Source of the DNA: a virus
Taxonomy: Duplodnaviria; Caudoviricetes
DNA: 64,000 nt
Reading direction: 5' to 3' (one strand)
IMG/VR virus record: IMGVR_UViG_3300014969_000017
Location: 1 to 64,000 of that record
The position numbers and the translations under genes were made by a program. The notes below the pieces were generated by a model. The model made no database searches, was not told where the DNA came from, and worked only from the letters and a program-made list of their open reading frames with translations. This document shows positions 1-64,000 of the stretch, piece by piece. Each line of letters opens with the position of its first letter. Position 1 is the first letter of the stretch.

Positions 1-390
1 CAGCCGCCAGTACCGGAACGTCTTGTTCACCACAATCCAGAGGTTCGTCGTGAAGCGGTCGAGCCGACGCTCCGGCACCGTGAAGGGGAACGAGTAACTG
101 GGCGAGGTCCAGTTGTCCGTCGCATTGCCGGAGAGATACACCTTCAGGCCGGGGTCGAAGTTGTGGTTGATGATGCCGACGATCCCCATGTGCTGGGCGA
201 TGGCGAGGTCGCACAGCCACGCGCAGTTACTGCGCTCCAGCAGCTTCGCGGGTTGCTCGGGTCGTCCGTTCACGAGGTTCGCCACCTTGTAGGCCGGGTC
301 TTCCGTGCCTGCGCTGACGGAGAACGTGCCCAGCGCGGTCGTGGACCCGTCGAACCGATCCGTCGGCCTCGTATACAGAAATGTGGACAT
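1..390 (-). CDS. Tail protein downstream of tape measure (partial, runs off window)
   Basis: ATG at 390 overlaps the TMP stop (TGATG). Open frame MSTFLYTRPTDRFDG...IVVNKTFRYWRL continues to position 1. Position is typical of a distal tail protein. Confidence 0.65.
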   Translation of the reverse strand, partial: MSTFLYTRPTDRFDGSTTALGTFSVSAGTEDPAYKVANLVNGRPEQPAKLLERSNCAWLCDLAIAQHMGIVGIINHNFDPGLKVYLSGNATDNWTSPSYSFPFTVPERRLDRFTTNLWIVVNKTFRYWRL

Positions 391-3300
391 CAGCGCAGCA
401 CTCCCTGAATGTCGCTCAGGTTGCGTCCGCCCTTGCGGAGGATTTTCGAGATGGCCGGGAGCATCTTCTTCTCGACGGCTTCTTCCATCCCCTGCGTGTC
501 AATGGTGCTGATCGCGACGTTCAGGGAGATCATGTCCTGCTGCGCCTTCGCCTCCGCCGCAGCGGCAATCGCCGCGTCTCCGCTCATTTGCCCGGCGTAG
601 GCAATGCCGTCGGTCGATCCGATGGACGCGTCAATCGCATCGCGCACCGCACCAGCCGCGCCGACGCTGACCTTCTGCCAGTCACGGAACGCCTGCATCG
701 ACTGGGCGAGCTTGAGCGGGATTTCCTTGATGCCGCCGGGCGAGGAGCCGAATGACACCGCATCGACAGCGGCCTGCGCGTCCGTCGCCGCGTCCACGGC
801 TTCCTGTGACCAGCCGCTCCAGTCGGTATCCGACAGCGCGGAATCCACGCCGTTGATCGCGGCCTCGACGTGATCGACGGACTTCGTCGTCGCCTGCGCG
901 GCCACCGCTGCCGCATCTTTGAACTTCGTGAACGCGGCAGGGATGTCACCGCCCAAGGCTTTGATGATGGCGCTGAAGCCCTCCATCATCACCTCGTTGG
1001 TGGACATCGACTCCTTCTTCAGGACGCCGGTCTGCTCGGCCTGATTGATCAGGAGTTGCGTGTTCTCGTCAATGGGCAACCCGAGATCCTTGTGCGCCTG
1101 CCGCACGTTCTCCAGATAGCCCTTCATCTGCTGAAGCGCCTGCGTCTCGGTGAACCCAGCCTCGACCAGCTTCCCGAACGTCTCCTCGCCCTGCGCCTGA
1201 AGGTCGGCCATCGTATCGACGTTCAACGCGCCGATATTCGACATTGCCATCGTGACTTCGTTCAGCGATGACGCCGAGGCCACCAGTTCGGGATAGGTCT
1301 TCGCGAGTTGGCGGATGCCGAGGAGTTCGTTGATCGCCGCGCCACCTTCGCGTCCCAGCTTGGTGTTCGCATCGCTCAACTGGTCGAGCGCCGGACCCAT
1401 CTGTTCAAGCGCGTCGAGATACGGCACGCCAGCGGCGACGGCGGCGTTGAACCCGGCGAGCGTCAGGCGCTCGAACCGGTTCATCTGATCGCCAGCGCCC
1501 TTGATGTCTCCAGCCATCTGCTGAAGCACCATCCGCGAGTCGGCGTCGATCTCTTTCCCAGAGGCTTGCGCGTCGGAGAGTGTCTTTCGCGCCGCCGCCA
1601 TGTCGTTGATCTGCTTCGACAGGGGCGCGAATAGACCAGAGAGGCCAGCGGCCAGCCGCTGGTTCTGGCTGCTAACGAACCCAACGATCTCCTCGGACTT
1701 CGCAGCGGAGTTGGCGTTCAGCGTGAGGAGTTCTTGGAAACTCTTGGAGGCGACCTTGTTGCTCTTGATGATGTAATCCGCAAACGCACCGAAGTTCTTT
1801 TCCAGCGTCTCGCGACCCTGCTCGGCGGAGAACTTGCCCGTCTCCACCATCGAGAACACGTCGCGCAGCTTGCCGGTGAACTTGTCGATGTTGCCGGACT
1901 TCAGCCCACCCGCCTCGCCAATGATCGCGTCGAGGTTGAACAGTGCGCCTGCGCCCCGGTCGCCCTTGAATTTCTCCTTCGCGGACTTCTCGACCTCTTT
2001 CGCCAGTTCGTCGGTGATCTCGGTGCCGAAGTCGCGGCCGACATCCTTCGCCGCCTTGACCCAACCGGACTTCCGGAGCGCCCCGACAATCGCACCCACT
2101 CCTGCACCGATGGCCGTGCCCCACGGACCCGCAATCGATCCGATCTGGGCACCCGCCATCGCGCCGCCCATCGCACGCTGTCCGGCTCCGCGCTTGTCGG
2201 TCCCGGCCATGAAGGCTTGCACGCCGCCAGCAACCTGCGCGGCCATCGCCATGCCGCCAGCCATCTTGCCGCCGAGTTTGCTGTCCGCGCCGAGGAACTT
2301 GCCGCCGAACGAGGTGCCTTCTTTCCGGCCGAGAAGCTGATTCATCGACTGCCCGGCGATACCCGCCTGCGAGAAGATGCTGCCCACGCCTTTCATCGCG
2401 CCGCCGAAGGAGCCGCCGGTTACATTCGCCAACTGCTCGAACGACCCCGCCATCGACTTCGTCGCCTGACCCCACGTGGACGCGTATTGCCCGGCATTGG
2501 CCTTGGCGTCCGTGACGGCCTTCTTCTGCTTGTCAATGGCTTCTTGCGTGGCGTTCCCGGCATCCATGATGCGTTTGAGTTCCGTCTCCTGCTTCTTGAC
2601 CTCTGCGCTCGCTTCCTCCTGCGTCTGGTAGCCACGAGCTTTGGTAATGTCACCAGAGACGGCGTCGATTTGCGCTTGCGGAACGCCTGCTCTCGCCAAT
2701 CGCTCCCGCTTGGCCTCCAAGAACGCGATCCGCATCGCCTCGCGCTTCTTCTCATCGACTTCCGCTGTCAGCACCGCGAGGTCGTACTCGTCCTGCGCCA
2801 GTTCAATCGCCTCGCGCGTGGCGTCGTTCTGGTTCAGCGTGGCCGTGAGCGTCTCGCCTTTGAGCCGGACTTCCTCGTTCAGGTAATGCTGGGACGCGAC
2901 GAAGTACACGCCCTTCGACTGAGCAAGAGCTTTCTCGGCGGCGAGGAGCTTGCGCTGCCGTTCATCGTCCGTCTGGTTCTGGTCGTGAACGGCCTTCTCG
3001 TACACCTCCGCGAGGTGTTTGGCTTTCTGCTCGCGACCCTTGTAGGTAACGTCGTCGCCTTCCTCGATCAGCCGTGCGGTTTCCTCTTGAAACCGCTTCT
3101 CGACTTCAACGAGGACTTCCTTGTTATCAATCGCCTGCTTCTTCCGACGTTCCCACTCAATGGCCCGGAGCGCCTGCACCTGATCGATGCCGACCTTCGT
3201 TGCCTTGATTTCGTACTCGGCCTGTTGACGCACGCCCTCGGCGTGGGCCTCGGCTTCACGCTTGGCAATGTCCGCCGTTAGCTGCTCGCGTTCGAGTGCG

Positions 3301-5657
3301 GCACCGTTCCGGATTCGCGTGAGTTCCTCTTGTAATCCCGTCTCGTTCGTGAGGGTCAGCGCCGCAATGCGTTCGGCTTCCGCTTGACGCGCACCGATCA
3401 GCGCCAGTTCCTTGACCGTGCCCTCCGTGGTCATCTCGATCCGGGCTTGCTGGATCTTGGCTTGTTGCTGAAGATCGTCCTCGGCGGACTTCCTGCGCGA
3501 GTCGCGCAGGAGGTTCTCAGACGCGAGTTGCGCTTTCTGGTTGGCCTCTTGGGTCTTCAGGGCGAGGGTGGCCGGATCGTTCGCGGCTTTCGCGGCCTCG
3601 ATCTCGGCATCGCGCCGGATCTTGATGATCGACAGTTGCGCGGCGAGTCCCTGCTGACTCGCGTTGACTTCAGCAATCCGTTGATCGGTCGCGAGTTGAA
3701 TGCGAGTCTGCGTGGCCGACTGCGCTGCCGACGTGAGGATCTTCTGTTGATCGACTTGGAACTGCGTCTCCGCCTGTGCGGATTCTCTTTCTCGGCTCTC
3801 TGTCGTGCCCCCTTTGTCCTTGATCGACAGGAGCTTCGCGTCACGCGCGGCCTTGGCGTCCGCGAGCGCCTTACTGGTGCCGGTCAGGCCCATGCTGGCG
3901 CGGTCGGCGGCGATTTTCTGTTCAAACTCCGCTTGCTGCGACTCAGCGGCGATGAGCGCCTTGAGTCCCTTGAGTTCGTCAGCCGTAACCCTCGACCGCT
4001 CCAGCGCCGACAGAATCATCTCGTCGCTGGCGTTGGTGTTCAGCACCATCGCGCGGACTTGCTCTTTCAACGCATCGTTGAACTGGCCCATCTTCACGGT
4101 GCCAGCGTCCGTCGTCTCCGCCACGCGCTTGGACTTCGCGATCATGTCCTCTTGGGCATCTGCGCCGAGAGTCAGTTCGCGGTTGTGTTGCTTCTGCACC
4201 TCCGCGTTGTGCAGCGTGACTTGCGCCATGCTGGACCCCGGCTCCAAGCCGGACTCGATGGCCTTGTTGTATTCCGTGACGGCGTTCTTGTATTCCTCGC
4301 TGCTCCGGATGCCCTTGACCTCCGCGTTGAGTCGCGCGGCCAGCAGCACGTCCCCCTTGGTCAGCGCCTCCTGATATTCCTTCTCCTTCTGAACGAGGTC
4401 GGCTTCGACCTGAACGATGCTCTTACCCGCATCCATCTGGGCCTTGGCGCTTTTCGCTGCCGCCTCGCCCACGTTGTCGTAATGCTTCTTGATGCCCCAC
4501 AGCGCCACGCCCAACGCGATCAGCCCGGCGATGATGGCGAGGACTGGGTTCGCGTACATCGCGGCCGTCAGCGCCTCGACCGCCGCCGTCACGCCACCGG
4601 TCGCGATTGCCAAGATGCCTTGCATGGCGGCATACGCCTTCGCACCGAGGCTCGCCTCCGCCTGCACTGCCGCTAAGGCTTGCGTGGCTCCCGTCTGCAA
4701 CAGGATTTTGGCGATCAATTCGGTGGTCTTGCCTTTGGCGTAATCGAGCGCCTTCGACCAGCCCCCCAGCTTGTCGATGATCTGGGGAAGCATGTTGAGG
4801 AAGACGTTGCCTGCGGCCTTCCCCACATCGAGGACGGCGTCCCCGATCACCAGCAACGCACCGCCAACTTGTGGCGCGAGGTCGAGTACGTCCGTGAGCG
4901 GCCCGAGGAGAGACGCCCCGATCTCGTTCCGGGTCGCCTCCATCATCTTGTTGATGCGGTCGAGGGAGTCGCCGTACCGGTCGGCCGCGTGCGCCGTGTC
5001 CTCCGACATGACGAGGCCGAGTTTCTTGGCCTCGGCCATCAGCGAGTCGATGTCCTCCGTCGCCAAGTTGGACATCTGCCGGAACTTCGGTCCCAGCAAC
5101 TCGACGCCCTTGCGGGTGCGCTCACCCGCGTCGTCAATGCCCTTCAGCCCCTTCATGATGCGAACGAACTGTTCGTCGGGCGTGGCGGCTTGCAGTTCCT
5201 CGAACGAGATGCCGAGATCCGTGATGGTGTTGACGGTCTTGGCGTTGCCCTCCGCGATCTCCTTCGACATCTGCTGAACCGTGCGGCCCAGCAACTCGAA
5301 TGACACGCCTGCCTGCGAGGCAACGAACCGCAACCCGGAGAGGCTCTCGACGGTAAGGCCCGTGCGCTGACTCATAGCGAGCAGCGAGTCGCCCAGTTCC
5401 GCGACGTGGCCCACCATGTCGGGAATCTTCTCGACCAGCCCCAGCGCCGCTTCCTTCGCCGCGTCGAACGACTTCGCCATCTGCACGCCGAAGAACGTGC
5501 TCAGCGACTCGGAGTCCTTCTTCGCCTTGCTCGACGTATTCCCGATGGCCGCAATCGCTTTGTTGGTCGCGTCGAGTTTCTCGACCATGCCCTCCAGCGC
5601 CTTGACGGCACTGGCGACATCCGCTGCGATTTTGATGAGTACGTCGTTGTCGGCCAT
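390..5657 (-). CDS. Tail tape measure protein
   Basis: 1755 aa, Ala/Glu/Lys-rich coiled coil with hydrophobic segments; follows the tail chaperone genes. Confidence 0.92.
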   Translation of the reverse strand: MADNDVLIKIAADVASAVKALEGMVEKLDATNKAIAAIGNTSSKAKKDSESLSTFFGVQMAKSFDAAKEAALGLVEKIPDMVGHVAELGDSLLAMSQRTGLTVESLSGLRFVASQAGVSFELLGRTVQQMSKEIAEGNAKTVNTITDLGISFEELQAATPDEQFVRIMKGLKGIDDAGERTRKGVELLGPKFRQMSNLATEDIDSLMAEAKKLGLVMSEDTAHAADRYGDSLDRINKMMEATRNEIGASLLGPLTDVLDLAPQVGGALLVIGDAVLDVGKAAGNVFLNMLPQIIDKLGGWSKALDYAKGKTTELIAKILLQTGATQALAAVQAEASLGAKAYAAMQGILAIATGGVTAAVEALTAAMYANPVLAIIAGLIALGVALWGIKKHYDNVGEAAAKSAKAQMDAGKSIVQVEADLVQKEKEYQEALTKGDVLLAARLNAEVKGIRSSEEYKNAVTEYNKAIESGLEPGSSMAQVTLHNAEVQKQHNRELTLGADAQEDMIAKSKRVAETTDAGTVKMGQFNDALKEQVRAMVLNTNASDEMILSALERSRVTADELKGLKALIAAESQQAEFEQKIAADRASMGLTGTSKALADAKAARDAKLLSIKDKGGTTESRERESAQAETQFQVDQQKILTSAAQSATQTRIQLATDQRIAEVNASQQGLAAQLSIIKIRRDAEIEAAKAANDPATLALKTQEANQKAQLASENLLRDSRRKSAEDDLQQQAKIQQARIEMTTEGTVKELALIGARQAEAERIAALTLTNETGLQEELTRIRNGAALEREQLTADIAKREAEAHAEGVRQQAEYEIKATKVGIDQVQALRAIEWERRKKQAIDNKEVLVEVEKRFQEETARLIEEGDDVTYKGREQKAKHLAEVYEKAVHDQNQTDDERQRKLLAAEKALAQSKGVYFVASQHYLNEEVRLKGETLTATLNQNDATREAIELAQDEYDLAVLTAEVDEKKREAMRIAFLEAKRERLARAGVPQAQIDAVSGDITKARGYQTQEEASAEVKKQETELKRIMDAGNATQEAIDKQKKAVTDAKANAGQYASTWGQATKSMAGSFEQLANVTGGSFGGAMKGVGSIFSQAGIAGQSMNQLLGRKEGTSFGGKFLGADSKLGGKMAGGMAMAAQVAGGVQAFMAGTDKRGAGQRAMGGAMAGAQIGSIAGPWGTAIGAGVGAIVGALRKSGWVKAAKDVGRDFGTEITDELAKEVEKSAKEKFKGDRGAGALFNLDAIIGEAGGLKSGNIDKFTGKLRDVFSMVETGKFSAEQGRETLEKNFGAFADYIIKSNKVASKSFQELLTLNANSAAKSEEIVGFVSSQNQRLAAGLSGLFAPLSKQINDMAAARKTLSDAQASGKEIDADSRMVLQQMAGDIKGAGDQMNRFERLTLAGFNAAVAAGVPYLDALEQMGPALDQLSDANTKLGREGGAAINELLGIRQLAKTYPELVASASSLNEVTMAMSNIGALNVDTMADLQAQGEETFGKLVEAGFTETQALQQMKGYLENVRQAHKDLGLPIDENTQLLINQAEQTGVLKKESMSTNEVMMEGFSAIIKALGGDIPAAFTKFKDAAAVAAQATTKSVDHVEAAINGVDSALSDTDWSGWSQEAVDAATDAQAAVDAVSFGSSPGGIKEIPLKLAQSMQAFRDWQKVSVGAAGAVRDAIDASIGSTDGIAYAGQMSGDAAIAAAAEAKAQQDMISLNVAISTIDTQGMEEAVEKKMLPAISKILRKGGRNLSDIQGVLR

Positions 5658-5669
5658 CAGCGCACACCC

Positions 5670-5924
5670 TTACCCCACGCCGAAGCGGCGTCGAGTCACC
5701 TTCGTCCCGCTATGTTGTTCGTCGTAGGCTTCGCGTGCCTTCAATTCCGCGTCGAGTCCCAGTGACATGCACGCGGCGTCGAAGTCGAACGCCATCGCCC
5801 GTTCAGAGGCGGACGAATTCGTCGATGTCGGGTCGGATTGGAACCACCACCGGCTTGGCGGCTGGTTGTACTGCTTCCCCATCTGGTAACACAGGAGCAT
5901 CAGGGGTGCTTGCGCCTGTACGAA
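5670..5924 (-). CDS. Tail assembly chaperone extension (gpT-like, +1 frame of upstream gene)
   Basis: Frame is open from the TTT CGT site (5920-5925): FVQAQAPLMLLCYQMGKQYNQPPSRWW...AFDFDAACMSLG. Lies between the chaperone and TMP. Confidence 0.6.
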   Translation of the reverse strand, partial: FVQAQAPLMLLCYQMGKQYNQPPSRWWFQSDPTSTNSSASERAMAFDFDAACMSLGLDAELKAREAYDEQHSGTKVTRRRFGVG

Positions 5925-6327
5925 AGTCCGCCGCCGTCTGCGCCGTCATCAACGGCACAACGGCAGTCTCGCTCCAGATGTGAATCAGTTGCGTGAGCGT
6001 GAGCAGGCCGACCGGGAGGTGATCGGGGTTGCCGTCGTCTTCCAGCACGAGCACCGGCTGGAGCACGACCTTGATCGCGTGCTCGCGCACGACATCGACC
6101 AGTTCGCGGGAGTGCGCTTCACCCAGTGCGGCGAGGCGTTCGGTGGGGGACGCGCCCGGCATCTCGATCATCTTCTGGACCGCGACGAGCAGCGGCATCG
6201 GGATGCGGCCTTCAAAGACCATGACCGTCATGTCCTCGCGGCGTGCGAGCACGTGCTGGCCTTGGCCCATGTCGATTTCAACGACGTGGCGCTCGCGCAT
6301 CGCGCGAGGATTCATGAGTGTAGACAT
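5803..6327 (-). CDS. Tail assembly chaperone (gpG-like)
   Basis: 174 aa, positioned between major tail protein and TMP; overlaps a second frame. Confidence 0.65.
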   Translation of the reverse strand: MSTLMNPRAMRERHVVEIDMGQGQHVLARREDMTVMVFEGRIPMPLLVAVQKMIEMPGASPTERLAALGEAHSRELVDVVREHAIKVVLQPVLVLEDDGNPDHLPVGLLTLTQLIHIWSETAVVPLMTAQTAADFRTGASTPDAPVLPDGEAVQPAAKPVVVPIRPDIDEFVRL

Positions 6328-6356
6328 GGCGGAGATTCTCAGCCGGGCGAGCGCGA

Positions 6357-6384
6357 CCGGAAACGCCCCTCGGGCTTTCCGGTG
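6357..6384. terminator. Hairpin ACCGGAAAcGCCC-ctc-GGGCTTTCCGGT
   Basis: Inverted repeat directly after the stop of 6385-6999. Confidence 0.45.
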
Positions 6385-6999
6385 TCAGGCGTAGACGAGG
6401 TCGGCCACCGAGGTCGCCATCCGCAACCGGCGGAGCGCCAGCCCGGTTTCCCACGAGGCGAACGTCAGGACCACGTCCCGCTTGCGGAGCGCCTTCCGCC
6501 GCACCAGCGCCCGTACCGCGCGTCGGTGCGCGGCCGATACCCGGAAGTGCCCCTCCGCCCTTTGGAGCAGCAGGGTGGCGAGCGTGGCCCGTTCCTGCCC
6601 CCACAGCGCGTCGGTCACGGATCGCCAGCGTGCAACCGACGCCGCCGCCCGGCCCAGCGCCTCCGCCGTCAGCGGCGGCTCCCGGTGTCGTCCGACTTTT
6701 GGGCGAGTGCCATTCAGCACGTGCATCAACGCACGCCAGCCTCGGAGCGCCAGCGCCCGGTCCTTCGGAGGTCCGGCCGAGAACCGGGCCGACGCGTTCA
6801 GGTACCGCTTCGCCCAGAGCGCCCCGTTCAGCACGTCGGCCGCGAGATACCCGTCGGTAGGATGCACTTCAAGGAACGCCACCGCGTCGGCGTAGCGCGT
6901 GAGCCGGGTCAGGTGCGCCACAAGGGTCGCGTGCGCCGGGTCGGTCGCGTAATCGACCGGGACCGCGAGCGGCACGCCGCCGCGAAAGATGTAGGCCAC
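6385..6999 (-). CDS. Hypothetical protein
   Basis: 204 aa ORF filling the gap between the tail chaperone and the plus-strand island; no motif recognised. Confidence 0.5.
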   Translation of the reverse strand: MAYIFRGGVPLAVPVDYATDPAHATLVAHLTRLTRYADAVAFLEVHPTDGYLAADVLNGALWAKRYLNASARFSAGPPKDRALALRGWRALMHVLNGTRPKVGRHREPPLTAEALGRAAASVARWRSVTDALWGQERATLATLLLQRAEGHFRVSAAHRRAVRALVRRKALRKRDVVLTFASWETGLALRRLRMATSVADLVYA

Positions 7000-7090
7000 G
7001 AAGTCGAGATTGTAGCTGTGCTTGTCACGAGCGACGGTTATCGTGCAAAGTCGCCCTCGTGGTGTTAGCGTTCACGGGTTGGAGGGTCCA

Positions 7091-7240
7091 GTGGCAGTAC
7101 TTCGACTGATCCTGCTCGTCTTCGCACTGGTGTGTTTCGTCCTCGCCGCGTTTCCACCGCAGACCCAACCGTACCATTCACGTCTGGTAGCAGCGGGGTT
7201 GGCGTTCCTGACCGCCTCGATGATTCCGTGGCCCACGTAA
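7091..7240 (+). CDS. Small two-helix membrane protein
   Basis: GGAGG RBS at 7081 then GTG; MAVLRLILLVFALVCFVLAAFPP...LVAAGLAFLTASMIPWPT. Confidence 0.65.
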   Translation: MAVLRLILLVFALVCFVLAAFPPQTQPYHSRLVAAGLAFLTASMIPWPT

Positions 7241-7250
7241 GGACACCATC

Positions 7251-7412
7251 ATGACCACGCTGTTGATCATCCTGATCGTGCTGATTCTGCTCGGCGGCGG
7301 CGGCTACGGGTACCGGTCCAACTGGGGTGGTCCGCAGTACGGCGGGTTGCTCGGATTGGTCATCGTGATTCTGTTGATTCTGGTCCTGACCGGCAACCTG
7401 CACCTCCGCTGA
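7251..7412 (+). CDS. Small membrane protein, DUF3309-like (not in ORF track)
   Basis: AAGGA RBS; 53 aa MTTLLIILIVLILLGGGGYGYRSNWGGPQYGGLLGLVIVILLILVLTGNLHLR (TM, Gly loop, TM). Confidence 0.7.
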   Translation: MTTLLIILIVLILLGGGGYGYRSNWGGPQYGGLLGLVIVILLILVLTGNLHLR

Positions 7413-7460
7413 ACCCCGCGCCAACCCTTCGCTGTTTTGTTTTAAGGAGATCCAAAGACC

Positions 7461-7925
7461 ATGTCACGACTCGCGATTATCACGTTCATCACCCCGCAGG
7501 GTGTGGACATCGACAACGGGTTGCCCAGTGCGCCCGTGTACCCCGGCAACGCGCTGCCCGGTGGACCTGTAGACCCCGGTTACGGCCGACCGGGCGGTGG
7601 ATGGAGTCCGGTCGATCCGGGCTTCGGCGGTGGACGCCCGGTGCGTCCCGACAACGGTCTGCCGGTCGGCCCTCCGGGATCCATCGGTACGCTGCCGGTG
7701 TTCCCGTTCGATCCGACCGCACCGGGAATCGACAACACGCTGCCCGGTAGCGGCGGCGGACAGATCGACAACACGCTGCCCGGTGGCGTGATTCACCCCG
7801 GCATGAAGTTCGTCGTGAAGTGGCTCGCGTGTCAGGGGCTGATCCTCGTGCCCGACAACACGCTGCCGACCACGCCGCCGCCGACCGGTGGGACGCTGCC
7901 CGGCACGACGCCCGAACCGAAGTAG
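7461..7925 (+). CDS. Pro/Gly-rich repeat protein ([IP]DN[GT]LP repeats)
   Basis: AAGGAGA RBS at 7444; 154 aa with five DNxLP repeats. Confidence 0.75.
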   Translation: MSRLAIITFITPQGVDIDNGLPSAPVYPGNALPGGPVDPGYGRPGGGWSPVDPGFGGGRPVRPDNGLPVGPPGSIGTLPVFPFDPTAPGIDNTLPGSGGGQIDNTLPGGVIHPGMKFVVKWLACQGLILVPDNTLPTTPPPTGGTLPGTTPEPK

Positions 7926-7938
7926 TCCGTACGCAACG

Positions 7939-7967
7939 CGACCCGGCTGGGTATACCAGTCGGGTCG
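7939..7967. terminator. Hairpin between convergent genes
   Basis: CGACCCGGCTGG-gtata-CCAGTCGGGTCG inverted repeat. Confidence 0.55.
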
Positions 7968-8048
7968 TTCAGTTCCCGCCCTGCACGAGCGCCGCGAGCA
8001 CGCGCCACGCCCATCGCGCAGCACGCTGAAGCCAGCGCACCCTACCCC

Positions 8049-8246
8049 TTATGACCGGGTCCAGCCGACTGGCGTCACGCCGCGCACCCACTTCGGGAGG
8101 CCGACGTAGACCTCCGACCCGTGCCCCACCTTCGCCGTGACGATGTCGCCAGCCGCTGCCGTGACCACTGCCGGACGCACTCGGTACGTGCCGCCGATGA
8201 TCGGGCCGCGCACCGTCACCAAGTCTCCGATACGCGGCACGTACAT
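8049..8246 (-). CDS. Small hypothetical protein
   Basis: MYVPRIGDLVTVRGP..., starts 2 nt after the upstream stop. Confidence 0.55.
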   Translation of the reverse strand: MYVPRIGDLVTVRGPIIGGTYRVRPAVVTAAAGDIVTAKVGHGSEVYVGLPKWVRGVTPVGWTRS

Positions 8247-8248
8247 GA

Positions 8249-8608
8249 CTACGCGACCGTGACCGCGTTCTTGCTGAGAGCGTTCCACTTCCCGCCGCCG
8301 GAGACAAGCTCGATGCTCGCACCGGGGAAGGCCGCGAACGTCGCGGTGTTCTTCGACGCCGCCGCCGTGCCGTCATCGATCAAGCCCGTCGCCGTCAACA
8401 CGTGCGCGAACGCGGTGCGGTTCACCACGGTGAGGCGCAGGTTGTCCGCTTGCGGCGCGGCCACCGTGAACGCACCCACGCTGGTCTTCGCGAGCGAGTG
8501 GACGCCGGAGAGTTGCTGCAACGGCCCATCGGCCGTGTAGCGGATCGCCGCACCCGAGATCCCCTCGGGGAACAGGTGCCGACCGCGCTGCTTGCTGGTG
8601 ATGCCCAT
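8249..8608 (-). CDS. Putative virion decoration protein (MGITSKQRG N-terminus)
   Basis: GAGGAG RBS; N-terminal motif shared with the two upstream genes; beta-rich. Confidence 0.6.
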   Translation of the reverse strand: MGITSKQRGRHLFPEGISGAAIRYTADGPLQQLSGVHSLAKTSVGAFTVAAPQADNLRLTVVNRTAFAHVLTATGLIDDGTAAASKNTATFAAFPGASIELVSGGGKWNALSKNAVTVA

Positions 8609-8621
8609 TGTCGATGCTCCT

Positions 8622-9047
8622 CTACGGATTGCCGAATTCGTACGTGATGCTGAATTGCACTTGGCACGCGCCAGCGACGAAGTTGGCGTTCGCTTGCAGC
8701 CCGATGCCGACAAGGCCCGGAGTCCCGGTGTTCCCTTTCACAATCGAGGACACGGCCGGAGCACCATTGAGAATCAGCCCCGATCCCATCGCGTACTTTG
8801 ACATCGCGGTCGGGCACTTCACGTACAGGTTCAGACCCGGCGTGCCGCCAATCGTCGTCACGCCTGCATAGAAGTTCCAGATGATGGCGTTGCCGATCCG
8901 GCAGTAGCGGTTGTTGATCAGCGGCGGCGTCAGCGCCCACGTCATCGACCCACTGGCGTAGAAGTTCGCCGGGTCGAACGGCACATCCGTCCAGAGGCCC
9001 AGTCCGGGCAGCAACTGTCCGCCGCGCTGCTTATTGGTAATACCCAT
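8622..9047 (-). CDS. Putative virion fibre/decoration protein, paralog 2
   Basis: MGITNKQRGGQLLPGLGLWTDVPFD...YCRIGN...FSITYE; resembles a fibre C-terminal beta domain. Confidence 0.65.
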   Translation of the reverse strand: MGITNKQRGGQLLPGLGLWTDVPFDPANFYASGSMTWALTPPLINNRYCRIGNAIIWNFYAGVTTIGGTPGLNLYVKCPTAMSKYAMGSGLILNGAPAVSSIVKGNTGTPGLVGIGLQANANFVAGACQVQFSITYEFGNP

Positions 9048-9049
9048 GA

Positions 9050-9484
9050 TTACGACGGGTCCACTTCGTACGAGATAGTGAAATACAGCGTCAGCGACCC
9101 CAACACGAAGGCCGCGCTACTTGGAAGCGACACCGCCCCGTATCCGGGATTCGGTGAATTGGGAGCCATTGACGCGATCCCCGGTACCGGCGGCGCTCCG
9201 TTCAGGACACGGCAATTCCCCGTGGCGTAGCCCTTCGCCTTCGTCGGCGCTTTCAACGTCAACTGCGTGCCGGGCACTCCACTCAGCGTGCTGGAAGCAA
9301 TGACGAGGTTCCACGTCACCGTATTCCCGACGCGGGACATTCGGTTCTGGAGCACTTGCGCTTGCGTCACCGCCCACGTCATGCCGCCTTGGCCGGAGAA
9401 ATTCGCCGCATCGAACGGCACGTCCATCCACGCCCCGAGGCCGGGAAGCAGTTGACCGCCGCGTTGTTTGTTGGTGATGCCCAC
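9050..9484 (-). CDS. Putative virion fibre/decoration protein, paralog 1
   Basis: MGITNKQRGGQLLPGLGAWMDVPFD...SRVGN...FTISYE; clear paralog of 8622-9047; AAGGAG RBS. Confidence 0.65.
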   Translation of the reverse strand: MGITNKQRGGQLLPGLGAWMDVPFDAANFSGQGGMTWAVTQAQVLQNRMSRVGNTVTWNLVIASSTLSGVPGTQLTLKAPTKAKGYATGNCRVLNGAPPVPGIASMAPNSPNPGYGAVSLPSSAAFVLGSLTLYFTISYEVDPS

Positions 9485-9609
9485 GAGGAAGGCTCCTTTA
9501 TCCGGGGCCGCGTCACCCGGAATGACCGATGAGAGTCGGTCTGCTCAGGACCAGTGAAGAAGGCAGGAGACGCCAACCGCCCGGAAAGCGTCTCCCGCCA
9601 CGAACCGAT

Positions 9610-10632
9610 CTACACGAGCGCAGCGGGTGCGACTCCCTGCACCCAGACCGCGTTGTTCCAGTAGCACTTGGACGCATCGCCCAGCGTCATGAACGAACCC
9701 TCGACCCACGCCGACGCCGGAACCGGCGTAATGGTCCCCATGTCCGACAGGTGCATCGGGATCGTGCCGCCCGTGGGCGACCACGTGCCTGCCGCACCGG
9801 GAACTTGGGTCGCCTTGGTCATCGGGTACGTCGCCGGAACCACACCGGGCACCCACGCCGACTCGTTCCAGTAGACCTTCGAGCCGTTGTCGAGCGTCAC
9901 GTACTGCCCGACCGTCCAGTGCGCCGTCACGATCAACCCGGTCGCATCGACCGGCTGGACGCCGCCCATTTCCGACTGAGTCATCGGCACGCTCGATCCG
10001 GTCGGATACCACGAACCCGGTGCTCCGGCCACCGCGCCCGTCGCCAGCGGAGCAGCCTTCTCGCGGAACCACTGGAACAAGCGATCCCCCGCCGTGCGCT
10101 TGGCGTCCACGAGTCCCTTGAGCGTGATCTTGTAGATGGCCTCACCCGTCCGGTTGTACGGGATGGCGACACCTTCCACGTTGTACACGCGGTAGAGACA
10201 CAGCACCTCGAACTTCTTGGGCGACGTGCGGATGCGCGAGGTCAGCGCCACGCACTGCGTCTGCACGCTGATCAGGTTGCCACCGTCGCCACCCCAGAAC
10301 AGCATGCGAGCGGCATCGTCGTCCGATCCGACGTTGTCGAACGCGGCCTTCAGCGTGGTGTAGACGTGCTCCATCGCCGTGAACTCGATCTGGATTTCTT
10401 CGCTGACCACGAAGACATCGACCGGGTTCAACGACTGCTCCGCGACCACCTCTTGCTTGTTCTGCTTGTAGGTGAACGTCGCCGCGTCCTGCGTGTAGCC
10501 GACCTCAACGCCGGACAAGGGCGTGCCGTCGTTGTGAACCAGTAGCTGCGGCGGGTTGCCCGTCGCAGGCGGCGTCACACCGAGAAAGATTCTCGCGGCA
10601 CCGATGTGTATGTTTGCTGGATTCTGGGCCAT
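9610..10632 (-). CDS. Major tail (tube) protein with two tandem C-terminal accessory domains
   Basis: N-terminus NIHIGAARIF...VGYTQDAATFTY; duplicated C-terminal unit (GxW.PTG...W..G....L...SK.YWN...WV.GV). Confidence 0.8.
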   Translation of the reverse strand: MAQNPANIHIGAARIFLGVTPPATGNPPQLLVHNDGTPLSGVEVGYTQDAATFTYKQNKQEVVAEQSLNPVDVFVVSEEIQIEFTAMEHVYTTLKAAFDNVGSDDDAARMLFWGGDGGNLISVQTQCVALTSRIRTSPKKFEVLCLYRVYNVEGVAIPYNRTGEAIYKITLKGLVDAKRTAGDRLFQWFREKAAPLATGAVAGAPGSWYPTGSSVPMTQSEMGGVQPVDATGLIVTAHWTVGQYVTLDNGSKVYWNESAWVPGVVPATYPMTKATQVPGAAGTWSPTGGTIPMHLSDMGTITPVPASAWVEGSFMTLGDASKCYWNNAVWVQGVAPAALV

Positions 10633-10665
10633 TCGTTACTCCTCAGACGAAACTGGTCGGTGCCA

Positions 10666-11136
10666 CTACTCCACCGTGGTGATGAAGACTTCCAAGAACC
10701 CGCCCTTCACAAACGGAGTCTCGACGGTTTCCGGACGCTTTTGCAGCGGCGTGTACTGCTCGCCCCCTGTGTCGAGTGGCCCGGTGCCCTCGATGGGCGT
10801 CAGATGCGAATCCCGCGCGATGGCTCGCAGGCACCACAGGTAGCGTTCCAACTGGATCGAGATGGTTTCCTCGGTGTCGCCGCCAATCGACACGCCGATC
10901 ACCACGCGATGCCGCATCACCCGCGAGTACGAATTCACTTGCGGGGACGAGTCCGTCACGATCAGTTCGAGCGACGGCAAGCCGCCGAGGTCCGCCTTGT
11001 CCGTCGTGTGGATCTCGTACGGCGGCGGCGTCACGATGCCGTCGCCAGCCGCCATGTCGGCTTCGGCCAGTCGCCCCGGCAACTCGGCCTGCAACCGGTC
11101 GCGCAACTTTCGCTTGGCCTGCGTAACGTGAAACAT
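10666..11136 (-). CDS. Tail terminator / head-tail joining protein
   Basis: 156 aa immediately upstream of the major tail gene. Confidence 0.6.
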   Translation of the reverse strand: MFHVTQAKRKLRDRLQAELPGRLAEADMAAGDGIVTPPPYEIHTTDKADLGGLPSLELIVTDSSPQVNSYSRVMRHRVVIGVSIGGDTEETISIQLERYLWCLRAIARDSHLTPIEGTGPLDTGGEQYTPLQKRPETVETPFVKGGFLEVFITTVE

Positions 11137-11139
11137 CCG

Positions 11140-11679
11140 TCATGACCCTGCCGACGGCGCGGACGCCGATCCTGTGTCGTGCGCTTTCACGAGCCACGCG
11201 TGGAGCAACGGCGCGAACACCGCTGGATCCGGCGGCGGCAGAAACGGCCGCGCAGGCATCTTGCTCGTGCCCCACTGGTGAAACTTGCCGTAGGGCACCG
11301 AGGTGCCAGCCACCGCAAACATCGGGTGGGCTTCAAAGATGCCTTCGGGTCCGACGTTCGATCCGTTCCACGCCAGCGAGTTCCGCAGCCGACCCTCGCG
11401 CGTGAGGATCGGCAACCCCGGATAGTTCGCCGTCTTCCAGATGCGATACCTCGGAGACAGCTTGGCCCACGGTCCACCAATGAACCGTCCGCCCTCGCCA
11501 CGCGGCGTGCCGCTGGTGGCGAACAAGTCCTGCACCATCCCGAAGTACTTCGGCGCGAACACGTCACGCCAGAACGGCGTCAGATCCTGCACCGACGCCA
11601 ACAGCGCGGCCATCCCCGCCTTGACGGCTTCGTCACCGATGACGGTGAAACTCAGGATGCCTTGAGGCTGGTTCGGCAT
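11140..11679 (-). CDS. Virion morphogenesis protein (Mu gpG / P2 gpS-like)
   Basis: WAKLSP...ILTREGRLRNSL...GTSVPYGKFHQWGTSKMPARPFL signature. Confidence 0.85.
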   Translation of the reverse strand: MPNQPQGILSFTVIGDEAVKAGMAALLASVQDLTPFWRDVFAPKYFGMVQDLFATSGTPRGEGGRFIGGPWAKLSPRYRIWKTANYPGLPILTREGRLRNSLAWNGSNVGPEGIFEAHPMFAVAGTSVPYGKFHQWGTSKMPARPFLPPPDPAVFAPLLHAWLVKAHDTGSASAPSAGS

Positions 11680-11680
11680 C

Positions 11681-12142
11681 TCAGAACTTCATGTTCATGG
11701 TGACGCGCGGCTCGATGCGATGCCCACAGTCATCGAAGATGAGGCCCATCGGGGCACCACCGGGCTTCGGCACCATGTCGTCCGTGCGTTCCGCGTCCGT
11801 GAATTCAATCGGACTGTTCGGGTCCGCCAATAACTTCAACGCGTTCTCGTACTGCTTGCAGGCGCGGTCGGCGCTCTGCATTGTGACCTCGGTGCCGACC
11901 GCTGCCGCACGCGCGTAGAGAATCTTGCAGATCGCCCCCTGACTGACGATCTCTTTCGATTGCGCCAGTGACCGTGCGCCGGTAATGGGAATCTTGTAGC
12001 CAAGGTTCTCCATCGCCGCGTCGAACTGCGCGTGTGTGTCATCGAGAAACACTTGCGCCGAATCGGCGGCAGGCTTGGAGGTCGCCGTCAGTTGGAACTG
12101 CGGCATCCTCCGCTGCACGTCATCGAGGGTGGCGTAGGGCAT
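11681..12142 (-). CDS. Head-tail adaptor (Mu gp36-like)
   Basis: MPYATLDDVQRR...GYKIPI...YENALKLL; directly after the capsid gene. Confidence 0.75.
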   Translation of the reverse strand: MPYATLDDVQRRMPQFQLTATSKPAADSAQVFLDDTHAQFDAAMENLGYKIPITGARSLAQSKEIVSQGAICKILYARAAAVGTEVTMQSADRACKQYENALKLLADPNSPIEFTDAERTDDMVPKPGGAPMGLIFDDCGHRIEPRVTMNMKF

Positions 12143-12185
12143 GAGGCGTTGACTGGGCGCGAGCCGAAACCCGCGCCCGAATCAC

Positions 12186-13112
12186 CTACGCAACCGCGCC
12201 CTTGATCAAGTACGCCAGCGCGGCGCTGACGATCTTCTCGTCCTGCTTCTCGCTGACCCGGATCACGTCGGTATCCCGCTTGTCCTCCCGATACCGGAAG
12301 ACGCGCAGATCGCTCGTCCGCATCTGGTAGCCGAACGACGCACGCTTGAGCGAGGGGCGGCTCTCCTTGTAGAACAGGAGCACGTCCTTGCCCCACACGT
12401 CCGCGAAGGCATCGACCGCGCCTTCCTTGGACACGCGGCGAATCACCTTGCCGACGAGGACTTCGTCCACCTCGAACACCGCCGCCAGAATCTGGCGCGT
12501 GATGATCGCCCGTTCGGTGTACTTGACGATCTCCTTGATGTCGGGATGGATCTTCAGCGCCTCGAACACGAGGTAGCCCATGAGCATCGTGTTCGGGCCG
12601 TACCCCGGTGCGCCGGTGTAGATCGTGGTCCGCGCATTCTTCGCATCATCGAGCGGGTCGCTGTTCGCGGCATCGCTCCACTGATCGCCACCGGTCAGCG
12701 TGATGTTGTTCGTGATGATCGCCGGGTTCAGCACAAGGTCCGCCACCCGCTTCTCGCGGTTGTTCAGGACCATGTCCGTCACGATCTCGGTCGTATCCAC
12801 GTCGAGGTCGAGCGGCGAAGCGGCGTTCTTGCGCTCCTCGTCGTCAATCTCGCCTTCAAGGCCGTACTGTTCGGCCAAGTAGGTGTCCGTGGTGACGTTC
12901 CAGTCGATCCGGTTGTACTGGCTGCGTGGCGCACGCTTGGAGTCCGGCGCGTCCATGCGGCTCTTGTCGTAGACCCAGTACGCCGCTGACTCCTTGGCGA
13001 CCGGGACCGGCGGCAGCACTTCGTCGGCCAGATAGCCTTCGGGCGCTGCGGCAAACTGCAACGAGATGTTCGTCAGCAGTTGGTCGAATTTAACGGATGT
13101 GATCAGCGGCAT
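12186..13112 (-). CDS. Major capsid protein
   Basis: DQLLTNISLQF...LADEVLPPVPV...REKRVADLV...PNTMLMG...AYLIKGAVA; lambda gpE-like family. Confidence 0.92.
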   Translation of the reverse strand: MPLITSVKFDQLLTNISLQFAAAPEGYLADEVLPPVPVAKESAAYWVYDKSRMDAPDSKRAPRSQYNRIDWNVTTDTYLAEQYGLEGEIDDEERKNAASPLDLDVDTTEIVTDMVLNNREKRVADLVLNPAIITNNITLTGGDQWSDAANSDPLDDAKNARTTIYTGAPGYGPNTMLMGYLVFEALKIHPDIKEIVKYTERAIITRQILAAVFEVDEVLVGKVIRRVSKEGAVDAFADVWGKDVLLFYKESRPSLKRASFGYQMRTSDLRVFRYREDKRDTDVIRVSEKQDEKIVSAALAYLIKGAVA

Positions 13113-13224
13113 TGATGTCGCCCTTGCTCAAACGGTTCATGACAGTGACCCCCGCGACACGGTGCCTCCGGCACTCAGCGTGCGGTCGCGCGTCCGCTGT
13201 CCCAACGATGTCGAACACCTCGCG

Positions 13225-13620
13225 TTAGACCGCGAGGTCGTACTGCATGATCAGCGAGTCGATGATGATGGCCGCGCCACCATTGGCTTCCATCGCAATC
13301 GCGCCGACCTTGTCTTTGTCCGCCGCCGCCAGCGAGCCTTCACCAGCCGGACCCGCCTTGAGCGGCGAGCCGACGAGGATGGCGCTGGTGTCGGTCTGGA
13401 GCTTCGACCGGCCGCTCACGCGGACGACCGCCCCCAGTCCCGCCGCCGACGGCTTGTTCTGGAGGATGCCGATGGAGCGGCCATTCGCGCCGGACACGTT
13501 GACACGCGCCTGCTGACCACCCGCGACTGCTGCCGCTCCAATCACGAACTTGTACTGATGGGTGGACAGGTCCGCCGCTGATTCCAGCGTCATGTCCATG
13601 CCGGGCATATGAATGCGCAT
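13225..13620 (-). CDS. Capsid decoration/cement protein (DUF2190-like)
   Basis: AADLSTHQYKFV...IGILQNKP...AVVRVSG...VGAIAMEA; GGAG RBS; lies between scaffold and capsid genes. Confidence 0.75.
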   Translation of the reverse strand: MRIHMPGMDMTLESAADLSTHQYKFVIGAAAVAGGQQARVNVSGANGRSIGILQNKPSAAGLGAVVRVSGRSKLQTDTSAILVGSPLKAGPAGEGSLAAADKDKVGAIAMEANGGAAIIIDSLIMQYDLAV

Positions 13621-13678
13621 GCTCGTCTCCGCTCCTCTGGTAACGCTGTTCCTGCCAAAGTCAAAAAGGTCGGGCCAC

Positions 13679-13846
13679 AAAAAACGGGCCTCCACTACCG
13701 CCACGACACCACTGGTCGCGTGCAGGCAGGGAGGCCCAATCCCGTGCAGCCCTTGTCACTCGCGATCCGGAGATCCCTCTCCGGCACCTCACGGGCAGTG
13801 AGGTGGTTCGGGACCGTGGATGCGGCCCCTACACGAGTGGATCGTG
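13679..13846 (-). ncRNA. Structured intergenic RNA / attenuator upstream of the capsid genes
   Basis: Four consecutive hairpins, then a GGGCCTCC/GGAGGCCC stem followed by a U6 tract on the minus strand. Confidence 0.45.
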
Positions 13847-13847
13847 A

Positions 13848-15716
13848 TTACGCGTCCGCCGAGGCGAACCGCTCGCGGTACGCTTCGGCGTCACCCGCCA
13901 ACTGCGTTCCCGCCTTGATCGTCGCGTCCCGCAGCGAGATGCCTTCGTCCTTCGCGATCTTCCGCGACAGTTCGATCAGCTTCTCCTCGGCCTGCTCGCC
14001 GTTGGTCTTCGCATCGCCTTCGGCCTTGCCGCCGGAGCCGTGCTCCTTGTTCAGCGAGATAACGGGCGTGGTCTTGGTCGCGGCCCACTCGCGGAACCCG
14101 GAGAGGTCCACGGTGTCCTTCCACATCTTCTCGGCCCAGTCGCGCTCGGGCTTCGTGATGAACGCGCCCTGCGACAGCCGGTTCAGTTCGACCGTCATCG
14201 CCGCCGTGGACTTTTCCTTCTCGGTCTGATCGAGCCGTGAAGACAGCGACACCACCTGCGACTGCAAGTTGGTCAGGTCCGCCTTCGGGATGACCGTCTC
14301 GCCGTCCTTGACGATCTTGACGCCAGCGGCTTCCAACTGTTCGAGGCTGACTTCCACCTCGCCACCGGCGTCGTTCTTCAGCATGAACTTCATGTGCATT
14401 CCCTTCTGCTGTGGGTTGGCCGCAGCCGCAGCCAACGCAGCCGCGATGGCTTGCTTCAACTCGTCTGGAAGCGGCAGGTTGTTGACGACAGCGGCGACTT
14501 TTGACTCGTCGCCGTCGGTCCCGGATTTGGTGACGACCGTGGCTTCGCCGTCGGCACCCTTATCGACCTTCGCGCTCACGTCGGGCTTCTTGTCGCCCTC
14601 GCCCTTCGCGAAGGGATTGCCGCCCTTGCCGTCCGCGCCGTCCTTCTCCTGCGAGCCAGCGGCTTTCTGTTCCAGCTTGGCCCCGACCGGATTCGGTACC
14701 TGCGGGGTCACGGGAGCCGCTGGATCCGTCACCGGCGTATTCGGGTTGGTCGGATTCACCACCGCCGCTGTGTTGGGCGCAACACCCTGCTGGCCCGGCA
14801 GCGCCGCGATAGGAGCCTGTGGCGGCACCACGCCCGGCGCACCGGGGATCCCCGGCACCCCCGGTCCCGGCAGGCCCGGCACCGGCACGGTCGGCGCTGC
14901 GCCCGGCGTCAGGCCCGGATGCTGAGGGTTGGCGGGTGTCGCACTGGCAGGCAGCAGTTCCGTCGCGCGGAACCACTTGTGGATCATGCCGTTCGCATCC
15001 TTCACGGACACGAAGGCGTCGTCCCCTTCCCCGACCACTTCGGCAATCTCGAATGTCGCGCCGATCTCGTCCTGCGTCCGGGCGTTGCCCGGCGCGATCA
15101 TGACGCGCATCCCGGCCTTGGTGCCTTCCGTCGTGGACAGGTTCACCAGTTCGTGCGCGGACACATCGAGCGTCCCCGTCTTGGTGAAGTCCATGAACGG
15201 CACTTCCTTGCACGAGTAGAGCGACAGCGCCGTCATCCCTTCAAGGAACGGATGATTCGTGATCGCCGCCGCCAGCAACGTCGTGCCGATCTTCGACCCG
15301 TCCTTGTGCGTGTGGTTCTTCACGAACGACGGGCTGATGAACCGGTACTCCTTGTTCTCGACCGCGTCCATGCCCTTCGGCGTCCACTCGACCTCGGCCC
15401 AGAGCGTGTCGCCGTCGTCACGCAGTTCAAGGTTCTTCATCCACGCCGCTGCCGCCCCGTCGCCCGGCTTCTTGGGGTCCATCGAGAGGTGGTCCCAATC
15501 AATCGGCAGTTCGGTCGGGTTCTTCGGCGTGATGGTCTTGAAGTTGTGCAGCATCGAGGACAGGTCGTCCTTGGTGATGCTGAACTTGCCGTAGCGACTG
15601 GACGTGAAGGAACCCGTACGCGCGAGTTGGATCCAACTGCGCTTGCCCGTGCCGCTCAGCGTGATCGCGCTCAGCAGGGAGGGAGTCGAGAGGATGACGC
15701 GCGTCAGATCAGCCAT
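13848..15716 (-). CDS. Mu-like prohead protease fused to Pro-rich linker and scaffold
   Basis: WIQLARTG...LPIDWDH...AAAWM...LWAEVEWT...EYRFISPSF...LLAAAITNHPFL (Mu gpI family); C-terminal helical scaffold. Confidence 0.9.
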   Translation of the reverse strand: MADLTRVILSTPSLLSAITLSGTGKRSWIQLARTGSFTSSRYGKFSITKDDLSSMLHNFKTITPKNPTELPIDWDHLSMDPKKPGDGAAAAWMKNLELRDDGDTLWAEVEWTPKGMDAVENKEYRFISPSFVKNHTHKDGSKIGTTLLAAAITNHPFLEGMTALSLYSCKEVPFMDFTKTGTLDVSAHELVNLSTTEGTKAGMRVMIAPGNARTQDEIGATFEIAEVVGEGDDAFVSVKDANGMIHKWFRATELLPASATPANPQHPGLTPGAAPTVPVPGLPGPGVPGIPGAPGVVPPQAPIAALPGQQGVAPNTAAVVNPTNPNTPVTDPAAPVTPQVPNPVGAKLEQKAAGSQEKDGADGKGGNPFAKGEGDKKPDVSAKVDKGADGEATVVTKSGTDGDESKVAAVVNNLPLPDELKQAIAAALAAAAANPQQKGMHMKFMLKNDAGGEVEVSLEQLEAAGVKIVKDGETVIPKADLTNLQSQVVSLSSRLDQTEKEKSTAAMTVELNRLSQGAFITKPERDWAEKMWKDTVDLSGFREWAATKTTPVISLNKEHGSGGKAEGDAKTNGEQAEEKLIELSRKIAKDEGISLRDATIKAGTQLAGDAEAYRERFASADA

Positions 15717-16006
15717 TGGAACACCGCAAGGTTGTCCGACAAAGTCAAGATGAAAACATGGGACTAGCGGTGGGGTGATGCCGCCGCCAAACCCCCATAC
15801 TTTGCGATTGCTTCGGGCTGAGGCGCAACACGTTCCTGTAAGTTGTTGAATCTATTGGACCCGCTCCGCGAACTCGGGGCGTACGCGGACGTGAACGATA
15901 TTATCCGGAGGCATTTCCGGCACCTGAAGTGCCAGTGCCAGATGCCCGTCCGCTGCTCCAGCCGAACCGCCGGGCTGTCCCATTGACAGATGCGTCCGCA
16001 GTCCAC

Positions 16007-16354
16007 TCAATGCACCCCGGTGGTCCGCCGACGCCGCAGCGAATCCGGCGTGAACACGTAGCCGACCGACACCTGTGCCTGCGGGATCGTCCCGAAGTTC
16101 GACCGCACGTACTGGATCGAGCGAATCGCCAGCGTCCGGCTGCACCGGGCGCACTCCGACGTAGACACGAGCGTGAGGTGATGCAGATGCGTCGAGCCGC
16201 ACGGGCAGTACGCGTCCACGGTCACGTCGAGCCGATCCACGAGCTTCTCGGTCGCCGGGGGTCGCTCCTCGGCCGCGTCCGCCCCCAGCACCTTCGCCAG
16301 AATCAGGAGCAGAGTTTTCACGGTACCGTGATGGGTCGTCGCCGTCGGCATCAA
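16007..16354 (-). CDS. Zinc-ribbon hypothetical protein
   Basis: CPCG...CARC motifs; overlaps the MuF stop. Confidence 0.55.
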   Translation of the reverse strand: MMPTATTHHGTVKTLLLILAKVLGADAAEERPPATEKLVDRLDVTVDAYCPCGSTHLHHLTLVSTSECARCSRTLAIRSIQYVRSNFGTIPQAQVSVGYVFTPDSLRRRRTTGVH

Positions 16355-17838
16355 TCCTCGCTATCACTCTCGTCGCCGGTATCGGCCGTGTCGGCCTCGG
16401 GCGCGGCCTTCGTGCTCGGCTTACTCGGCTTGTCGCTCTCGTGGTCGCCCAGCGTGTCCTCGTCAATTTCGTCCACGTCGATTTCGCTGCCGTCGGAGAG
16501 GAGCGCGATCTGGACGCACCGGCAGGCATCCCCGCCGAGGCACTTCACGTAGGGTGGGCGCAGTTCTTCCTGCCGGTCGCTGCCCAGTTCCATCGACTCG
16601 CCATCGACCTCGGCGCACTCGTCGCACGTGCCCGTGTCCATGACCGCCGTCTGGATGACCGCGTCCACGATGGCCTCGCCCCCGGCCACCGCCTCGGCCT
16701 TGCTGATGAACTTGCCGTTTTCGTCCCGGTAGGCCAGTTCAAACTCCAGCGGGATGCGCGAGCGCCGGAGCGCCTGCATCGCCGTCGAGCGCCCCAGCGC
16801 GAACGCTTCGTTGGTCGCCCGGCTGGCGAACCGCTTCAGTAGCGACGGCGAGCGCCGATCCGTGAACGACTGGGTGAGCGCCTCGCGCCGGTCGGCCCCG
16901 ATCCGTCGTCGCCGGAGCCGCGCCTCGTAGTCCTCGCGCAGACTGGTGAGCGCCCGTGCCCGGTCGGCCAGCACCGCCGCGCAGATGCCGTCCACATCGA
17001 CCGGGATCTCGCGCGTGCCCAGCCGCGCCGGTGCGCCCTGCCGCACCAGTTCCATCAGCACTTCACTCGCGCCGTAGGCGGCGAGGTCGTGCAGCGTGTC
17101 GCGCCAGCGGTCCTCGTCACAGCTAAGGAGCGTGTCGCGGCAGGCGTCGAGCCGCCGGGGAATCTCCGTCAGCGACAGCACCTTGGCCTCGAACTTCATC
17201 GGCCGACGGCTCAGGCTCACGCCTTTGTAGAGCGTGCGCTTCCGTTTGCGCTTCGGGGGCTTCGACGGGATTGCGCCGACCATCGACGGGAACGACACGT
17301 CACTGATGTCAGGCAGGTTGATAATCGCCAAGTCCGTGCGCCCGGCGATCAGGCCGTGCTTCTTCGCGTTGGCTCGGGACTCCTTCGTCATCGACACGGG
17401 CACCCGCGTGACGCCCTTGTCGCGCAGGTTGGCCATGCGGTGACGACCGTTCGTGAACCCGACGCGGCCATCGGCATCGACATTGACTTCGGCCGCGTCC
17501 ATCTGCGGCGAGGTCTTCAGGAAGTCCGCGATGCGCTCCAGTCGCCCGTGAATCGCGCCGGTCCCGGACGGGTCGATGTGGAAGCCGGTGTCCTGCTTCC
17601 ATGCGGCGTCGAACTTCGCCATGTCCACGGGCACGAGCACGTCGCCTGCACGCTTCGCGCGAGCACTGTGCGTGACCTTGATCGACCGGCCCTCGACTTC
17701 GACGTGCTCGCCGCCGCTGTACTGGTTCCCTCGAAACGGATGGCCCTCGGTATCGCCCAGTGCGAACGGCTTCGCCTTGGAGACGATGACAAAGTCGCCC
17801 TCTTGCAACGCAAACCGGTCGGCGTGTACGTCCCTCAC
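16351..17838 (-). CDS. MuF-like head morphogenesis protein with N-terminal tag and ParB-like domain
   Basis: ALGDTEGHPFRGNQYS tag; NGRHRMANLRDKGVTRVPV (ParB-like); C-terminal TAVMDTGTCDECAEVDG...PPYVKCLGGDACRC (MuF Cys motifs). Confidence 0.8.
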   Translation of the reverse strand: MRDVHADRFALQEGDFVIVSKAKPFALGDTEGHPFRGNQYSGGEHVEVEGRSIKVTHSARAKRAGDVLVPVDMAKFDAAWKQDTGFHIDPSGTGAIHGRLERIADFLKTSPQMDAAEVNVDADGRVGFTNGRHRMANLRDKGVTRVPVSMTKESRANAKKHGLIAGRTDLAIINLPDISDVSFPSMVGAIPSKPPKRKRKRTLYKGVSLSRRPMKFEAKVLSLTEIPRRLDACRDTLLSCDEDRWRDTLHDLAAYGASEVLMELVRQGAPARLGTREIPVDVDGICAAVLADRARALTSLREDYEARLRRRRIGADRREALTQSFTDRRSPSLLKRFASRATNEAFALGRSTAMQALRRSRIPLEFELAYRDENGKFISKAEAVAGGEAIVDAVIQTAVMDTGTCDECAEVDGESMELGSDRQEELRPPYVKCLGGDACRCVQIALLSDGSEIDVDEIDEDTLGDHESDKPSKPSTKAAPEADTADTGDESDSED

Positions 17839-18446
17839 GGCTGCACCTGTACGGTCATCCCGTTCGGACCTTTGCTGACGACCTTGTACTTGAGGCCACG
17901 CGGCAGAATGACTTCCTGCTGCCGGGCATACCGGTGGTCGGTGCCGATCTCCTCGTTGACGTTGATGTGACCCAGTCCCTTGGGCGCGAGCACGGTCAGT
18001 GTCGATTGCTTGGCCTTGTCCGCCACGCCGATGTCGTCCTGAATCTTCGCCAGCGCCGCCGGGTCGGCCGTCGTGGAGACGAACCCATCGTCCTGATACA
18101 CGTCGCCCACGTCCAGCGAGGCCACCACGCTGGTGGGCACCGTGCGACTCAGCGTCGTGTCTTTCGGCAGGCGATTCCGCGTCATGTGGGTGTCCATCTC
18201 CAGCACGTCATTGCGATTCGCCCAGCGCGGTCCCTTCCCTGCCCGAAGATGCTCGTTGATGTAGCGAGCGCCGCCCAGCGTGTACTCGCTGACGGCTTTC
18301 TTGACGGCGTACGTTCCCCACCGCCAGCGTTGGCCCTCGGTATCGCTGTCGCCGCCCTCGCCCTCGGTCCACTGGTTGCCGCGAAAGGGATGCCCTTCGA
18401 CATCGCCAAGGCTGAGGAGCGCGAGCTTCTCGCGGTAGGCGGTCAC
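17835..18446 (-). CDS. Tagged VIP2-like ADP-ribosyltransferase
   Basis: YREKL helix + LGDVEGHPFRGNQW tag; YT...YINEHLR, LSR, GFVSTT, QQEVILPRG (R-S-E triad). Confidence 0.85.
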   Translation of the reverse strand: MTAYREKLALLSLGDVEGHPFRGNQWTEGEGGDSDTEGQRWRWGTYAVKKAVSEYTLGGARYINEHLRAGKGPRWANRNDVLEMDTHMTRNRLPKDTTLSRTVPTSVVASLDVGDVYQDDGFVSTTADPAALAKIQDDIGVADKAKQSTLTVLAPKGLGHINVNEEIGTDHRYARQQEVILPRGLKYKVVSKGPNGMTVQVQP

Positions 18447-19714
18447 ATGACCCCCAGTAGCCGCTGGCGATACGCCGACAGCGACTTCGGCTGCTCACCG
18501 GGCATCAGCACATACTCGTCGGGCAGGAGCGCCACCTTCTGCGTGGCGTAGGGGCGCTCGCCGGGCGGCAGGTTCTTGTGCGTACCATCGGCCTCGTAGT
18601 TCTGGCGACCAAAGTTGACCCACGAATTCTGGCCGCGTGTCTCCGTCGTTAGTGCTCGCCGCGCCGGGAACGTCAGCATCTGCGAGTGCGACCGCCACGC
18701 GTTCTCCTCGCCACGCGGCCCGAAGCCATACCCGCCTGCGGCGTGGCCGAAGTAGTCGTGGACGGCGCGGAACTTCTCGTTCAGGGACAAGCCGGTCTTG
18801 TCTTTCGACTTCGCCCCGATCAACGGGTGCGGCTCGCCACCCGTGTAGAAGTACATGTGCTTGTTGTTCTTCACGTCCGCAACCATCTCGGTCGAGGTCT
18901 GGTAGGGCTGACCGTCTTGCGTCCACGGCTCCAGCGTCATGCCGCTGGCAACGATGTGATCCCACTGCTGCTGAATCTCGGTGCTCAGCGCGGCGTAGGC
19001 TTCCTTGACCTTGGGGTTGTCTTGGTCGTCGGCTGGCAGCGCGTCGTACGCGTCCGCGATGTCACGGGCGCGTGGCTGGCTGACCTCGATGTAGGTGCTG
19101 TGATCGACCGGCGGGAGGCCGTGCGCCTCGTTGTAGCTATCCGCTACGCGGCTGGCGGCGGGGTCGGCTCCGGGTCTGGCGTGCGTCGTGGCGGCGGGGG
19201 CGGATACCGATCCTCCTCCTCCTCCGTCAGTTCCCGATCCTTGCGGTTGTCCGTCGGCGTGTCCGCCATCGCCTGCTCCTTCGCTGAATTTGCCGTCATC
19301 GGCACGGGGGTGCTGGCCCTCGTCCCACTCAAGGTGACGTGCATCTATACTATCATAGTTCGCGACCGCCAGTGTCAGGGCCAGCTTGTCCCGGTAACTC
19401 AGGTCCACCGGTGGCTGGTCCGACCCCTCGATGCGGTGCTTCAGCCAGCCGCAGAACGCCTTCGGGTCGTCCTTGTCCGGATTCTTCTCGACGCAGTCCG
19501 CGAAGTCTTCATAGTCCGCGAACGGCATGGTAATCACCTCGCCCACGGGAAGCGCCAGCGACCGCTCCTGCGTGACCGCGAGCATGATGACCTCGCCGTT
19601 GTCGAACTTTGCAATCGCTGTCGTGGCCTGATCGGGGTCCACCAGTTGATCGTTCAACAAGTAGGCGATGGTGGCCCAGCGGCCGTCGATCTTGTCGCGT
19701 TGCAGGCTCGGCAT
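18443..19714 (-). CDS. Tagged polyvalent protein with HDxxGH putative metal-binding domain
   Basis: Start MPSLQRDKIDGR overlaps the upstream stop; LEWDEGQHPR tag; FRAVHDYFGH...GEENAW...ETRGQNSWVN. Confidence 0.7.
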   Translation of the reverse strand: MPSLQRDKIDGRWATIAYLLNDQLVDPDQATTAIAKFDNGEVIMLAVTQERSLALPVGEVITMPFADYEDFADCVEKNPDKDDPKAFCGWLKHRIEGSDQPPVDLSYRDKLALTLAVANYDSIDARHLEWDEGQHPRADDGKFSEGAGDGGHADGQPQGSGTDGGGGGSVSAPAATTHARPGADPAASRVADSYNEAHGLPPVDHSTYIEVSQPRARDIADAYDALPADDQDNPKVKEAYAALSTEIQQQWDHIVASGMTLEPWTQDGQPYQTSTEMVADVKNNKHMYFYTGGEPHPLIGAKSKDKTGLSLNEKFRAVHDYFGHAAGGYGFGPRGEENAWRSHSQMLTFPARRALTTETRGQNSWVNFGRQNYEADGTHKNLPPGERPYATQKVALLPDEYVLMPGEQPKSLSAYRQRLLGVM

Positions 19715-22521
19715 CACTGCGTCTCCGGCGCATCCCAATCGAGCAGGAGCACCTGTTCCCGGTCCGTGACCTCGTCGCGCTCGATGGCCGACAACGCGAC
19801 CCGCTCGATGCCGTGCGTCTTGTCGTACGCGTGCATCTTCGCCAGTGCCCGGCGCGTCGGCATCTTGATGCGGTAGATCGGCACCTTCATCTCCGGGTGC
19901 TCCAGCGCCAGCGCGGCGGCTGCGGCCCAGTGGTGATGCCCGTCGAGCACGCGGTTCCCCTGCGACACCAAGACCGGCTTGAACGGCTTGCCCTTGCTTT
20001 CGAGCTTGTCCAGCTTCTCGGCGGCGCGGCGTGCGGAGATTTCTTTCTGCGAGGGCGCGAGCGTCAGCGGGTTCACCATCTCCCGCGTCACCGTGACACC
20101 GGCATCTCGCAGCGACTGGAGGAACGGCTCGCGATGCTCGGGCGGAATCTGCGGCATGTCCGCACGGGCGATGCCCAGTCCGTTGCCGCCGAAGATGAGA
20201 TGCCCGTTGACGTGCAGATCGGTAAGGTCCGCGTCCAGTCCCTGCTTGAGCGCCTTCTTCAGTAAGGCCCGGACGTGATGCGGATCGATGTTGGTCTTGT
20301 GGCCGTCCAGCAGCGAATGCAGCGCCTCGCCGGGCGAGTGCGAGTCCTCGAACTGACCGCGTGCATCGCGTGGGTGCTCGCCTTCGTCCCATTCCAGTTG
20401 CAGCGCCTTGAGCTTGTCGCGGTAGAGCGAGGTCGGCTTCTCCGGCACAGCGTCCGCAGGATCATCGGGAAAGTCCTCGCCCAGTAAATCGCGCCACAGG
20501 TCGCGGTCGGCACGCGTGCCGTCAGGCTCCTCGTAAAACATCTCGCGACTGCCCGGCCGTGGCGTCGGCGGCGGCGGGTCGGTCGGCGGAGGCGTCGGCG
20601 GGTCGTCGGCAAAGTTGATGGGTGACAATCCCAGTCGCTCGCGATTCGCGTTGCGCTCCTTCTGCTCGGCCAGCACGTCGGCGCGTTCGCGCTTGCGTCG
20701 TTCGCGTTGCGCGACCGTCTCCTTGGCCTTTGCCTTCCGCTCCGCCTTGACGATCCGTGCCGCCGCGTCCTGTCCCTCGTTCTGTTGCCGCATCCCGGCG
20801 ACCTCGCGGACCCGCGTCTCCAGTTCCGTCGCCAGCCGTGCTCGCTCTTGGTAGTCCGGGTGCGTCGTGCGTGCCGCCGGAGCCAACTCCTCCAGACGCG
20901 TGCGCAGCGCCGCAATGCGCGTCTCGCTCGCCGCAATCGCCCGGTCGCGTGCCTCACGTCCAGCCCGGATGTCGGCGGCTGTCTCGGCATCAGCCTTCGC
21001 ACGCTCGCGTGCGGCCGTGCGCTCGGCCTTCTGTCGCACCGCACGATCAATCGCTCGCTCGGGACGCGGAGCCGGTGTCTTCGTGGCCGAGAGGTAACTG
21101 TGCAACCGACTCATCGCCTCTTTGTCATCGAGGCGGATTTGCCCGTACCAGTCACTGCCCAGCAGCACAGCGGACCCGATCTTCTTACCCTCGCTCGTCG
21201 CGTCGGCAATCGCCCACAGTTGCGTGTCATCGCCCTCCGTCTCGGTGGCGATGTCCTCCAGCGAGAGCCGCTCCTCGTGCGTGATCATGCCCCGGCGCTC
21301 GGCGCGGTCGATCAGGCTATCGATGTCAGGTCCGCCATGCTCGTCGCTATCGATCTTGAACCCAAACTTCGCCCACGCGTAGCCGCCCACGTCGATGTTC
21401 GCGTGGACCGTGACCTTGTCCACGCCCATCTTTTCGTACTCGTCAAAGCTCGCACGGAGGAGATCCTTCGCAAGGCCACCGCCCGTGTTCCCCGCTTGGA
21501 AGTAGCTGTGATCCACCACAAGCTCGCCGTTGTAGTCGCGCTTGAACTCGCGGGTGATCTGCGTGCCAGCGGATCCGGCGAACTTGATGCGCACCACTTC
21601 TTCGCCGCTGTAATTGCTGTCGTCCTGCTCGGTGCGCCACTCATCGAACGAGTCGTTGGGTTCAAAGTCCTGCCCAACGCCGTCCTCCCACTCGCTGCGC
21701 ATCTGGTTGATGGACTTCTGCACAGGACCGCCCGTCTGCATCAGCCGCTCGCGCAGGATGGCCTTCTCGTCCTCGGACCACGGAGCCGACGGGTCCAGCC
21801 CCTCCACGAGATCCTCGTACTCAATCTTCTCGGCGGTGTCGCCCGGCTGAAAGGCTTCGCCTTCCCCTAACGGCAGCGTCGGAATCTCGCGCGTATCACC
21901 ATACGGACCCGTGCGCCGGGCCTCCTCGGCCTCGGCCTTCATCGACTCCCAGAGCGTGTCGATCTCGGCCGCGCGATCCCGACGCTCGGCCACCCAGTCG
22001 TTCCGGGCTTCCCGGCGCGACTGCTCGACGTACTCGTCATAGCTCTCGCGGAGTTCCTCCTCGTCGGGACCGCCGCCCTCGGTCATGATCGTGACCGCGA
22101 ACTTCTCCTGATCGGCGTACTGCACCATCGACTCGGCCAAGTCACGCACGGCCGCTTCGGAGTTCAGCCCCAGCACGTTCGACACGACCGCGTCATTGGC
22201 CTCGTCGTCTACCCGGACGATGTTCTTGCCCTTGACGCTTTTCTTGCTGTAGCTGCCAGTGCCCTCACCGTCGCCCTCGGCGGACCCGCCGACCTCGCCC
22301 GGTCGCCCGGCATGCCCGAAGTTCCCGGAACCGGGACCGCCCAGATGCACGGGCGTCGGCTGGTACGGTTCGACCGTGAAGGTGGCCCGACCCCCGTCAT
22401 CGAACACCACTCGCGCCACCACGGCCTTCGGGTGACGCGGCTCGACCGGCTGGCGGTCGGCGTCGAGGAACACGACCACGCCGTGGCGTCCGTCAATCGT
22501 GATCGGTTCCGGTTGAATCAT
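19714..22521 (-). CDS. Tagged polyvalent protein: GNAT-like + ParB/Srx-like domains
   Basis: HLGGPGSGNFGHAGRPGEVGGS; GGGLAKDLL...VHANIDVGGYAWAKFGF; LEWDEGEHPR; LAPSQKEI...VLVSQGNRVLDGHHHWAA. Confidence 0.75.
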   Translation of the reverse strand: MIQPEPITIDGRHGVVVFLDADRQPVEPRHPKAVVARVVFDDGGRATFTVEPYQPTPVHLGGPGSGNFGHAGRPGEVGGSAEGDGEGTGSYSKKSVKGKNIVRVDDEANDAVVSNVLGLNSEAAVRDLAESMVQYADQEKFAVTIMTEGGGPDEEELRESYDEYVEQSRREARNDWVAERRDRAAEIDTLWESMKAEAEEARRTGPYGDTREIPTLPLGEGEAFQPGDTAEKIEYEDLVEGLDPSAPWSEDEKAILRERLMQTGGPVQKSINQMRSEWEDGVGQDFEPNDSFDEWRTEQDDSNYSGEEVVRIKFAGSAGTQITREFKRDYNGELVVDHSYFQAGNTGGGLAKDLLRASFDEYEKMGVDKVTVHANIDVGGYAWAKFGFKIDSDEHGGPDIDSLIDRAERRGMITHEERLSLEDIATETEGDDTQLWAIADATSEGKKIGSAVLLGSDWYGQIRLDDKEAMSRLHSYLSATKTPAPRPERAIDRAVRQKAERTAARERAKADAETAADIRAGREARDRAIAASETRIAALRTRLEELAPAARTTHPDYQERARLATELETRVREVAGMRQQNEGQDAAARIVKAERKAKAKETVAQRERRKRERADVLAEQKERNANRERLGLSPINFADDPPTPPPTDPPPPTPRPGSREMFYEEPDGTRADRDLWRDLLGEDFPDDPADAVPEKPTSLYRDKLKALQLEWDEGEHPRDARGQFEDSHSPGEALHSLLDGHKTNIDPHHVRALLKKALKQGLDADLTDLHVNGHLIFGGNGLGIARADMPQIPPEHREPFLQSLRDAGVTVTREMVNPLTLAPSQKEISARRAAEKLDKLESKGKPFKPVLVSQGNRVLDGHHHWAAAAALALEHPEMKVPIYRIKMPTRRALAKMHAYDKTHGIERVALSAIERDEVTDREQVLLLDWDAPETQ

Positions 22522-24764
22522 GGTGTGTGCTGGGCCTTCACCTTCGGGTACGTCTTGCGCAGTTGCAGCGCGTAGTCCTGCCACGACTTCGCCGGGACGC
22601 CTTCCTTCCACGGGCCACGCGGAGCCTGCTCATGGTACGCCGCGACCTCGGCCAGTGTTTCCTCCTCCGCGCGTTTCCACGCGGGACCAATCGCGTTCGG
22701 GGGTCCATCCCGCATTGCTGTCTCGTACGCCTCCCAGTACAGGCGCGAGTAGGCGGTGAAGCCATCGTCTTTGCGCATCGCGTGGCCGCGCTCGCTCAGG
22801 CCACGGTCGTCCATGACCGTCTTGCCGTCCTCGGCCGTCTTCCACGTCCCGAGGTAGGGGTCGCCCAAGGGAGCCGTCCGCGCCATTGCGGCCGACGCAG
22901 GCCACCGGGCTTCGATCTCCGCCATGCGGCTCTCGCGCGGGTAGCCGTTCCGACCGAACAGGCGGTCCCACTCCGGTGTCGCATCCTGCACGACCTTCCC
23001 GCCATCCCCGAAGACCCGCTGCCCCTGAGACGCCAGCTTGCTGATTTCATCGTGCTCCTTCGCCGCCACGATGCGCACCGTGTCGTGCTGCGCGTGCATG
23101 ATCTCGTGCGACACCAGCCCCTGCGTGAACTCCGGGTTCCGCGCGAGGTTGCGGGAGTTGACCTCGATGCGCCCGGTGCCCGGATCGTAGTGTCCGCCCT
23201 CGTTCAACTGGCGACCAGCCACAGTGAAGCCGCGTGGCTCGATGTCCACTACGTCGATGCGCCCAGCGTCGAACCCTTGCCGCGTGGAGACAGTGTTCGT
23301 GATGATCTGCACCGTCTCCTGCCGCACTACCGGCGCGTGCGCTTCCACCGCCAGTCGGGCGGCGTGCTCCGCCTGCATCGCCTCTTGTCGCGCGTCGAAC
23401 GACGTGTAATACGTCGGGTCTTGGTGGATCTCGTAGTCCCACCCGTGCTCGGCCCGGATCGCTTTCACCACCGCGAGGTGCGAGGCGAGCACGTCGGCAT
23501 ACCGCAGGGTCGCCTCCTTGAGTGCCGCCTGTCGCTTCTCCATCTCGCGCTGCGCGGGGCGTGCTGTCTCGCCTTCGCCATCAGTCCACTGGTTTCCACG
23601 GAAGGGATGTCCCTCCACGTCGCCCAGCAGGATGAGGCGTCGGCCGTCGGCCGACATGGTGATCTTTGGGTTCGCGGGGTCGAACGTCGTGTTGCCCGTG
23701 GCGCTCTTGATCTGCGTCGGCGCGAAGACGACGAAGTGCGTCGTGTCCGGGTTCATCCCCTTCATCGACTGACCGATCCGCCGCTGCGAACCGAACTTGG
23801 TGTCTACCTCGCGGTCGATGACGCCGTCGAACCCGGCTCGCTCCAGCGCCGCCCGGAACACTTCCTTGTTGACCAAGGCACCGGTGTCGCTCTCGATGTA
23901 GCTGGCCTCCTCCGTGTCGTTCCACGCCTTGACCAGTTCGGAGGCCGTGATCATGTCGCGGTCCATGATCTTCTCGGTGAACTTCTCGACCGCCTCGTCG
24001 CCGCCGGAGTGCTGACTGGCTTCGTCGCGCAGTGCCGCCAGAAAATCTGGCAGCGTGCCTTCCTGCCCGACGATGTCACTATCGGAGTCGTTCGGATCGT
24101 CGTACACGTACTCCGAAGTCAGGACGGTTTCCCTGTGCGACGAGGTGCCGTTGGCATCGCCCACGACGAAGGGCTGCTGCATCGACACGTACGCGGGATA
24201 GATCGCGACGGACTTACCAGCCAGCGCCGCACGCGCCTGCTTCAGTGCGTCGTCGTGAGACAGATCCTCGTTCTCGCTTTGTAGGCGATCCACTTCGTGC
24301 TCGATGCGAGCCGTCAGGTCCGGACCTTCCCCGGCGTAGTTTTCCCCAGCGTCTTCCGGCTCGCTGGTGAAGTACACGCCAGCGCCCCAGTCCGACTCGG
24401 GATTCAGTCCCTCGTCTCCGGCCTTCTTGAACTCCTCGATGTCGTGCGTCGTGCCGTGATAGACGACCAGCGGCTGGCCCTCGTCATCTACGACCTTCGA
24501 CTCTTTGAACCACGCCTTGAACCGGGGCGACTCGGTGCGGTCCCGGCCACTTCCGCCACCCTCGCCATCCGTCCACTGATTGCCCCTGAACGGGTGGCCT
24601 TCGACATCGCCCAGCAGGAGCGCGAGCCGCTCGCGGTAGGTCAGCGCCTTCTTGTCGGCGTCGTCCTTCGGCTTCGGTTTCGGGGGGACCGGCTTGATAA
24701 TCCGGAACTCGCCCCATGTGAAGCGATCCGCGTCCGGCGGCACACTGGGCGGCGTGGCAGGCAT
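22518..24764 (-). CDS. Tagged polyvalent protein: ART-PolyVal-like + zincin metallopeptidase
   Basis: Two LGDVEGHPFRGNQW tags; FKAWFKESKVVDDEGQPLVVYHGT...GVYFT...FAPTQIKSATGN; HEIMH. Confidence 0.8.
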   Translation of the reverse strand: MPATPPSVPPDADRFTWGEFRIIKPVPPKPKPKDDADKKALTYRERLALLLGDVEGHPFRGNQWTDGEGGGSGRDRTESPRFKAWFKESKVVDDEGQPLVVYHGTTHDIEEFKKAGDEGLNPESDWGAGVYFTSEPEDAGENYAGEGPDLTARIEHEVDRLQSENEDLSHDDALKQARAALAGKSVAIYPAYVSMQQPFVVGDANGTSSHRETVLTSEYVYDDPNDSDSDIVGQEGTLPDFLAALRDEASQHSGGDEAVEKFTEKIMDRDMITASELVKAWNDTEEASYIESDTGALVNKEVFRAALERAGFDGVIDREVDTKFGSQRRIGQSMKGMNPDTTHFVVFAPTQIKSATGNTTFDPANPKITMSADGRRLILLGDVEGHPFRGNQWTDGEGETARPAQREMEKRQAALKEATLRYADVLASHLAVVKAIRAEHGWDYEIHQDPTYYTSFDARQEAMQAEHAARLAVEAHAPVVRQETVQIITNTVSTRQGFDAGRIDVVDIEPRGFTVAGRQLNEGGHYDPGTGRIEVNSRNLARNPEFTQGLVSHEIMHAQHDTVRIVAAKEHDEISKLASQGQRVFGDGGKVVQDATPEWDRLFGRNGYPRESRMAEIEARWPASAAMARTAPLGDPYLGTWKTAEDGKTVMDDRGLSERGHAMRKDDGFTAYSRLYWEAYETAMRDGPPNAIGPAWKRAEEETLAEVAAYHEQAPRGPWKEGVPAKSWQDYALQLRKTYPKVKAQHTP

Positions 24765-24994
24765 CAGTACAACTTTCTTGGGTAGTCCGGCGTGGGCGAT
24801 ACCCACGTGCCGCCCCAGACATTCAGGATGTGCTGCGCAAGACGCGCATCCTCAGTCGGCGCATAGTGCCCGTTCTCCGGCGGCTGCATCGACGGGGCGT
24901 TCAGCAACTCCGCGAACACCGCGTTCTCCGGCACCGACACGACGCCATCGCTGACCGTGACCGTTTCCCCGGTCGAGAGCTTGAGGGTGATCAT
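24764..24994 (-). CDS. Small untagged protein (candidate immunity/partner)
   Basis: 76 aa, translationally coupled on both sides. Confidence 0.55.
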   Translation of the reverse strand: MITLKLSTGETVTVSDGVVSVPENAVFAELLNAPSMQPPENGHYAPTEDARLAQHILNVWGGTWVSPTPDYPRKLY

Positions 24995-26223
24995 GGCTTA
25001 CTCCGATACTTGCCGTGCATCACGTCGAAGATGAACTTGAAATGCTCCGGCCGACTTTTCGAGAAGCCGATGGGGTCCATGATGTACGCCTCCACGCCCG
25101 TCGAAACCATCTCCGTCGCAATGTCGTCCGGGTAGAGTTTGGCCGAGTACGGGTCCGGGAAGTTGCCACGCAGCGCGTGCTCATGGGCATCGAGGCCACC
25201 GTGAACCGTGTTCAGCGCATAGACCTCTCGCGGTTTCGTCGCCAGCGATTCTCGCAACTCCACTGCCGCCTTCAGCACCGCCGAGTGGTTCATCTCGATG
25301 TGGTGCGCGATCTCGTGATAGACCGTGCGGTCCAGTTCGCGTGCGTTGCCGATATTGATACCACCCAGCGTGGCGTTCGCACGCCCGTCTTTGGCTCGCC
25401 CCAGCCGCAAGGTCGCCGGGATCGAGAACGTCCCATCGGGATTCGTCACCAGCGGCGTCTTGTCTCCAAAGATTTCGCGAAACTTTTCGATCTGGTCGCC
25501 GGGGTATTTGTGTGGGACGAAGGCACCGGACCCGTCGTACTGCCGAAAGGTCGCCAGCGCCCGATTCGCGCCAGCCTCCACCGCCCCGTGCAACTCCTGC
25601 GTGGACGTGAACGTCAAAGCCGACCGCTCCTCGTGCGGCACCTTCAGTAACTCTTTGGCTTGGGCGTTCGCCTCCGCACGCTGCTTCTGCGCCTCGTCGT
25701 ACGCGGCGTGGAACGTGGCCGAGAGCGCCTCCATCTTCTTGTAGGAGTCGAGCTTCTTCGCCGCCGCGCCGTCGGCTTTCAGGGGCCGCTTGCGCTCGGT
25801 GATGTCCTTGCGCCACGCGTCAGACGCGGCCTTGATGTCGTTGCGCATGACATTCAGGGCGTCCTCGGTGTCTTCGCCCTTCTTGACCAGCGCGACGAAC
25901 CGGTGATGCAGCGCCTCGATGGGATCGCTGTCGCCCTCAGCCGATCCGCCGACTTCGCCCGGTCGCCCCGCGTGACCGAAGTTGCCGCTGCCTGCTCCGC
26001 CCAGCAGGTACGCCAGCTTCTCGCGATAGGTCAGGTGATGCGGGTCAGGTGGCGGCTCCGGCTCCGGCGCGGGTGACTCGGCTACGGTGAAGAATGCAGT
26101 GCCGCCATCATCGAACACGACCTTCGCCATCGTCGCCTTCGCCGCTGGGACCGGGTGCCAGTCCGCATCGAGATAGACGACGCTACCGGATCGACCGTCG
26201 ATGGTGATGGACTCGGGCGTCAT
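24991..26223 (-). CDS. Tagged zincin-like metallopeptidase
   Basis: LGGAGSGNFGHAGRPGEVGGS tag; HEIAHHIE...YSAKLY...TEMVSTGVE. Confidence 0.75.
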   Translation of the reverse strand: MTPESITIDGRSGSVVYLDADWHPVPAAKATMAKVVFDDGGTAFFTVAESPAPEPEPPPDPHHLTYREKLAYLLGGAGSGNFGHAGRPGEVGGSAEGDSDPIEALHHRFVALVKKGEDTEDALNVMRNDIKAASDAWRKDITERKRPLKADGAAAKKLDSYKKMEALSATFHAAYDEAQKQRAEANAQAKELLKVPHEERSALTFTSTQELHGAVEAGANRALATFRQYDGSGAFVPHKYPGDQIEKFREIFGDKTPLVTNPDGTFSIPATLRLGRAKDGRANATLGGINIGNARELDRTVYHEIAHHIEMNHSAVLKAAVELRESLATKPREVYALNTVHGGLDAHEHALRGNFPDPYSAKLYPDDIATEMVSTGVEAYIMDPIGFSKSRPEHFKFIFDVMHGKYRSKP

Positions 26224-29200
26224 GACCGCGCCTTCTGTTGATGCCACGCGTGCATGCCCTTCGTGAACGCGACCCACGCGGACTTGGGACCGAGTCCCGT
26301 CGATTGCAGGCGAATCTTGCCGTCCGCCACCGACGCCTTGGCCGGTTCTTCATTCCACGACTTGGGCGCGATCAGCCAGCGCGTGACCTCGGCCACGGTT
26401 TCGTTGATCGCCGTGTCGTACGTGCCGTGTCCACGCACACGCACGGCTTCAGGCGTCCAGTACGACTTCGCGTAGGCGCTGTGGCCGTTCTCTTTGATGA
26501 TCTTGTCCGAGAGGCCCGTGAACATCTTCCCGTCGTGGAGGTTGGCCCACACCGCCGACGCGGGAAACTCTCGCGCCAGTTGCTCGCGCATCCCCGGCTT
26601 CACCGTCGTCTCCCCGAACCGGTGCGGCTGGTCGAACCGCTCATAGAACCAGTCCGTGCCCTTCTCGTCGTTGTAGTGCCCGGACAGCACCTTGTACCGC
26701 TCGTCCTCGGCTTCCAGTTCGTCTTTGAACTGGTCGTAGATCGCATGCGAGACTTCGTGCGCCGCGATCCCTTTCACGGCTGGCACGTCCCCGTACGCAA
26801 GGTTCCGGGCGTTGATTTCGATCTGCTTCGTGGCCGGGTTGTAGTGCCCACCCTCCCGGAATTCCTTCGTGCCCACCGTGAATGTCGATGGCTCCTTGTC
26901 CACAACGTGAATCGTGGACGGATCGACGCCCATGTCCTTCGCCACGGCGTGCGAGAGGTTCGTGATCACCTCTACGCGCATCGGGGACGCCTGATCGTCG
27001 TATGCCTTCTGCGCAGCCTTGGCGGCATCGTACGCAGCGAGCATCGCGTCTTTCGTCGCGCGGAAGTCCGGGTCCGCATTGCGCCGGGCCTCTAGCGCCT
27101 CGGCGCGTCGGCCGTACTCCTCGTCGCTGGCTGGCGGAATCAGCAAGCTCTCCCACGTGCCGTACCGCTGCTCGACCAGTCTGATCGACGCCCGGTGCGC
27201 TTCCTTCGCATCGTGCAAGGCGGCGTCGGCCGCGCGTGAGGCCACCAGCCGCTCCACCCACTTCCGCCGCTCTGGGCCAGCCCCTTCAATCGTCGCCAGT
27301 GCCTCGGTGTCAGCAGACTCGGTGTCACGCTGCACAAACGCGCTCGGTCCCTCACTGGACGATCCGCCCACCTCGCCGGGACGGCCTGCGTGACCGAAGT
27401 TGCCAGAGCCGGGACCACCGAGATCGAGCGAGGGCAAAGTTTCCCGCCGAGAAACTTTGCTACTCAGGTCTTTCTTCCCCTCGCTGCTGCCGCCGCCGAT
27501 ATATTCCAGCACCACGTCGATGGGTTCGACCGCCTTCATCTTCGGATCGGACGACGTGATACGCCGGGGACCGCGCTGCACGCTGACGATGCGGAACTGC
27601 GCTCCGCTCCCCAGCAGGATCTCGGCCTCGCTGCGCTGGTTCGTCTCGTGCAGCCGATCCATCTTGATGGTCGGCTTTGCCGTGAAATCCGGGCGCGTGT
27701 AGTCGCTGGCCTTGAGGCCGTTCGGTGTCCCGTCGTCGTTAGTCAGCCATTCCGGGTGATCGAACACGGCCGGGTCTTGCACCTTGGGGTACGCGTAGTC
27801 CACACGGCGGAGCGTCTCCACCGGCGCGACCTTGGTACCTGCTGGCAAGATGATAGAGATCCGCATCGGCGCAGCGACCTCGTCCTGCCGCGTGTAGATC
27901 GCGCTCGACCCTTCCTTGTCCGCGTAGCGTTTGTAGAGGCTCTCGGCCTTCCCGCCCAGCACGTAGCTGTCGAGCCGATTGCCCGGATTGCCCAGCATCG
28001 TGGAGGTGAAGCCGCGTTCCTCCGTGATGCCGCCCTCCTGCGCCTTCAGATCCTCGTACGACAAGCCGGGCACGTAGGCCGCACGCGTCACTTCCATCGG
28101 CTCGGGGAGCACGTACCCGTGCTCGCGAATCAGGCTGTTGATCGCCGCAACATGCTTGTCCAGTTCCCGCGCACGCGCCCGATCCGGCACCGCTCGCTGG
28201 ACGCTGTAGAACACCTTCTCGCCGGTCGCCGGATTGACCGTGAACGCATTCCGGATGATGCGACCATCCTCGACCTTGTTGATGGGATCATCCGGATCGT
28301 ACGCCTTCGCCTCGCTCTTGCCCGTCGGCCTGAACGCGGCAATCTCCGCCTCGGTCGCCGGGCGCACAAACTCATTCACCGTGTCCGGCACGAACGACCC
28401 GCGCAGTTGTGCGTTGATGTCCGCGTAGCTGAACCCGGCGTAGTTGTTGACGGCCTCCACCTCGTGGGGTGGCAAACTCCGGACGTACGTCTCCATCTCG
28501 GGACGCTCGTGCCAGTCGTACCCTTCGTTGCCTTTGAACTGGCGCACGGCCTGCGTCACGCCAGCGCCACCGCCCACCACGTCGGTGTACTGGTTCCCCC
28601 GGAACGGATGGCCCTCCACATCACCAAGATTGATGGACAGATGGTGCGGCTTCGCGATCAGCGCATGAATCGGAGCCAGCACCGACGCGTGCTTGAACGT
28701 GTGCTTCCCGGACGGCTCCTGCGTCATCTGCCGCGCGACGAACGGATACGACGAGGCGTCGGCATGGAAGAACGCCAGTTGCAGCGTGGCGAAGTCCGTC
28801 GCGTTCATGCCGACCTTCTGGGCCTTCGCGCCCAAGATGGTCGCGACCTCCTGCGGCGTGCGCTGGGACCGCATGCCTTCGTGCGCTCGCAGCAGCGGCC
28901 CGATCATGTCGTGGTTCAGCAGTTCGGTCGCGAGCGACACGTCCCGTTCCGTGAAGCCTTCCCGGCGCAGGACGCGTTGCAGGATCGGGATGGTGTGTTC
29001 GTGCTGCGAGCCGCCCGACTCCCGCGCGTCGGCCTTCCCGATGTCGTGCAGCGGAATCGCTGCGGCCATCAGCTTGCCCACGTCGGACCCGAACCGGCCG
29101 GAGATCCCAGACAACTCCTCGGGCGTCAGTTGCGTGGCCCACGTGCGACCCACGTCGCGCGTGTGCGCCTCGATGCTGCCCATCTCGGTGTAGCTGGACT

Positions 29201-32200
29201 TCGCGTACCGGCTGGCAACCTCGGGATACTTCTCCTTGAACGCGGCCATCGACTCGGACACCGACCCGGCCGCGAAGCGACCGCTCTCGTCGCGTGGATG
29301 TGAGCCTTCATCCCAGTCGAGCATGAACGACAGTGCCAGCTTGCGCGAGCCGACTTCCGTCTCCGTCCACGGCCCGTGGTTGCGCGTCCGCAGCATGTTG
29401 ATGGCTGAGTGCTCGGCGGTGTACTTCGCCTCGGGCTTGGCTTTCACCAGTCCGTACCACCGGCCCTTGTTCATCTCCACGCCGGTGGTCGGGTCTGCGA
29501 CCGTCGTGGCCGACTCGGCCCACGCGTGATCGAACGTCTGCCCCTCGCCGTTCGTCACCTTGCCGTGGACAAGCACGTAGCCATCGCGCTGGCGCACGAA
29601 CCGCGCCGCGTTGCGGAAGCATTCACCTTTCTCACCGGCGGGGATGTCCGTCACCGTCTCCGCCGACGCAGGCTCCACCGACGCCACCATCGTGGCGTGG
29701 CTGACGTTCATGCCCTCCTTGGTGCCGTTGTATTCCGAGTCCACCTCGGTGCCGCCCGACTTCTTCTGCGTGATCCACGACCGGGATTTCCGGTCGTACC
29801 AACTCTCGACCGTGGAGCCATCCGCACTGGTCGATTTCTTGGCTCCGTGTGGCGTGCCGCGTCCACCTTCATGCGTCCACTGATTCCCGTGGAACTCGTG
29901 ACCCGGCACGTCCCCGAGATGTACGGGGTCCGCTGCCATGTCGATGTAGTCCTTGAACGCACGCGGGTCGCCATCGATCTTGTCGATGAGGATGTCGTCC
30001 TTCGTGAACTGGACGCCCTTGGTCTTCTGCCACGTGTAGCCGCCGCCGGTTTCGTACGTGCTGGGCGGGATGTCGATGGAGTAGACGCCGTCCTTCAGTT
30101 TCGCGACGACATAGACGTGCTGCTCTCCGATCTGCTGACTGACCGTCGTGGCCTCGACGCCTTCGTCAATCAGCTTGCTGGCGATCTCGTCTGCGATGAT
30201 GTGGCAGATGCCACCACCCGCATAGCAATCCGGATCCTCGTCCCAGTCGTCGTACACCTTCTGCGCGGCAGCAGCGAGCGCAGGAGCGAACTTGGCCTCC
30301 ACGTCTTTGCCGGTGTGCTGGGGTTCGTCCGGATCCTCGTCGTCGCCTTCCCCATCAGTCCATTGATTGCCTCGGAACGGGTGCCCATCCACATCCCCGA
30401 GATGCTTCTCCGCCTTCTTCAGGAACATCTGGGTGAGCGAGGCTTCGTACCGTCGCGCCTCGCGCTCGATGTCGCGCTGCACTTCCGCGACGACCTCGGG
30501 CGGTACGTCGAGGCCGGGCGGCGGCACGAACGTCCACGCGTCGGGCTTGTCGGCTGAGAGCACGAACCACTGGCGTGCCGCGATGGGCGTCTCCTTCCGC
30601 TGCGCCGCTGGCTTTGGTCGGTACGTGAACGTGCCCCGGTAGCCAGCCTTCGCTTCCTCGCTGTTCCAGCCGATGCGCTGGTGGAAGCCCTCGAACTCGT
30701 ACACGTCGGCGCGATGCGTGTCGGGGTTGAGAATCACCGTGAGCGTGCGGCCCTTGACCGGGCGACCGATGTTCTTGGAGATTTGCTTCGTCGCCCGTTC
30801 CTTGCGGACGAGAATCTGTTCTTCCTTGCTGTCGTTCCAGCGAGCCTTGTCCGCCTCGGACATATCCGCCAGCATGGCCTTCTCGGCCTTGCCCGGCTCC
30901 CCGATGGTCAGCCGCCACTGCTGTGCGCCCGTGGTGTTTCCGGCGCTCCCAGCCTTGACCTCGATGACCTCGCCGCTGCCGTCGTCGTTGATCGACACGA
31001 GGTCGATGGGGAAGTTGGGTTGCCCGACGTTGGACGCGTAGACGCGGTCCTTCTCCTGCTGGGTGAGGTACTCCGCGACGATGGCCTCGCCAATCGCGCC
31101 CTGCTCCGGCTTGGTCAGCTTCGTCTTGACGCCGCCGGGATCGCAGCAGGCACGCTTGTCGCCCTTGACCGGCTCGATGCGGTAGTCGCGTGACGCGGCC
31201 GGGTACGCATCCGTCCACTGGTTGCCGTGGAACTCGTGACCGGGAAGGTCGCCCAGTAGCAGTGCGAGCCTGTCCCGGTAGGTTAAATCTCGCCCAGTGC
31301 TCGCGCCTCCCGCAGCGCCAACCCGCCATGCTTGGCGACCCAGTCGGCTCCCTTGAGTCGCTCCAGCTTCGCTAAGAAACGTCTTTCCGCCGGACTCTGT
31401 GCGCTTGGCGGCAGCGTCGGCACGTCGGGTGACGGCGTGCTTGCTGGCGATGGCGGTGGCGTCTCGTTTCCCTTGGTCGTAGTCGTCATAGTAGTTATCC
31501 CCCGGTTCATTCGGCGTCTGCCACAGGAACTCGTCCGCCAGTCGCTCGCGGATGTCCTCGACCGACTGGGCGTGCTGATCCAGTGCGAGGAAGATCACAT
31601 CCGGATGATCGTCCTTCTCGTAGTTCCAATCCTTCGGCGCGTACTCCGGGTTGAACGCCATGCGTCCGGTTTCGTGCAACCCGAACTGGGTGTACAGCAA
31701 CGGCAGGTACCCGTCGTACGCATCGGCCGTCTTCCCCCCGTCCGCAATCATCTGGAGCAACACTTCGCGTGCCGCGCCGGACGGCCCGTCGTTGTTGAAC
31801 AGATTCCCCATGTCGCCGCCCGGCGTCATCGCGCCGCCGACCGTGCCGTCCTTCGACAGGTACAGCTTCTGGCCCTTCAGATCATCCGGCGTCAACGGCG
31901 ACAGGAACGCCATCCGCGAAGACTTGTTCCGCGCCTCGATGAATTCGTGCGGGGTTGGCTCGTGCAGAGGAACCGTGCTGATCTTCTCGCCGTCGCCGCC
32001 GCCACCATCCGCCGACCCACCCACTTCACCGGGCCGTCCGGCATGCCCGAAGTTCCCGCTGCCGGGACCACCGAGGTCTATACTACCATTGTCCCGCCCG
32101 TTCGGCAAGTTCTCCTGCCAGTCGAGCACGAGGACCGCGAGGTCGTCACCCGAGAGCACGGTCAGCGCCTCGCCTGCGAGACGGTCGGCCTCCTCGGCCC

Positions 32201-32894
32201 CGGCGTAGTCCTTCGCTGTCACCGTGCCCGTCGCGTGGGTGATGAACGTGACCGTCACGTCGCAGTTGTCGTTCTGCACATCCGGGTGGTGATTGGCCTC
32301 GTTGGCCGCATCCATCAACGCCGAGATGAACGTCGCGCACGCCCGGAGGTTCGGGAACGTGATCTGCCGCGTCAGCCCCGCATCGCCCAGTTGCCAGTCC
32401 GGATGCAGGCCGGGCTTCGCATCGCGCAGCGTCAACTGGACACCGCGCCGATGTAGCCCTCGGAGTACCGGCACGAAGTCGCCGGTGTCGGCCTGCTCGA
32501 ACTCCCACACCCGCGCCGGAAGCGTCTCGTCGCCGCGCAGGACGGCCGCGCCCAGTCGCGTGTGTCCTTCCTGAATGACCCACCGCTCGCGACCGCTCCG
32601 CATCACCACGTGCGCCACGTCCGGCGGATCACGCCGGGGCTTGACGACATACGCCGACAGCCCGGCCACCGGCAGCAAGTCCCGTGTCGGCTCCAGCGTG
32701 TCGAGCCGCACGGACTGCACGGCGTTCTGGGTCGTCTTGCGATTGAGCGGCACCTTCAGCGTCGTGACCGGTGCCCGGAACACATCGGCGGCTCGCACCG
32801 CCAGCGGAATCGTCGGCGTCGAGGTCGTGGGCAGTCGGTCCAGCGCCTGCAAGCCCGGCACGGCCTCCCGCTGGGGCGCAGGCGCGGCACTCAC
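26220..32894 (-). CDS. Giant 2224-aa polyvalent polyprotein with seven internal tags
   Basis: ParB-like, PCD-like (HHPD), GNAT-like, PD-(D/E)xK (IDLV...IEVK), two Cys-His-Asp papain/transglutaminase-like, HD (LHDIGK), VIP2-type ART (GFTST...EAEILL), zincin (HEVSH). Confidence 0.85.
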   Translation of the reverse strand: MSAAPAPQREAVPGLQALDRLPTTSTPTIPLAVRAADVFRAPVTTLKVPLNRKTTQNAVQSVRLDTLEPTRDLLPVAGLSAYVVKPRRDPPDVAHVVMRSGRERWVIQEGHTRLGAAVLRGDETLPARVWEFEQADTGDFVPVLRGLHRRGVQLTLRDAKPGLHPDWQLGDAGLTRQITFPNLRACATFISALMDAANEANHHPDVQNDNCDVTVTFITHATGTVTAKDYAGAEEADRLAGEALTVLSGDDLAVLVLDWQENLPNGRDNGSIDLGGPGSGNFGHAGRPGEVGGSADGGGGDGEKISTVPLHEPTPHEFIEARNKSSRMAFLSPLTPDDLKGQKLYLSKDGTVGGAMTPGGDMGNLFNNDGPSGAAREVLLQMIADGGKTADAYDGYLPLLYTQFGLHETGRMAFNPEYAPKDWNYEKDDHPDVIFLALDQHAQSVEDIRERLADEFLWQTPNEPGDNYYDDYDQGKRDATAIASKHAVTRRADAAAKRTESGGKTFLSEAGATQGSRLGRQAWRVGAAGGASTGRDLTYRDRLALLLGDLPGHEFHGNQWTDAYPAASRDYRIEPVKGDKRACCDPGGVKTKLTKPEQGAIGEAIVAEYLTQQEKDRVYASNVGQPNFPIDLVSINDDGSGEVIEVKAGSAGNTTGAQQWRLTIGEPGKAEKAMLADMSEADKARWNDSKEEQILVRKERATKQISKNIGRPVKGRTLTVILNPDTHRADVYEFEGFHQRIGWNSEEAKAGYRGTFTYRPKPAAQRKETPIAARQWFVLSADKPDAWTFVPPPGLDVPPEVVAEVQRDIEREARRYEASLTQMFLKKAEKHLGDVDGHPFRGNQWTDGEGDDEDPDEPQHTGKDVEAKFAPALAAAAQKVYDDWDEDPDCYAGGGICHIIADEIASKLIDEGVEATTVSQQIGEQHVYVVAKLKDGVYSIDIPPSTYETGGGYTWQKTKGVQFTKDDILIDKIDGDPRAFKDYIDMAADPVHLGDVPGHEFHGNQWTHEGGRGTPHGAKKSTSADGSTVESWYDRKSRSWITQKKSGGTEVDSEYNGTKEGMNVSHATMVASVEPASAETVTDIPAGEKGECFRNAARFVRQRDGYVLVHGKVTNGEGQTFDHAWAESATTVADPTTGVEMNKGRWYGLVKAKPEAKYTAEHSAINMLRTRNHGPWTETEVGSRKLALSFMLDWDEGSHPRDESGRFAAGSVSESMAAFKEKYPEVASRYAKSSYTEMGSIEAHTRDVGRTWATQLTPEELSGISGRFGSDVGKLMAAAIPLHDIGKADARESGGSQHEHTIPILQRVLRREGFTERDVSLATELLNHDMIGPLLRAHEGMRSQRTPQEVATILGAKAQKVGMNATDFATLQLAFFHADASSYPFVARQMTQEPSGKHTFKHASVLAPIHALIAKPHHLSINLGDVEGHPFRGNQYTDVVGGGAGVTQAVRQFKGNEGYDWHERPEMETYVRSLPPHEVEAVNNYAGFSYADINAQLRGSFVPDTVNEFVRPATEAEIAAFRPTGKSEAKAYDPDDPINKVEDGRIIRNAFTVNPATGEKVFYSVQRAVPDRARARELDKHVAAINSLIREHGYVLPEPMEVTRAAYVPGLSYEDLKAQEGGITEERGFTSTMLGNPGNRLDSYVLGGKAESLYKRYADKEGSSAIYTRQDEVAAPMRISIILPAGTKVAPVETLRRVDYAYPKVQDPAVFDHPEWLTNDDGTPNGLKASDYTRPDFTAKPTIKMDRLHETNQRSEAEILLGSGAQFRIVSVQRGPRRITSSDPKMKAVEPIDVVLEYIGGGSSEGKKDLSSKVSRRETLPSLDLGGPGSGNFGHAGRPGEVGGSSSEGPSAFVQRDTESADTEALATIEGAGPERRKWVERLVASRAADAALHDAKEAHRASIRLVEQRYGTWESLLIPPASDEEYGRRAEALEARRNADPDFRATKDAMLAAYDAAKAAQKAYDDQASPMRVEVITNLSHAVAKDMGVDPSTIHVVDKEPSTFTVGTKEFREGGHYNPATKQIEINARNLAYGDVPAVKGIAAHEVSHAIYDQFKDELEAEDERYKVLSGHYNDEKGTDWFYERFDQPHRFGETTVKPGMREQLAREFPASAVWANLHDGKMFTGLSDKIIKENGHSAYAKSYWTPEAVRVRGHGTYDTAINETVAEVTRWLIAPKSWNEEPAKASVADGKIRLQSTGLGPKSAWVAFTKGMHAWHQQKARS

Positions 32895-33217
32895 TGGGTC
32901 GCTACCGCTAGTTCAAGGTTCTCGCCCACGTGGAAGTTGAAGGCATCGGTGTGCCACTGGCCGGTCGGGAACTCCATGAAGATTTGCCCCGACCACGGGC
33001 CGGACTCATCGAGGTCGTCCTCGACCGTCGTGTAGGTGAAGACGCCGTCGGTGCCGTTGGTTTCAAATTCCGCTGGACGCGCGACGACCCGCCCACTCGG
33101 CTTCTTCAGCTTGAGCGTCTTCGTCGTCGCCGCTGCCGCATTGAACGGCAAGCCTTCCTCGCGGACCCGCACGCGGATGATGGAGCCAATGTCGTCCTTG
33201 CGTAGCTGTCCTGCCAT
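32891..33217 (-). CDS. BppU N-terminal-like structural protein
   Basis: DDIGSIIRV...LKLKKPSG...DGVFTYTTVEDDLDESGPWSGQI. Confidence 0.6.
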   Translation of the reverse strand: MAGQLRKDDIGSIIRVRVREEGLPFNAAAATTKTLKLKKPSGRVVARPAEFETNGTDGVFTYTTVEDDLDESGPWSGQIFMEFPTGQWHTDAFNFHVGENLELAVATQ

Positions 33218-33218
33218 G

Positions 33219-33683
33219 TCATCGCTCCGTATCAACCGAGAAGACCAGCCGCACCAGCACCGGCGCAGTCGTGTCCAGCGCCGTATGCACCGCCACCGTC
33301 GCCTCCACCATCACGATCTTCCGCAGGATACCGACGGTCACATCCACCCGCCGCTCGACCACGACCATCGCCTCGACTTCACCGGGCGGCAGGACCACCG
33401 CCGTCTCTTTCGTCTGCGAGGGTGCGAGCGCCACATCGATCAGCGCCTCGCGCTCGATGCTGGCCTCCACCTCCACCCGCCGCTCGACACCGACCGTCGC
33501 CTCGACTTCGCCAGCCTCGATGACGACCAGTCCCTCGTCGGCCACGAGGGTGTCCACAATCACATCGGCCGTGAGCGACGTGCAGACTTGCACGTCGAAC
33601 TCGATGACCTCCGGGATGACGATGACAATCCGGACAGCCGGGAAGTACAGCCCCGGATAGCCCCCGCCCGGATAGATCATCAC
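33219..33683 (-). CDS. Val/Glu-rich beta-repeat structural protein
   Basis: Internal repeat GEVEA.V.VERRV; coupled to neighbouring genes. Confidence 0.55.
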   Translation of the reverse strand: MMIYPGGGYPGLYFPAVRIVIVIPEVIEFDVQVCTSLTADVIVDTLVADEGLVVIEAGEVEATVGVERRVEVEASIEREALIDVALAPSQTKETAVVLPPGEVEAMVVVERRVDVTVGILRKIVMVEATVAVHTALDTTAPVLVRLVFSVDTER

Positions 33684-33701
33684 GGCGCGATCATACGGCC
33701 G

Positions 33702-34049
33702 CTACTCCTGCTTCGGGCAGGCGCTGAGAAAGTCCCAGAGGTCCACCACGTCCCGCGAGACGCGCGGACTCCATGCGACCTTCTCCGTGTACTGCTGCAA
33801 CAGGTCGAAGTCCTCCTGCGCCAGCACCACCGTCTGCGTCTCGCCGGTCAGCTTGCGATCCGGCTCGTTCCCCGTGGGCGAGGCCGTCGGCTCGCTGATG
33901 CGATCAAACGCGTCCTGCAACCGCGCCTCTTTGCGAATCGTGGCCGGGGAGCGGTCGCCCTTCCCGTCCCCACCGGTCGCCAGCGCGGTCCAGATCAACG
34001 TGAACCGCGTTGCCGCCTTCGGCCCCTCGAACACCACCGCTCGTGTCAT
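33702..34049 (-). CDS. Hypothetical protein (possible fibre chaperone)
   Basis: 115 aa downstream of the fibre genes; GAGG RBS. Confidence 0.5.
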   Translation of the reverse strand: MTRAVVFEGPKAATRFTLIWTALATGGDGKGDRSPATIRKEARLQDAFDRISEPTASPTGNEPDRKLTGETQTVVLAQEDFDLLQQYTEKVAWSPRVSRDVVDLWDFLSACPKQE

Positions 34050-34055
34050 GCGTCC

Positions 34056-36479
34056 TCAGTTCGGATACCGGAACTTCACGAAACCGTGCGCCCCATACTC
34101 GCCGCCGCCGACGTTCCGGGCCTGACCGCCCTGCCCACTGTTGCCGGGCGGGGGTGCATCGACCGGGCCTCGACCGCCACGGCCCCCTGCGCCATAGTAG
34201 CCACCGTCCCACGCCCACGTGCCCGGTCCTCCAGCGCCACCGACGTTCGAGCCATTGCCCCCGCCACCACCAGATCCGCCGCCACCGCCGCCGCCGTTAC
34301 TGTTCCCGACGCCTTGACGCCCACCAGCGCCGCCGCCATACCCTTGCCCTGACGCGCCGCCGTCACCACCCCACCCATACCCCGGATCGGGGGGCGCACC
34401 ACCACCATTGCCGCCGGGAGCGGCGTTGACGCCACGATAGTACGTGTTCCCGTCCACCCAGATGTTGGCGCACCACACGGAGCTATCGACCACTGGCTCT
34501 ACGTCATTCCACTGGTTGACCGCACCACCACCACCGCCGCCGCCGCCCAGATCCCAGTCCTCGTTACCCGGTCCACCGGGACCACCCGCGCCCACGAACA
34601 GGCGCTGCAACGTGCCGCCACGTCGAATCGAGAAGTTGACCCAGTCTCCAGCGACGACCCAGATCGTGGTATAGCCGCCCGAGTAATCGACGCCCCAGTT
34701 CCCGGCAGGCGCGTACGTGATCACCATCTCCATCGACGGGCGGTTGCTCGCCTGATTACTCGGGTCTGAGAAGTTGCCGTTGTACGCGTGGACGTAGCAC
34801 GTGTAGGTCGCACCCGGCGTCAAGCCGCCGATGTCGAGGTAGTTGACTCCCGCATCCGCCCACGCCCACCACTGCCCATTCAGGATCAGCAGATGCTGGA
34901 CGTTCGACTGCGGAGTCCACTGCATCCGCAGGGTCTGATCATTCGAGACGGGCGTGACCGAAAAGTTGTACGCAGGCGCAGGGGTCGTCAGTTGGTAGAC
35001 CTGATTCGACCACGCCGTCTCGTAGCCGTTCCGGTAGTGCGCCATCGCGTAGTAGTACCCAACATTCGCGGTGAGGCCAGAGTCGGTCCACGCCGTCGTC
35101 CCCGCATTGAGCGATCCGATGTACCGCCAGACCGGGTCGTTCGTCGCGTAGCGATAAATCTGCACGTAGTCGTACGAGCCGTTTGTCCATGACAAGGCAA
35201 TCTGCGAACTGTTCACCCCGGCGACGGCGAGGCCCGACGGCGGATTGAACGCGGCCTGTAGCTGACCCGCCCCGGAGGAGTTCTGGCCGTTGTCAGGCGT
35301 GTCGTAGCCATCGCGGAGATGGCGCACGATCACGTCGTAATGCTTACCAGTCGAGAGGCCGGTCAGTGAGTACGACGCGGTCCCTGCCGCAAGATCGACG
35401 TTCTCCCAGTTCCAGTTGTCGGTCGTATTCCGTCGCCACACGCGCACGGGATCCCCGTACGGCGCATTCGTCCACGACACATCGAGTTGTGCCTGCCCGA
35501 CCGCTGGATTCGCAGGGACGGTGACGACCACACCCGTCGGAGACACGGCCGGGGGCTTGGTCCCGGCCCAGATCCACTGCACGAGGCCAGAGTCGTACTG
35601 GCCGCTCGCATTCGCCCGATAGTGCTGGAGGCCGTAGGCGCGGTTCTCACTCGGGTTTAGTTCGGTGTCCGTCCACTGCGTCGTGCCAGCGGCGACAACG
35701 CCGACGTACTGCCACCCGTCCGGCCACGGCCCCGCGCCACCCCGGTTGATGTAGCGGAAAATCTCGATGGCATCGCCAGCCTGTGCGTTCGTCCATGTGA
35801 CGACCAGTTGCGTTGAACCGTTCAGCCCGTTCGGCGGAACGACGCTCGTCACCGTCGGTGAGTTGAACTGAATCTGGGTCGTGGCGACCGCATCATTCGA
35901 CGGCGCGGATTCGTACCACTGGTCCGTCGGCCGTTCGTGGTTGACGTGGTAGTAGTACGTCGAATTCGCGGCGAGGCCGGTGTCGGTGTAACTCGCCACG
36001 CCGGGATTGAGCGTGGCGAGGAACGCCCACGCGCTGCCGGTCCAGCGATAGACGTTCGTGTAATCCCCGTACGGGCTGTTCGTCCACGCCAGCGCGATCT
36101 GGGTCACGCCAGCCGGGAGCGGCAGCACCTGACTCGCGGTGAAGTTCGTCGGCGCGACGAACGCTTGCTGCGTCGTCGCCCCAGCGATATTCGACGGAGC
36201 CGAGAGCCGCCCACCGCCACCCTCGGACTGCGTGACATAGAAACTGTACGGCGTGTTTGCCGCCAGCCCGGTCACGTCGTACGTCTGCACACCGGGGTTC
36301 ACATAGCCGATGTACGAGCCGTTGCTGAACCAGATATTCGTGTACTGATTCGGATCCGTCGTGTGCCACGTCAGGCGAATCGACGTGATCCCCGCTGGCA
36401 CCTGTGCGATCTGACTCGCAACCAGCGCCGTCGGCGGCTGCAACCGCTTTCGGTAGAGCGTCGGATGAAAGCGCGGCAT
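34056..36479 (-). CDS. Fibronectin type III repeat fibre protein with Gly-rich C-terminal domain
   Basis: About six FN3-like repeats (LxW...Y...TGLAANT.Y.Y...S..SN) followed by a GGGGGG-rich domain. Confidence 0.82.
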   Translation of the reverse strand: MPRFHPTLYRKRLQPPTALVASQIAQVPAGITSIRLTWHTTDPNQYTNIWFSNGSYIGYVNPGVQTYDVTGLAANTPYSFYVTQSEGGGGRLSAPSNIAGATTQQAFVAPTNFTASQVLPLPAGVTQIALAWTNSPYGDYTNVYRWTGSAWAFLATLNPGVASYTDTGLAANSTYYYHVNHERPTDQWYESAPSNDAVATTQIQFNSPTVTSVVPPNGLNGSTQLVVTWTNAQAGDAIEIFRYINRGGAGPWPDGWQYVGVVAAGTTQWTDTELNPSENRAYGLQHYRANASGQYDSGLVQWIWAGTKPPAVSPTGVVVTVPANPAVGQAQLDVSWTNAPYGDPVRVWRRNTTDNWNWENVDLAAGTASYSLTGLSTGKHYDVIVRHLRDGYDTPDNGQNSSGAGQLQAAFNPPSGLAVAGVNSSQIALSWTNGSYDYVQIYRYATNDPVWRYIGSLNAGTTAWTDSGLTANVGYYYAMAHYRNGYETAWSNQVYQLTTPAPAYNFSVTPVSNDQTLRMQWTPQSNVQHLLILNGQWWAWADAGVNYLDIGGLTPGATYTCYVHAYNGNFSDPSNQASNRPSMEMVITYAPAGNWGVDYSGGYTTIWVVAGDWVNFSIRRGGTLQRLFVGAGGPGGPGNEDWDLGGGGGGGGAVNQWNDVEPVVDSSVWCANIWVDGNTYYRGVNAAPGGNGGGAPPDPGYGWGGDGGASGQGYGGGAGGRQGVGNSNGGGGGGGSGGGGGNGSNVGGAGGPGTWAWDGGYYGAGGRGGRGPVDAPPPGNSGQGGQARNVGGGEYGAHGFVKFRYPN

Positions 36480-36482
36480 GAC

Positions 36483-39400
36483 CTACGTCGGGAAGTTCCT
36501 GCCGCCGACGTAGCCGCGCCAGCGACCGCCGCCGTTGAGCGTCGAGAAGCCAAGGATCATCGTGCGCCCCGCGCCCGGCCACACCGGCACAACGTCCTCG
36601 TCCCATACGGTGCCAGTGGGATACGTCACCGCCCCGACGGCCGCACCCATGTCGAACTGAATGGAGCAGACGTACTCGACGCCGGACGGCGGCAGGTTGC
36701 TGAACTTGATGTTGAAGGAGCCAGCGATGCCGGACGCCTGAAATGCACTACCCGTCTTCAAGTCGAACGTGAGATTCGTGGTCGGGCCGTCATACACCGG
36801 CACTGCGCCGATGACCGTGACCGGACGACGCTGGCTCACCGTCAGCGAGTCGGCATCGAAGTTCAGTCCGATGACACCCTGCGAATCGCGCAACGACACC
36901 GCGCACCCAGCCGCGTTGCCGGTGTAGATGACAGCACCGCCCGGATACGCGAACTCGTTTCCAGTGATCAGGAGCCGTGCGCCATGCGCAGTGTCAACCA
37001 CGCCGCCGCCGCCACCGATATACACATAGCCGTTGTCCGCGCCATCCAGCGTGTCCCGCACGATGGTCGCGCCATTGCCGCCACCGCCGTCTGCCGACCC
37101 GTCGGGGCCGAGCACGATGCGACCGTTCGACAGCAGCGCCGCACCGGTCGCGCCGTCGATGGTCAGCGCCGGGTTGCCATCGGAGCGACAAATGACCGTC
37201 TTCGCATTGGCGACGTTCCCCGGCTGCAACTGGACGCGACCGGGATTGTTGTTCTGATTGCCAGCGACGAAGATGTACGCCCCGCGCAAATGATCCACGA
37301 CACCAGCGCCACTTAAGATCAGGTAGCTGGTGTCACTCGCAGCAGCCGTCGCCAGATGCAGCGCCAGCGGTGATGCCCCGCCGACAATGTCGCCGCCGAC
37401 CGTGAGTGCCTTCGTCGTCTTGTTGAATGTCAGCCCGGCATCGCCAGCGAACACGCCGCCGTCGTTGAACTGAAGCTGCGTCGTCGCACCGCCCGGCACG
37501 CCGCCGACCGCGTTGAGTGTCGTGCCGCTGAACGAGAGGTTCGTGCCCAGCACAATCGGTTCGGGCTGACCGGGGCCACTCGCACCCCCGCGCCCGAGGA
37601 GCCGCGCCTGCACGAGGTCGGGCACGAACGCTGGATTACCCTGCGGACCTTGTGGTCCTTGTGGTCCCTGATCGCCCTGTGGTCCCTGTGCTCCGGTCGC
37701 GCCAGTCGGACCCTGCGCTCCAGTCGCGCCCGTCGCACCCGTTGCGCCCTGCGGCCCTTGCGGTCCCACCGGTCCCGAGACACCGGGCGCGAACACGCCG
37801 TCATCGCGCAGGAACGTCGTCGTCCCACCGGGGAATCCCGCGAGCGCCGTGATCGTGATCGGATCGACACCGCCGACCGCGTGCGTCGGCGCATGCGCAA
37901 CGACGGCCGCGCTCGCGCCGCCGACCACGACCCAGTTCGTACCGTTCCACCGGCCGAGGACGTGCTTCGTGCCGCCGGTCGCAATCACGGCTCCGTTCAC
38001 ATCGGTCGAGGCGTCGAGGAAGCTGGCGAGCGCCCCGGTCGTCTGTCCGGCGATCCCTGCGACCGGTACTTCCTGAAGTTCGAGGCGGTTCTGCAACACG
38101 ACCACGGGACCGGAGATCGCACCGTTCCATCGGAACTGCCCCGCCCCATTACGGTCGATGAACGCGGGTCGTCCAATCAGCGAGCCGTCGTCGTTCTCCA
38201 GATCAAACTGGAGATACCCGCCGGTCGTCCAGACGTGCCACCGTCGCTGGTCCGCTGGACGCGCGGTGTCGATCAGCACGAGGCCGGGGCTGTCCGATTG
38301 CACGAGCGCGGGATTCGCGATCCCCGCAGGCGCGTTCATGACGCCGAGGCGATCTACCCACCACGTCGCACTCGCGCCGCCCGGCGTCATCACCGCAATC
38401 GCGGGATCGACCTGCGTCAGCGTCGGCCAGAACTCGACCGCCGCGCCGACTGCTGGACTGCTGTCCTGATAGCGACGACCGAACTGCACCTTCCCTGCGC
38501 CGCCGCCCTCACTCGGCGTGAAGACGATCTGTCCGCCGACGATCTTGAATAGGAGACGGCCACCCGCCGACAAGCCCCAGCCGACGTTGTCGAGGCCATC
38601 GGTGTTGCCGAAGAACCCGACGGTCGCCTTCAGCGGCGCATCGGTGCGGCCGAACTCCAAGTTGCCGGAGTCGAACTCCGGGTGCAACCCGATGGTGTAG
38701 GCGCGGCTGTTCGGCCTGTCTTGGAACGACAAGAGCGCGTCCGGGGCCATCAGCAACGGATGTGTGCTGAAGATCGGCTGGACACCCGGAGCCTGCGAGA
38801 TGAGCACCTGACCAAGAGGTGCCGTCGGCAACGTCGCGTTGTCGCCGGGCGTGCCTTGCGGACCTTGCGGACCCTGTTCGCCTTGTGCGCCTGTCTCGCC
38901 CTGCGGCCCGATGGGACCAGCGGGACCGACAGGTCCGATTGGCCCCTGCGGCGCGACGGCGACGACCACGAGCGCGATGGGCTTGTTGTTGCCCATCAGG
39001 CCAGAGCCGCCAATTTCTAGCAGCGCGACCCGAATCTCGAACCAATCAACGTAGGAGATGTACTCGACCAGTTCCCACTTCTGGTACACCACCGCGATGT
39101 CGCGGTCCTGCACGTAGATGATCGAACCGGGCACAAGGTTCGCGAACATCAGGTGCGCGTCGAACCCGTCCGTGGTCAGCCAGTCGATGTACAGCGAGGT
39201 CGCCGCCAACTGGTCAACGTCGTTCCACTTCACGTTCCCCGCGCCGGGATCGTTCTGGCTGGTCTGCGCGTTCATCCGGTACGGGAACCACGAGGCCGAC
39301 GGCGACGGATCGCCCTGCTCGCCCTTCGGTCCCTCCGGTCCCTCGATGCCCTGAATGCCCTGCGGCCCCTGTACGCCCTGCGGACCTTGAACGCCCTGCG

Positions 39401-40769
39401 GTCCCTCCGGGCCTATCGGGCCGAGTGGCCCTTGCACGCCTGCGGGTCCGGGTGGCCCCTGCACGCTCCCGGTATCGACCCACGTGTCCGTGTCGTCGTC
39501 CCACACCCAGAGGTGGCCGGTGTCCGCCGCGATCCATGCGTCACCGGGCGCACCAACCGGCGGCAGATCGCCTGCTGTCGGCACGCTCCCGTGGATCGCG
39601 AGGCCAGCGCCGGGATCGCCCTGCGGTCCCTCTGGCCCCTCCGGGCCGGGCACGCCTTGCGCACCCTCTGGCCCTTGCGGCCCGGCGGGTCCGATGTCTC
39701 CGGTCGCGCCCGTGGCTCCGGCTGGCCCTTGCGCACCGGTCGCACCCTGCTGTCCCGGATCGCCCGGTATGCCTTGAGCGCCCGTCGGCCCGGTCGGCCC
39801 GGTCGCGCCCGTCGGACCCGTCGCACCCGGATCCCCTTGCGGTCCCTGCGTCCCCTGCGGCCCCTGCGGTCCCGGCGGACCTTCCGGGCCTTGCACCTGT
39901 CCGGCATCGATCCAAACGCCGTTCGCCGCATCCCACACCCAGAGATGCCCGGAGTCCTCCGCGAACCACGCGTCACCGGGATCGCCCGGCGTCGGCAGAT
40001 CACCAGCGGACGGCACGCTGCCCTGCACCGAGAGGCCGGTGCCGGGATCGCCCTGCTCGCCCTGCGGACCTTCGGGACCGACTGGTCCCTCTGGCCCCGG
40101 CACGCCTTGCGGCCCCCGTGCGCCATCCGCACCGGTCGCGCCCGTCGGCCCTCGCGGTCCCTCTGGGCCGTCCGCGCCGGGCACGCCTTGGATGCCCTGA
40201 ATGCCTTGCTGTCCGGGCGGACCCTGCGGCCCCTCGGGACCAACTGGCCCCGGATCGCCGGTGTTGCCCTGCGGTCCCTGCGGCCCCTGCGGCCCGTCGA
40301 GGCCCGGAGGTCCGGCCGGACCCATCGGACCATCAGCACCCGGCTGACCGTTCTGCCCGTCAGCACCGGTCGGGCCTTGTGGTCCCGGCGGTCCGGGCGG
40401 TCCCAGATCGCCTGCTGGTCCCGTTGGTCCCTCGGGTCCGGGCGGACCCTGCACGCCGAGCCTCAGCGAGTCGAGCGTGTGGCCGGTGATGCCTGCGTAA
40501 ATCTGATCGCCCACCACCACCACGCGTTCGCGGAACGGTTCCTCCGCGAGGCGCTGGATGGTGAACACATCCCCCGCCGTCTCGATGACGCGGACGATCT
40601 CGGCGTTGGGATAGATCGGGAGTTCATTCGCGGCGCAGATGACCGCATTGAACGGCGGCGCAGGGAAGCGCACGCCGTGGCCCGGCTGCACGGACAGCGA
40701 GGTACCGGTGTTGGCGGGTACCGGAGCACCCGCCACCGTGGAATAGGAAAAGTTGCGAAAGTCGTCCAC
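36483..40769 (-). CDS. Collagen-like fibre protein
   Basis: Long Gly-X-Y tracts separated by repeated GSVP.AGDLP...GDAW...GHLWVWD modules. Likely GTG start at 40769 (MDDFRNF). Confidence 0.85.
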
Positions 40770-40812
40770 CGGTCCCGCTTCCGTTTCGACTGTGCCGCCG
40801 CCGCCGCGACGG

Positions 40813-41277
40813 TTACTTCGCGAACGGGAACGACTTCTTGACTTGCGCCGGACCAGCCACTTCGTCGTCAGGTGGTTCGGCGGCTTCTTCGGCTGGCGTC
40901 TCCGTTGCCTCGTGCGCGGCACCTTCTTCGCTGGTGTCCGTCGTCACGTCTGGCTCGACGCCGACCGTCTGACCGTCGTCCGTCTCGTACTCGAACTTCA
41001 GCTTCTTCTTCCCGTGAACGGTCGAGACTTTGACCTTGCGCATGTCGAGCGCGAACGTGGACGCGGGGCACGTGCGTGCCTTGTCCAATCGTCGCGCGAG
41101 TTCACGGCGATCTCCGCCGCTCACGCCGTGCGCATCGCGCCACGGCCCCATGCGTTCTGCGGCTTGCGGATCCATTGGTGGCGAGCACCGGTCTTCGCAC
41201 AGGATGACGGACATGCCGCCGTCGAGCGTCAACCAGAGTGCGCCATCCTCGCGAGTACCAGCGACACGCATACTCAT
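40813..41277 (-). CDS. Hypothetical protein sharing its N-terminal domain with 41284-42360
   Basis: [35 protein letters not shown] vs MRIVGTRADGTQWVTLDGGMAVLLRADRCSPPVDP. Confidence 0.65.
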
Positions 41278-41283
41278 CTCCTT

Positions 41284-42360
41284 CTATTTCTTCACGCCAG
41301 CGGGAGGGATGCCGAGCTTGCGCGTCCACTCCGTGGAGAGGTGGTAAATCTGCGACATCGGCATATCGACCACCGTGACTTTCATCGCAGTGTCGTTGTT
41401 CAGGTTCCCGTCTTCGGCGTCACGCCCGACCGCAGCGGCCCACGTGTGGTGTCCGTCGATCACGTAGCCATCGCGCGATACCCAGATCCGGTTCTTCTCC
41501 GACTTCGGATCGAAGCCAGAGTTGAGCATCATCCCCGCGACCTTCGTGCCTTCCATCTCGGCTTGGCTGGCCTTCAGCTTCCGCGAGAGCATGGTGTCGG
41601 GGTGCGTTTTGACGCCGGACGCTTGGAGATGCTTGAGGAACTGTTGCGCCGCGTTCACTTCACCGTTCGCATCGCGCGGGAGCTTGTCCGCCTCGCTGCC
41701 GGGGATCGGATTCTTCGACTTGAACTGCGGCATCTCGATGCGCGGAATGCCGTGCGGGAACTTCTCCGTCTTGAGCGTTTCCTGACAGAAGATGCTGGCC
41801 CCCTTCACCGTGACCGTGCAGGGATCCCAGTTCTTCGCGTCCTTCCCCGCCGCCTGCGCCGCCAGTGCTTTCTCGCCCAGCAGCCGGAGCACGGTGTGAA
41901 CTTGCCGCGTGTCCTTCAGTTCGACGTTCTCGCCCTTCAGGATGAGATCGACGCCTTCCTCGGCCGTCTCGACCTGATGCACCGGCTTGCTGCGCTGCTG
42001 ACGAATCGCCTCCTGCATCGACCGCTGGACTTCGTTCAACGACGGATGGTAATCGTCACCATCCTTCTCGGACCCGCCGCCAGTGCCATCGCTGTACTGA
42101 TTGCCGCGAAACGGGTGGCCCTCCACGTCTCCGAGGTGGAACGTGCGCAGCGACACCGTGCGTGCGCGTTCGAGTCGGCGCACGAGCACGCGCTGCTCGT
42201 CTCCGTTCCGCACGACCGGCGCGAACGTCCACGGCCCCAGTGATTCAAGGAGGTGCGGATCCACCGGCGGCGAACAGCGGTCGGCGCGAAGCAGCACGGC
42301 CATCCCGCCGTCGAGCGTGACCCACTGGGTACCGTCTGCGCGTGTGCCTACGATTCGCAT
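41284..42360 (-). CDS. Tagged ParB/Srx-like protein
   Basis: FHLGDVEGHPFRGNQYS tag; LKASQAEM...IWVSRDGYVIDGHHTWAA. Confidence 0.75.
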   Translation of the reverse strand: MRIVGTRADGTQWVTLDGGMAVLLRADRCSPPVDPHLLESLGPWTFAPVVRNGDEQRVLVRRLERARTVSLRTFHLGDVEGHPFRGNQYSDGTGGGSEKDGDDYHPSLNEVQRSMQEAIRQQRSKPVHQVETAEEGVDLILKGENVELKDTRQVHTVLRLLGEKALAAQAAGKDAKNWDPCTVTVKGASIFCQETLKTEKFPHGIPRIEMPQFKSKNPIPGSEADKLPRDANGEVNAAQQFLKHLQASGVKTHPDTMLSRKLKASQAEMEGTKVAGMMLNSGFDPKSEKNRIWVSRDGYVIDGHHTWAAAVGRDAEDGNLNNDTAMKVTVVDMPMSQIYHLSTEWTRKLGIPPAGVKK

Positions 42361-42366
42361 CGTCGT

Positions 42367-44271
42367 TTACCGATGGCGGCGCGTGGACGTGATCGCCGCC
42401 TGCACCGCGCGTGCGCTCATGCGCTCAGCGGCTGGCGTGTGCGGGTCAGCGGCGATAGCCCCGTACGCGGAATGGAGGTCGTCAAGGTCTTTCGGCTTCA
42501 GCTTGTGGAACGTGTCGATGGTCAGCTTCTTCCGGTTGGCCTTCGGCCCGAGGATGCGCGTGATCGTCGCATCGCCTTCCGCCGCCGTCAGGAACTGGCC
42601 GCGCTCGTTGCGCGGATGCTGGCCTTCGTCCCAATCGAGCGCGAACGCCATCTCGTCGTCCGTCATGTGCATCGGCGGCATCCGCGCGTGCGGCGGCGGT
42701 GCGGCCCCACGTGGTGCGCCGGGATGCTTCGGCGTCGGCTCGCCGCCCTGTTGGTCGTCTGGGTTGCCGCCCTCGGCCTGTTGCTGCTGGTCCGGTTCCT
42801 CGCCCGGCCCCGGTCGATTCGGGTTCGTCGCATCACCCGCGTTCGTGCCATCGCCCTGCTGCGGCACAGCCGACGCGTCACCCGGTTGCGCGGCCTTCTC
42901 GGACTTCGCCTCGCGCGAGCGCGTGGGCGCGAGCGGCGGCAACCCGAGCATCTTGCGCAGCACCGCTTCGTCGTCGTCCTGCGGCGTGATGAGCGTGCCC
43001 TGCAACTGGGCGAGCACGCTGACCAGCGCGGTGAGATCGAGTTGTTCGAGGTCGAGGCAGACCGGGTCCGGATACTTCCGGCGCGACATATCGAAGTTGA
43101 AGTCGCACAGCGGCTTGATCACGCTGTTCTTCAGATCGCCGTTGATGCCGTTCGCAATCCCGTCGAGCGACGAGATGAACATATCGGTGATGCGCGAGCC
43201 GTAGCCGGAGCCGACGTGCGTGCCCACTTGGTTGTTCTGCCCGGAGGCCAGAAACATCGCGAGGACGTTCCGCGCCATCTGCGAATCGTTATGCTCGATC
43301 CATGAGATGCCGAACTGCCCGGCCGTGCCCTGTCCGCTGTTCCCGCCCTCGATACGAAACGCGGTGTGCTCCGGCGTCACCATGTACGACTTCTCGTTCG
43401 CACGCACCGACCGCAAAATCTCCCGGATCAACCCGAGGTCGCCGGTCGAAAGCGTGTTGCCCTCCTCCAGCGCGATGATGGGAATGCCGACGCCCCAGCG
43501 GTCGAGGCCGACGCCCATGATGCGGTACGCCTCGTCCTTGAAGAACCAGTTGCGATAGATATTCCGCAGCAGCGACATCCCGTGGTAGTTGTCGCCCTCG
43601 CGGTCGAGCACGAACACCGCGCAGTACTCGGCGGGGATGGTCAGGTACTGGTAGCTGACGGAGCCACCATAGATCGCCGCCCGGTTATTGCCCCGTGAGT
43701 CGCGGCTCGCGTAGGGCACGGGCGCGTACTGCACGATGTGTTCGAGCTTGCCCTCCCGATTGACGTGCCATTCGCGCAGCGTCTTCGGCAGGCGTGGGGC
43801 CAGTCGCTTGAAGCGATAGAAGCCCTGCTCGTCCACCTTCCAGATTTTCTCCAGCACCGAGACGCCGAACTCCAACTGCATCAGGATGTGGCGCAGCGTG
43901 AAGTCCCACGAGTCGTCCATCGAGTCGTCCTCGAACAACGCCCCGTTGCAGAACTCTGCGATCTGCTTGTCTACCGGATCGGAACTGGCCGCGTTGACTT
44001 GCCACGTCGCCCCGCGCAGCGGGAGCTTGATGACTTGCAGCATGGCGCGGACGTTGGCGTCCGTGCGGCGCATCTTGTCGTACTGCGCAACGGCCTTCTG
44101 CCAGTCATCGAAGTCGGGGTTGTAATCCTCCCGACGAATGGTGCCACCGTAGTTCTCGGTGCCGGAGACGCCGTGCTCCTGCGCGGCCACGCCACGAATC
44201 GGAGCCGACGGCACGCCCTGTTGACTGAGGTCGCGGCGGAAGATCGGTGGAATGAGGTCCGTCAGTTTCAT
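42367..44271 (-). CDS. Portal protein (DUF935 / Mu gp29-like) with tagged C-terminal extension
   Basis: YDKMRRTDANV...GVSVLEKIW...YHGMSLLRNIYRNW...GVGIP...IKPLCDFNF; C-terminal LDWDEGQHPRNERGQF. Confidence 0.9.
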   Translation of the reverse strand: MKLTDLIPPIFRRDLSQQGVPSAPIRGVAAQEHGVSGTENYGGTIRREDYNPDFDDWQKAVAQYDKMRRTDANVRAMLQVIKLPLRGATWQVNAASSDPVDKQIAEFCNGALFEDDSMDDSWDFTLRHILMQLEFGVSVLEKIWKVDEQGFYRFKRLAPRLPKTLREWHVNREGKLEHIVQYAPVPYASRDSRGNNRAAIYGGSVSYQYLTIPAEYCAVFVLDREGDNYHGMSLLRNIYRNWFFKDEAYRIMGVGLDRWGVGIPIIALEEGNTLSTGDLGLIREILRSVRANEKSYMVTPEHTAFRIEGGNSGQGTAGQFGISWIEHNDSQMARNVLAMFLASGQNNQVGTHVGSGYGSRITDMFISSLDGIANGINGDLKNSVIKPLCDFNFDMSRRKYPDPVCLDLEQLDLTALVSVLAQLQGTLITPQDDDEAVLRKMLGLPPLAPTRSREAKSEKAAQPGDASAVPQQGDGTNAGDATNPNRPGPGEEPDQQQQAEGGNPDDQQGGEPTPKHPGAPRGAAPPPHARMPPMHMTDDEMAFALDWDEGQHPRNERGQFLTAAEGDATITRILGPKANRKKLTIDTFHKLKPKDLDDLHSAYGAIAADPHTPAAERMSARAVQAAITSTRRHR

Positions 44272-44336
44272 GCGGAAAGCCGGACCATTATGCCGTCACC
44301 CTACAACACGCGGGGGTGAAAAATCTCGTCGGCCGT

Positions 44337-45041
44337 CTATGTTGGGGTCGGCACGACCCAGAGGAAGACCAGCGCATCCGCCGTGCGCGTCACCCGATGC
44401 GGCTCCCAGTCGGGGATCGGGAAGCCGTGCGAGACGATGCGCGTGCCCGGCTTCAGCGCACGGAACCGATCCACCAGCACCGCCATCGCGCTGCTCACCA
44501 GATAGCACGTGACCACGGTCGGCTGGCCCCAGTCGGTATCCTCGATGCGCCCGTGCTGGAACGATGCGGTCACGTACCGCACGTCCTCGGCCGCACGTTC
44601 GTTCGCCTCGGCCACGAACCGCGCGTCGATCTCGATGCCACGGCCGTACGCCCCGCGCTTCGTCGCCGCGAACACCACGCGGCCGTCACCGCTGCCGAGG
44701 TCGAGCACGTGATCGCCCGGCCCCACCTCTGCGAGGTCCAGCATCTCCTCCACGACCTCGAACGGGGTCGGGCACCACGGCGCGAGCGTCTGCGCCATGC
44801 GCGACCGGATCTCGTCGTCGTCTGGTGTTGGGATGTCGAGGAGCGCGGTGTCCACCGCCCGGCGCAGTTCGACCAGCGCCTGCTGGCGCGTCGGCGTGTC
44901 TGGCAGGAGCCGCATGAACTGGAGCGCCACGAGGAGGCCGAGGCTCTGGACTTGCCACCAGTCGCCCCCGGCCAGCGGGTTCTCCGTGTGCGGAGCCGGG
45001 AACCAGTCGAGGAGGTTCTGGCTGGTGATAGGGAGGTGCAT
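44337..45041 (-). CDS. Class I SAM-dependent methyltransferase
   Basis: WCPTP.EVVEEML...VLDLGSGDGRVVF...GIEID...LKPGTRIVSH. Confidence 0.85.
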   Translation of the reverse strand: MHLPITSQNLLDWFPAPHTENPLAGGDWWQVQSLGLLVALQFMRLLPDTPTRQQALVELRRAVDTALLDIPTPDDDEIRSRMAQTLAPWCPTPFEVVEEMLDLAEVGPGDHVLDLGSGDGRVVFAATKRGAYGRGIEIDARFVAEANERAAEDVRYVTASFQHGRIEDTDWGQPTVVTCYLVSSAMAVLVDRFRALKPGTRIVSHGFPIPDWEPHRVTRTADALVFLWVVPTPT

Positions 45042-45313
45042 CACACGCCGAGCCGAGCGCCGCCGGTGCCGTCGTCTACGACCCGGACGCCGGGCACGAA
45101 CGCCAGCGCCTGCGCGACCGCACTGGTGCCGTTGAAGTAGACCTGTCGCGTCGTGACTTGCACGAGAACGCCGACGGCCGGGATGTCGATGGCCTTCGTC
45201 TCGCGCACCCAGCCCTCGGACTCGCTGGCCTCTTGGCACAGCATCTTCCACTGGGTCGGATCCCCAACCGTGGTGTAGTCAAGGACGCCGGGGACCGGGA
45301 CGGTGTCAGGCAC
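45041..45313 (-). CDS. Hypothetical phage protein
   Basis: 90 aa, coupled to the methyltransferase; a TAGAAT -10-like box lies just upstream. Confidence 0.55.
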   Translation of the reverse strand: MPDTVPVPGVLDYTTVGDPTQWKMLCQEASESEGWVRETKAIDIPAVGVLVQVTTRQVYFNGTSAVAQALAFVPGVRVVDDGTGGARLGV

Positions 45314-46304
45314 GGCGGGATTCTACCCTGCGCCCTTCACGGTACCGTGAAAAGTCAGCGCAGCCAGACGCTGCGCCGCGCCGCCGCCCGGCGGTCTGTC
45401 TCCATACGGTACTGCCGGGAACCGTGCGCCAAGAACGCCACCGCGCCGACCAGTAGTGCGGTCGCTCCCACCCACCAGCGCATCAGAGCACGAGCGCGAG
45501 GATGCGAGCCTTCAGCCGGTCGTACGCGGCCCAGTCCACGCGCTCGTCGCAGCGCCAGAGCGACTGGAGCAGACGCGCTTCGTCCGCCGTCAGCACGATG
45601 CCCTGCGTGGCAGCGGGTCGCGCGGGGACAGCCTTGAGCGTGGAAGGAGCGGAATCAGTCATAGCTCCATCGATCATCGTCGTCGCCTCCGGAGTCGGTG
45701 GGAATAGTAACAGAACGGTTTATTGCCGCCCCGATTCACCCTTACGTTTCTGGCGCAACTGTTCCCAGACCTCCATCACGCGATGCAGATCGGGACTGAG
45801 CGCCGCGTGTTCCTCGGCGGTGGCAATCCGAAACCCGTCGTCCGTGAACACGAGCACGGTCCCGCACTGCGAGCAGAAGGTCACGTCGCCCGGCTTCGGC
45901 TGCGGCGGACCCGGCGCTTTGTGCTGGGTCGAGATTTCCGTCACCGCATCGTGAATAGTGAGACACGCCGGGCACTGGCGCGGTCGCTCCGGCTTCTGCG
46001 AGGAGCGGATGTAAATCTTGCGTTTAGAGGACAAGGTCACGCGTCACCGTGAGGAGCGGCGCGTCCGGTCCTCCGTGATGCCCTCGCTTGAAGACGCCGC
46101 CAATCGCTTCGCCAATCGCTTCCGTGATCGCCTCACGCTGCGAGCGGCTGAAGCCGTCGGCCCACTGGATCCCGTGCATCCCCACGTTGACCTTGACCCG
46201 GCCCGAGTCCGTCGGCTTGGTCACAATCGTCACCGTAATCGTCGTCGCGCCCTTCGGCATCGTCTCCAGCCTCCGCAGTACATCGAGTCGTCGCATGCGT
46301 CCCC

Positions 46305-46670
46305 TCAGTCGAGGTCGATCCGCCGCGTGGTCGTCGGCACCGGCGCGGCCCGGCCTCCACACTTCGCCACCATGCGCTCGTGTCCGACGTGCGCCTGCTG
46401 CCGCGTGTGGTAGCGATACTGCTCGCCGTCGAACGGGCCACCGAACACCAGTGTCTCCCAGAGGAGCGGCTGGCCCGTGCGCGTGAAGTTGTGATCGAGC
46501 GCGAGGAACACCGTCGAGACGCGCACGTGCTCGTTGATCGGCGTCAACTCCAGCGTGCGGTCTGCGACCTCGTACCACTGCGCCCACGTCACGAGGTCCG
46601 GGCACAACTGCGGCTCGCCCAGTGCGTTCAGGATGTAGCGGCCGTTCGCGTTCATCGTCGGATCGATCAT
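46305..46670 (-). CDS. Hypothetical phage protein (VSTVFLALDH...LWETLVFGG)
   Basis: Globular-looking ORF; ends in RRIDLD. Confidence 0.6.
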   Translation of the reverse strand: MIDPTMNANGRYILNALGEPQLCPDLVTWAQWYEVADRTLELTPINEHVRVSTVFLALDHNFTRTGQPLLWETLVFGGPFDGEQYRYHTRQQAHVGHERMVAKCGGRAAPVPTTTRRIDLD

Positions 46671-47614
46671 CGCGTCTTGCTCCTCGCTCGCATCGTCCGA
46701 TTCAGGCTGTCCAGCAGCGCCTGCTTCTCGTGCAGCGCGACCCATTCGTCCGGCGTCACCGCGTGAACCACGCCAGCCAGTGTGCCGATGACCGGCGTCA
46801 GCGGTCGCGTGTCCCACGCCCCCGCGAGGCGCAGGAACTCGACGCGCTGCTCGTGCGGGGTCATCGCGTCGTCACGTAGGCGATGTCCCAGCTTCGGCGT
46901 TTGGCTCGCGAGTTGATGCAGACCACCGGGATGTGCCGCCCTCGGTCCACGATCACGCGTCGGCCGTCGGCCTTCTCGTAAATGTTGCGCCGCACGACAC
47001 GGCCGTTGTGGTTCGCGCCCAAGTCCACCAGCGCGATCTCGACCAGCGTCATCACCATTGCAGCGACTCCCGGCGGCGGCGGAGCCAGTCCGGGTCGAGC
47101 CGCCACGTCGAACCGACCGGCCCATCCCAGAGGCGCGGTAGATCGGCGCGTTGCAAGCACGCACCCCCAGCGGGTTTCCCTGCGGCCATCCGGGCGCGGA
47201 CCCAGCGTTCCCAGTAGCCGCCACCGGGCTGGAACGCGCCGAACGCGTCGAACGGCGCGACGACCTCGGCCACCAGCGTCGAGACGCCCTCCGCGTCCGT
47301 CACCGTGACTTGCATGCGCATCGGCGGCTTGGTCGCGAACGCGGCCGAGGCATCCGTCGGGGACGCACTGGTGTAGTGGCGGATCATCGTCACGCGACCC
47401 TCCGCCCAGTGTGCTGAATGCGCAGGGCGGTCAGGTCATGCACGGCGGCTGATGCCTCCGCTGCCGACAAGCGGCCGTCCGCGAACGCCGCCATCACGAG
47501 ATCCCAGCGCCGGTTGTACTCCTGCAACGTGATCGTCATCGCCATCGTCGTCTCCACCTGATTGATACTACCACGGGTCCGAGGCCGGGGCAATCCCCCG
47601 GCCCGGCCGACCAG

Positions 47615-47869
47615 TTACACGCCCCAGCGAGCCGCGACTCGCGAGCCGCGCGTCGTCGTGAGGAAGATGGCCCAGACTTCGTCCTCGCTCACCGGGCGTC
47701 CGAGGTCCGCTTCCATCGACCGCCACTGCGCCTTGAGGCTGCGCTCGATGCGCTGCGCGACATCGGCGGTGCGCTCGCCGTCGGCGTAGAGGTTCTCGGG
47801 GCTGAGGCGCGTGAGCAGGGCGAAGAACTGTTCGGCCATCGCGGGGGTCAAGGTCGGGGGCGTCGTCAT
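47615..47869 (-). CDS. Hypothetical early protein (LSPENLYADGE)
   Basis: GGAGACGACG RBS before ATG. Confidence 0.6.
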   Translation of the reverse strand: MTTPPTLTPAMAEQFFALLTRLSPENLYADGERTADVAQRIERSLKAQWRSMEADLGRPVSEDEVWAIFLTTTRGSRVAARWGV

Positions 47870-48040
47870 CGTCGTCTCCTGAAGGTGAAAAAGAGTGCCG
47901 GGCTTTTCTCCGGGGTGGCCCTTCCCGGCGTAAGGATTCTGCCACCCGTCGGGTCCGCGCTCGTTTTGCCGTTTCAGGGGAGCCACGGTACCTGTCGCCC
48001 GTCCCCTACTCACCGGCCCTCGTCGTCATCGCATAACTGG

Positions 48041-48069
48041 TTAGACGGGAATGGTAGTCGCAATGTTCC
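48041..48069 (-). promoter_or_regulatory. ECF-sigma-like promoter GGAAC-N17-CGTCTAA
   Basis: One of six similar copies in 48.0-51.5 kb. Confidence 0.6.
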
Positions 48070-48333
48070 CTAGCTGACCGGGAACCACGACCCGGCCTGT
48101 CCGGCCCTGAACTCGTCGGCGTCCACCGGCGTCACGCGCACCAGCGTGAGCGGCCCCAGTTCGACGTGCATCGCCGCGTCGTTCGCGACCTGTTCGGCGT
48201 GCATCCGGGCGAACGTCAGGTTCTCGCCATAGAAGTCGAGGCCCACCCACTTACCCTCGACCGTCGCGAAGATCCCGCGATACTGGCGCTCGCGTGCCTT
48301 GCGTGCGCCCCGAAACTCGTACTTGCGTGCCAT
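48070..48333 (-). CDS. Hypothetical early protein
   Basis: MARKYEFRG..., GAGG RBS. Confidence 0.5.
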   Translation of the reverse strand: MARKYEFRGARKARERQYRGIFATVEGKWVGLDFYGENLTFARMHAEQVANDAAMHVELGPLTLVRVTPVDADEFRAGQAGSWFPVS

Positions 48334-48376
48334 CGTCGTCGCCTCGTGAGAGGCAGGGGCCGAAGCCCCCGCCCAG

Positions 48377-48727
48377 TTACCGCATGTAGACCGCGCCATA
48401 CGTGGTGATGGCATCCTGCCCGGCGTTGACGAGGATGGAGCCGCGCACGTGCTTCGCGGGTGCCTTCCACCCTGCGGCCTTCAGCACCGCGCCGTCCGCC
48501 TTGCGGATGAAGCAGAACACCGACCGGCCCCACGTGTCGCGCTGGGTCGCCACGATGCGGACGTTCTTAACGCCGGGGTCCGCCGAGAGCACCGGCGCGG
48601 CCGGGTAGCCGCCGTAGTTCTTCGCGTACTCCGCGTCGAGCCGCGCCTGCGTCGTCGCGAGGAAGGTGTCGAGGGCAATCTGAAACTCGGTGGCCGTCAG
48701 CGTCGTCGTCATCGTCGTCGTCTCCAT
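48377..48727 (-). CDS. Conserved small phage protein (SVFCFI...VLKAAGWKAPAKHVRG)
   Basis: Recognisable phage motif; directly downstream of a promoter copy; followed by a GC hairpin. Confidence 0.65.
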   Translation of the reverse strand: METTTMTTTLTATEFQIALDTFLATTQARLDAEYAKNYGGYPAAPVLSADPGVKNVRIVATQRDTWGRSVFCFIRKADGAVLKAAGWKAPAKHVRGSILVNAGQDAITTYGAVYMR

Positions 48728-48734
48728 ACCCATA

Positions 48735-48763
48735 GTATACGCGATTGCTACTGCCAATGTTCC
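48735..48763 (-). promoter_or_regulatory. Promoter copy GGAAC-N17-CGTATAC
   Basis: GGAACATTGGCAGTAGCAATCGCGTATAC on the minus strand. Confidence 0.55.
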
Positions 48764-48769
48764 ACTATC

Positions 48770-49591
48770 TTACATGCACCAGTTCGCGACCGCCACCGGC
48801 TGGTTCGCGATGGGGAGCAGCGTCCGGGTCTGCGCCTCGATCTGGACTTGCTTGAGCGACAGCCCGTGCTTGAACGTGTGCCCGATCTTCTCCTCGACGC
48901 GCACGTACTCCGCGAGCAGTTCGGGGTTGTGGATCCCGGCGAGCACCAGCGCCTCCTTCGGCGCGAAGATGCAGAACGCGCACGAGAGGCGCGGCATCCC
49001 GAGGTCATACGCTTCGTGATGGCGGACGCCCGACGCCTTGATGCGTGCCCAGACTTCCGTCTCCGTCCAGTCGTGAATCGGGAGCCACGTGTCCACGTGG
49101 CGCTTGCTGTTCGACGCCAGCTTGTCGAACGCGAAGGGCACCTTGTGCGCACGCGCCGACGACTCCTGCGCACGCAGCCCGAGGCAGTTCAGGATGCGCA
49201 CCGGGCGCGAGAGGCCCAGTTCCTTCACCAGCTTGGTCAGGAGCTTGTAGACCTGCGCACGCTTGTGGTCCGAGGTGCAGAACCGCGCCTTGTTCGACGG
49301 CCACTTGCCGCGCTCGAACTCGACTTGCGCGAGGAGGTCGCCCTTCGCACGCGTCACGACTTCAAAGCGAGCACCGTAGTGCGCGGCCTGTTCAGCGGCG
49401 AGCGCCTTGACGCCCTGCCACTCGACGCGCCCGAGGTCGCAGTGGACGACCACGAGGGGCTTCACCACGCCTGCGGCGGTCGCCTGTTCGGCCACGCGGT
49501 CGAGCATCGCCTGTGAGTCTTTGCCACCCGAGGAGTTCACGAGAATGATGTCGTAGCTCGCGAGGTCTGGGGTCGTCGTCACCGTCGTCAC
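48770..49591 (-). CDS. PAPS-reductase family (PP-loop) protein
   Basis: SSGGKDS...RFCTSDHK...GLRAQES..R...PIHDWT...YDLGMPRLSCAFC. Confidence 0.88.
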   Translation of the reverse strand: MTTVTTTPDLASYDIILVNSSGGKDSQAMLDRVAEQATAAGVVKPLVVVHCDLGRVEWQGVKALAAEQAAHYGARFEVVTRAKGDLLAQVEFERGKWPSNKARFCTSDHKRAQVYKLLTKLVKELGLSRPVRILNCLGLRAQESSARAHKVPFAFDKLASNSKRHVDTWLPIHDWTETEVWARIKASGVRHHEAYDLGMPRLSCAFCIFAPKEALVLAGIHNPELLAEYVRVEEKIGHTFKHGLSLKQVQIEAQTRTLLPIANQPVAVANWCM

Positions 49592-49749
49592 CGTCGTCGT
49601 CTCCACCGCGTTGGCGGCGGGGGTCCATCCCCCGCCCCCGGCTGTGCCGGGCGGTCGCTGTGCCGCCCGTTCCGTTGGCTGGTCCGCTCAGGTCCAGCCG
49701 CCTCGCTCCCGGTGGCTTGCCGCCACCCGCGCCGTCGTCGTTCATAGAG

Positions 49750-49777
49750 TTAGACGGCGTTCACGGGAAAAGGTTCC
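49750..49777 (-). promoter_or_regulatory. Leftward promoter GGAAC-N16-CGTCTAA
   Basis: Divergent from the copy at 49846. Confidence 0.55.
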
Positions 49778-49845
49778 CTCAATGGTAATTTATTTGTTCC
49801 CAGAGCGAGGCTAGAACACCTTTAGAATCAACAGGTTACAGGCAT

Positions 49846-49874
49846 GGAACATTGGCAGTGTCATTCGCGTCTAA
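49846..49874 (+). promoter_or_regulatory. Rightward promoter GGAAC-N17-CGTCTAA
   Basis: ATG of 49881 lies 6 nt downstream with no RBS (leaderless). Confidence 0.62.
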
Positions 49875-49880
49875 CCAAGC

Positions 49881-50099
49881 ATGGCGAGCACGACGACGAA
49901 GACGGCAACGCACCCCTACGTGGTCGAGGTGTTCCAGCACGGCGACTACCGCAAGAGCCGGAAATTCCGCACGCGCGAGGCGGCGGTCGCCTTCGCGAAC
50001 GACTGGAGCGACCGGCACTACGACGAGGGCGGCTGGCAGTGCCAGCTTGTTCACGCGGGAGTGCTCCACCAGTTCGGCGTCAACGGCAACGACCGCTGA
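49881..50099 (+). CDS. Small early protein
   Basis: 72 aa directly after a promoter copy. Confidence 0.6.
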   Translation: MASTTTKTATHPYVVEVFQHGDYRKSRKFRTREAAVAFANDWSDRHYDEGGWQCQLVHAGVLHQFGVNGNDR

Positions 50100-50104
50100 C
50101 GCGT

Positions 50105-50133
50105 GGAACATTGGCACTAGCATTCGCGTCCAA
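50105..50133 (+). promoter_or_regulatory. Promoter copy GGAAC-N17-CGTCCAA
   Basis: GGAACATTGGCACTAGCATTCGCGTCCAA. Confidence 0.55.
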
Positions 50134-50174
50134 GGTAGTGTAAGATCGGTGTGACGGTGACGACGGAGACGACG

Positions 50175-50456
50175 ATGACGCACGAGCAGGAAGACCGCGA
50201 CTACGAGATCAGCGCACGCTACGACTACCGGCAGGAGACGTTCGGCTCCTACTGCCAACTCCACCGCGTCCACTACGGGGCCGACTGCCCGGTGTGCGAG
50301 GACGCCATCGCGGAGGTCCAGTGGGCGCAGGACGTGACGGAGCCGGGAGAGGCACGCGTCAGCCGCACGGCCCGTCGCGAGGTCATGCTGACGCTGCGAC
50401 AGAACGGCTGGAAGGTCGTGTGCCGGGGGACCACGGTGGCGTGGACCCGGCGGTAA
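50175..50456 (+). CDS. Small Cys/His-containing early protein
   Basis: GGAGACGACG RBS; CQLH...CPVC. Confidence 0.55.
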   Translation: MTHEQEDRDYEISARYDYRQETFGSYCQLHRVHYGADCPVCEDAIAEVQWAQDVTEPGEARVSRTARREVMLTLRQNGWKVVCRGTTVAWTRR

Positions 50457-50517
50457 CAAGCTGGCAACCGAGGGCCGTCATCAGACGGTCCTCACTTCAA
50501 CGGAGACGACGACGACG

Positions 50518-50934
50518 ATGGCGACACCTGACCCGATTCCCGAACAGTACCTCCCGCGCGATGCGTTCAGCACCGCCCTGCGCGACCTGACCCGCAACCC
50601 CGGCGCGGTGCGCTCGTCCAGCAAGGTGGACCTGACGGACCTCTACGGCAACTCCGAGACGTGGGTCGTGGACACGTTCCGCCACGAGGGCGACGAGACG
50701 GTCCTGCTCCAGCGCATCGACGCCGCTGGCGGTATCCGCCTCGTGCTGCCCCCGGCCGTGACCGCCGCCATCTCGCGCCAGCGTGACCGCGCGACGACGG
50801 TGAACCGCAAGCGTGGGGCGCAGCAGGCCGTCGCGACCCGCATCGCACGCGGCGATGTCCTCGGCAACCCGGACGCCCTGCGCAAGGCACGCAAGTCGCC
50901 ACGCAAGGCCAAGCGCCGCTCGCGGAAGGGCTGA
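50518..50934 (+). CDS. Hypothetical protein with basic C-terminus
   Basis: GGAGACGACG RBS; 138 aa. Confidence 0.6.
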   Translation: MATPDPIPEQYLPRDAFSTALRDLTRNPGAVRSSSKVDLTDLYGNSETWVVDTFRHEGDETVLLQRIDAAGGIRLVLPPAVTAAISRQRDRATTVNRKRGAQQAVATRIARGDVLGNPDALRKARKSPRKAKRRSRKG

Positions 50935-51455
50935 TGCGTCACAATGGGCCGGTGCAGCACGTGGGCTTCACCGGCCCCTCGTCCGGCATGACCGCCTCGC
51001 AGGCGGTCCGCGTCACGCAGGCGCTGACCGCCCTGCGGGGCGCTGGCGCGTCCACCGCCAACCACGGGATGTGCATCGGGGCCGACGAAGCGTTCCACGC
51101 ACTGGCCCGGTCCCTCGGCTTCCGGCTGGTCGGCTGGCCCGGCGTGACCAACACCGGCACCGTCTACCGTCGCGCGACCGTCACGTGCGACGAGGTCATG
51201 CCGGTCAAGTTCTTCCTCGACCGCAACCGCGACATCGTCCACGCGTCGAGCGTCCTGCTCACCACCCCCGACGGCGCTCGCGAGCGCGTGCGCTCCGGAA
51301 CGTGGGCCACCATCCGCTACGCCCGGCGCTGCAAGCTGCCGCTCGTCCTCATCGACCCGGCCGGGCGCTCGCGCGTCGAACACGTGCCGGGCATCGAGAC
51401 ACTCGACGCTTACTGCGCCTACCTTGGGAACATTGACACTGTCATCAGCGTCTAA
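50934..51455 (+). CDS. SLOG-superfamily protein (YspA/DprA-like)
   Basis: GFTG...HGMCIGAD...LDRNRDIV...SGTWATIRYARR. Confidence 0.75.
   Translation: MRHNGPVQHVGFTGPSSGMTASQAVRVTQALTALRGAGASTANHGMCIGADEAFHALARSLGFRLVGWPGVTNTGTVYRRATVTCDEVMPVKFFLDRNRDIVHASSVLLTTPDGARERVRSGTWATIRYARRCKLPLVLIDPAGRSRVEHVPGIETLDAYCAYLGNIDTVISV
51427..51455 (+). promoter_or_regulatory. Promoter copy GGAAC-N17-CGTCTAA
   Basis: ATG of 51462 lies 6 nt downstream. Confidence 0.6.
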
Positions 51456-51461
51456 CCGGAC

Positions 51462-51683
51462 ATGGCAACGAACGACACGCAACTGGCTGGCTGGCGCTAC
51501 GCGGGAACCTTCTGCACGAAGTGCGAGGGCGAGGTGAGCGCGGAGGAACTGGTCGTCGTCAACGAGGATGGCGACTACGACGGGGAGGGCTTTCGCGACC
51601 TGACCACGGTGGCGCACGTCGAGTGCCCACCGGACGACGAGGACGCCGAACTGAACGACGAAGGCGGGACGGGAGCGCACTAA
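51462..51683 (+). CDS. Small acidic zinc-finger-like protein
   Basis: CTKC...HVEC. Confidence 0.55.
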   Translation: MATNDTQLAGWRYAGTFCTKCEGEVSAEELVVVNEDGDYDGEGFRDLTTVAHVECPPDDEDAELNDEGGTGAH

Positions 51684-51703
51684 CCCCCGCCCCGACTTCG
51701 GTC

Positions 51704-52378
51704 TTACTTCTTGACTTCGACCGGCTTGCCCTGCGCGGCCGGAGCCGCCGGGGGCTTGCTGCTGCCCAGCATCGCGCCGCTGGCAACCGTGCCCGTGCCC
51801 TCGTGCGAGGTCTGACCGCCCTGCGCGGCCTGTGTGCCGCCACCCTCCGCCGCCGTGAACGTGAAGTCCATCGGCTCGGTGATCTGGTCGTCCGGATTGC
51901 GCACGAGCACCGGTAACGTCACCGCGTTCTGGGCCGTCGCCATGTTCACGCCCGTCGTCAGTTCCGTCTCGCTCACCCGTGTCGTTGGCTCGTCGCCGCC
52001 GTTCCACACGATGACCGCACCCTCGGCAAAGCCGGTGCCCATCACGTGAATATCGAAGTCCGGCTGGCCCAGCGCCACCGTGTTCGGAGACAGCGAAGTC
52101 AGCGTCGGCGCAGGCAGATCGACCGGCGGCAGATCGCCGCGCTCGGGGGCGGGTCGCTGCTGGAGGCGCTTGCCCGTCAGCACCTCGACGCGGTTCTGCT
52201 CGTCGCCGTCGAGGAGCTTGCGTCCGCTGTCAATCGCACGCTGCTCACGGTACGCCGTCGCGCGTGGCGACTCGGCCTTCGGCTTCACGGGACCACCCGC
52301 GCCGACATCCACCATCCCGAAGTAGGGATCGGGCTTCAGATCCAAGCCCGTTTCACCGGGCAACAAGTCCAATGTCAT
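51704..52378 (-). CDS. IPT/TIG (Ig-like) domain protein
   Basis: PTLTSLSPN...GTGFAEGAVIVWNG...TTRVSETELT...VLVRNPD; GGAGG RBS. Confidence 0.75.
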   Translation of the reverse strand: MTLDLLPGETGLDLKPDPYFGMVDVGAGGPVKPKAESPRATAYREQRAIDSGRKLLDGDEQNRVEVLTGKRLQQRPAPERGDLPPVDLPAPTLTSLSPNTVALGQPDFDIHVMGTGFAEGAVIVWNGGDEPTTRVSETELTTGVNMATAQNAVTLPVLVRNPDDQITEPMDFTFTAAEGGGTQAAQGGQTSHEGTGTVASGAMLGSSKPPAAPAAQGKPVEVKK

Positions 52379-53095
52379 ATCGCCTCCTTCAAGGCAGATG
52401 TCCGCAAAGGGTCGTACGATAACACCCCGACGGACGGAGGTCAGCAGGGATTCACGGGGTTCGGATCCTGCGGGGACGGCTCCGGCTCCGACTCAACCTC
52501 CACCGGGATGGACGCCTTCGGGTCCGTCAGGTTCACGTCGCACACCGCCCGGAAGGGCACCGGGATGCCCTCGTCCGGGCCGTGCTTCACCTGTTGCAAC
52601 TGCGCCACGGTCACGCTGGGAATCTTCGCCATCAGGCTCGACGCTGCATCAACGGTTCCACGTGACTGGCCGACACGACACACTCGCACCGCCCGGCCAG
52701 ATGCTGCGCCGCCCAGACCCAGCGGCCGACGAGGTGCCAGTACTGGCGCTCGACGGCGGCGGCACGGCCGGGGACGGGTTCGACAATCCATGAGGCGTGA
52801 CGAGGCAGACCCGCCTCGGGGAGATCGGCAATCAGCCGTTCACCGGGCAGGAGGCAGGGCCGGTCGGGCGGGACATACAGGCGCAGATCCCCCGCTCGCG
52901 GCAAGCGGCGCACGAGTCGCACGAATCGCCGGATCATGGTCGTGCTCCATCGTCTCCAGTCACACCAAGCAGTGAGGTTGCAAATGCGCCACCACCGTGG
53001 TGGCCTCCCAGTGCATGGCTAGTATAAATGCACCATGCGACCGCGCTGTAGCAGAAAGCACAGCCCGTGTCCAGCCGTTGGAATTGTGACGGAAT

Positions 53096-53317
53096 TTACA
53101 CGCGTCCCTCGCGCTCGGCCTTCTTCACGCGGCGAATCGCCTGACTCACCTTCGATTCTTTCGCGCCCGTCTCCGCGAACGCGAACGCCGCCGCACTAGC
53201 TTGGCGCTGGGCGGGACCGCCGCACGTGGGACAGGGACGCGTCGTGTCGGACTGGCGTGTGAGGTCGATCACCTCATGCCGATGACCGGCGAGGCAGAGG
53301 TATTCCCAAATAGGCAT
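53096..53317 (-). CDS. FmdB-family zinc-ribbon protein
   Basis: MPIWEYLC..GH..E...CPTCGG...RQAS. Confidence 0.75.
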   Translation of the reverse strand: MPIWEYLCLAGHRHEVIDLTRQSDTTRPCPTCGGPAQRQASAAAFAFAETGAKESKVSQAIRRVKKAEREGRV

Positions 53318-53318
53318 C

Positions 53319-53423
53319 TCAGGTTGTCCACGGAGCCATGACCCAGAGGACCGTCCAGATCACGAGGAGGAGGAACGCCGCTGCGGCGCACAGGAGCCAG
53401 AGTTCCGACTGGCGCTGCGTCAC
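53319..53423 (-). CDS. 34-aa single-TM peptide
   Basis: GTG start; MTQRQSELWLLCAAAAFLLLVIWTVLWVMAPWTT; GTGA coupling. Confidence 0.45.
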   Translation of the reverse strand: MTQRQSELWLLCAAAAFLLLVIWTVLWVMAPWTT

Positions 53424-53524
53424 GCGAACTGAAAGAGCAGCCAGACAAGGAAGCCGGTGGCGAACATGGAGAGGCCGAGGATAACAAAGAATCCCAGCCA
53501 GTGCTCCGCGCGAGGGTCACGCAT
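53420..53524 (-). CDS. 34-aa single-TM peptide
   Basis: MRDPRAEHWLGFFVILGLSMFATGFLVWLLFQFA. Confidence 0.45.
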   Translation of the reverse strand: MRDPRAEHWLGFFVILGLSMFATGFLVWLLFQFA

Positions 53525-53885
53525 CGTCAGGATCGTCATCGTCCTCGAATAACGCGAACAGGCTCCCCACCGGCGGCGGCGCGTGCAGCATGGCCTCGCG
53601 GACTTGGTCCTTCACCGCTCGCGTCTCGGGCATCCGGGCGCAGACGTAATTGACCTTCAAGGGGCACGAGACATTGAACGTCCAGATTTTGCGCTTCGTG
53701 AACCGCACCGCATGGATCGGGGCGTGACAATGCGCACACTCAACCACGATGTCGAACACCGCCGGAGGAGCCGTCTTGTGGACCTCGGTGCGATGCTCCG
53801 GGTTCGGCCCGTTGACGGTGCCGGTCTTGTCCAGATACAGGTAGCTGAGAAGCGTCGGCCACAGTGGGTGCTCAAAGATCGTCAT
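53517..53885 (-). CDS. Cys-containing hypothetical protein
   Basis: CAHC...CPLK..YVC; coupled to neighbours. Confidence 0.5.
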   Translation of the reverse strand: MTIFEHPLWPTLLSYLYLDKTGTVNGPNPEHRTEVHKTAPPAVFDIVVECAHCHAPIHAVRFTKRKIWTFNVSCPLKVNYVCARMPETRAVKDQVREAMLHAPPPVGSLFALFEDDDDPDDA

Positions 53886-54813
53886 CGACAGGTTCGTCCA
53901 TCACCGAGTTGTGCGCCACAGCGCGAGCAGAAGGTGCCGTTCATGTACCACTGCCACTGGTGCTCCCGCGCGACGACGAGCGGGATGCCCCACCGCTTCT
54001 GTCCACAGTCGCACGGTGTGCCGACATCGGGTTTGTAGTCCTCACCGTACTCATGGGTCCACGTGTGCCCAGTCGCACACGGCGCGTCGTCAGGCACTTA
54101 CTCCCCGACCACCACGCGACGTAGCGCCGCGATCACCGCCTCCCTCGTCGGGCACCACTCGGTCAACTGCGTGCCGACCCCCGCCACGCGCACGAACAGC
54201 GCCCACTGGCCCTCGGCATTGCTCTCGATCATCCACTGCACCAACTGTGACTCGGGAACGGGCATCACTGGCTCCTCTCAGAACGGCTTGTAGGACTTCC
54301 CGACGGCATCCACCGGGTGTTGCGTGCGCAGGCGCAGGCCGGTGATCTCGCGACGGGCCTCGGCCAGTTCCTTGCGCAACTCGGCCACATCTTCCTCAGC
54401 CTTCGCGAGCGCGGCTTCCAAGCGATCTACGCGCCGCTTCAGTACGTCTGCGTCGGCCATGTCAATCTCCCCTTCGGGCTACGGCTGGCGCGTGACCGGA
54501 TGCAACCCGCACGCGCGACCAGTCGGACACCGCCCCTCTGCGCCCACCGGGGCTTGTGGCGGGGCATCTCGTCAGGACGGGACATCGGCATCTGGCCCAT
54601 CGAACGCGACGGCGTCGAGTACGGGCTTCGCCAGCGCAGACTGCATCCGTCCTAGCGTCTCCGCCAGTTCCTCGACCGTGTCTCCGACCGGCGCAACCGG
54701 ATCGGTCGTGATCGAATGCGGCTTCTCGATGTCGCCGTCGTCAAACGCCTCATGAATCCCGAACGACACCTCACCCTCGTGTACCCGCCGCACGACCCGA
54801 TACGTCCACGCCA

Positions 54814-55518
54814 TCACAGCACCGCCGTGTTGAGCCACCACGCGATGAAAAACGTAATGCACCGCCCAGTTCCTCGCGGGTCGAGGATGCGTCCGACCAT
54901 GATCGGGTCGCCTGACCGATGCGTCACACTGCCGATCTCATCGAACACCCTGAGCGCCATCGCACGCTGGGTCGCGTCGAGCACCGCAGGTTTCACCAGC
55001 GTGAACGGGAAGTCCGGCTCGTCGTACGAGTCCGAGATGAGGAGCGTCTTGTGCTCCTTCTTGCCGTCCTTCTCGACGGTGTAGCTCTCGTCCCGGTGGA
55101 TCAACGTGTCGTCCACGTAGCGGCCTTCGCCAGCCGGAAGCAGTTGGGCCTTCGCGCCGAAGTGGCTGTACTTGTAGTCGCGCGTTTCGTGCGGCGGCTT
55201 CTCGCGCTGGACGCGGACGGCCAGCGTCGTCACCGGGAAGTTCGGCACCACGAGGTAGCCAGCCTCGACGGCGACCTTGATCTTTTCGTAGTACGTAATG
55301 CGCCTCGCGACCCGGTTCAGCGCCGAGTTCAGCCCGGCCAGCTTCCAGCCGTTCGCCGTGGCGATCAGGAGATGCTCCTCCAAGTCCGTCTGCTCGCGTT
55401 GGAGGGCGGCGACCTTCTCGACACACCAACCGCCGAGGGCGGCTTGCGTCGGGGCGAGGTCGGCCGGGGAGAGGGCCACAAGGGCCAGATCGTCAGGAAC
55501 CGCAGTCGTCGCCATCAT
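54814..55518 (-). CDS. Hypothetical protein
   Basis: 234 aa, AAGGAGG RBS. Confidence 0.65.
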   Translation of the reverse strand: MMATTAVPDDLALVALSPADLAPTQAALGGWCVEKVAALQREQTDLEEHLLIATANGWKLAGLNSALNRVARRITYYEKIKVAVEAGYLVVPNFPVTTLAVRVQREKPPHETRDYKYSHFGAKAQLLPAGEGRYVDDTLIHRDESYTVEKDGKKEHKTLLISDSYDEPDFPFTLVKPAVLDATQRAMALRVFDEIGSVTHRSGDPIMVGRILDPRGTGRCITFFIAWWLNTAVL

Positions 55519-55525
55519 CGCCTCC

Positions 55526-55954
55526 TTACGAATTCACCGGCATCTGGTCGAGCGGCAACGGCACCGGCAGTAACACGCCGTGTGCGTCACACGGACGACA
55601 CGCTTCGCGGAAGCGACTCTCGTCGTTCCACGTCTCCAGCCCTTCGCGGTGCCACCGGTTACTCTGCACGACGCGCGTCCAGACGACGCGATCCGTGGTC
55701 CCTCGGTCCTCCACGCGCATGACCTCGATGTGGCACCACGCGGTCGGCTTGTCCGGTTCCCAGATGAAGTGATCGCCCGGCGTGATCGGGCCGCTGTAGC
55801 CCTCCGGCGCGGCCGGGACGATCTTGATGGCCCGGATCGCCGTACCCCACCGCTCCCAGTCCTCCAGCGCGTGCTTCAGGTTGTCGGTGTCGTCCCAGAG
55901 GTCGTGGGCACGGAGCAGTTCTTCCACGCGAGCGAGGTGCGCATCGTCAGACAT
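55526..55954 (-). CDS. Hypothetical protein
   Basis: 142 aa, GGAGACGACG RBS. Confidence 0.6.
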   Translation of the reverse strand: MSDDAHLARVEELLRAHDLWDDTDNLKHALEDWERWGTAIRAIKIVPAAPEGYSGPITPGDHFIWEPDKPTAWCHIEVMRVEDRGTTDRVVWTRVVQSNRWHREGLETWNDESRFREACRPCDAHGVLLPVPLPLDQMPVNS

Positions 55955-56125
55955 CGTCGTCTCCAGTTGGTCAGGGCGGCTGTTGATTCAGCCCCAGTCG
56001 CGACTGCCGCATCCCCTGCCGGTTCAACGGACCCCGTCATCGCAAGAACATCAGCATGAGAATCCCGACACCGATCAGTGCGCCGAACAGGAAGCCAAGC
56101 ACGAGCCGCAGTGCATTCGGTCCGG

Positions 56126-56524
56126 TCATGCGATCAGCATCGTCGGCGGCACCGGGAAGTCCTTCTCGCGATGCCGCCACAGGTGGAGCACGAACGGATG
56201 ATGATTCACGTACACGCTCTGACGCGGATGGTACTGCACGACCGTGTCGTCCGCGCCCCAGAAGTGGTCCTTCACGAAGCACATTTCCTTCCACGTCGGG
56301 ACGCGCATTTTGCCCTGCGCGTTCCGGGCGTGAACGCTGACGTGCTCCCAGCCGCGTGCAGTCTCCGGCACGTCGGGCAGCGTGTTGGTCCCGTCGTCCG
56401 CGATGATCGCCAGCACCCAGCCCGGCACCGGCGACAGGAGCGCGAACGCGCCCCAGCCTGCGCCCGGCGGCGAACTCCACTCGCTGCCGTCCATGACCCG
56501 GCCCTCGTCAGGCGCTCGGAACAC
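56126..56524 (-). CDS. Conserved phage protein (WEHVSV...PTWKEMCFVKDHFW...LHLWR)
   Basis: Recognisable conserved phage motif; function unknown. Confidence 0.7.
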   Translation of the reverse strand: MFRAPDEGRVMDGSEWSSPPGAGWGAFALLSPVPGWVLAIIADDGTNTLPDVPETARGWEHVSVHARNAQGKMRVPTWKEMCFVKDHFWGADDTVVQYHPRQSVYVNHHPFVLHLWRHREKDFPVPPTMLIA

Positions 56525-57122
56525 GTCGCTTCAACTCGGCGTCGATAATGTCTTTCGTCCACGTGTCGCGCACGGCGATGGCATCATGCCGCATCGCGAC
56601 CAGCGCGAGGTCGGATAGCGTCTTCACGATCTCCGGAAAGTCCGGCCCACGACCCGGCGGACCCTTCTCACCCGGCGGTCCGGCGGGACAGCCCTGCGGT
56701 CCCTTACTCGACTCGTCGGGCATTTGCCACCCACAGCTTCGCCGTCTCCAGATACGTCGCCGCCACGTGCAGTGCTCGCACGTCCATCTGGACTTGCGCG
56801 TGTGACGGCAGTCCCTTCATCTGGTTGATCGTGTTCAGGCTCTCCTGCATTTGCGCGAGCAGGGCGTTGAATGCGTCGTCCATCGTCGTCTCCTCCTACT
56901 CCAACCCGTGAATGATCGTCTTGCGCCGCGTCTCGACGTACTCGTAGATCGCGACCTCGTCGTCCGCGTCTTTCCCCTCAATGTCGGTGTCGGCATCGAA
57001 GTACATCCCGCTGTCCTCACCCGCACGCGTGACATACAACCGGGCCGGGAATCGAGGCGTGGCTGGCCGCGCCTTCGCCTTCGATGCCCGGCGAACTCTG
57101 CGCTTCGCCATCGTCACCTCCG

Positions 57123-57854
57123 TTAGTCGTCTAAGTCGATTCGTCGTTGACCCGGCACCGCTGGCACGAGCGGCTCGGGCTTCTTGATGTGCGTCAGCTT
57201 GGCGCGGTACGTCGTGGGCGTGAGTTTCGAGACCACCTTGCCGAGTGCGTCCAGTCCGCCCAGTGCGGCCAGTCCGGGTCCGATTCCATCGATCCCAGAT
57301 GCCGCCTGCGCGGCGGCGATGCCGAGGTCCGAGAACGCCAGCCCAGCCTGCTCAAGCTGCGTGACGACGTGCGAGACATCGACCCCAATGACGCCGTCCA
57401 ACTTCCCGATAACGCCGCCGCCGACACCGCCTCCGGCGCTGTACCCACCGCCGTTGCCGCCGCCAACATACGTGCTGTTGCCGCCCCCGCCGCCGCCCCA
57501 CTCGTTGACGACACTGCCGCCGACCACATGACCTCCGCCTCCGCCTCCACCACCGCCGTACACGTAGTCCGCGTCGGCCGCGAACGCATGCTCGTGACCG
57601 CCCATGATCGGCTTCAGTCCCATCGCACTCTGCACGGTGTCCTCCACCCAGTCCAAGACGCGGCTGGCGATGGCGGCGGAACTTCGCGCGTCCCGGATGT
57701 CCTCGTCGGTGATACTGAGCCGCGCGTTCCGGCCGTCGCGATCTGTCAGCGAAAAGATCGTGCAGCACCGCGTCGGGTCTTCTATTGATTGCAGCGTCCA
57801 GCCCGGTGCGACATCCATCCGCGCCAACGCGTCCATCGCCTGTTTCGAGGTCAT
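57123..57854 (-). CDS. Gly-rich hypothetical protein ending RRIDLDD
   Basis: ATGA coupling with 57851-58150; poly-Gly tracts. Confidence 0.55.
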   Translation of the reverse strand: MTSKQAMDALARMDVAPGWTLQSIEDPTRCCTIFSLTDRDGRNARLSITDEDIRDARSSAAIASRVLDWVEDTVQSAMGLKPIMGGHEHAFAADADYVYGGGGGGGGGHVVGGSVVNEWGGGGGGNSTYVGGGNGGGYSAGGGVGGGVIGKLDGVIGVDVSHVVTQLEQAGLAFSDLGIAAAQAASGIDGIGPGLAALGGLDALGKVVSKLTPTTYRAKLTHIKKPEPLVPAVPGQRRIDLDD

Positions 57855-58150
57855 GACGGCTTGCCTCCCCGGCGCATCTCGGCCTCCAGCCGCTGAAAGA
57901 CGACCCACGCCGCCAGTTCGCGTCGTGTCTGCTCGGTGGGCATCATCATCTGCACTGGCTCTTGCTTGTCCTGCTGCGCTCGGATCCGCACGGCCGCGCA
58001 GGGCATGCACAGCCGGACGGCCTGCGGCGCGTGCGGCCGATACACGATGTCGGTCGCGCAATCGGCACACGCGGCGTGCAGATCATCGAGGAACACGCTC
58101 TGCGTGGCACAGACAAGGATAATCTCATCCTCCGGCTCGGCGCTCCTCAT
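57851..58150 (-). CDS. Cys-rich hypothetical protein
   Basis: CADC...CMPC; starts at the distal end of the array. Confidence 0.5.
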   Translation of the reverse strand: MRSAEPEDEIILVCATQSVFLDDLHAACADCATDIVYRPHAPQAVRLCMPCAAVRIRAQQDKQEPVQMMMPTEQTRRELAAWVVFQRLEAEMRRGGKPS

Positions 58151-58173
58151 CTCTCGGTCCACTGCTCTACCTC

Positions 58174-59020
58174 GGCTCGCTCTCAAGGCTTGGTCCGCTC
58201 ACGGGACATGGCTCGCTCTTGGCTTTCGGTGCGCTCACAAGAACGCGGCTCACTCGGACGTGACGGTGCGCTCTCCCTGACTCGGTTCGTTCTTCGTCTT
58301 CGGTCCCCACTTCGTGCTGGACTCGCTCCCATTGCTCGGTACGCTCACTCAAAGATGGCTCGTTCGAGTTGAACGGTACGCTGCCCATCCTCGACTCGAT
58401 CAATATCGACGGTGCCCTCGTTGCCTTCGGCTCGCTCCATCCGCTTTGGTGCGCTCGCCTAACATGGCTCGCTCGATACACTCGGTCCTGTCACTCGAAC
58501 GGCTCGCTCATTGGGTCCGGCGCTCGCGGATGTCACGGCTCGTTCTAAGCGCACGGTGCTCTCCACGTCCTAGACTCACTCCCAGTCACTAGGTGCTGTC
58601 TGCTACTACGGTTCACTCATCATCAACGGTGCGCTCGGCGTAAGTGGCTCGTTCCGATCCGATGGTGCGCTCTGTAACCTCGACTCGCTACCTTCCTGCG
58701 GTGCCCTCAACGACAGTGGCTCGCTCGCCATCATCGGCGCACTCTTTCATGTCCGGCTCGCTCACCGTATACGGTGTCGCCTCTCGGCATACGCGGCTCG
58801 CTCCTTGATCCCCGGTGCTCACTATCATCGCGGCTCGCTCGCTAGGTTCGGTCCTGTCGCATGACTCGACTCGCTCCCGCTTCCGGTCCCCTGTGTCGTC
58901 GCGGCTCGCTCGTGCCGCTCGGTGCGCTCGATGGTGGACGGCTCGCTCACCCAACTCGGTACTCTCAGATGAAGGCGGCTTCGCTCTAACGCCTCGGTCC
59001 CCTCTACCTTTCAGGCTGAC
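58174..59020 (-). ncRNA. TIGR-like dual-repeat array, distal segment (~23 units of ~36 bp)
   Basis: Plus-strand unit G[GA]CTCGCTC-N8-CGGT[GA]CGCTC-N9. Edge repeats at 58174, 58210, 58247, 58284, 58320, 58357, 58393 and onward. Spacers are variable and no frame is kept. Confidence 0.85.
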
Positions 59021-59027
59021 GACCAGC

Positions 59028-59432
59028 TTACAGGCCGTCGCCCTCGGGGGCCGTCGGATACCACTGGCGATTCGCGAGGCCGGGCAGCAGTGCCCAGTGC
59101 GGACTCGCGTCCTTGCCGTGCTCCAGTGCGTTCTTGATGATATGGACCGCCTGATGCGTCGTGTCGTACATCACCGTGTCGGCCGAGACGCGCTGGTTGT
59201 TCGGCAGCATCACCGCCGCGCGTTCCATGCCCTCGGATTGCACGTAGCCCCAGTGCTCGTCCTCCGCCGCCAGTCGCTTCGCCACTTCTGTGAGGAAGGA
59301 CAGGATCGACTCCGGCGTGTTCTGCTCCAGCCAGAGCTTGCCCTGCGGTTCACCCGAGAAGCCCACCACGACCCACGAGTGATCGGGCGTCTGCGGCATG
59401 TGCTCGGTGTCTTCGATGTTCGATTCGGTCAT
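59028..59432 (-). CDS. Hypothetical protein embedded in the array
   Basis: 134 aa, GAGGAG RBS in a spacer position; repeat-free sequence. Confidence 0.7.
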   Translation of the reverse strand: MTESNIEDTEHMPQTPDHSWVVVGFSGEPQGKLWLEQNTPESILSFLTEVAKRLAAEDEHWGYVQSEGMERAAVMLPNNQRVSADTVMYDTTHQAVHIIKNALEHGKDASPHWALLPGLANRQWYPTAPEGDGL

Positions 59433-59442
59433 GGCTCTCCTC

Positions 59443-60494
59443 GGCTCGCTTGTCAGCTTCGTTACGATCTCTAGTGATGGCTACTCGGTAGCTTCGGCAC
59501 TCTAGTCATCAACGGTTCGTTCACCATGCACGGCACGCTTCGTTTCCTCGACTCGCTCGCGTAGTACGGTGCGCGACCACCTCGCGGCTCGCTCCACATC
59601 AACGGTTCTCTCCGGTGTACTGGCTCGCTCTCCGTCAACGGTGCGCTATGAGAACGCGGCTCGCTCGCACCTCACGGTCCTCTACAGGTGCAAGGACTCG
59701 CTCCACTCTCTTGGTTCACTTCGGATCAACGGCTCGCTACTCCACCACGGTCCGCTCGTAAGGGGCGGCTCGCTCTCTGTCAACGGTACGGCCTCTCGAC
59801 TTGGCTCGCTCACTCTCGACGGTGCGCTGATTTGAAGCGACTCGCTCTCGACCCACAGGTTCTCTCGCATGACTCGGCTCACTCGTTCGCGGTGGTGCCC
59901 TCTGCTCCCACGGTTGCTCTGCGCTAACGGCACGCTCACGGTTAGCGGCTCGCTCTAGCCATGCGGTGCGCTCTTTCCAGTTGGCTCGCTCAATCTGCCG
60001 GTACGCTCCTGCGACACGACTCGTTCGGCATACTCGGTGCGCTCGCTCATATTGACTCGTTCGTAACGCTCGGTGCGCTCACGCTACACGACTCGCTCGC
60101 TAGATTCGGTTCACTCACACCAGCCCGGCTCGTTAGAGTTGAACGGTACGCTACCCATCCTCGACTCGCTCGCACAAGACGGAACCCTCCAATGGTGCGG
60201 CTCGCTCTCCATTGCTCGGTGCGCTCAGCCATGCTGGCTCGCTCGGCTGCAACGGTCCTCACGTCGAACTCGACTCGCTCTTGTGCATCGGTTCACTCGC
60301 CGTGGGCGGCTCACTCAATCTGCCGGTACGCTCCTGCGAGACGGTTCGCTCGAAAACGTCGGTACGCTCATCAACAACGGCTCGCTTACTTCCCTCGGTA
60401 CGCTCAGTCGTGCTGGCTCGCTCGACACAACCGGGACTTCGTAGGATACGGCTCGCTCGTTCTGCTCGGGCCACTCGCCGTGCGCTGGCTCCTC
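59443..60494 (-). ncRNA. TIGR-like dual-repeat array, proximal segment (~29 units of ~36 bp)
   Basis: Same two repeats at 36-bp period (e.g. 59622, 59658, 59731, 59767, 59803, 59839); begins at the stop codon of 60495-61322. Confidence 0.88.
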
Positions 60495-61322
60495 TTACTC
60501 GGCCCACGGAAAGTTTGGCACCTGAATCAGATGCGCGTGCCCGAGATGCTCGATGACGTAGGGCTTGGGCGGCATCTCGCCATAGTGCTGGCGGTAGGCG
60601 ACGGTCTGCCAGTGACTGAGGAACAACTTCACGGCGTACCGCTGGGCGCGGAGATGGATGCGTGCCTGCGGCAGCAAGCCCTGCTCGTACGCGGCCTTGG
60701 TCTGCGTGTCGCGCTTCCAGTTCTTCGTCGTCAGCGCCGTCGCGGCCTGCTCGGAGAAGTCGTGATTCGCGTTCTTCGCTTCTTCCTGCGCCTTGCGCTG
60801 GACGTAAATCTTGCCGTAAAAGTCGTCCTTGTGCGCCTGCTGCTTCGTGAAGCTCTCCCCGATGATCCAGCAGAGGCGTTTCAACGCGCCATTCCACGGC
60901 CGCTTCTGCCCTTCCTTCCACACCACCGTCGGATCGAGTCCGGCGAAGCGCCAGATGTGCCCCACCGTCGGAGCCTTCGTGATGTCGATGTGCGCGAGCA
61001 AGCCTGCGCTGATCACCGGGCCGATCCCGATGATGCTCTCCGCCCACTTGCCGACCGGGTTGTTCTGGCTGTACGTGCCGAGGGCGCTCTTGATGTTGCG
61101 CTCCAGCACCGCCGTGTTATCGAACAGCCAGCCGAGTAACTGGTGCGGCTCGCCAGCCTCCTCCAGCGTGCGTGCCTGATGCGCCGCGCGAATGCGGTCG
61201 CGTTGCATGATGTAGTAAGCATCAACTAAAAATCTGGCCTCCGTCGCGGTCAGCGTCTTCGCGGCATTCTTCAGATCGCGATTCAATTTAACAATCGGTG
61301 CCAGATCGTCTAGTTCTTCCAT
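60495..61322 (-). CDS. tasA: TasA-like protein (IS110/Nop-related RNA-binding, no nuclease domain)
   Basis: 275 aa: coiled coil (YYIMQRDRIRAAHQ), then SIIGIGPVISAGLLAHID...IWRFAGLDP...WNGALKRLCWIIGESF...HLRAQRYAVKLFLSH. No DEDD RuvC domain; abuts the array. Confidence 0.82.
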   Translation of the reverse strand: MEELDDLAPIVKLNRDLKNAAKTLTATEARFLVDAYYIMQRDRIRAAHQARTLEEAGEPHQLLGWLFDNTAVLERNIKSALGTYSQNNPVGKWAESIIGIGPVISAGLLAHIDITKAPTVGHIWRFAGLDPTVVWKEGQKRPWNGALKRLCWIIGESFTKQQAHKDDFYGKIYVQRKAQEEAKNANHDFSEQAATALTTKNWKRDTQTKAAYEQGLLPQARIHLRAQRYAVKLFLSHWQTVAYRQHYGEMPPKPYVIEHLGHAHLIQVPNFPWAE

Positions 61323-61837
61323 GTCCGCCCCGCGCGAATGGCGTTGATCGCATGACGCGACACGCCGAATTCTTTCCCGAGAGCCGCCGCATTCTCCGTC
61401 GGTCGGAGGCGAATCTGCTCTACCTGTTCCAGCGTCAACTTCACCATCGGATGCGCCTCGCCACGAGGCACAAGCTCCGGATGCTTCCGCGCCGGATGGT
61501 CATCGCCATAGAGATGCCCGTGCCGATGGCGACCCTTCGCGAGCTTGTCGTCGGTGTTGGCTTGGTCGTCCCCAAGGAATAGATGCTTCAACCGGAGACA
61601 CGGCGGGTTGTCGCATTTGTGCAGCACGCCCATGCCATCCGGGATCTCACCGTGCGCGGCCGTCCACACCAGTCGATGCACGGACATCGGGGACTTGAAC
61701 ATCTTGCGTCGTTGAATCAACCCGTAGCCTGCCGTCGTTCGCGCACCGGTCCATTCCAAGCAACCATTCGGTTGCTCGACCGTGCGCGATAAAACCTCAA
61801 GCAGGAGGTCGTTGGCTTGCTCCTCCGTCATCACCAT
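61310..61837 (-). CDS. HNH endonuclease
   Basis: CLEWTGA...GYG...HRLVW...VLHKCDNPPCLRLKHLFLG...N; C-terminal helical tail; overlaps the tasA start by 13 nt. Confidence 0.85.
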   Translation of the reverse strand: MVMTEEQANDLLLEVLSRTVEQPNGCLEWTGARTTAGYGLIQRRKMFKSPMSVHRLVWTAAHGEIPDGMGVLHKCDNPPCLRLKHLFLGDDQANTDDKLAKGRHRHGHLYGDDHPARKHPELVPRGEAHPMVKLTLEQVEQIRLRPTENAAALGKEFGVSRHAINAIRAGRTWKN

Positions 61838-61860
61838 CGTCGTCTCCGTCTCCGTAGGGA

Positions 61861-61887
61861 TTCTACCGGGCACGAGGCCCGGTAGAA
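61861..61887. promoter_or_regulatory. Perfect 11-bp inverted repeat overlapping a TAGAAT -10-like box
   Basis: TTCTACCGGGC-acgag-GCCCGGTAGAA between the PEP-CTERM and HNH genes. Confidence 0.45.
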
Positions 61888-61900
61888 CTCAGTCAGTCTC

Positions 61901-62626
61901 TCATGCCTGCCTGCGGCTCCGGCGAATCTTCGCCGCGATTCCGGCAAGGCCGCTGCCCATCAGAATCAGCGAGGCCGGTTCCGGGACCGGTGGCGCATCC
62001 GTGGGCGTCGGCGTGCAGCCGGGGCAGTCCCCGACACCCGGCGACCCGTCTGCGATCCACGTGCTCAACGCCCCCGTCGGCCCGATGCCCTGCAAGTGCG
62101 CCGCTGCGAAGAACGGCCCGTTGCCACCACCCGGTGCGGCGAGGAAGTTGAACGAGGCAGCGGTCAAGGTGCCCGTGATCAGATCGAGATCGATGACCAT
62201 CGAGTCGCCCTGTCCGAATCGCGCTCCGGCGCTCTCGTTGAAGTTGAACAGGAGGTCATAGATGCCGTCACCATCGGCTTGGCAACAATCCACGCCACGC
62301 GTGATGCCCGTGTAGGCTCCCGACGAATCCGAGATCAGGTTCGTCGTCACCTGTGTGGGGTTCAGCAGCGGATTCAGATTGAGATAGATCCCGCTGATGA
62401 ATTCCTGCATCGACAGGTCCAGCGCCGTGAACGTGAGGCGCACGTCGAACCCGGCTCCGGCGGTCGCGTCATTCGCGTTGACGCGCAACCACGGGGCTGG
62501 ATCATTCGGCAGCGTCCCGTTACTGAACTGCGTCGAGTAATCGAACGTGATGGAACTGGCTCGCGCCGGTGCGGCCACCAACACGAGCGCCAGACACAGC
62601 GCCACTAAGAACACACATCGCTTCAT
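61901..62626 (-). CDS. PEP-CTERM sorting domain protein
   Basis: Signal peptide MKRCVFLVALCLALVLVAAPARA; C-terminal VPEPASLILMGSGLAGIAAKIRRSRR. Confidence 0.9.
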   Translation of the reverse strand: MKRCVFLVALCLALVLVAAPARASSITFDYSTQFSNGTLPNDPAPWLRVNANDATAGAGFDVRLTFTALDLSMQEFISGIYLNLNPLLNPTQVTTNLISDSSGAYTGITRGVDCCQADGDGIYDLLFNFNESAGARFGQGDSMVIDLDLITGTLTAASFNFLAAPGGGNGPFFAAAHLQGIGPTGALSTWIADGSPGVGDCPGCTPTPTDAPPVPEPASLILMGSGLAGIAAKIRRSRRQA

Positions 62627-62663
62627 CACACGCGCCTCCTGCTGGGGGAAAGGAAGAAAGACC

Positions 62664-63110
62664 CTACGTGTCGGCTTGCTGGAGAAGTTTGAGGGCCGCT
62701 GAAAACTTCGCCACCTTGTCCGCGTCCTGCTGCGCCCGTGCTCGCAACGCCGCCATCTGCTCGCGTGCGCGACGGGTCGCGTCTGCGACTTCGTCGGCCA
62801 GCGCGTCAAGGGTATCAAGGGTCGCCTCCAGCGCGGCAAGGCCGGACGCAAAATCTTCGGGCAAGGGGGACTGAGGGTCGGGCACGAACCGCGCGTCTTC
62901 TGGCAGCACCAGCACACGGTCCCGGAGCCGGTCCCCGTCTGACCGCTCGCGACGATGCGGCCGGTTCGCCGCCGCCTTCTCCATCGCCGCCTTAATCTCC
63001 GCACGCTCGACCATCGCTCCTCCGGCATCGGGCTGTGTCGCCGTCGGAAACGTGCGGCTATCGACTACGTCCTCGACTTCGCGGCCTTTGAGATCGCGGA
63101 AAGATGGCAT
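62664..63110 (-). CDS. Hypothetical coiled-coil protein
   Basis: MPSFRDLKG..., helical C-terminus. Confidence 0.5.
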   Translation of the reverse strand: MPSFRDLKGREVEDVVDSRTFPTATQPDAGGAMVERAEIKAAMEKAAANRPHRRERSDGDRLRDRVLVLPEDARFVPDPQSPLPEDFASGLAALEATLDTLDALADEVADATRRAREQMAALRARAQQDADKVAKFSAALKLLQQADT

Positions 63111-63317
63111 CGCCCACTCCCAGAGTTGTCTAAGTCGCACGCCACACGGCGAAGCCGCGCCGGTCGATGGTCAACCGAAGTACCGTCGCGCACGTCCCGC
63201 ACTGGATGGCCGTCCACGCCGTCGCGTACCGCAGACGAGCGCCGCAGTCGCACACCAGTTCGGGCAGGCGCGGCGCATCGTCTGATGACGGAGATGGGGG
63301 CGTGTCCAGATCGTCCA

Positions 63318-63824
63318 TCAATCTTCACGCTGAATGAGATCGCGAGCGTCCCGCAAGACCTTGCTCGGCACGAACCACGCCGCGTCCCGGTTGTGCGGCG
63401 CTTTCTTCCACGACTCCTGCTTTTTCGCTTCGTGACCGAAGAACCAGCCGCGAAGCTGGAACGACGGCGCTCGACCGGTGACGAGCACCCAGACCGCAGC
63501 GTCCGAGTCCTCCACGCGCACGATGAGCGACGACGCATCCGGCACCGCGTGTCGTACCTGAATGCCGTACTGCACGTCGTCGCCTTTGTGATAGGTATCG
63601 ACGCTGCCACACCAGTACCGATTCGTCGCCTTCGCCACCGCCATCTCCGCGATGGCGGCTTCGATGTCGATGTCCCACGCCCCGAGTCCTTGGTTCCCCT
63701 CGGCGTCCGCTGCCGCGCCGTTCAATCCCTTCTTGCGACTATGGATGCGGCGGCGCACACCGACGCTCGCGGCCTGCTCAACTTCGTCCCATGTCAGGTT
63801 CGACGGCAGCGGCTTAGGAGCCAT
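63318..63824 (-). CDS. Hypothetical protein, possible PD-(D/E)xK-like fold
   Basis: AAIAEMAVAK...GDDVQYGIQVR...VWVLV...LRGW. Confidence 0.5.
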   Translation of the reverse strand: MAPKPLPSNLTWDEVEQAASVGVRRRIHSRKKGLNGAAADAEGNQGLGAWDIDIEAAIAEMAVAKATNRYWCGSVDTYHKGDDVQYGIQVRHAVPDASSLIVRVEDSDAAVWVLVTGRAPSFQLRGWFFGHEAKKQESWKKAPHNRDAAWFVPSKVLRDARDLIQRED

Positions 63825-64000
63825 GTACCACTTCCGGGAACCCGAGATGCGGAAGGTCGCGGCCGCGAATCCCGTGGAGCGCGATGAAGTGCCGCTGCAC
63901 CAGCCACGTCCGCCCCTCGCAGGAGATGGGCACAGACGGCCCCTGCTGCGCGACGAGCGCCTCGACGTATCGCTGCGTCTCCGGGTTGGAGTAGTGCAAC

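Follow-up and report, generated by a model that had tools for sequence, protein, structure and literature searches.

The internal proteins and Alt of phage T4 carry a targeting leader that is removed by the prohead protease. This capsid-targeting sequence has about 10 residues, is found at the N-terminus only and is specific to T4-like phages, and polymorphic toxins have pre-toxin junction motifs such as VENN and DPxGL. Polyvalent proteins are multi-domain effector chains, with ART-PolyVal, ParB-, metallopeptidase- and nuclease-like domains, that are encoded in head and packaging modules and occur as portal and MuF fusions, and proteolytic release of their domains has been proposed (Iyer, Burroughs, Anand, de Souza and Aravind, 2017; PMC5512222). 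The available main text of that paper makes no mention of conserved junction peptides, nor does the available MuF-toxin text of Jamet et al., 2017 (PMC5576092) mention a motif, linker, cleavage or junction.

Here we describe three peptide motifs, tags A, B and C, in the head-gene block of an uncultured phage; the whole 64-kb stretch of DNA that was analysed is referred to as the window. The tags and their cassettes extend the polyvalent-protein theme, and the junction peptides themselves are unannotated, as no Pfam family, solved structure or paper in the literature searched covers them. Compared with the polyvalent proteins in the available text of Iyer et al., 2017 (PMC5512222), each junction here has one of three motifs of 13-20 residues, free-standing single-domain genes are tagged too, and Pfam MPTase-PolyVal was not detected in the window. 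A comparison with the T4 capsid-targeting leader, made in a preliminary description of this locus, is reasonable in that both would be short N-terminal signals in front of head-packed, injected cargo and linked to prohead-protease cleavage; however, the tags have no sequence likeness to the T4 leader, are longer, also internal, repeated, and common to phages with unrelated portals and proteases. With polymorphic and MuF toxins they share a short conserved motif that borders a variable C-terminal effector, downstream exchange that breaks at the motif, and a MuF carrier. In contrast to those toxins, the tag motifs are different, recur within a chain and are also found on portals and proteases, and the MuF match in the window is sub-threshold.

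Seventeen tags in the head-gene block

Six-frame regular-expression (regex) and profile scans of the window found nine copies of tag A (regex G[DE]..GH.F.GN[QK][WYHF]), four of tag B and four of tag C. All 17 are encoded by the minus strand and distributed over nine genes between a Mu-type portal (42367-44271) and a Mu-type protease (13848-15716), and the six-frame regex scan found none in the rest of the 64 kb, in keeping with the earlier claim that they are confined to this block. Profiles made solely from copies in other contigs (253 instances of A, 136 of B and 135 of C) recovered exactly the regex copies, which upholds the numbers and approximate positions first reported: nine matches to A (E <= 8.3e-11; next best E 3.8), four to B (E <= 1.4e-13; next best E 0.11) and four to C (E <= 1.5e-9; next best, marginal, E 0.064, AYRDENGKF at 16675-16728). 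A degenerate DNA pattern of the tag A core matched eight times in the window against 0.00 expected from 100 shuffles; the ninth copy, which it missed, encodes Arg with AGG. The tagged genes encode the portal and proteins of 358, 2224, 428, 762, 965, 423, 203 and 495 aa. The number of genes and the presence of the portal among them agree with the preliminary description, but the MuF protein that it also named falls below the family threshold (E 0.043, 15 bits against 29.6). The portal side of the block holds the following features:

42367..44271, minus: portal protein, 634 aa (Pfam Portal_Mu, E 2.2e-35; phrog_113 portal, E 2.5e-51); Pro/Gln/Gly-rich C-terminal extension, tag C (aa 546-560), terminal domain of 74 aa
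42592..42639, minus: tag C copy 1 (LDWDEGQHPRNERGQF), within the portal C-terminal extension (regex; profile E 7.4e-10)
41284..42360, minus: 358-aa protein (phrog_2859, E 4.4e-17 over aa 236-347); N-terminal leader, tag A (aa 77-89), ParB-like C-terminal domain (DGHHTW)
42094..42132, minus: tag A copy 1 (GDVEGHPFRGNQY), 358-aa protein (regex; profile E 4.9e-13)
26220..32894, minus: polyvalent protein, 2224 aa (sequence; segment matches); split by its seven tags (B, A, A, A, C, A, B) into eight segments, each 148-392 aa long, with matches to Pterin_4a (E 1.3e-16) and ADPrib_exo_Tox (28.4 bits; cut-off 23.4) and weak ones to NERD/NOV_C, HD and Zn_peptidase_2 (HEVSH motif)
32013..32075 (core 32028-32063), minus: tag B copy 1 (LGGPGSGNFGHAGRPGEVGGS), 2224-aa protein (regex; profile E 1.4e-13)
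31215..31253, minus: tag A copy 2 (GDLPGHEFHGNQW), 2224-aa protein, preceded by the helix LTYRDRLALLL (regex and profile)
30360..30398, minus: tag A copy 3 (GDVDGHPFRGNQW), 2224-aa protein (regex and profile)
29877..29915, minus: tag A copy 4 (GDVPGHEFHGNQW), 2224-aa protein (regex and profile)
29274..29321, minus: tag C copy 2 (LDWDEGSHPRDESGRF), 2224-aa protein (regex and profile)
28587..28625, minus: tag A copy 5 (GDVEGHPFRGNQY), 2224-aa protein, before an ADP-ribosyltransferase-like segment (regex and profile)
27360..27422 (core 27375-27410), minus: tag B copy 2, 2224-aa protein, before the C-terminal HExxH metallopeptidase-like segment (regex and profile)

The protease and capsid side holds the following:

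24991..26277, minus: 428-aa ORF, probable start at the leader-domain Met at 26223; leader domain, pre-tag helix, tag B, HEIAH metallopeptidase-like domain
26080..26223, minus: leader domain of the 428-aa gene, about 50 aa, four beta strands (jackhmmer; AlphaFold2 pLDDT 76-89, residues 1-48), with further copies at 22363-22521 and 19559-19690 (jackhmmer)
25942..26004 (core 25957-25992), minus: tag B copy 3 (LGGAGSGNFGHAGRPGEVGGS), 428-aa ORF (regex; profile E 3.7e-16)
22518..24806, minus: 762-aa protein (Pfam ART-PolyVal, E 7.9e-19); leader, tag A, ART-PolyVal domain, tag A, HEIMH metallopeptidase-like domain, the last homologous with the C-terminus of the 2224-aa protein
24573..24611, minus: tag A copy 6, 762-aa protein, preceded by LTYRERLALLL (regex and profile)
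23586..23624, minus: tag A copy 7, 762-aa protein (regex); homology with the relative P0005 breaks exactly here
19714..22611, minus: 965-aa protein (phrog_2859, E 3.2e-30 over aa 765-932); leader domain, tag B, 634-aa middle part, tag C, ParB-like domain
22282..22344 (core 22297-22332), minus: tag B copy 4, 965-aa protein (regex and profile)
20350..20397, minus: tag C copy 3 (LEWDEGEHPRDARGQF), 965-aa protein, preceded by SLYRDKLKAL (regex and profile)
18443..19714, minus: 423-aa protein (phrog_3170 domain); leader domain, tag C, phrog_3170 domain; in the longer form, a 649-aa ORF listed from 20392, the first 226 codons overlap the 965-aa gene out of frame
19286..19333, minus: tag C copy 4 (LEWDEGQHPRADDGKF), 423-aa protein (regex; profile E 1.4e-11)
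17835..18446, minus: 203-aa protein (Pfam ADPrib_exo_Tox, E 1.3e-9, 38.1 bits; cut-off 23.4); pre-tag helix, tag A (aa 14-26), ADP-ribosyltransferase
18369..18407, minus: tag A copy 8, 203-aa protein (regex and profile)
16351..17838, minus: 495-aa protein (Pfam PFIN, E 0.0012; Phage_Mu_F, E 0.043, sub-threshold; no PHROG match); short leader, tag A (aa 28-40), weak PFIN/ParB-like part, Cys-rich MuF-like C-terminal part
17719..17757, minus: tag A copy 9 (GDTEGHPFRGNQY), 495-aa protein (regex and profile)
16675..16728, minus: possible degenerate 18th tag (AYRDENGKF...), before the MuF-like part (tag C profile E 0.064, marginal)
13848..15716, minus: prohead protease with scaffold-like C-terminal part, 622 aa (Mu-like_Pro, E 4.6e-30; phrog_328 head maturation protease)
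12186..13127, minus: major capsid protein, 313 aa (phrog_1005, E 4.7e-81; PF03864 in homologues)

The AYRDENGKF peptide is similar to reduced 'REYVRDEKGQF' forms that follow leader domains elsewhere.

Where two copies of a tag share a residue, the codons differ in 58% (A), 58% (B) and 49% (C) of pairs, and these differences equal or exceed random draws from the codon usage of the block (0.23-0.73 per residue). Synonymous sites between copies are thus saturated, and selection is on the tag peptide, as had been argued from the synonymous differences. Separation of the chains during translation, by 2A-like skipping, is extremely improbable. The viral 2A consensus is GDVExNPGP, and the sole likeness to it is local, in the LLGDVEGHP of tag A (here LxLLGDVEGHP); the 'VE' positions vary across contigs (V41, F35, Y32 and P86, A32, E27 of 209), NPGP is absent from the tags, and tags B and C bear no resemblance. 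Moreover, to our knowledge, 2A occurs solely on eukaryotic ribosomes.

Cassette architecture and tag flavours

Each cassette is built of the tag, a Gly/Asp/Glu-rich spacer and a globular domain, in that order, and may have a leader, either a small beta domain or a YRxxLxxLL helix, in front of the tag; the residues downstream of the tag are Gly-rich in copies across contigs. Cassettes occur as stand-alone genes, as chains, of which the 2224-aa protein has the most tags, seven, or fused behind proteins that are part of the prohead anyway. Such carriers are the portal, at its C-terminus, MuF-like proteins and, outside this phage, the prohead protease. In other contigs the median spacing from one tag to the next is 234 aa (187 gaps; quartiles 169-320), and the architectures are highly mosaic. 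Almost all enzyme modules of the head-gene block begin at one of the 17 tags, and the gene-by-gene order bears out the earlier claim that the tags precede separate domains of polyvalent and ADP-ribosyltransferase-type proteins. That these are usually recognisable enzymes holds in part: three of the 17 post-tag segments reach a curated Pfam cut-off, all of them ADP-ribosyltransferases, and about nine more have a weak match or a catalytic motif only.

Fewer than 60 residues follow the last tag in just 6/355 tagged ORFs whose end lies within the locus, and in 146/370 ORFs no more than 40 residues separate the first Met from the first tag; with this polarity, the tag resembles a removable leader and not a tail. 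Judged from sequence comparison, the tag belongs to the downstream domain and moves with it in cassette swaps: P0005 has 79% identity with the 762-aa protein up to residue 395, past which the window protein continues with tag A and a metallopeptidase-like domain, and P0005 with tag B and a different domain. In AlphaFold2 models, tag B after a confident leader domain has pLDDT <50 and tag A after a confident XkdF domain 32-44, so that the tags are predicted to be disordered linear motifs.

Cassette exchange that breaks exactly at the tag, and the mosaic architectures, would also suit conserved linker ends or recombination joints for cassette shuffling that have no specific biochemical role of their own. 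We believe this to be very unlikely. Six columns are invariant over 139 diverse tag copies (partly due to how the copies were collected), and the motif is kept in the 2517 protein clusters that the tag A profile matches, a sign that selection acts directly on the peptide. Furthermore, since synonymous sites are shared between DNA copies no more than by chance, tag DNA is a poor substrate for homologous recombination.

The preliminary description saw in the three tags an addressing code, and this is not supported. One orthologous junction has tag A in the 762-aa protein and tag B in P0005, A/B hybrid forms exist, B or C is also present in only 7/156 top tag A proteins, and all 13 other whole records have a single flavour each; the window phage mixes three. 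Given this swap, the hybrids and the one-flavour genomes, the flavours look like interchangeable variants of one signal, and are best read as one class of short disordered linear motif at the N-terminal edge of each cassette in the head-internal polyvalent proteins that tailed phages encode.

A possible role of the tags in the prohead

Among 110 tagged ORFs, picked by length out of 354 non-redundant ones, Pfam identified portals of four families (6), Phage_Mu_F (3) and XkdF or DUF2213 proteases (4). Thirteen of 33 distinct XkdF-type protease ORFs have a tag, after the protease domain in 11 and before it in two, and one frame of a Neisseria lactamica contig runs from portal through tag C, a variable part and a DUF2213-like protease part to an acidic tail. 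In all ten fetched genomes in which an XkdF or DUF2213 protease was located, at least one tagged gene is no more than 10 kb away. Phage_Mu_F, a portal-associated family, is the commonest neighbour (10/10 widely connected neighbourhood proteins sent to Pfam; 29/49 records), the MuF and XkdF enrichments being uncalibrated counts from tag-bearing phages alone.

Our best reading, which we hold tentatively, is that the tags are where cargo cassettes inside the head are recognised and released, as with the T4 leader and its cleavage site but extended to chains of several domains. A carrier or leader would take the chain into the prohead, where the tag would be the recognition element for processing the cargo inside the assembling head. 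The chain would be cut at or beside the tags, for which the Mu-type prohead protease (13848-15716) is the likeliest enzyme in this phage, and single enzymes (ADP-ribosyltransferases and ParB-, nuclease-, HD- and metallopeptidase-like proteins) would be freed and might exit with the DNA. The data establish that the tags exist, are conserved, have a polarity and predicted disorder, behave as parts of cassettes and lie in head modules; that the chains are cut, which protease does so, and that the enzymes are packaged and injected is our inference, and the injection and anti-defence roles that were suggested earlier for the tagged domains are read from family names. Tags are also found after portals, MuF domains and prohead proteases, all of which enter the prohead regardless; a release or processing site suits this placement at least as well as an address does, and portal-tethered proteins would have no exit unless cut. 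The role of the tags could therefore equally be release, and the interpretation in the preliminary description is partly supported overall, its observation being confirmed.

The main rival, possible but doubtful, is a pure address label that binds to some part of the prohead, be it scaffold, capsid interior, portal or MuF, and so brings the cassette into the head with no cleavage at the tag, the extra tags of a chain adding avidity. Every separately encoded cargo gene of the block has at least one tag, often close to the first Met across contigs, the conserved core is long, as in a typical binding epitope, the commonest neighbour is portal-associated, and one flavour per genome suggests a cognate receptor. 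However, portals, MuF domains and proteases are tagged although they need no address, flavour differs despite homologous portals and capsids (A in G006 and G013, C in G033 and G042), and no family is common to all tag-bearing records. Encapsulin cargo-loading peptides are similarly short and conserved, and the tags could likewise direct cargo into an HK97-fold shell; but those peptides are mostly C-terminal tails, a position that the tags almost never occupy, and binding of tags to capsid protein is only putative.

Several observations also stand against recognition and release. Across 49 tag-bearing IMG/VR records, Mu-like_Pro was found in 1, MPTase-PolyVal in 1, XkdF in 16, Peptidase_S78 in 4, DUF2213 in 6 and ClpP in 0. 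None of these protease families was found in 24 records, 7 of which belong to the 21 with a completeness rating of 90% or more. Portal and capsid families vary as well, and no protease, MPTase, portal or capsid family co-occurs consistently with the tags in these records as a reader, or cutter, of them. The conserved core of 13-20 residues is far longer than known prohead-protease sites, which have 3-4 residues. Many single-domain proteins are tagged after only 10-40 residues, for which an address label is equally easy, and the profile scan found no tag in the window's protease/scaffold protein, a kind of protein that usually cuts itself.

Cutting at the tags by embedded HExxH (MPTase-like) zincin domains is a further, quite unlikely, explanation. 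The block has three such domains (HEVSH, HEIAH and HEIMH), each the last cassette of its protein, and the available text of Iyer et al., 2017 (PMC5512222) proposes autoproteolytic release by domains of this kind in general terms. Yet an HExxH domain is missing from six of the nine tagged genes in this phage, homologues of the window's peptidase domains are found in only 2/14 whole records (G000 and G010), and Pfam MPTase-PolyVal in a single tag-bearing record, as given above.

Tags beyond this phage

Each tag DNA pattern matched from about 90 to more than 116 stretches of IMG/VR, and a reversed control pattern matched none. Tag-bearing phages are spread over many phyla, and tag C is also present in contigs binned with archaea. 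In cellular genomes (596 billion bases) the exact tag A pattern gave 38 single-match stretches, against our own chance estimate of the order of 17; in the far smaller virus collection it gave more than 116.

A Lactococcus conjugative-plasmid protein has a peptide like tag A at its start (one marginal match, E 3), so that a role outside capsids is possible; together with the cultured MuF-ART fusion of Microbacterium phage Rasovi, which has no tag, it argues against recognition and release in the head. Such a role, after delivery or general, might be the binding of nucleic acid or a universal host factor, or an unfolding or threading handle for the portal-tail channel. It would suit a disordered motif rich in His, Arg, Asn, Gln and aromatics, the breadth of phyla and archaea-binned contigs, and a search in which a conserved phage partner was not found. 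Nevertheless, we consider it unlikely, as the tags are strongly tied to head modules, their cellular matches are few beside those in viruses, and the plasmid case is one marginal match. The tag peptides occur in thousands of phage proteins, and may serve generally as a signal by which the protein cargo of phage heads is loaded or released.

Tagged genes and their surroundings in the window

The preliminary description listed nine copies of tag A, four of tag B and four of tag C, three short conserved peptides that stand in front of domains, in nine genes. These counts are confirmed by a six-frame regex scan of the 64-kb window and by profiles made solely from the copies in other contigs, which recover the same nine, four and four with a wide gap to the next match. 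The 17 tags are confined to 17.7-42.6 kb of the window and are all encoded by the minus strand. Searching with a degenerate nucleotide version of the tag A core gave 8 matches where 0 were expected (100 shuffles). The accompanying claim that selection acts on the peptide, the copies differing at synonymous sites, is borne out: 49-58% of same-residue codon pairs between copies differ in codon, which equals random draws from the codon usage of the block, so the copies are old and it is the peptide itself that has been kept. A marginal tag-C-like peptide, AYRDENGKF (16675-16728, minus strand; profile E 0.064), stands before the MuF-like end of the 495-aa protein and may be a degenerate 18th tag.

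The window is the first 64 kb of a 72.8-kb record of an uncultured virus, rated about 60% complete. Its G+C content is 63-69%, and the minus strand carries the genes of interest.

Gene order along transcription, in descending window coordinates
66352-67887 of the record, outside the window: large terminase, first in order
42367-44271, minus strand: Mu-type portal (Portal_Mu, E 2.2e-35)
Directly after the portal: tagged gene of 358 aa
36483-40922, minus strand: collagen-repeat protein, 1479 aa (Pfam Collagen, E 3.7e-55; many tail-fibre PHROGs)
34056-36479, minus strand: fibronectin-type-III protein, 807 aa
Between the fibronectin-type-III gene and the tagged block: three small genes
Tagged block: proteins of 2224, 428, 762, 965, 423, 203 and 495 aa
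13848-15716: Mu-type protease with a scaffold-like tail (Mu-like_Pro, E 4.6e-30)
After the protease: major capsid protein, neck, major tail and tape-measure genes

The tagged block lies between Portal_Mu and Mu-like_Pro and adjoins the major capsid protein gene, the head and packaging context of polyvalent proteins; two small ORFs within it (24764-24997 and 16007-16354) had no family match. The untagged collagen and fibronectin-type-III genes lie within the head module, with the portal-proximal tagged gene on one side and the polyvalent block on the other; their products may be fibres or decoration of the head, or tail fibres out of place. About 22 kb separate terminase and portal, which is unusual for a head module, and a PAPS-reductase-like gene (phrog_424, E 4.8e-36) was found at 48770-49687 of the window, minus strand. 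A mechanically listed ORF of 649 aa (18443-20392) overlaps the 965-aa gene (19714-22611) out of frame over 226 Arg/Ala-rich codons; its translation most probably begins at the ATG at 19714, which overlaps the stop codon upstream.

Domains and leaders on either side of the tags

The 2224-aa protein carries seven tags and eight segments of 148-392 aa, which match Pterin_4a and ADPrib_exo_Tox and, weakly, NERD, HD and Zn-peptidase families, and the 762-aa protein joins ART-PolyVal (E 7.9e-19) to an HExxH domain. Each of these chains combines at least two unrelated effector-type domains, as polyvalent proteins do; full membership of that family would also entail packaging in the virion and delivery to the host. 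Among the post-tag segments, the stretches of chain behind a tag, three are ADP-ribosyltransferases by the curated Pfam cut-off. Fainter evidence suggests three HExxH metallopeptidase-like segments, three ParB-like ones (recognised solely via phrog_2859 and a DGHH motif), one NERD-like nuclease and one HD domain. The remaining segments had no Pfam match at E <= 0.5, and one of them matches phrog_3170, a PHROG family of unknown function. The hub domains of polyvalent proteins are ART-PolyVal, MPTase-PolyVal, DdrB-like ParB and MuF. Of these, MPTase-PolyVal (PF18818) had no match in the window at E <= 0.01, where just HExxH motifs and a weak Zn_peptidase_2 match were seen. In the portal, a low-complexity C-terminal extension is followed by tag C and a 74-residue end domain.

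MuF had been named among the tagged genes. The 495-aa protein does hold a MuF-like match at its C-terminal end (aa 325-403 of the post-tag segment), but this sole match is sub-threshold (E 0.043); the other eight tagged genes had no MuF match in Pfam, and a local jackhmmer search from the C-terminal part of the 495-aa protein gave no link to MuF proteins. The layout of MuF polymorphic toxins, with MuF at the N-terminus and a toxin at the C-terminus, was not found in the tagged genes; such toxins also have a cognate immunity gene downstream. Overall, the locus looks like a well-stocked arsenal of phage-type polyvalent proteins, typical of a kind already known.

Many tags are preceded by one of two leaders, a small beta domain or a short helix. 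The first, an N-terminal domain of about 50 residues with the pattern MxPEPITIDGxxGxVVYLD...FDDG, opens three genes of the window and was found at more than 10 further loci; behind it there is invariably a tag, of whichever flavour (tag type), or a reduced form such as REYVRDEKGQF.

Copies of the leader domain
26080-26223, minus strand, window
22363-22521, minus strand, window
19559-19690, minus strand, window
Tag-bearing loci of other contigs: L298, L210, L214, L228, L209, L282, L193, L175

The AlphaFold2 model of this domain is confident; it had no match in BFVD at E <= 0.001, and a wide PDB fold search gave small beta-barrel-like entries (best Z 3.7) and no clear fold match. The second leader, a helix of the form [ST]YR[ED][KR]LxxL, stands before six of the 17 tags, with all three flavours represented. 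The 423-aa gene ends in SAYRQRLLGVM (18446-18478), the pre-tag helix without a tag, and the 203-aa gene begins at the same point (18408-18446) with TAYREKLALLSLGD and tag A; this border looks like a scar of fission or of insertion at a junction. A metagenomic protein of 1214 aa (P0009) carries, besides two copies of tag A, a fourth junction motif, GTTEGAIKGWETRR, three times after the same YRxRLxxLL helix; there are probably more than three kinds of junction peptide.

Spread of the tags beyond this phage

The exact tag A pattern was found in at least 116 stretches of IMG/VR, the tag B pattern in 89 and the tag C pattern in at least 104, and the tag A pattern read backwards, as a control, in none. 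Matches to [GA]W.TRR in the loci were wrong-frame chance matches only, and wrong-frame matches to the tag B core were excluded by requiring an upstream G.GSG. A tag A profile built from 139 diverse copies and searched against 1.84 billion proteins matched 2517 cluster representatives at E <= 0.001 (509 of them at E <= 1e-10), with up to nine copies per protein. Its consensus is hydrophobic-x-K-G-D-x-x-G-H-P-F-R-G-N-Q-[YW]-T-x-G, then glycines. No Pfam family covers the tags, and the tag A profile had zero matches at E <= 10 among the sequences of solved structures.

The patterns are rarer in cellular genomes than in IMG/VR. Tag A gave 38 single-match stretches in 596 billion bases, part of which may be chance, and tag C gave 80, including contigs binned with archaea and Neisseria contigs in which it lies in portal-type open frames. 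A contig with tag C from an 'E. coli' bin was dropped, having no match in complete E. coli genomes.

Portal-like ORFs with an acidic stretch, tag C (AEWDESKHPRAENGQFG) and a variable domain, from Neisseria lactamica NS19 and a Neisseria sp.
L464, 3441-6314, plus strand
L465, 5984-7999, minus strand
L417, 5137-5778, minus strand

In N. lactamica the portal-like frame with tag C continues into a DUF2213-like protease part. A 51-aa tag A region had no tblastn match at E <= 1 among 50,697 phage records. A 60-aa tag C region matched nine records at E <= 10, the best being a portal-family protein of a Helicobacter prophage (5e-3), with the portal of Xanthomonas phage PhiXhv-5 at 0.09. A cultured MuF-ART fusion had no tag. 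On these sequence searches, the tags are barely present in cultured phages. A plasmid search gave four marginal records for tag A and none for tag C. The Lactococcus lactis conjugative plasmid NZ_CP087603.1 (L483, 3320-3808, plus strand) encodes a hypothetical protein of 162 aa with a tag A-like start, MGAPEGHPFFGNQYTNGG, followed by an apparent membrane helix and a Cys-rich end, outside any capsid context.

Placement of the tags and their possible role

Successive tags are spaced by a median of 234 residues, and fewer than 60 residues follow the last tag in just 6 of 355 complete ORF ends. Encapsulin cargo-loading peptides are terminal, mostly C-terminal, and in this the tags differ from them. 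The capsid-targeting sequence of the T4 type lies at the extreme N-terminus of the cargo, where the prohead protease removes it in head maturation; in 146 of 370 ORFs no more than 40 residues separate the first Met from the first tag, yet many tags are internal, including all seven of the 2224-aa protein. The tags were also considered as 2A ribosome-skipping peptides, whose core is D(V/I)ExNPGP, and this was rejected since NPGP is absent and the VE positions vary over 209 diverse copies. The relative P0005 shares 79% identity with the 762-aa protein up to the residue before the second tag. Past this residue, P0005 continues with tag B and a different domain, the window with tag A followed by a metallopeptidase-like one. 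AlphaFold2 predicted the leader domain and an XkdF protease domain with confidence, and the tags behind them at pLDDT below 50.

The tags form one block per genome, adjoining portal, MuF and protease genes. A set of 110 tagged ORFs, chosen by length, includes portals of four Pfam families (six ORFs), MuF (three) and XkdF or DUF2213 proteases (four), together with ART, zeta toxin, PI3/PI4-type kinase, RelA/SpoT, NUDIX, PBECR1 and helicase families as effectors; 13 of 33 XkdF-type protease ORFs are tagged, usually behind the protease domain. Given that a tag precedes a domain and travels with it, and that tags stand at every junction of multi-domain chains and between prohead-resident carriers and their passengers, we tentatively favour the reading that they are the recognition-and-release signal of head-internal cargo, short of calling it probable. 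The tag would be where such cargo is recognised and cut loose, an arrangement that would generalise the leader-plus-cleavage of T4. Iyer et al., 2017 (PMC5512222) proposed proteolytic release for polyvalent proteins, with which this reading agrees.

The main rival is that the tag is a pure address label, which we regard as rather unlikely. A label accounts for N-terminal tags on free-standing cargo and for the use of one flavour per genome, but it does not account for tags behind portals and proteases. A simple cleavage site has three facts against it: the conserved core is long, no protease is common to the tag-bearing records, and a plasmid protein has a tag-like start. These leave room for other roles. 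No family among those scanned was common to all 49 whole tag-bearing IMG/VR records.

Families in the 49 tag-bearing records (descriptive only, from tag-bearing records alone)
Phage_Mu_F (E <= 0.01): 29 of 49
XkdF (Peptidase_S78_2): 16 of 49
DUF2213: 6 of 49
Peptidase_S78: 4 of 49
Mu-like_Pro: 1 of 49
MPTase-PolyVal: 1 of 49
ClpP: 0 of 49

Tagged genes have Phage_Mu_F next to or within them more often than any other family (IMG/VR loci L001-L306 and the 49 records), and it was present in all 10 widely connected neighbourhood proteins submitted to Pfam. XkdF-type proteases were found in 8 records each of the 17 with tag A and the 17 with tag C, and in none of the 15 with tag B; homologues of the metallopeptidase-like domains of the window occur in 2 of 14 whole records. 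A complex prediction that paired a 41-residue tag A region with the capsid protein and residues 1-190 of the protease gave no answer (score 0.00, mark 0.32) and bears neither way. The Mu portal is trimmed at its C-terminus, which is not counted as evidence here.

Phages with the portal and capsid families of the window use tag A or tag C. A single flavour per record was found in 13 of 13 other whole records, and tag B or C in only 7 of 156 top tag A proteins; mixing all three is unusual, being seen in this phage and its close relatives. A/B hybrids exist, for example KGGPGSG...GHPFxGNQY. Since the flavours look interchangeable, the three-tag addressing code first proposed is not supported. The boldest version of recognition and release, to our minds a long shot, makes the tags a portable signal for docking and release that is close to universal in the heads of tailed phages. 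Whatever domain stood behind a tag would enter the prohead and be freed there by cleavage, through a feature conserved despite unrelated portal, capsid and protease families, in viruses of numerous bacterial phyla and perhaps of archaea. The three flavours of this phage would then be separate channels, for example for copy number, release order or cleavage time of enzyme groups.

In the literature searched, neither the junction peptides nor their polarity and broad distribution appear to have been described. Searches with the motif strings returned unrelated papers only, and those on capsid targeting, Mu portal cleavage and polyvalent-protein proteomics brought up no account of these peptides. 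Term searches found no junction motif in the main text of Iyer et al., 2017 (PMC5512222), whose supplements may hold alignments that include these motifs, or in Jamet et al., 2017 (PMC5576092).

Whatever the mechanism, a motif of 13-20 residues kept across phages with unrelated head proteins needs explaining, the more so as neither Pfam nor the solved structures searched contain it. The enzymes that phages bring along in their heads serve to disarm the host as infection begins, and, to our knowledge, the choice, loading and release of this cargo are known for only a few model phages. If the tags are a loading or release signal, they would provide a sequence rule for finding head cargo in uncultured phages, with tag A by itself already matching over 2500 protein clusters. 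In that case they would also delimit the domains of very large proteins whose function is unknown, and with their help chosen proteins could be loaded into phage particles.

Follow-up and report, generated by a model that had tools for sequence, protein, structure and literature searches.

We report that a minus-strand locus in the 64,000-nucleotide stretch of DNA analysed here (the window, part of a 72,794-bp contig) is very probably a TIGR-TasA system with dual repeats, carried by a tailed soil phage and working by the general mechanism proposed below. TIGR-Tas systems were first described in 2025 (Faure et al. 2025, PMC12045711), and the locus adds another example of this known kind of system rather than a new kind. 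The assignment, already put forward in a sequence-only reading of the window, is supported by the likeness of its protein to TasR and TasH in both sequence and fold, by the lack of a nuclease, by the adjoining ~36-nt dual-repeat array and by the phage context; GAG/CCG box ends, a covarying pair specific to the edge repeats and a Tyr/His dyad are further features in its favour. The contig encodes a major head protein (E 8.7e-81), portal, protease, tape measure and tail fibre and is thus that of a tailed phage. Relatives of the major head protein in named genomes share at most 32% identity with it, and Tas relatives occur in genomes of Acidobacteriota, Gemmatimonadota, Chloroflexota, Proteobacteria and others; no host could be assigned from either protein.

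As parsed on the minus strand, the array comprises 52 units of ~36 nt between 58137 and 60494, each consisting of an edge repeat (GAGCGAGCCG), a spacer of ~8 nt (spacer A), a loop repeat (GAGNGNACCG) and a second spacer of ~8 nt (spacer B). Thirty-one units measure exactly 36 nt, with 37 nt (n=12), 35 nt (n=7), 38 nt (n=1) and 40 nt (n=1) making up the rest; spacer A is 8 nt long in 39 of the 52 units and spacer B in 44. Of 31 exact copies of the edge motif GAGCGAGYC in the 64-kb window, 30 lie on the minus strand between 58174 and 60458; 100 dinucleotide shuffles contained 3.6 copies on average and never more than 7. For the loop motif GAGNGNACC we counted 37 occurrences in the window, 29 of them on the minus strand within 58192–60405 (shuffles: mean 12.5, maximum 27). 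Edge and loop motifs alternate in steps of 18 nt. The ~36-bp dual-repeat array and the alternation at ~18-bp spacing had both been recognized in the sequence-only reading, and its count of 23 + 29 units reappears in the parse as 29 units upstream and 23 downstream of an open reading frame at 59028–59432, termed orf134.

The limits of the two blocks follow from the parse and the motif counts. Array 1 (59442–60494, minus strand, 29 units) opens with a degenerate edge at 60494, one base past the TAA (60495–60497) of the 275-aa ORF 60495–61322; the array does start at this stop codon, as had been noted before. Its last edge (59451–59442) passes into the start region of orf134, with its AGGAG ribosome-binding site and its ATG. 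Array 2 (58137–59004, minus strand) begins with a lone loop-like repeat at 59004, followed by 23 units with edges from 58986 to 58182; the edge that ends the array is degenerate and overlaps the start of the next gene. Both arrays are embedded among genes of the same strand. Neither a sigma-70-like promoter nor an intrinsic terminator was found on the minus strand from 57000 to 64000; a rho-independent terminator is the typical end of such arrays (Faure et al. 2025, PMC12045711), though it does not define TIGR-Tas. Rfam yielded no family at E ≤ 1 in 57500–62000, and with a loose parser no second array was detected in the whole 72.8-kb contig. Tandem Repeats Finder reported one 2.8-copy fragment only, because the array is too degenerate for this program.

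The repeats are often degenerate, with several loop repeats deviating at two or more of their 10 positions, and some units may therefore be dead. This degeneracy, together with ORFs of up to 104 aa inside the arrays, might also be expected of a region that codes for a repeat protein or has decayed to a non-functional relic. Such an origin is scarcely credible, however, as every minus-strand frame of each array contains 9–19 stops, which upholds the earlier statement that the array has no conserved reading frame, and the length of 21 of the 52 units is not a multiple of three. The in-array ORFs moreover have a GC3 of 0.64–0.72, compared with 0.83 for tas and 0.87 for orf134. Likewise, units shared with relatives change their order there while spacer A and spacer B stay linked, and the associated TasA, conserved over thousands of homologues, retains its catalytic dyad.

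A TIGR array is also indicated by the make-up of the repeats. Both repeat classes open with GAG (box D) and close with CCG (box C). In each relative the two classes share their final base, which is either G or A, and no mixed array was observed; covariation of shared box ends is what Faure et al. (2025, PMC12045711) describe where a symmetric dimer is the binding partner. Positions 4 and 7 are pairable in 46 of the 52 window edges versus 8 of the 52 loops, and this edge pair switches from C-G to U-A in some relatives, for instance in 16 of 18 edges of locus L015; individual relatives are dominated by one pair or the other. Overall, 67% of 1266 edges versus 31% of 1256 loops can pair at these positions, percentages that are rough, as the loose parser behind the cross-locus statistics also reads through coding DNA. 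The description of the locus as large holds in comparison with published TIGR arrays, which most often have 5 to 15 units (Faure et al. 2025, PMC12045711), but not within its own clade, where its size is ordinary: the same loose parser counts 133, 123, 103 and 96 high-quality spacers in four distinct relatives versus 90 in the window.

The gene tasA (60495–61322, minus strand, GC3 0.83) encodes a nuclease-free Tas protein of 275 aa with N-terminal coiled-coil helices, a Nop domain and a C-terminal hairpin bearing Y255 and H262. Its sequence contains GIGP, FAGLDP and WNGALK, and the sole Pfam match at E <0.01 is to Transposase_20, the IS110 C-terminal family (residues 95–133). Pfam searches of the 275-aa protein revealed neither a DEDD (RuvC-like) domain nor any nuclease domain above cut-off, in agreement with the earlier description of an IS110 C-terminal/Nop-like core that lacks DEDD. 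According to alignment and the AF2 model (pLDDT 86.6), residues 1–86 are helical and the remainder corresponds to the Nop portion of TasR and TasH; where an IS110 transposase has an N-terminal DEDD domain, this protein has a helical coiled coil. A phmmer search of PDB sequences retrieved TasR (9mty_A, E 2.7e-14) and SpTasH (E 1.6e-7). The structural comparison of 60495–61322 with Tas, Nop and IS110 proteins, which had been suggested as a check, came out in favour of Tas: every one of the ten best PDB matches in Foldseek is a chain of TasH or TasR (E 1.9e-7 to 4.6e-6, TMq 0.55–0.67), followed by the IS110-family recombinases ISCro4 and IS621 (E 6e-3 to 3e-2).

In the phmmer alignment with the PDB sequence, Y255 and H262 coincide with Y289 and H296 of SpTasH, which are reported as its pre-tigRNA processing residues (PMC13421893). 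H262 does not vary among 33 homologues and Y255 is retained in at least 90% of them, and the model places the dyad on a beta-hairpin (residues 256–265). Prediction of a homodimer gave a score of 0.53, compared with 0.01 for the best of three controls, with an interface formed by residues 13–80, a contact agreement between runs of at least 80% and a partner pLDDT of at least 79. Of 30 solved pairs 20 attained that mark, and of 23 single chains one did. TasA is accordingly predicted to dimerise via its N-terminal helices, although the score may merely reflect likeness to solved Tas dimers.

Upstream of tas, on the same strand and overlapping its start by 13 nt, lies a gene for an HNH_3 endonuclease (HNH187; 61310–61873, minus strand; Pfam HNH_3, E 1e-12). 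Its position ahead of the Nop part matches the place of the HNH domain in TasH, and HNH187 and TasA could be imagined as a split TasH, a two-piece RNA-guided nuclease that cuts its targets. We regard this as highly improbable, since the HNH187 gene is missing in the closest relatives, L001 and L002/L023, where a PEP-CTERM gene abuts tas and precedes it, and a different HNH_3 gene has entered L023 on the downstream side of tas. Furthermore, comparison of HNH187 with PDB sequences returned nothing at E ≤ 0.01, not even TasH; among PHROG families it fits best those of free-standing phage HNH endonucleases, and only 3 of 101 related loci contain weak matches to it. The GC3 of the gene is 0.73 versus 0.83 for tas. 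A TasH is marked by an HNH nuclease that is joined to the Nop protein or invariably accompanies it, an arrangement that was not found at this locus. We judge HNH187 to be a mobile homing endonuclease and no part of the TIGR-Tas system.

The closest counterparts in overall design are the dual-repeat TIGR-TasA systems of Flavonifractor plautii (FpTasA, PMC12045711) and MbTasA, in which a solo Nop-domain Tas likewise stands beside an array in a phage setting, edge and loop repeats taking turns and each ~36-nt unit holding two short spacers. Unlike these, the window locus has 52 units in two blocks parted by a protein gene, its spacers are 8-nt instead of 9-nt long, and its box C reads CCG instead of CCA. 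SpTasH from Salicola phage CGphi29 (PDB 9W03, 9W04, 21KL; PMC13421893) belongs to a phage dual-repeat system as well; it is the best structural match, its Y289/H296 dyad corresponds to Y255/H262, and its 8-bp heteroduplexes amount to 16 nt of guide (PMC13421893). In contrast to the window TasA, TasH is a DNA-cutting protein with an HNH nuclease fused at its N-terminus. TaTasR (PDB 9MTY, Faure et al. 2025) is the best match in sequence (the 9mty_A hit above) and shares the Nop fold, the coiled-coil dimer, the box D/box C end logic and the extra edge base pair, but it has a RuvC nuclease at its N-terminus, its spacers are 9 nt long and its boxes read UG...CCA. With the IS110 bridge-RNA recombinases IS621 and ISCro4 the protein has in common the C-terminal RNA-binding Nop-like domain seen by Transposase_20 and Foldseek; unlike them, the system possesses no DEDD/RuvC domain and, in place of a single bridge RNA, a tandem guide array.

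By analogy with these systems, we infer the following course of transcription, processing, DNA binding and repression at the locus. A minus-strand operon would be read through tas, array 1, orf134 and array 2, and TasA would pair up through its N-terminal coiled coil. Each Nop domain could then hold ends from both repeat classes, namely the GAG of box D and the CCG of box C belonging to one edge and one loop repeat. The C-terminal loop with Y255 and H262 is proposed to cleave inside the edge repeats, which would yield ~52 tigRNAs of roughly 36 nt with two 8-nt spacers apiece. Each resulting RNP may open a site of roughly 16 bp without a PAM, with spacers A and B pairing to opposite DNA strands, and, being nuclease-free, might stay on the DNA and obstruct transcription or replication. 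DNA binding and gene repression in E. coli are reported for MbTasA (Xu et al. 2026 preprint, 10.64898/2026.09.09.750476), and the earlier suggestion that about 50 guides may repress host or competitor genes agrees, by analogy, with such published TasA repression.

The composition of the spacers bears on what the guides might recognize: their GC content is 50.8%, compared with 65.5% for the contig and 64.5% for the contig's crudely defined intergenic DNA. Viral life cycle regulation is listed as an option for TasA by Xu et al. (2026, 10.64898/2026.09.09.750476), and the guides could be aimed at the phage's own genome to time gene expression or replication. In addition, part of that genome may be missing from our data, as the contig is probably incomplete because its ends do not overlap and close relatives reside on contigs of 111–126 kb, from which a full length of about 120 kb would be expected. 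Nevertheless, self-regulation appears improbable. Besides the deviating spacer GC, no bipartite site with at most one mismatch is present in the 72,794-bp contig when the arrays are masked; when two mismatches were allowed, 4 and 6 matches turned up there for rc(spA)+spB and spB+rc(spA), the physical geometries, versus 2, 1 and 1 for unphysical controls. A wider search for targets of the spacer pairs, of the kind that had been recommended, covered 746 kb (the contig and 101 related loci) with gaps of 0–2 nt and at most one mismatch, and found nothing above the control geometries (physical 3, control 6). Two of the three physical matches are one sequence present twice. Most likely the targets lie outside the 72.8 kb, in host DNA, in competitor elements or in the missing part of the phage genome, and that they are non-self DNA is the reading we favour, with some reserve.

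Separately, we considered a relation of the spacers to a promoter -35 element. TTGA starts 6 of the 104 window spacers, a number reached in none of 5000 within-spacer shuffles. As a general rule this was dropped, for only 14 of 1585 distinct spacers of relatives begin with TTGA, where ~6.5 are expected by arithmetic from the composition of these spacers, and TTGA is not their top 4-mer.

The locus and its array variants are present in contigs from four DNA runs. One Tas protein, P0001, printed in supplementary file 3 of Faure et al. (2025), is 93% identical to the window TasA, which itself was not found in the examined portion of that file. In two close relatives, whose flanks are 98% identical, guide units have been reordered, moved and replaced as edge-to-edge modules. 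In six ordered, not mutually independent comparisons among the window, L023 and L001, breaks affect 1 of 87 junctions that span the loop repeat and 15 of 67 that span the edge repeat. Guide units thus act as independent modules, within which the two spacers travel together.

The gene that splits the array, orf134 (59028–59432, minus strand, 134 aa), looks like a real gene by its GC3 of 0.87. Among the 101 loci it adjoins tas in L001, L002 and L023 only. HMMER identified 19 relatives, most of about 200 aa, and scans with two single relatives uncovered no new loci. Neither orf134 nor 13 of its relatives matched a Pfam or PHROG family, orf134 had no usable protein-atlas match, and its AF2 model was unusable (pLDDT 43). 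The ribosome-binding site of orf134 lies directly past the last edge repeat of array 1. We tentatively put forward, as a rather unlikely combination, that whole edge-to-edge units are exchanged as cassettes and that the array transcript serves as the leader of the orf134 mRNA, coupling its expression to the array. Whole guide units would be duplicated, shifted between the two arrays, reordered and replaced without leader-polarised acquisition, and processing by TasA would link guide maturation to orf134 expression.

If true, cassette exchange would be the first concrete handle on the gain and loss of TIGR guides, which the literature leaves open. The locus is a well-resolved natural case, with 52 phage guides whose spacers are far more AT-rich than the phage, and with close relatives, found in several soil metagenomes, in which entire units distinguish one array from another between flanks that are 98% identical. 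It is a reasonable model for guide turnover and, with the host known, could be one for what a nuclease-free Tas silences.

On the minus strand, from position 60494 down to about 58137, two 10-nt repeats alternate regularly in 18-nt steps, confirming what had been proposed from the sequence alone. Exact copies of the edge motif GAGCGAGYC are concentrated in this region (30 of 31 occurrences in the window; shuffles: mean 3.6, maximum 7), as are 29 of the 37 occurrences of the loop motif GAGNGNACC (shuffles: mean 12.5, maximum 27). Parsing yielded 52 units, of which 29 precede and 23 follow an open reading frame (ORF) at 59028–59432, and thereby reproduced the earlier count; 31 of the 52 units are exactly 36 nt long, the others 35–40 nt, and the spacers measure 8 nt in most. 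The first edge repeat is degenerate and begins one base past the TAA of the tas gene (60495–61322, minus strand), which encodes the 275-residue TasA. Conservation of the edge repeat is high at most positions (for example, A2 in 52/52 and C9 in 49/52). In the loop repeat, G5 (51/52), C8 (51/52) and C9 (52/52) are near-invariant and positions 4 and 6 vary freely, as would be expected for the tetraloop-like linker joining box D to box C (the GAG and CCG ends of both repeats) described by Faure et al. (PMC12045711). Spacers seldom begin with C or G after box C (10 of 52 in spacer B), and spacers of related loci likewise prefer A/T at positions 1 and 2. We consider the repeat region to be non-coding, as judged from its sequence, because every frame contains 9–19 stops per array, 21 of the 52 units break the frame and GC3 is low in ORFs internal to the arrays (0.64–0.72 versus 0.83–0.87 in neighbouring genes); the stops and frame-breaking units bear out the suggested lack of a conserved reading frame. 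An Rfam search of the repeat region gave no match.

Pfam matches TasA to a single family, the C-terminal one of IS110, right at the threshold (E 3.3e-4), and detects no DEDD domain, in agreement with the IS110/Nop-like protein without DEDD domain postulated by the sequence-only reading. The PHROGs label 'transposase' (phrog_4285, E 1.1e-47) looks like an old annotation of the Tas family. Among PDB sequences, the best matches are 9mty_A (E 2.7e-14), the TasR of Faure et al. (PMC12045711), and SpTasH (E 1.6e-7). Using 33 homologues, AlphaFold2 gave a confident model (pLDDT 86.6, pTM 0.84). A Foldseek search of the PDB with this model returns TasH or TasR chains in all ten top places (E 1.9e-7 to 4.6e-6), with IS110-family recombinases next at E 6e-3 and weaker; the suggested HMM or AlphaFold comparison of 60495–61322 thus places TasR and TasH nearest in both sequence and fold. 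Counted back from the end of the PDB sequence alignment, Y255 and H262 line up with SpTasH Y289 and H296, reported as catalytic residues for pre-tigRNA maturation in PMC13421893. This Y/H dyad is described as conserved in dual-repeat Tas and absent from stem-loop Tas by Xu et al. (10.64898/2026.09.09.750476); among the 33 aligned TasA homologues, H262 is invariant and Y255 at least 90% conserved. Prediction with two copies supports a symmetric TasA dimer through residues 13–80, scoring 0.53 versus 0.01 for the best of three controls (20 of 30 solved pairs attain this mark, as does 1 of 23 single chains), with at least 80% of contacts agreeing between runs and a partner pLDDT of at least 79. 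As Tas dimers have already been solved, this prediction constitutes likeness and no proof.

Every feature of a dual-repeat TIGR-TasA system that can be tested in sequence is present, and at this level the locus is such a system, as originally interpreted; by contrast, it does not show the features of an IS110 transposase or of a TasH. By analogy with FpTasA, MbTasA, SpTasH and TaTasR, the array transcript would be processed to ~36-nt tigRNAs, DNA binding through tandem spacers would require no PAM, and repression would proceed without cutting. This kind of system is already known and the locus is a further real example. Supplementary file 3 of Faure et al. (PMC12045711) lists a homologue, P0001, that is 93% identical to the window's TasA; the window's own TasA sequence was not found in the part of that file compared. 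The Tas family comprises 4850 proteins at E ≤ 1e-3 (of 6213 candidates), distributed over viral contigs and genomes from many phyla.

An HNH_3 gene (61310–61873, minus strand; product HNH187) overlaps the tas start, and for this reason a split TasH composed of HNH187 and TasA was considered. We consider this arrangement very unlikely: in the closest related loci, L001 and L002/L023, the HNH_3 gene is missing and a PEP-CTERM gene adjoins tas. L023 carries a different HNH_3 gene (5740–6321, plus strand), inserted between tas and its array. The window's HNH_3 gene lies upstream of tas and that of L023 downstream, in two phages with flanks otherwise 98% identical. HNH187 has no match in the PDB. 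We read both HNH_3 genes as mobile homing endonucleases, and tas looks like an insertion hot spot for such genes. The product of the PEP-CTERM gene (window 61901–62515, minus strand) is a secreted protein bearing a PEP-CTERM sorting motif (Pfam E 2.3e-7). The gene's place directly ahead of tas is conserved in L001 and L023, and its presence in a phage is a hint that the host possesses an exosortase system.

The ORF within the guide array, orf134 (59028–59432, minus strand), has its ribosome-binding site (AGGAG) and ATG immediately behind the final edge repeat of array 1, the 29-unit part. Its position beside tas is conserved in the closest relatives only, and its 19 HMMER relatives have no annotated function; distant ones have ~200 residues and an extra C-terminal domain. 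Inside the last array unit begins a small ORF (57851–58186, minus strand) whose cysteines are paired (C..C..C..C); it is 100% identical in L023. A 315-residue ORF with long glycine runs (GGGGGGGGH..GGGGGGN; 57123–58070, minus strand) has no family in Pfam or PHROG and is 98% identical in L023. The contig, a single piece of 72,794 bp with 65.5% GC and no overlap between its ends, belongs to a tailed phage (major head protein, E 8.7e-81; portal, protease, tape measure and tail fibres). It is probably incomplete, since close Tas relatives sit on viral contigs of 111–126 kb. A PAPS-reductase-like auxiliary gene lies at 48770–49606 (minus strand; phrog_424, E 4.3e-36).

Searches for paired spacers, as had been proposed, yielded no bipartite matches above control geometries, whether over the contig alone or over 746 kb comprising the contig and related loci. 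Spacers have 50.8% GC versus 65.5% for the contig (z = -9), and therefore appear not to be sampled from the phage's own DNA. A TTGA (-35-like) spacer start is enriched in the window's array and not enriched in those of the relatives.

Most related loci follow the same repeat logic, upstream or downstream of tas. In these loci, edge and loop repeats terminate in the same base, either G or A, and edge positions 4 and 7 form a C-G pair in the majority of arrays but a U-A pair in some. Faure et al. (PMC12045711) likewise describe both covariations. In the window, positions 4 and 7 can pair in 46/52 edges versus 8/52 loops. A loose parser, applied alike to all loci, counts 90 high-quality spacers in the window and 133, 123, 103 and 96 in four distinct relatives; the window's array size is unexceptional for the clade. 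L001 shows a perfect hairpin right after the tas stop (6802–6835), without counterpart in the window, and inside its array a ~70-nt non-repeat insert with another hairpin (7326–7396), which the window lacks.

The nearest relatives, L001 and L002/L023, share 92–94% Tas identity with the window. Window and L023 are 98.3–98.7% identical over 1221 and 2306 nt flanking or including array parts, and differ in the array middles. Counterparts in L023 exist for 36 of the 52 window units (one more is a near match below threshold), and 5 of 52 are matched among the 21 units seen in L001; conversely, 11 of 45 L023 units have no window counterpart. The order of shared units differs between relatives, one shared unit lies in array 1 of the window but in array 2 of L023, and one unit is duplicated, with a copy in each window array. 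Counting only junctions whose two neighbouring spacers exist in another relative, breaks occurred across the loop repeat in 1/87 and across the edge repeat in 15/67 ordered comparisons (0/44 and 6/32 with each relative pair taken once). The heritable module is therefore edge-spacer A-loop-spacer B-edge. These data fix independently which repeat is the edge, and edge-to-edge inheritance agrees with units acting as separate guides. Identical array pieces, or else the L023-type variant, also occur on contigs from other soil and rhizosphere studies. The tas locus is a mosaic. The gene itself (60502–61285) is only 91.5% identical to L023, versus 98.3–98.7% for the DNA downstream (56001–59847). What this locus adds is a unit-level view of array turnover, together with a gene embedded in the array.
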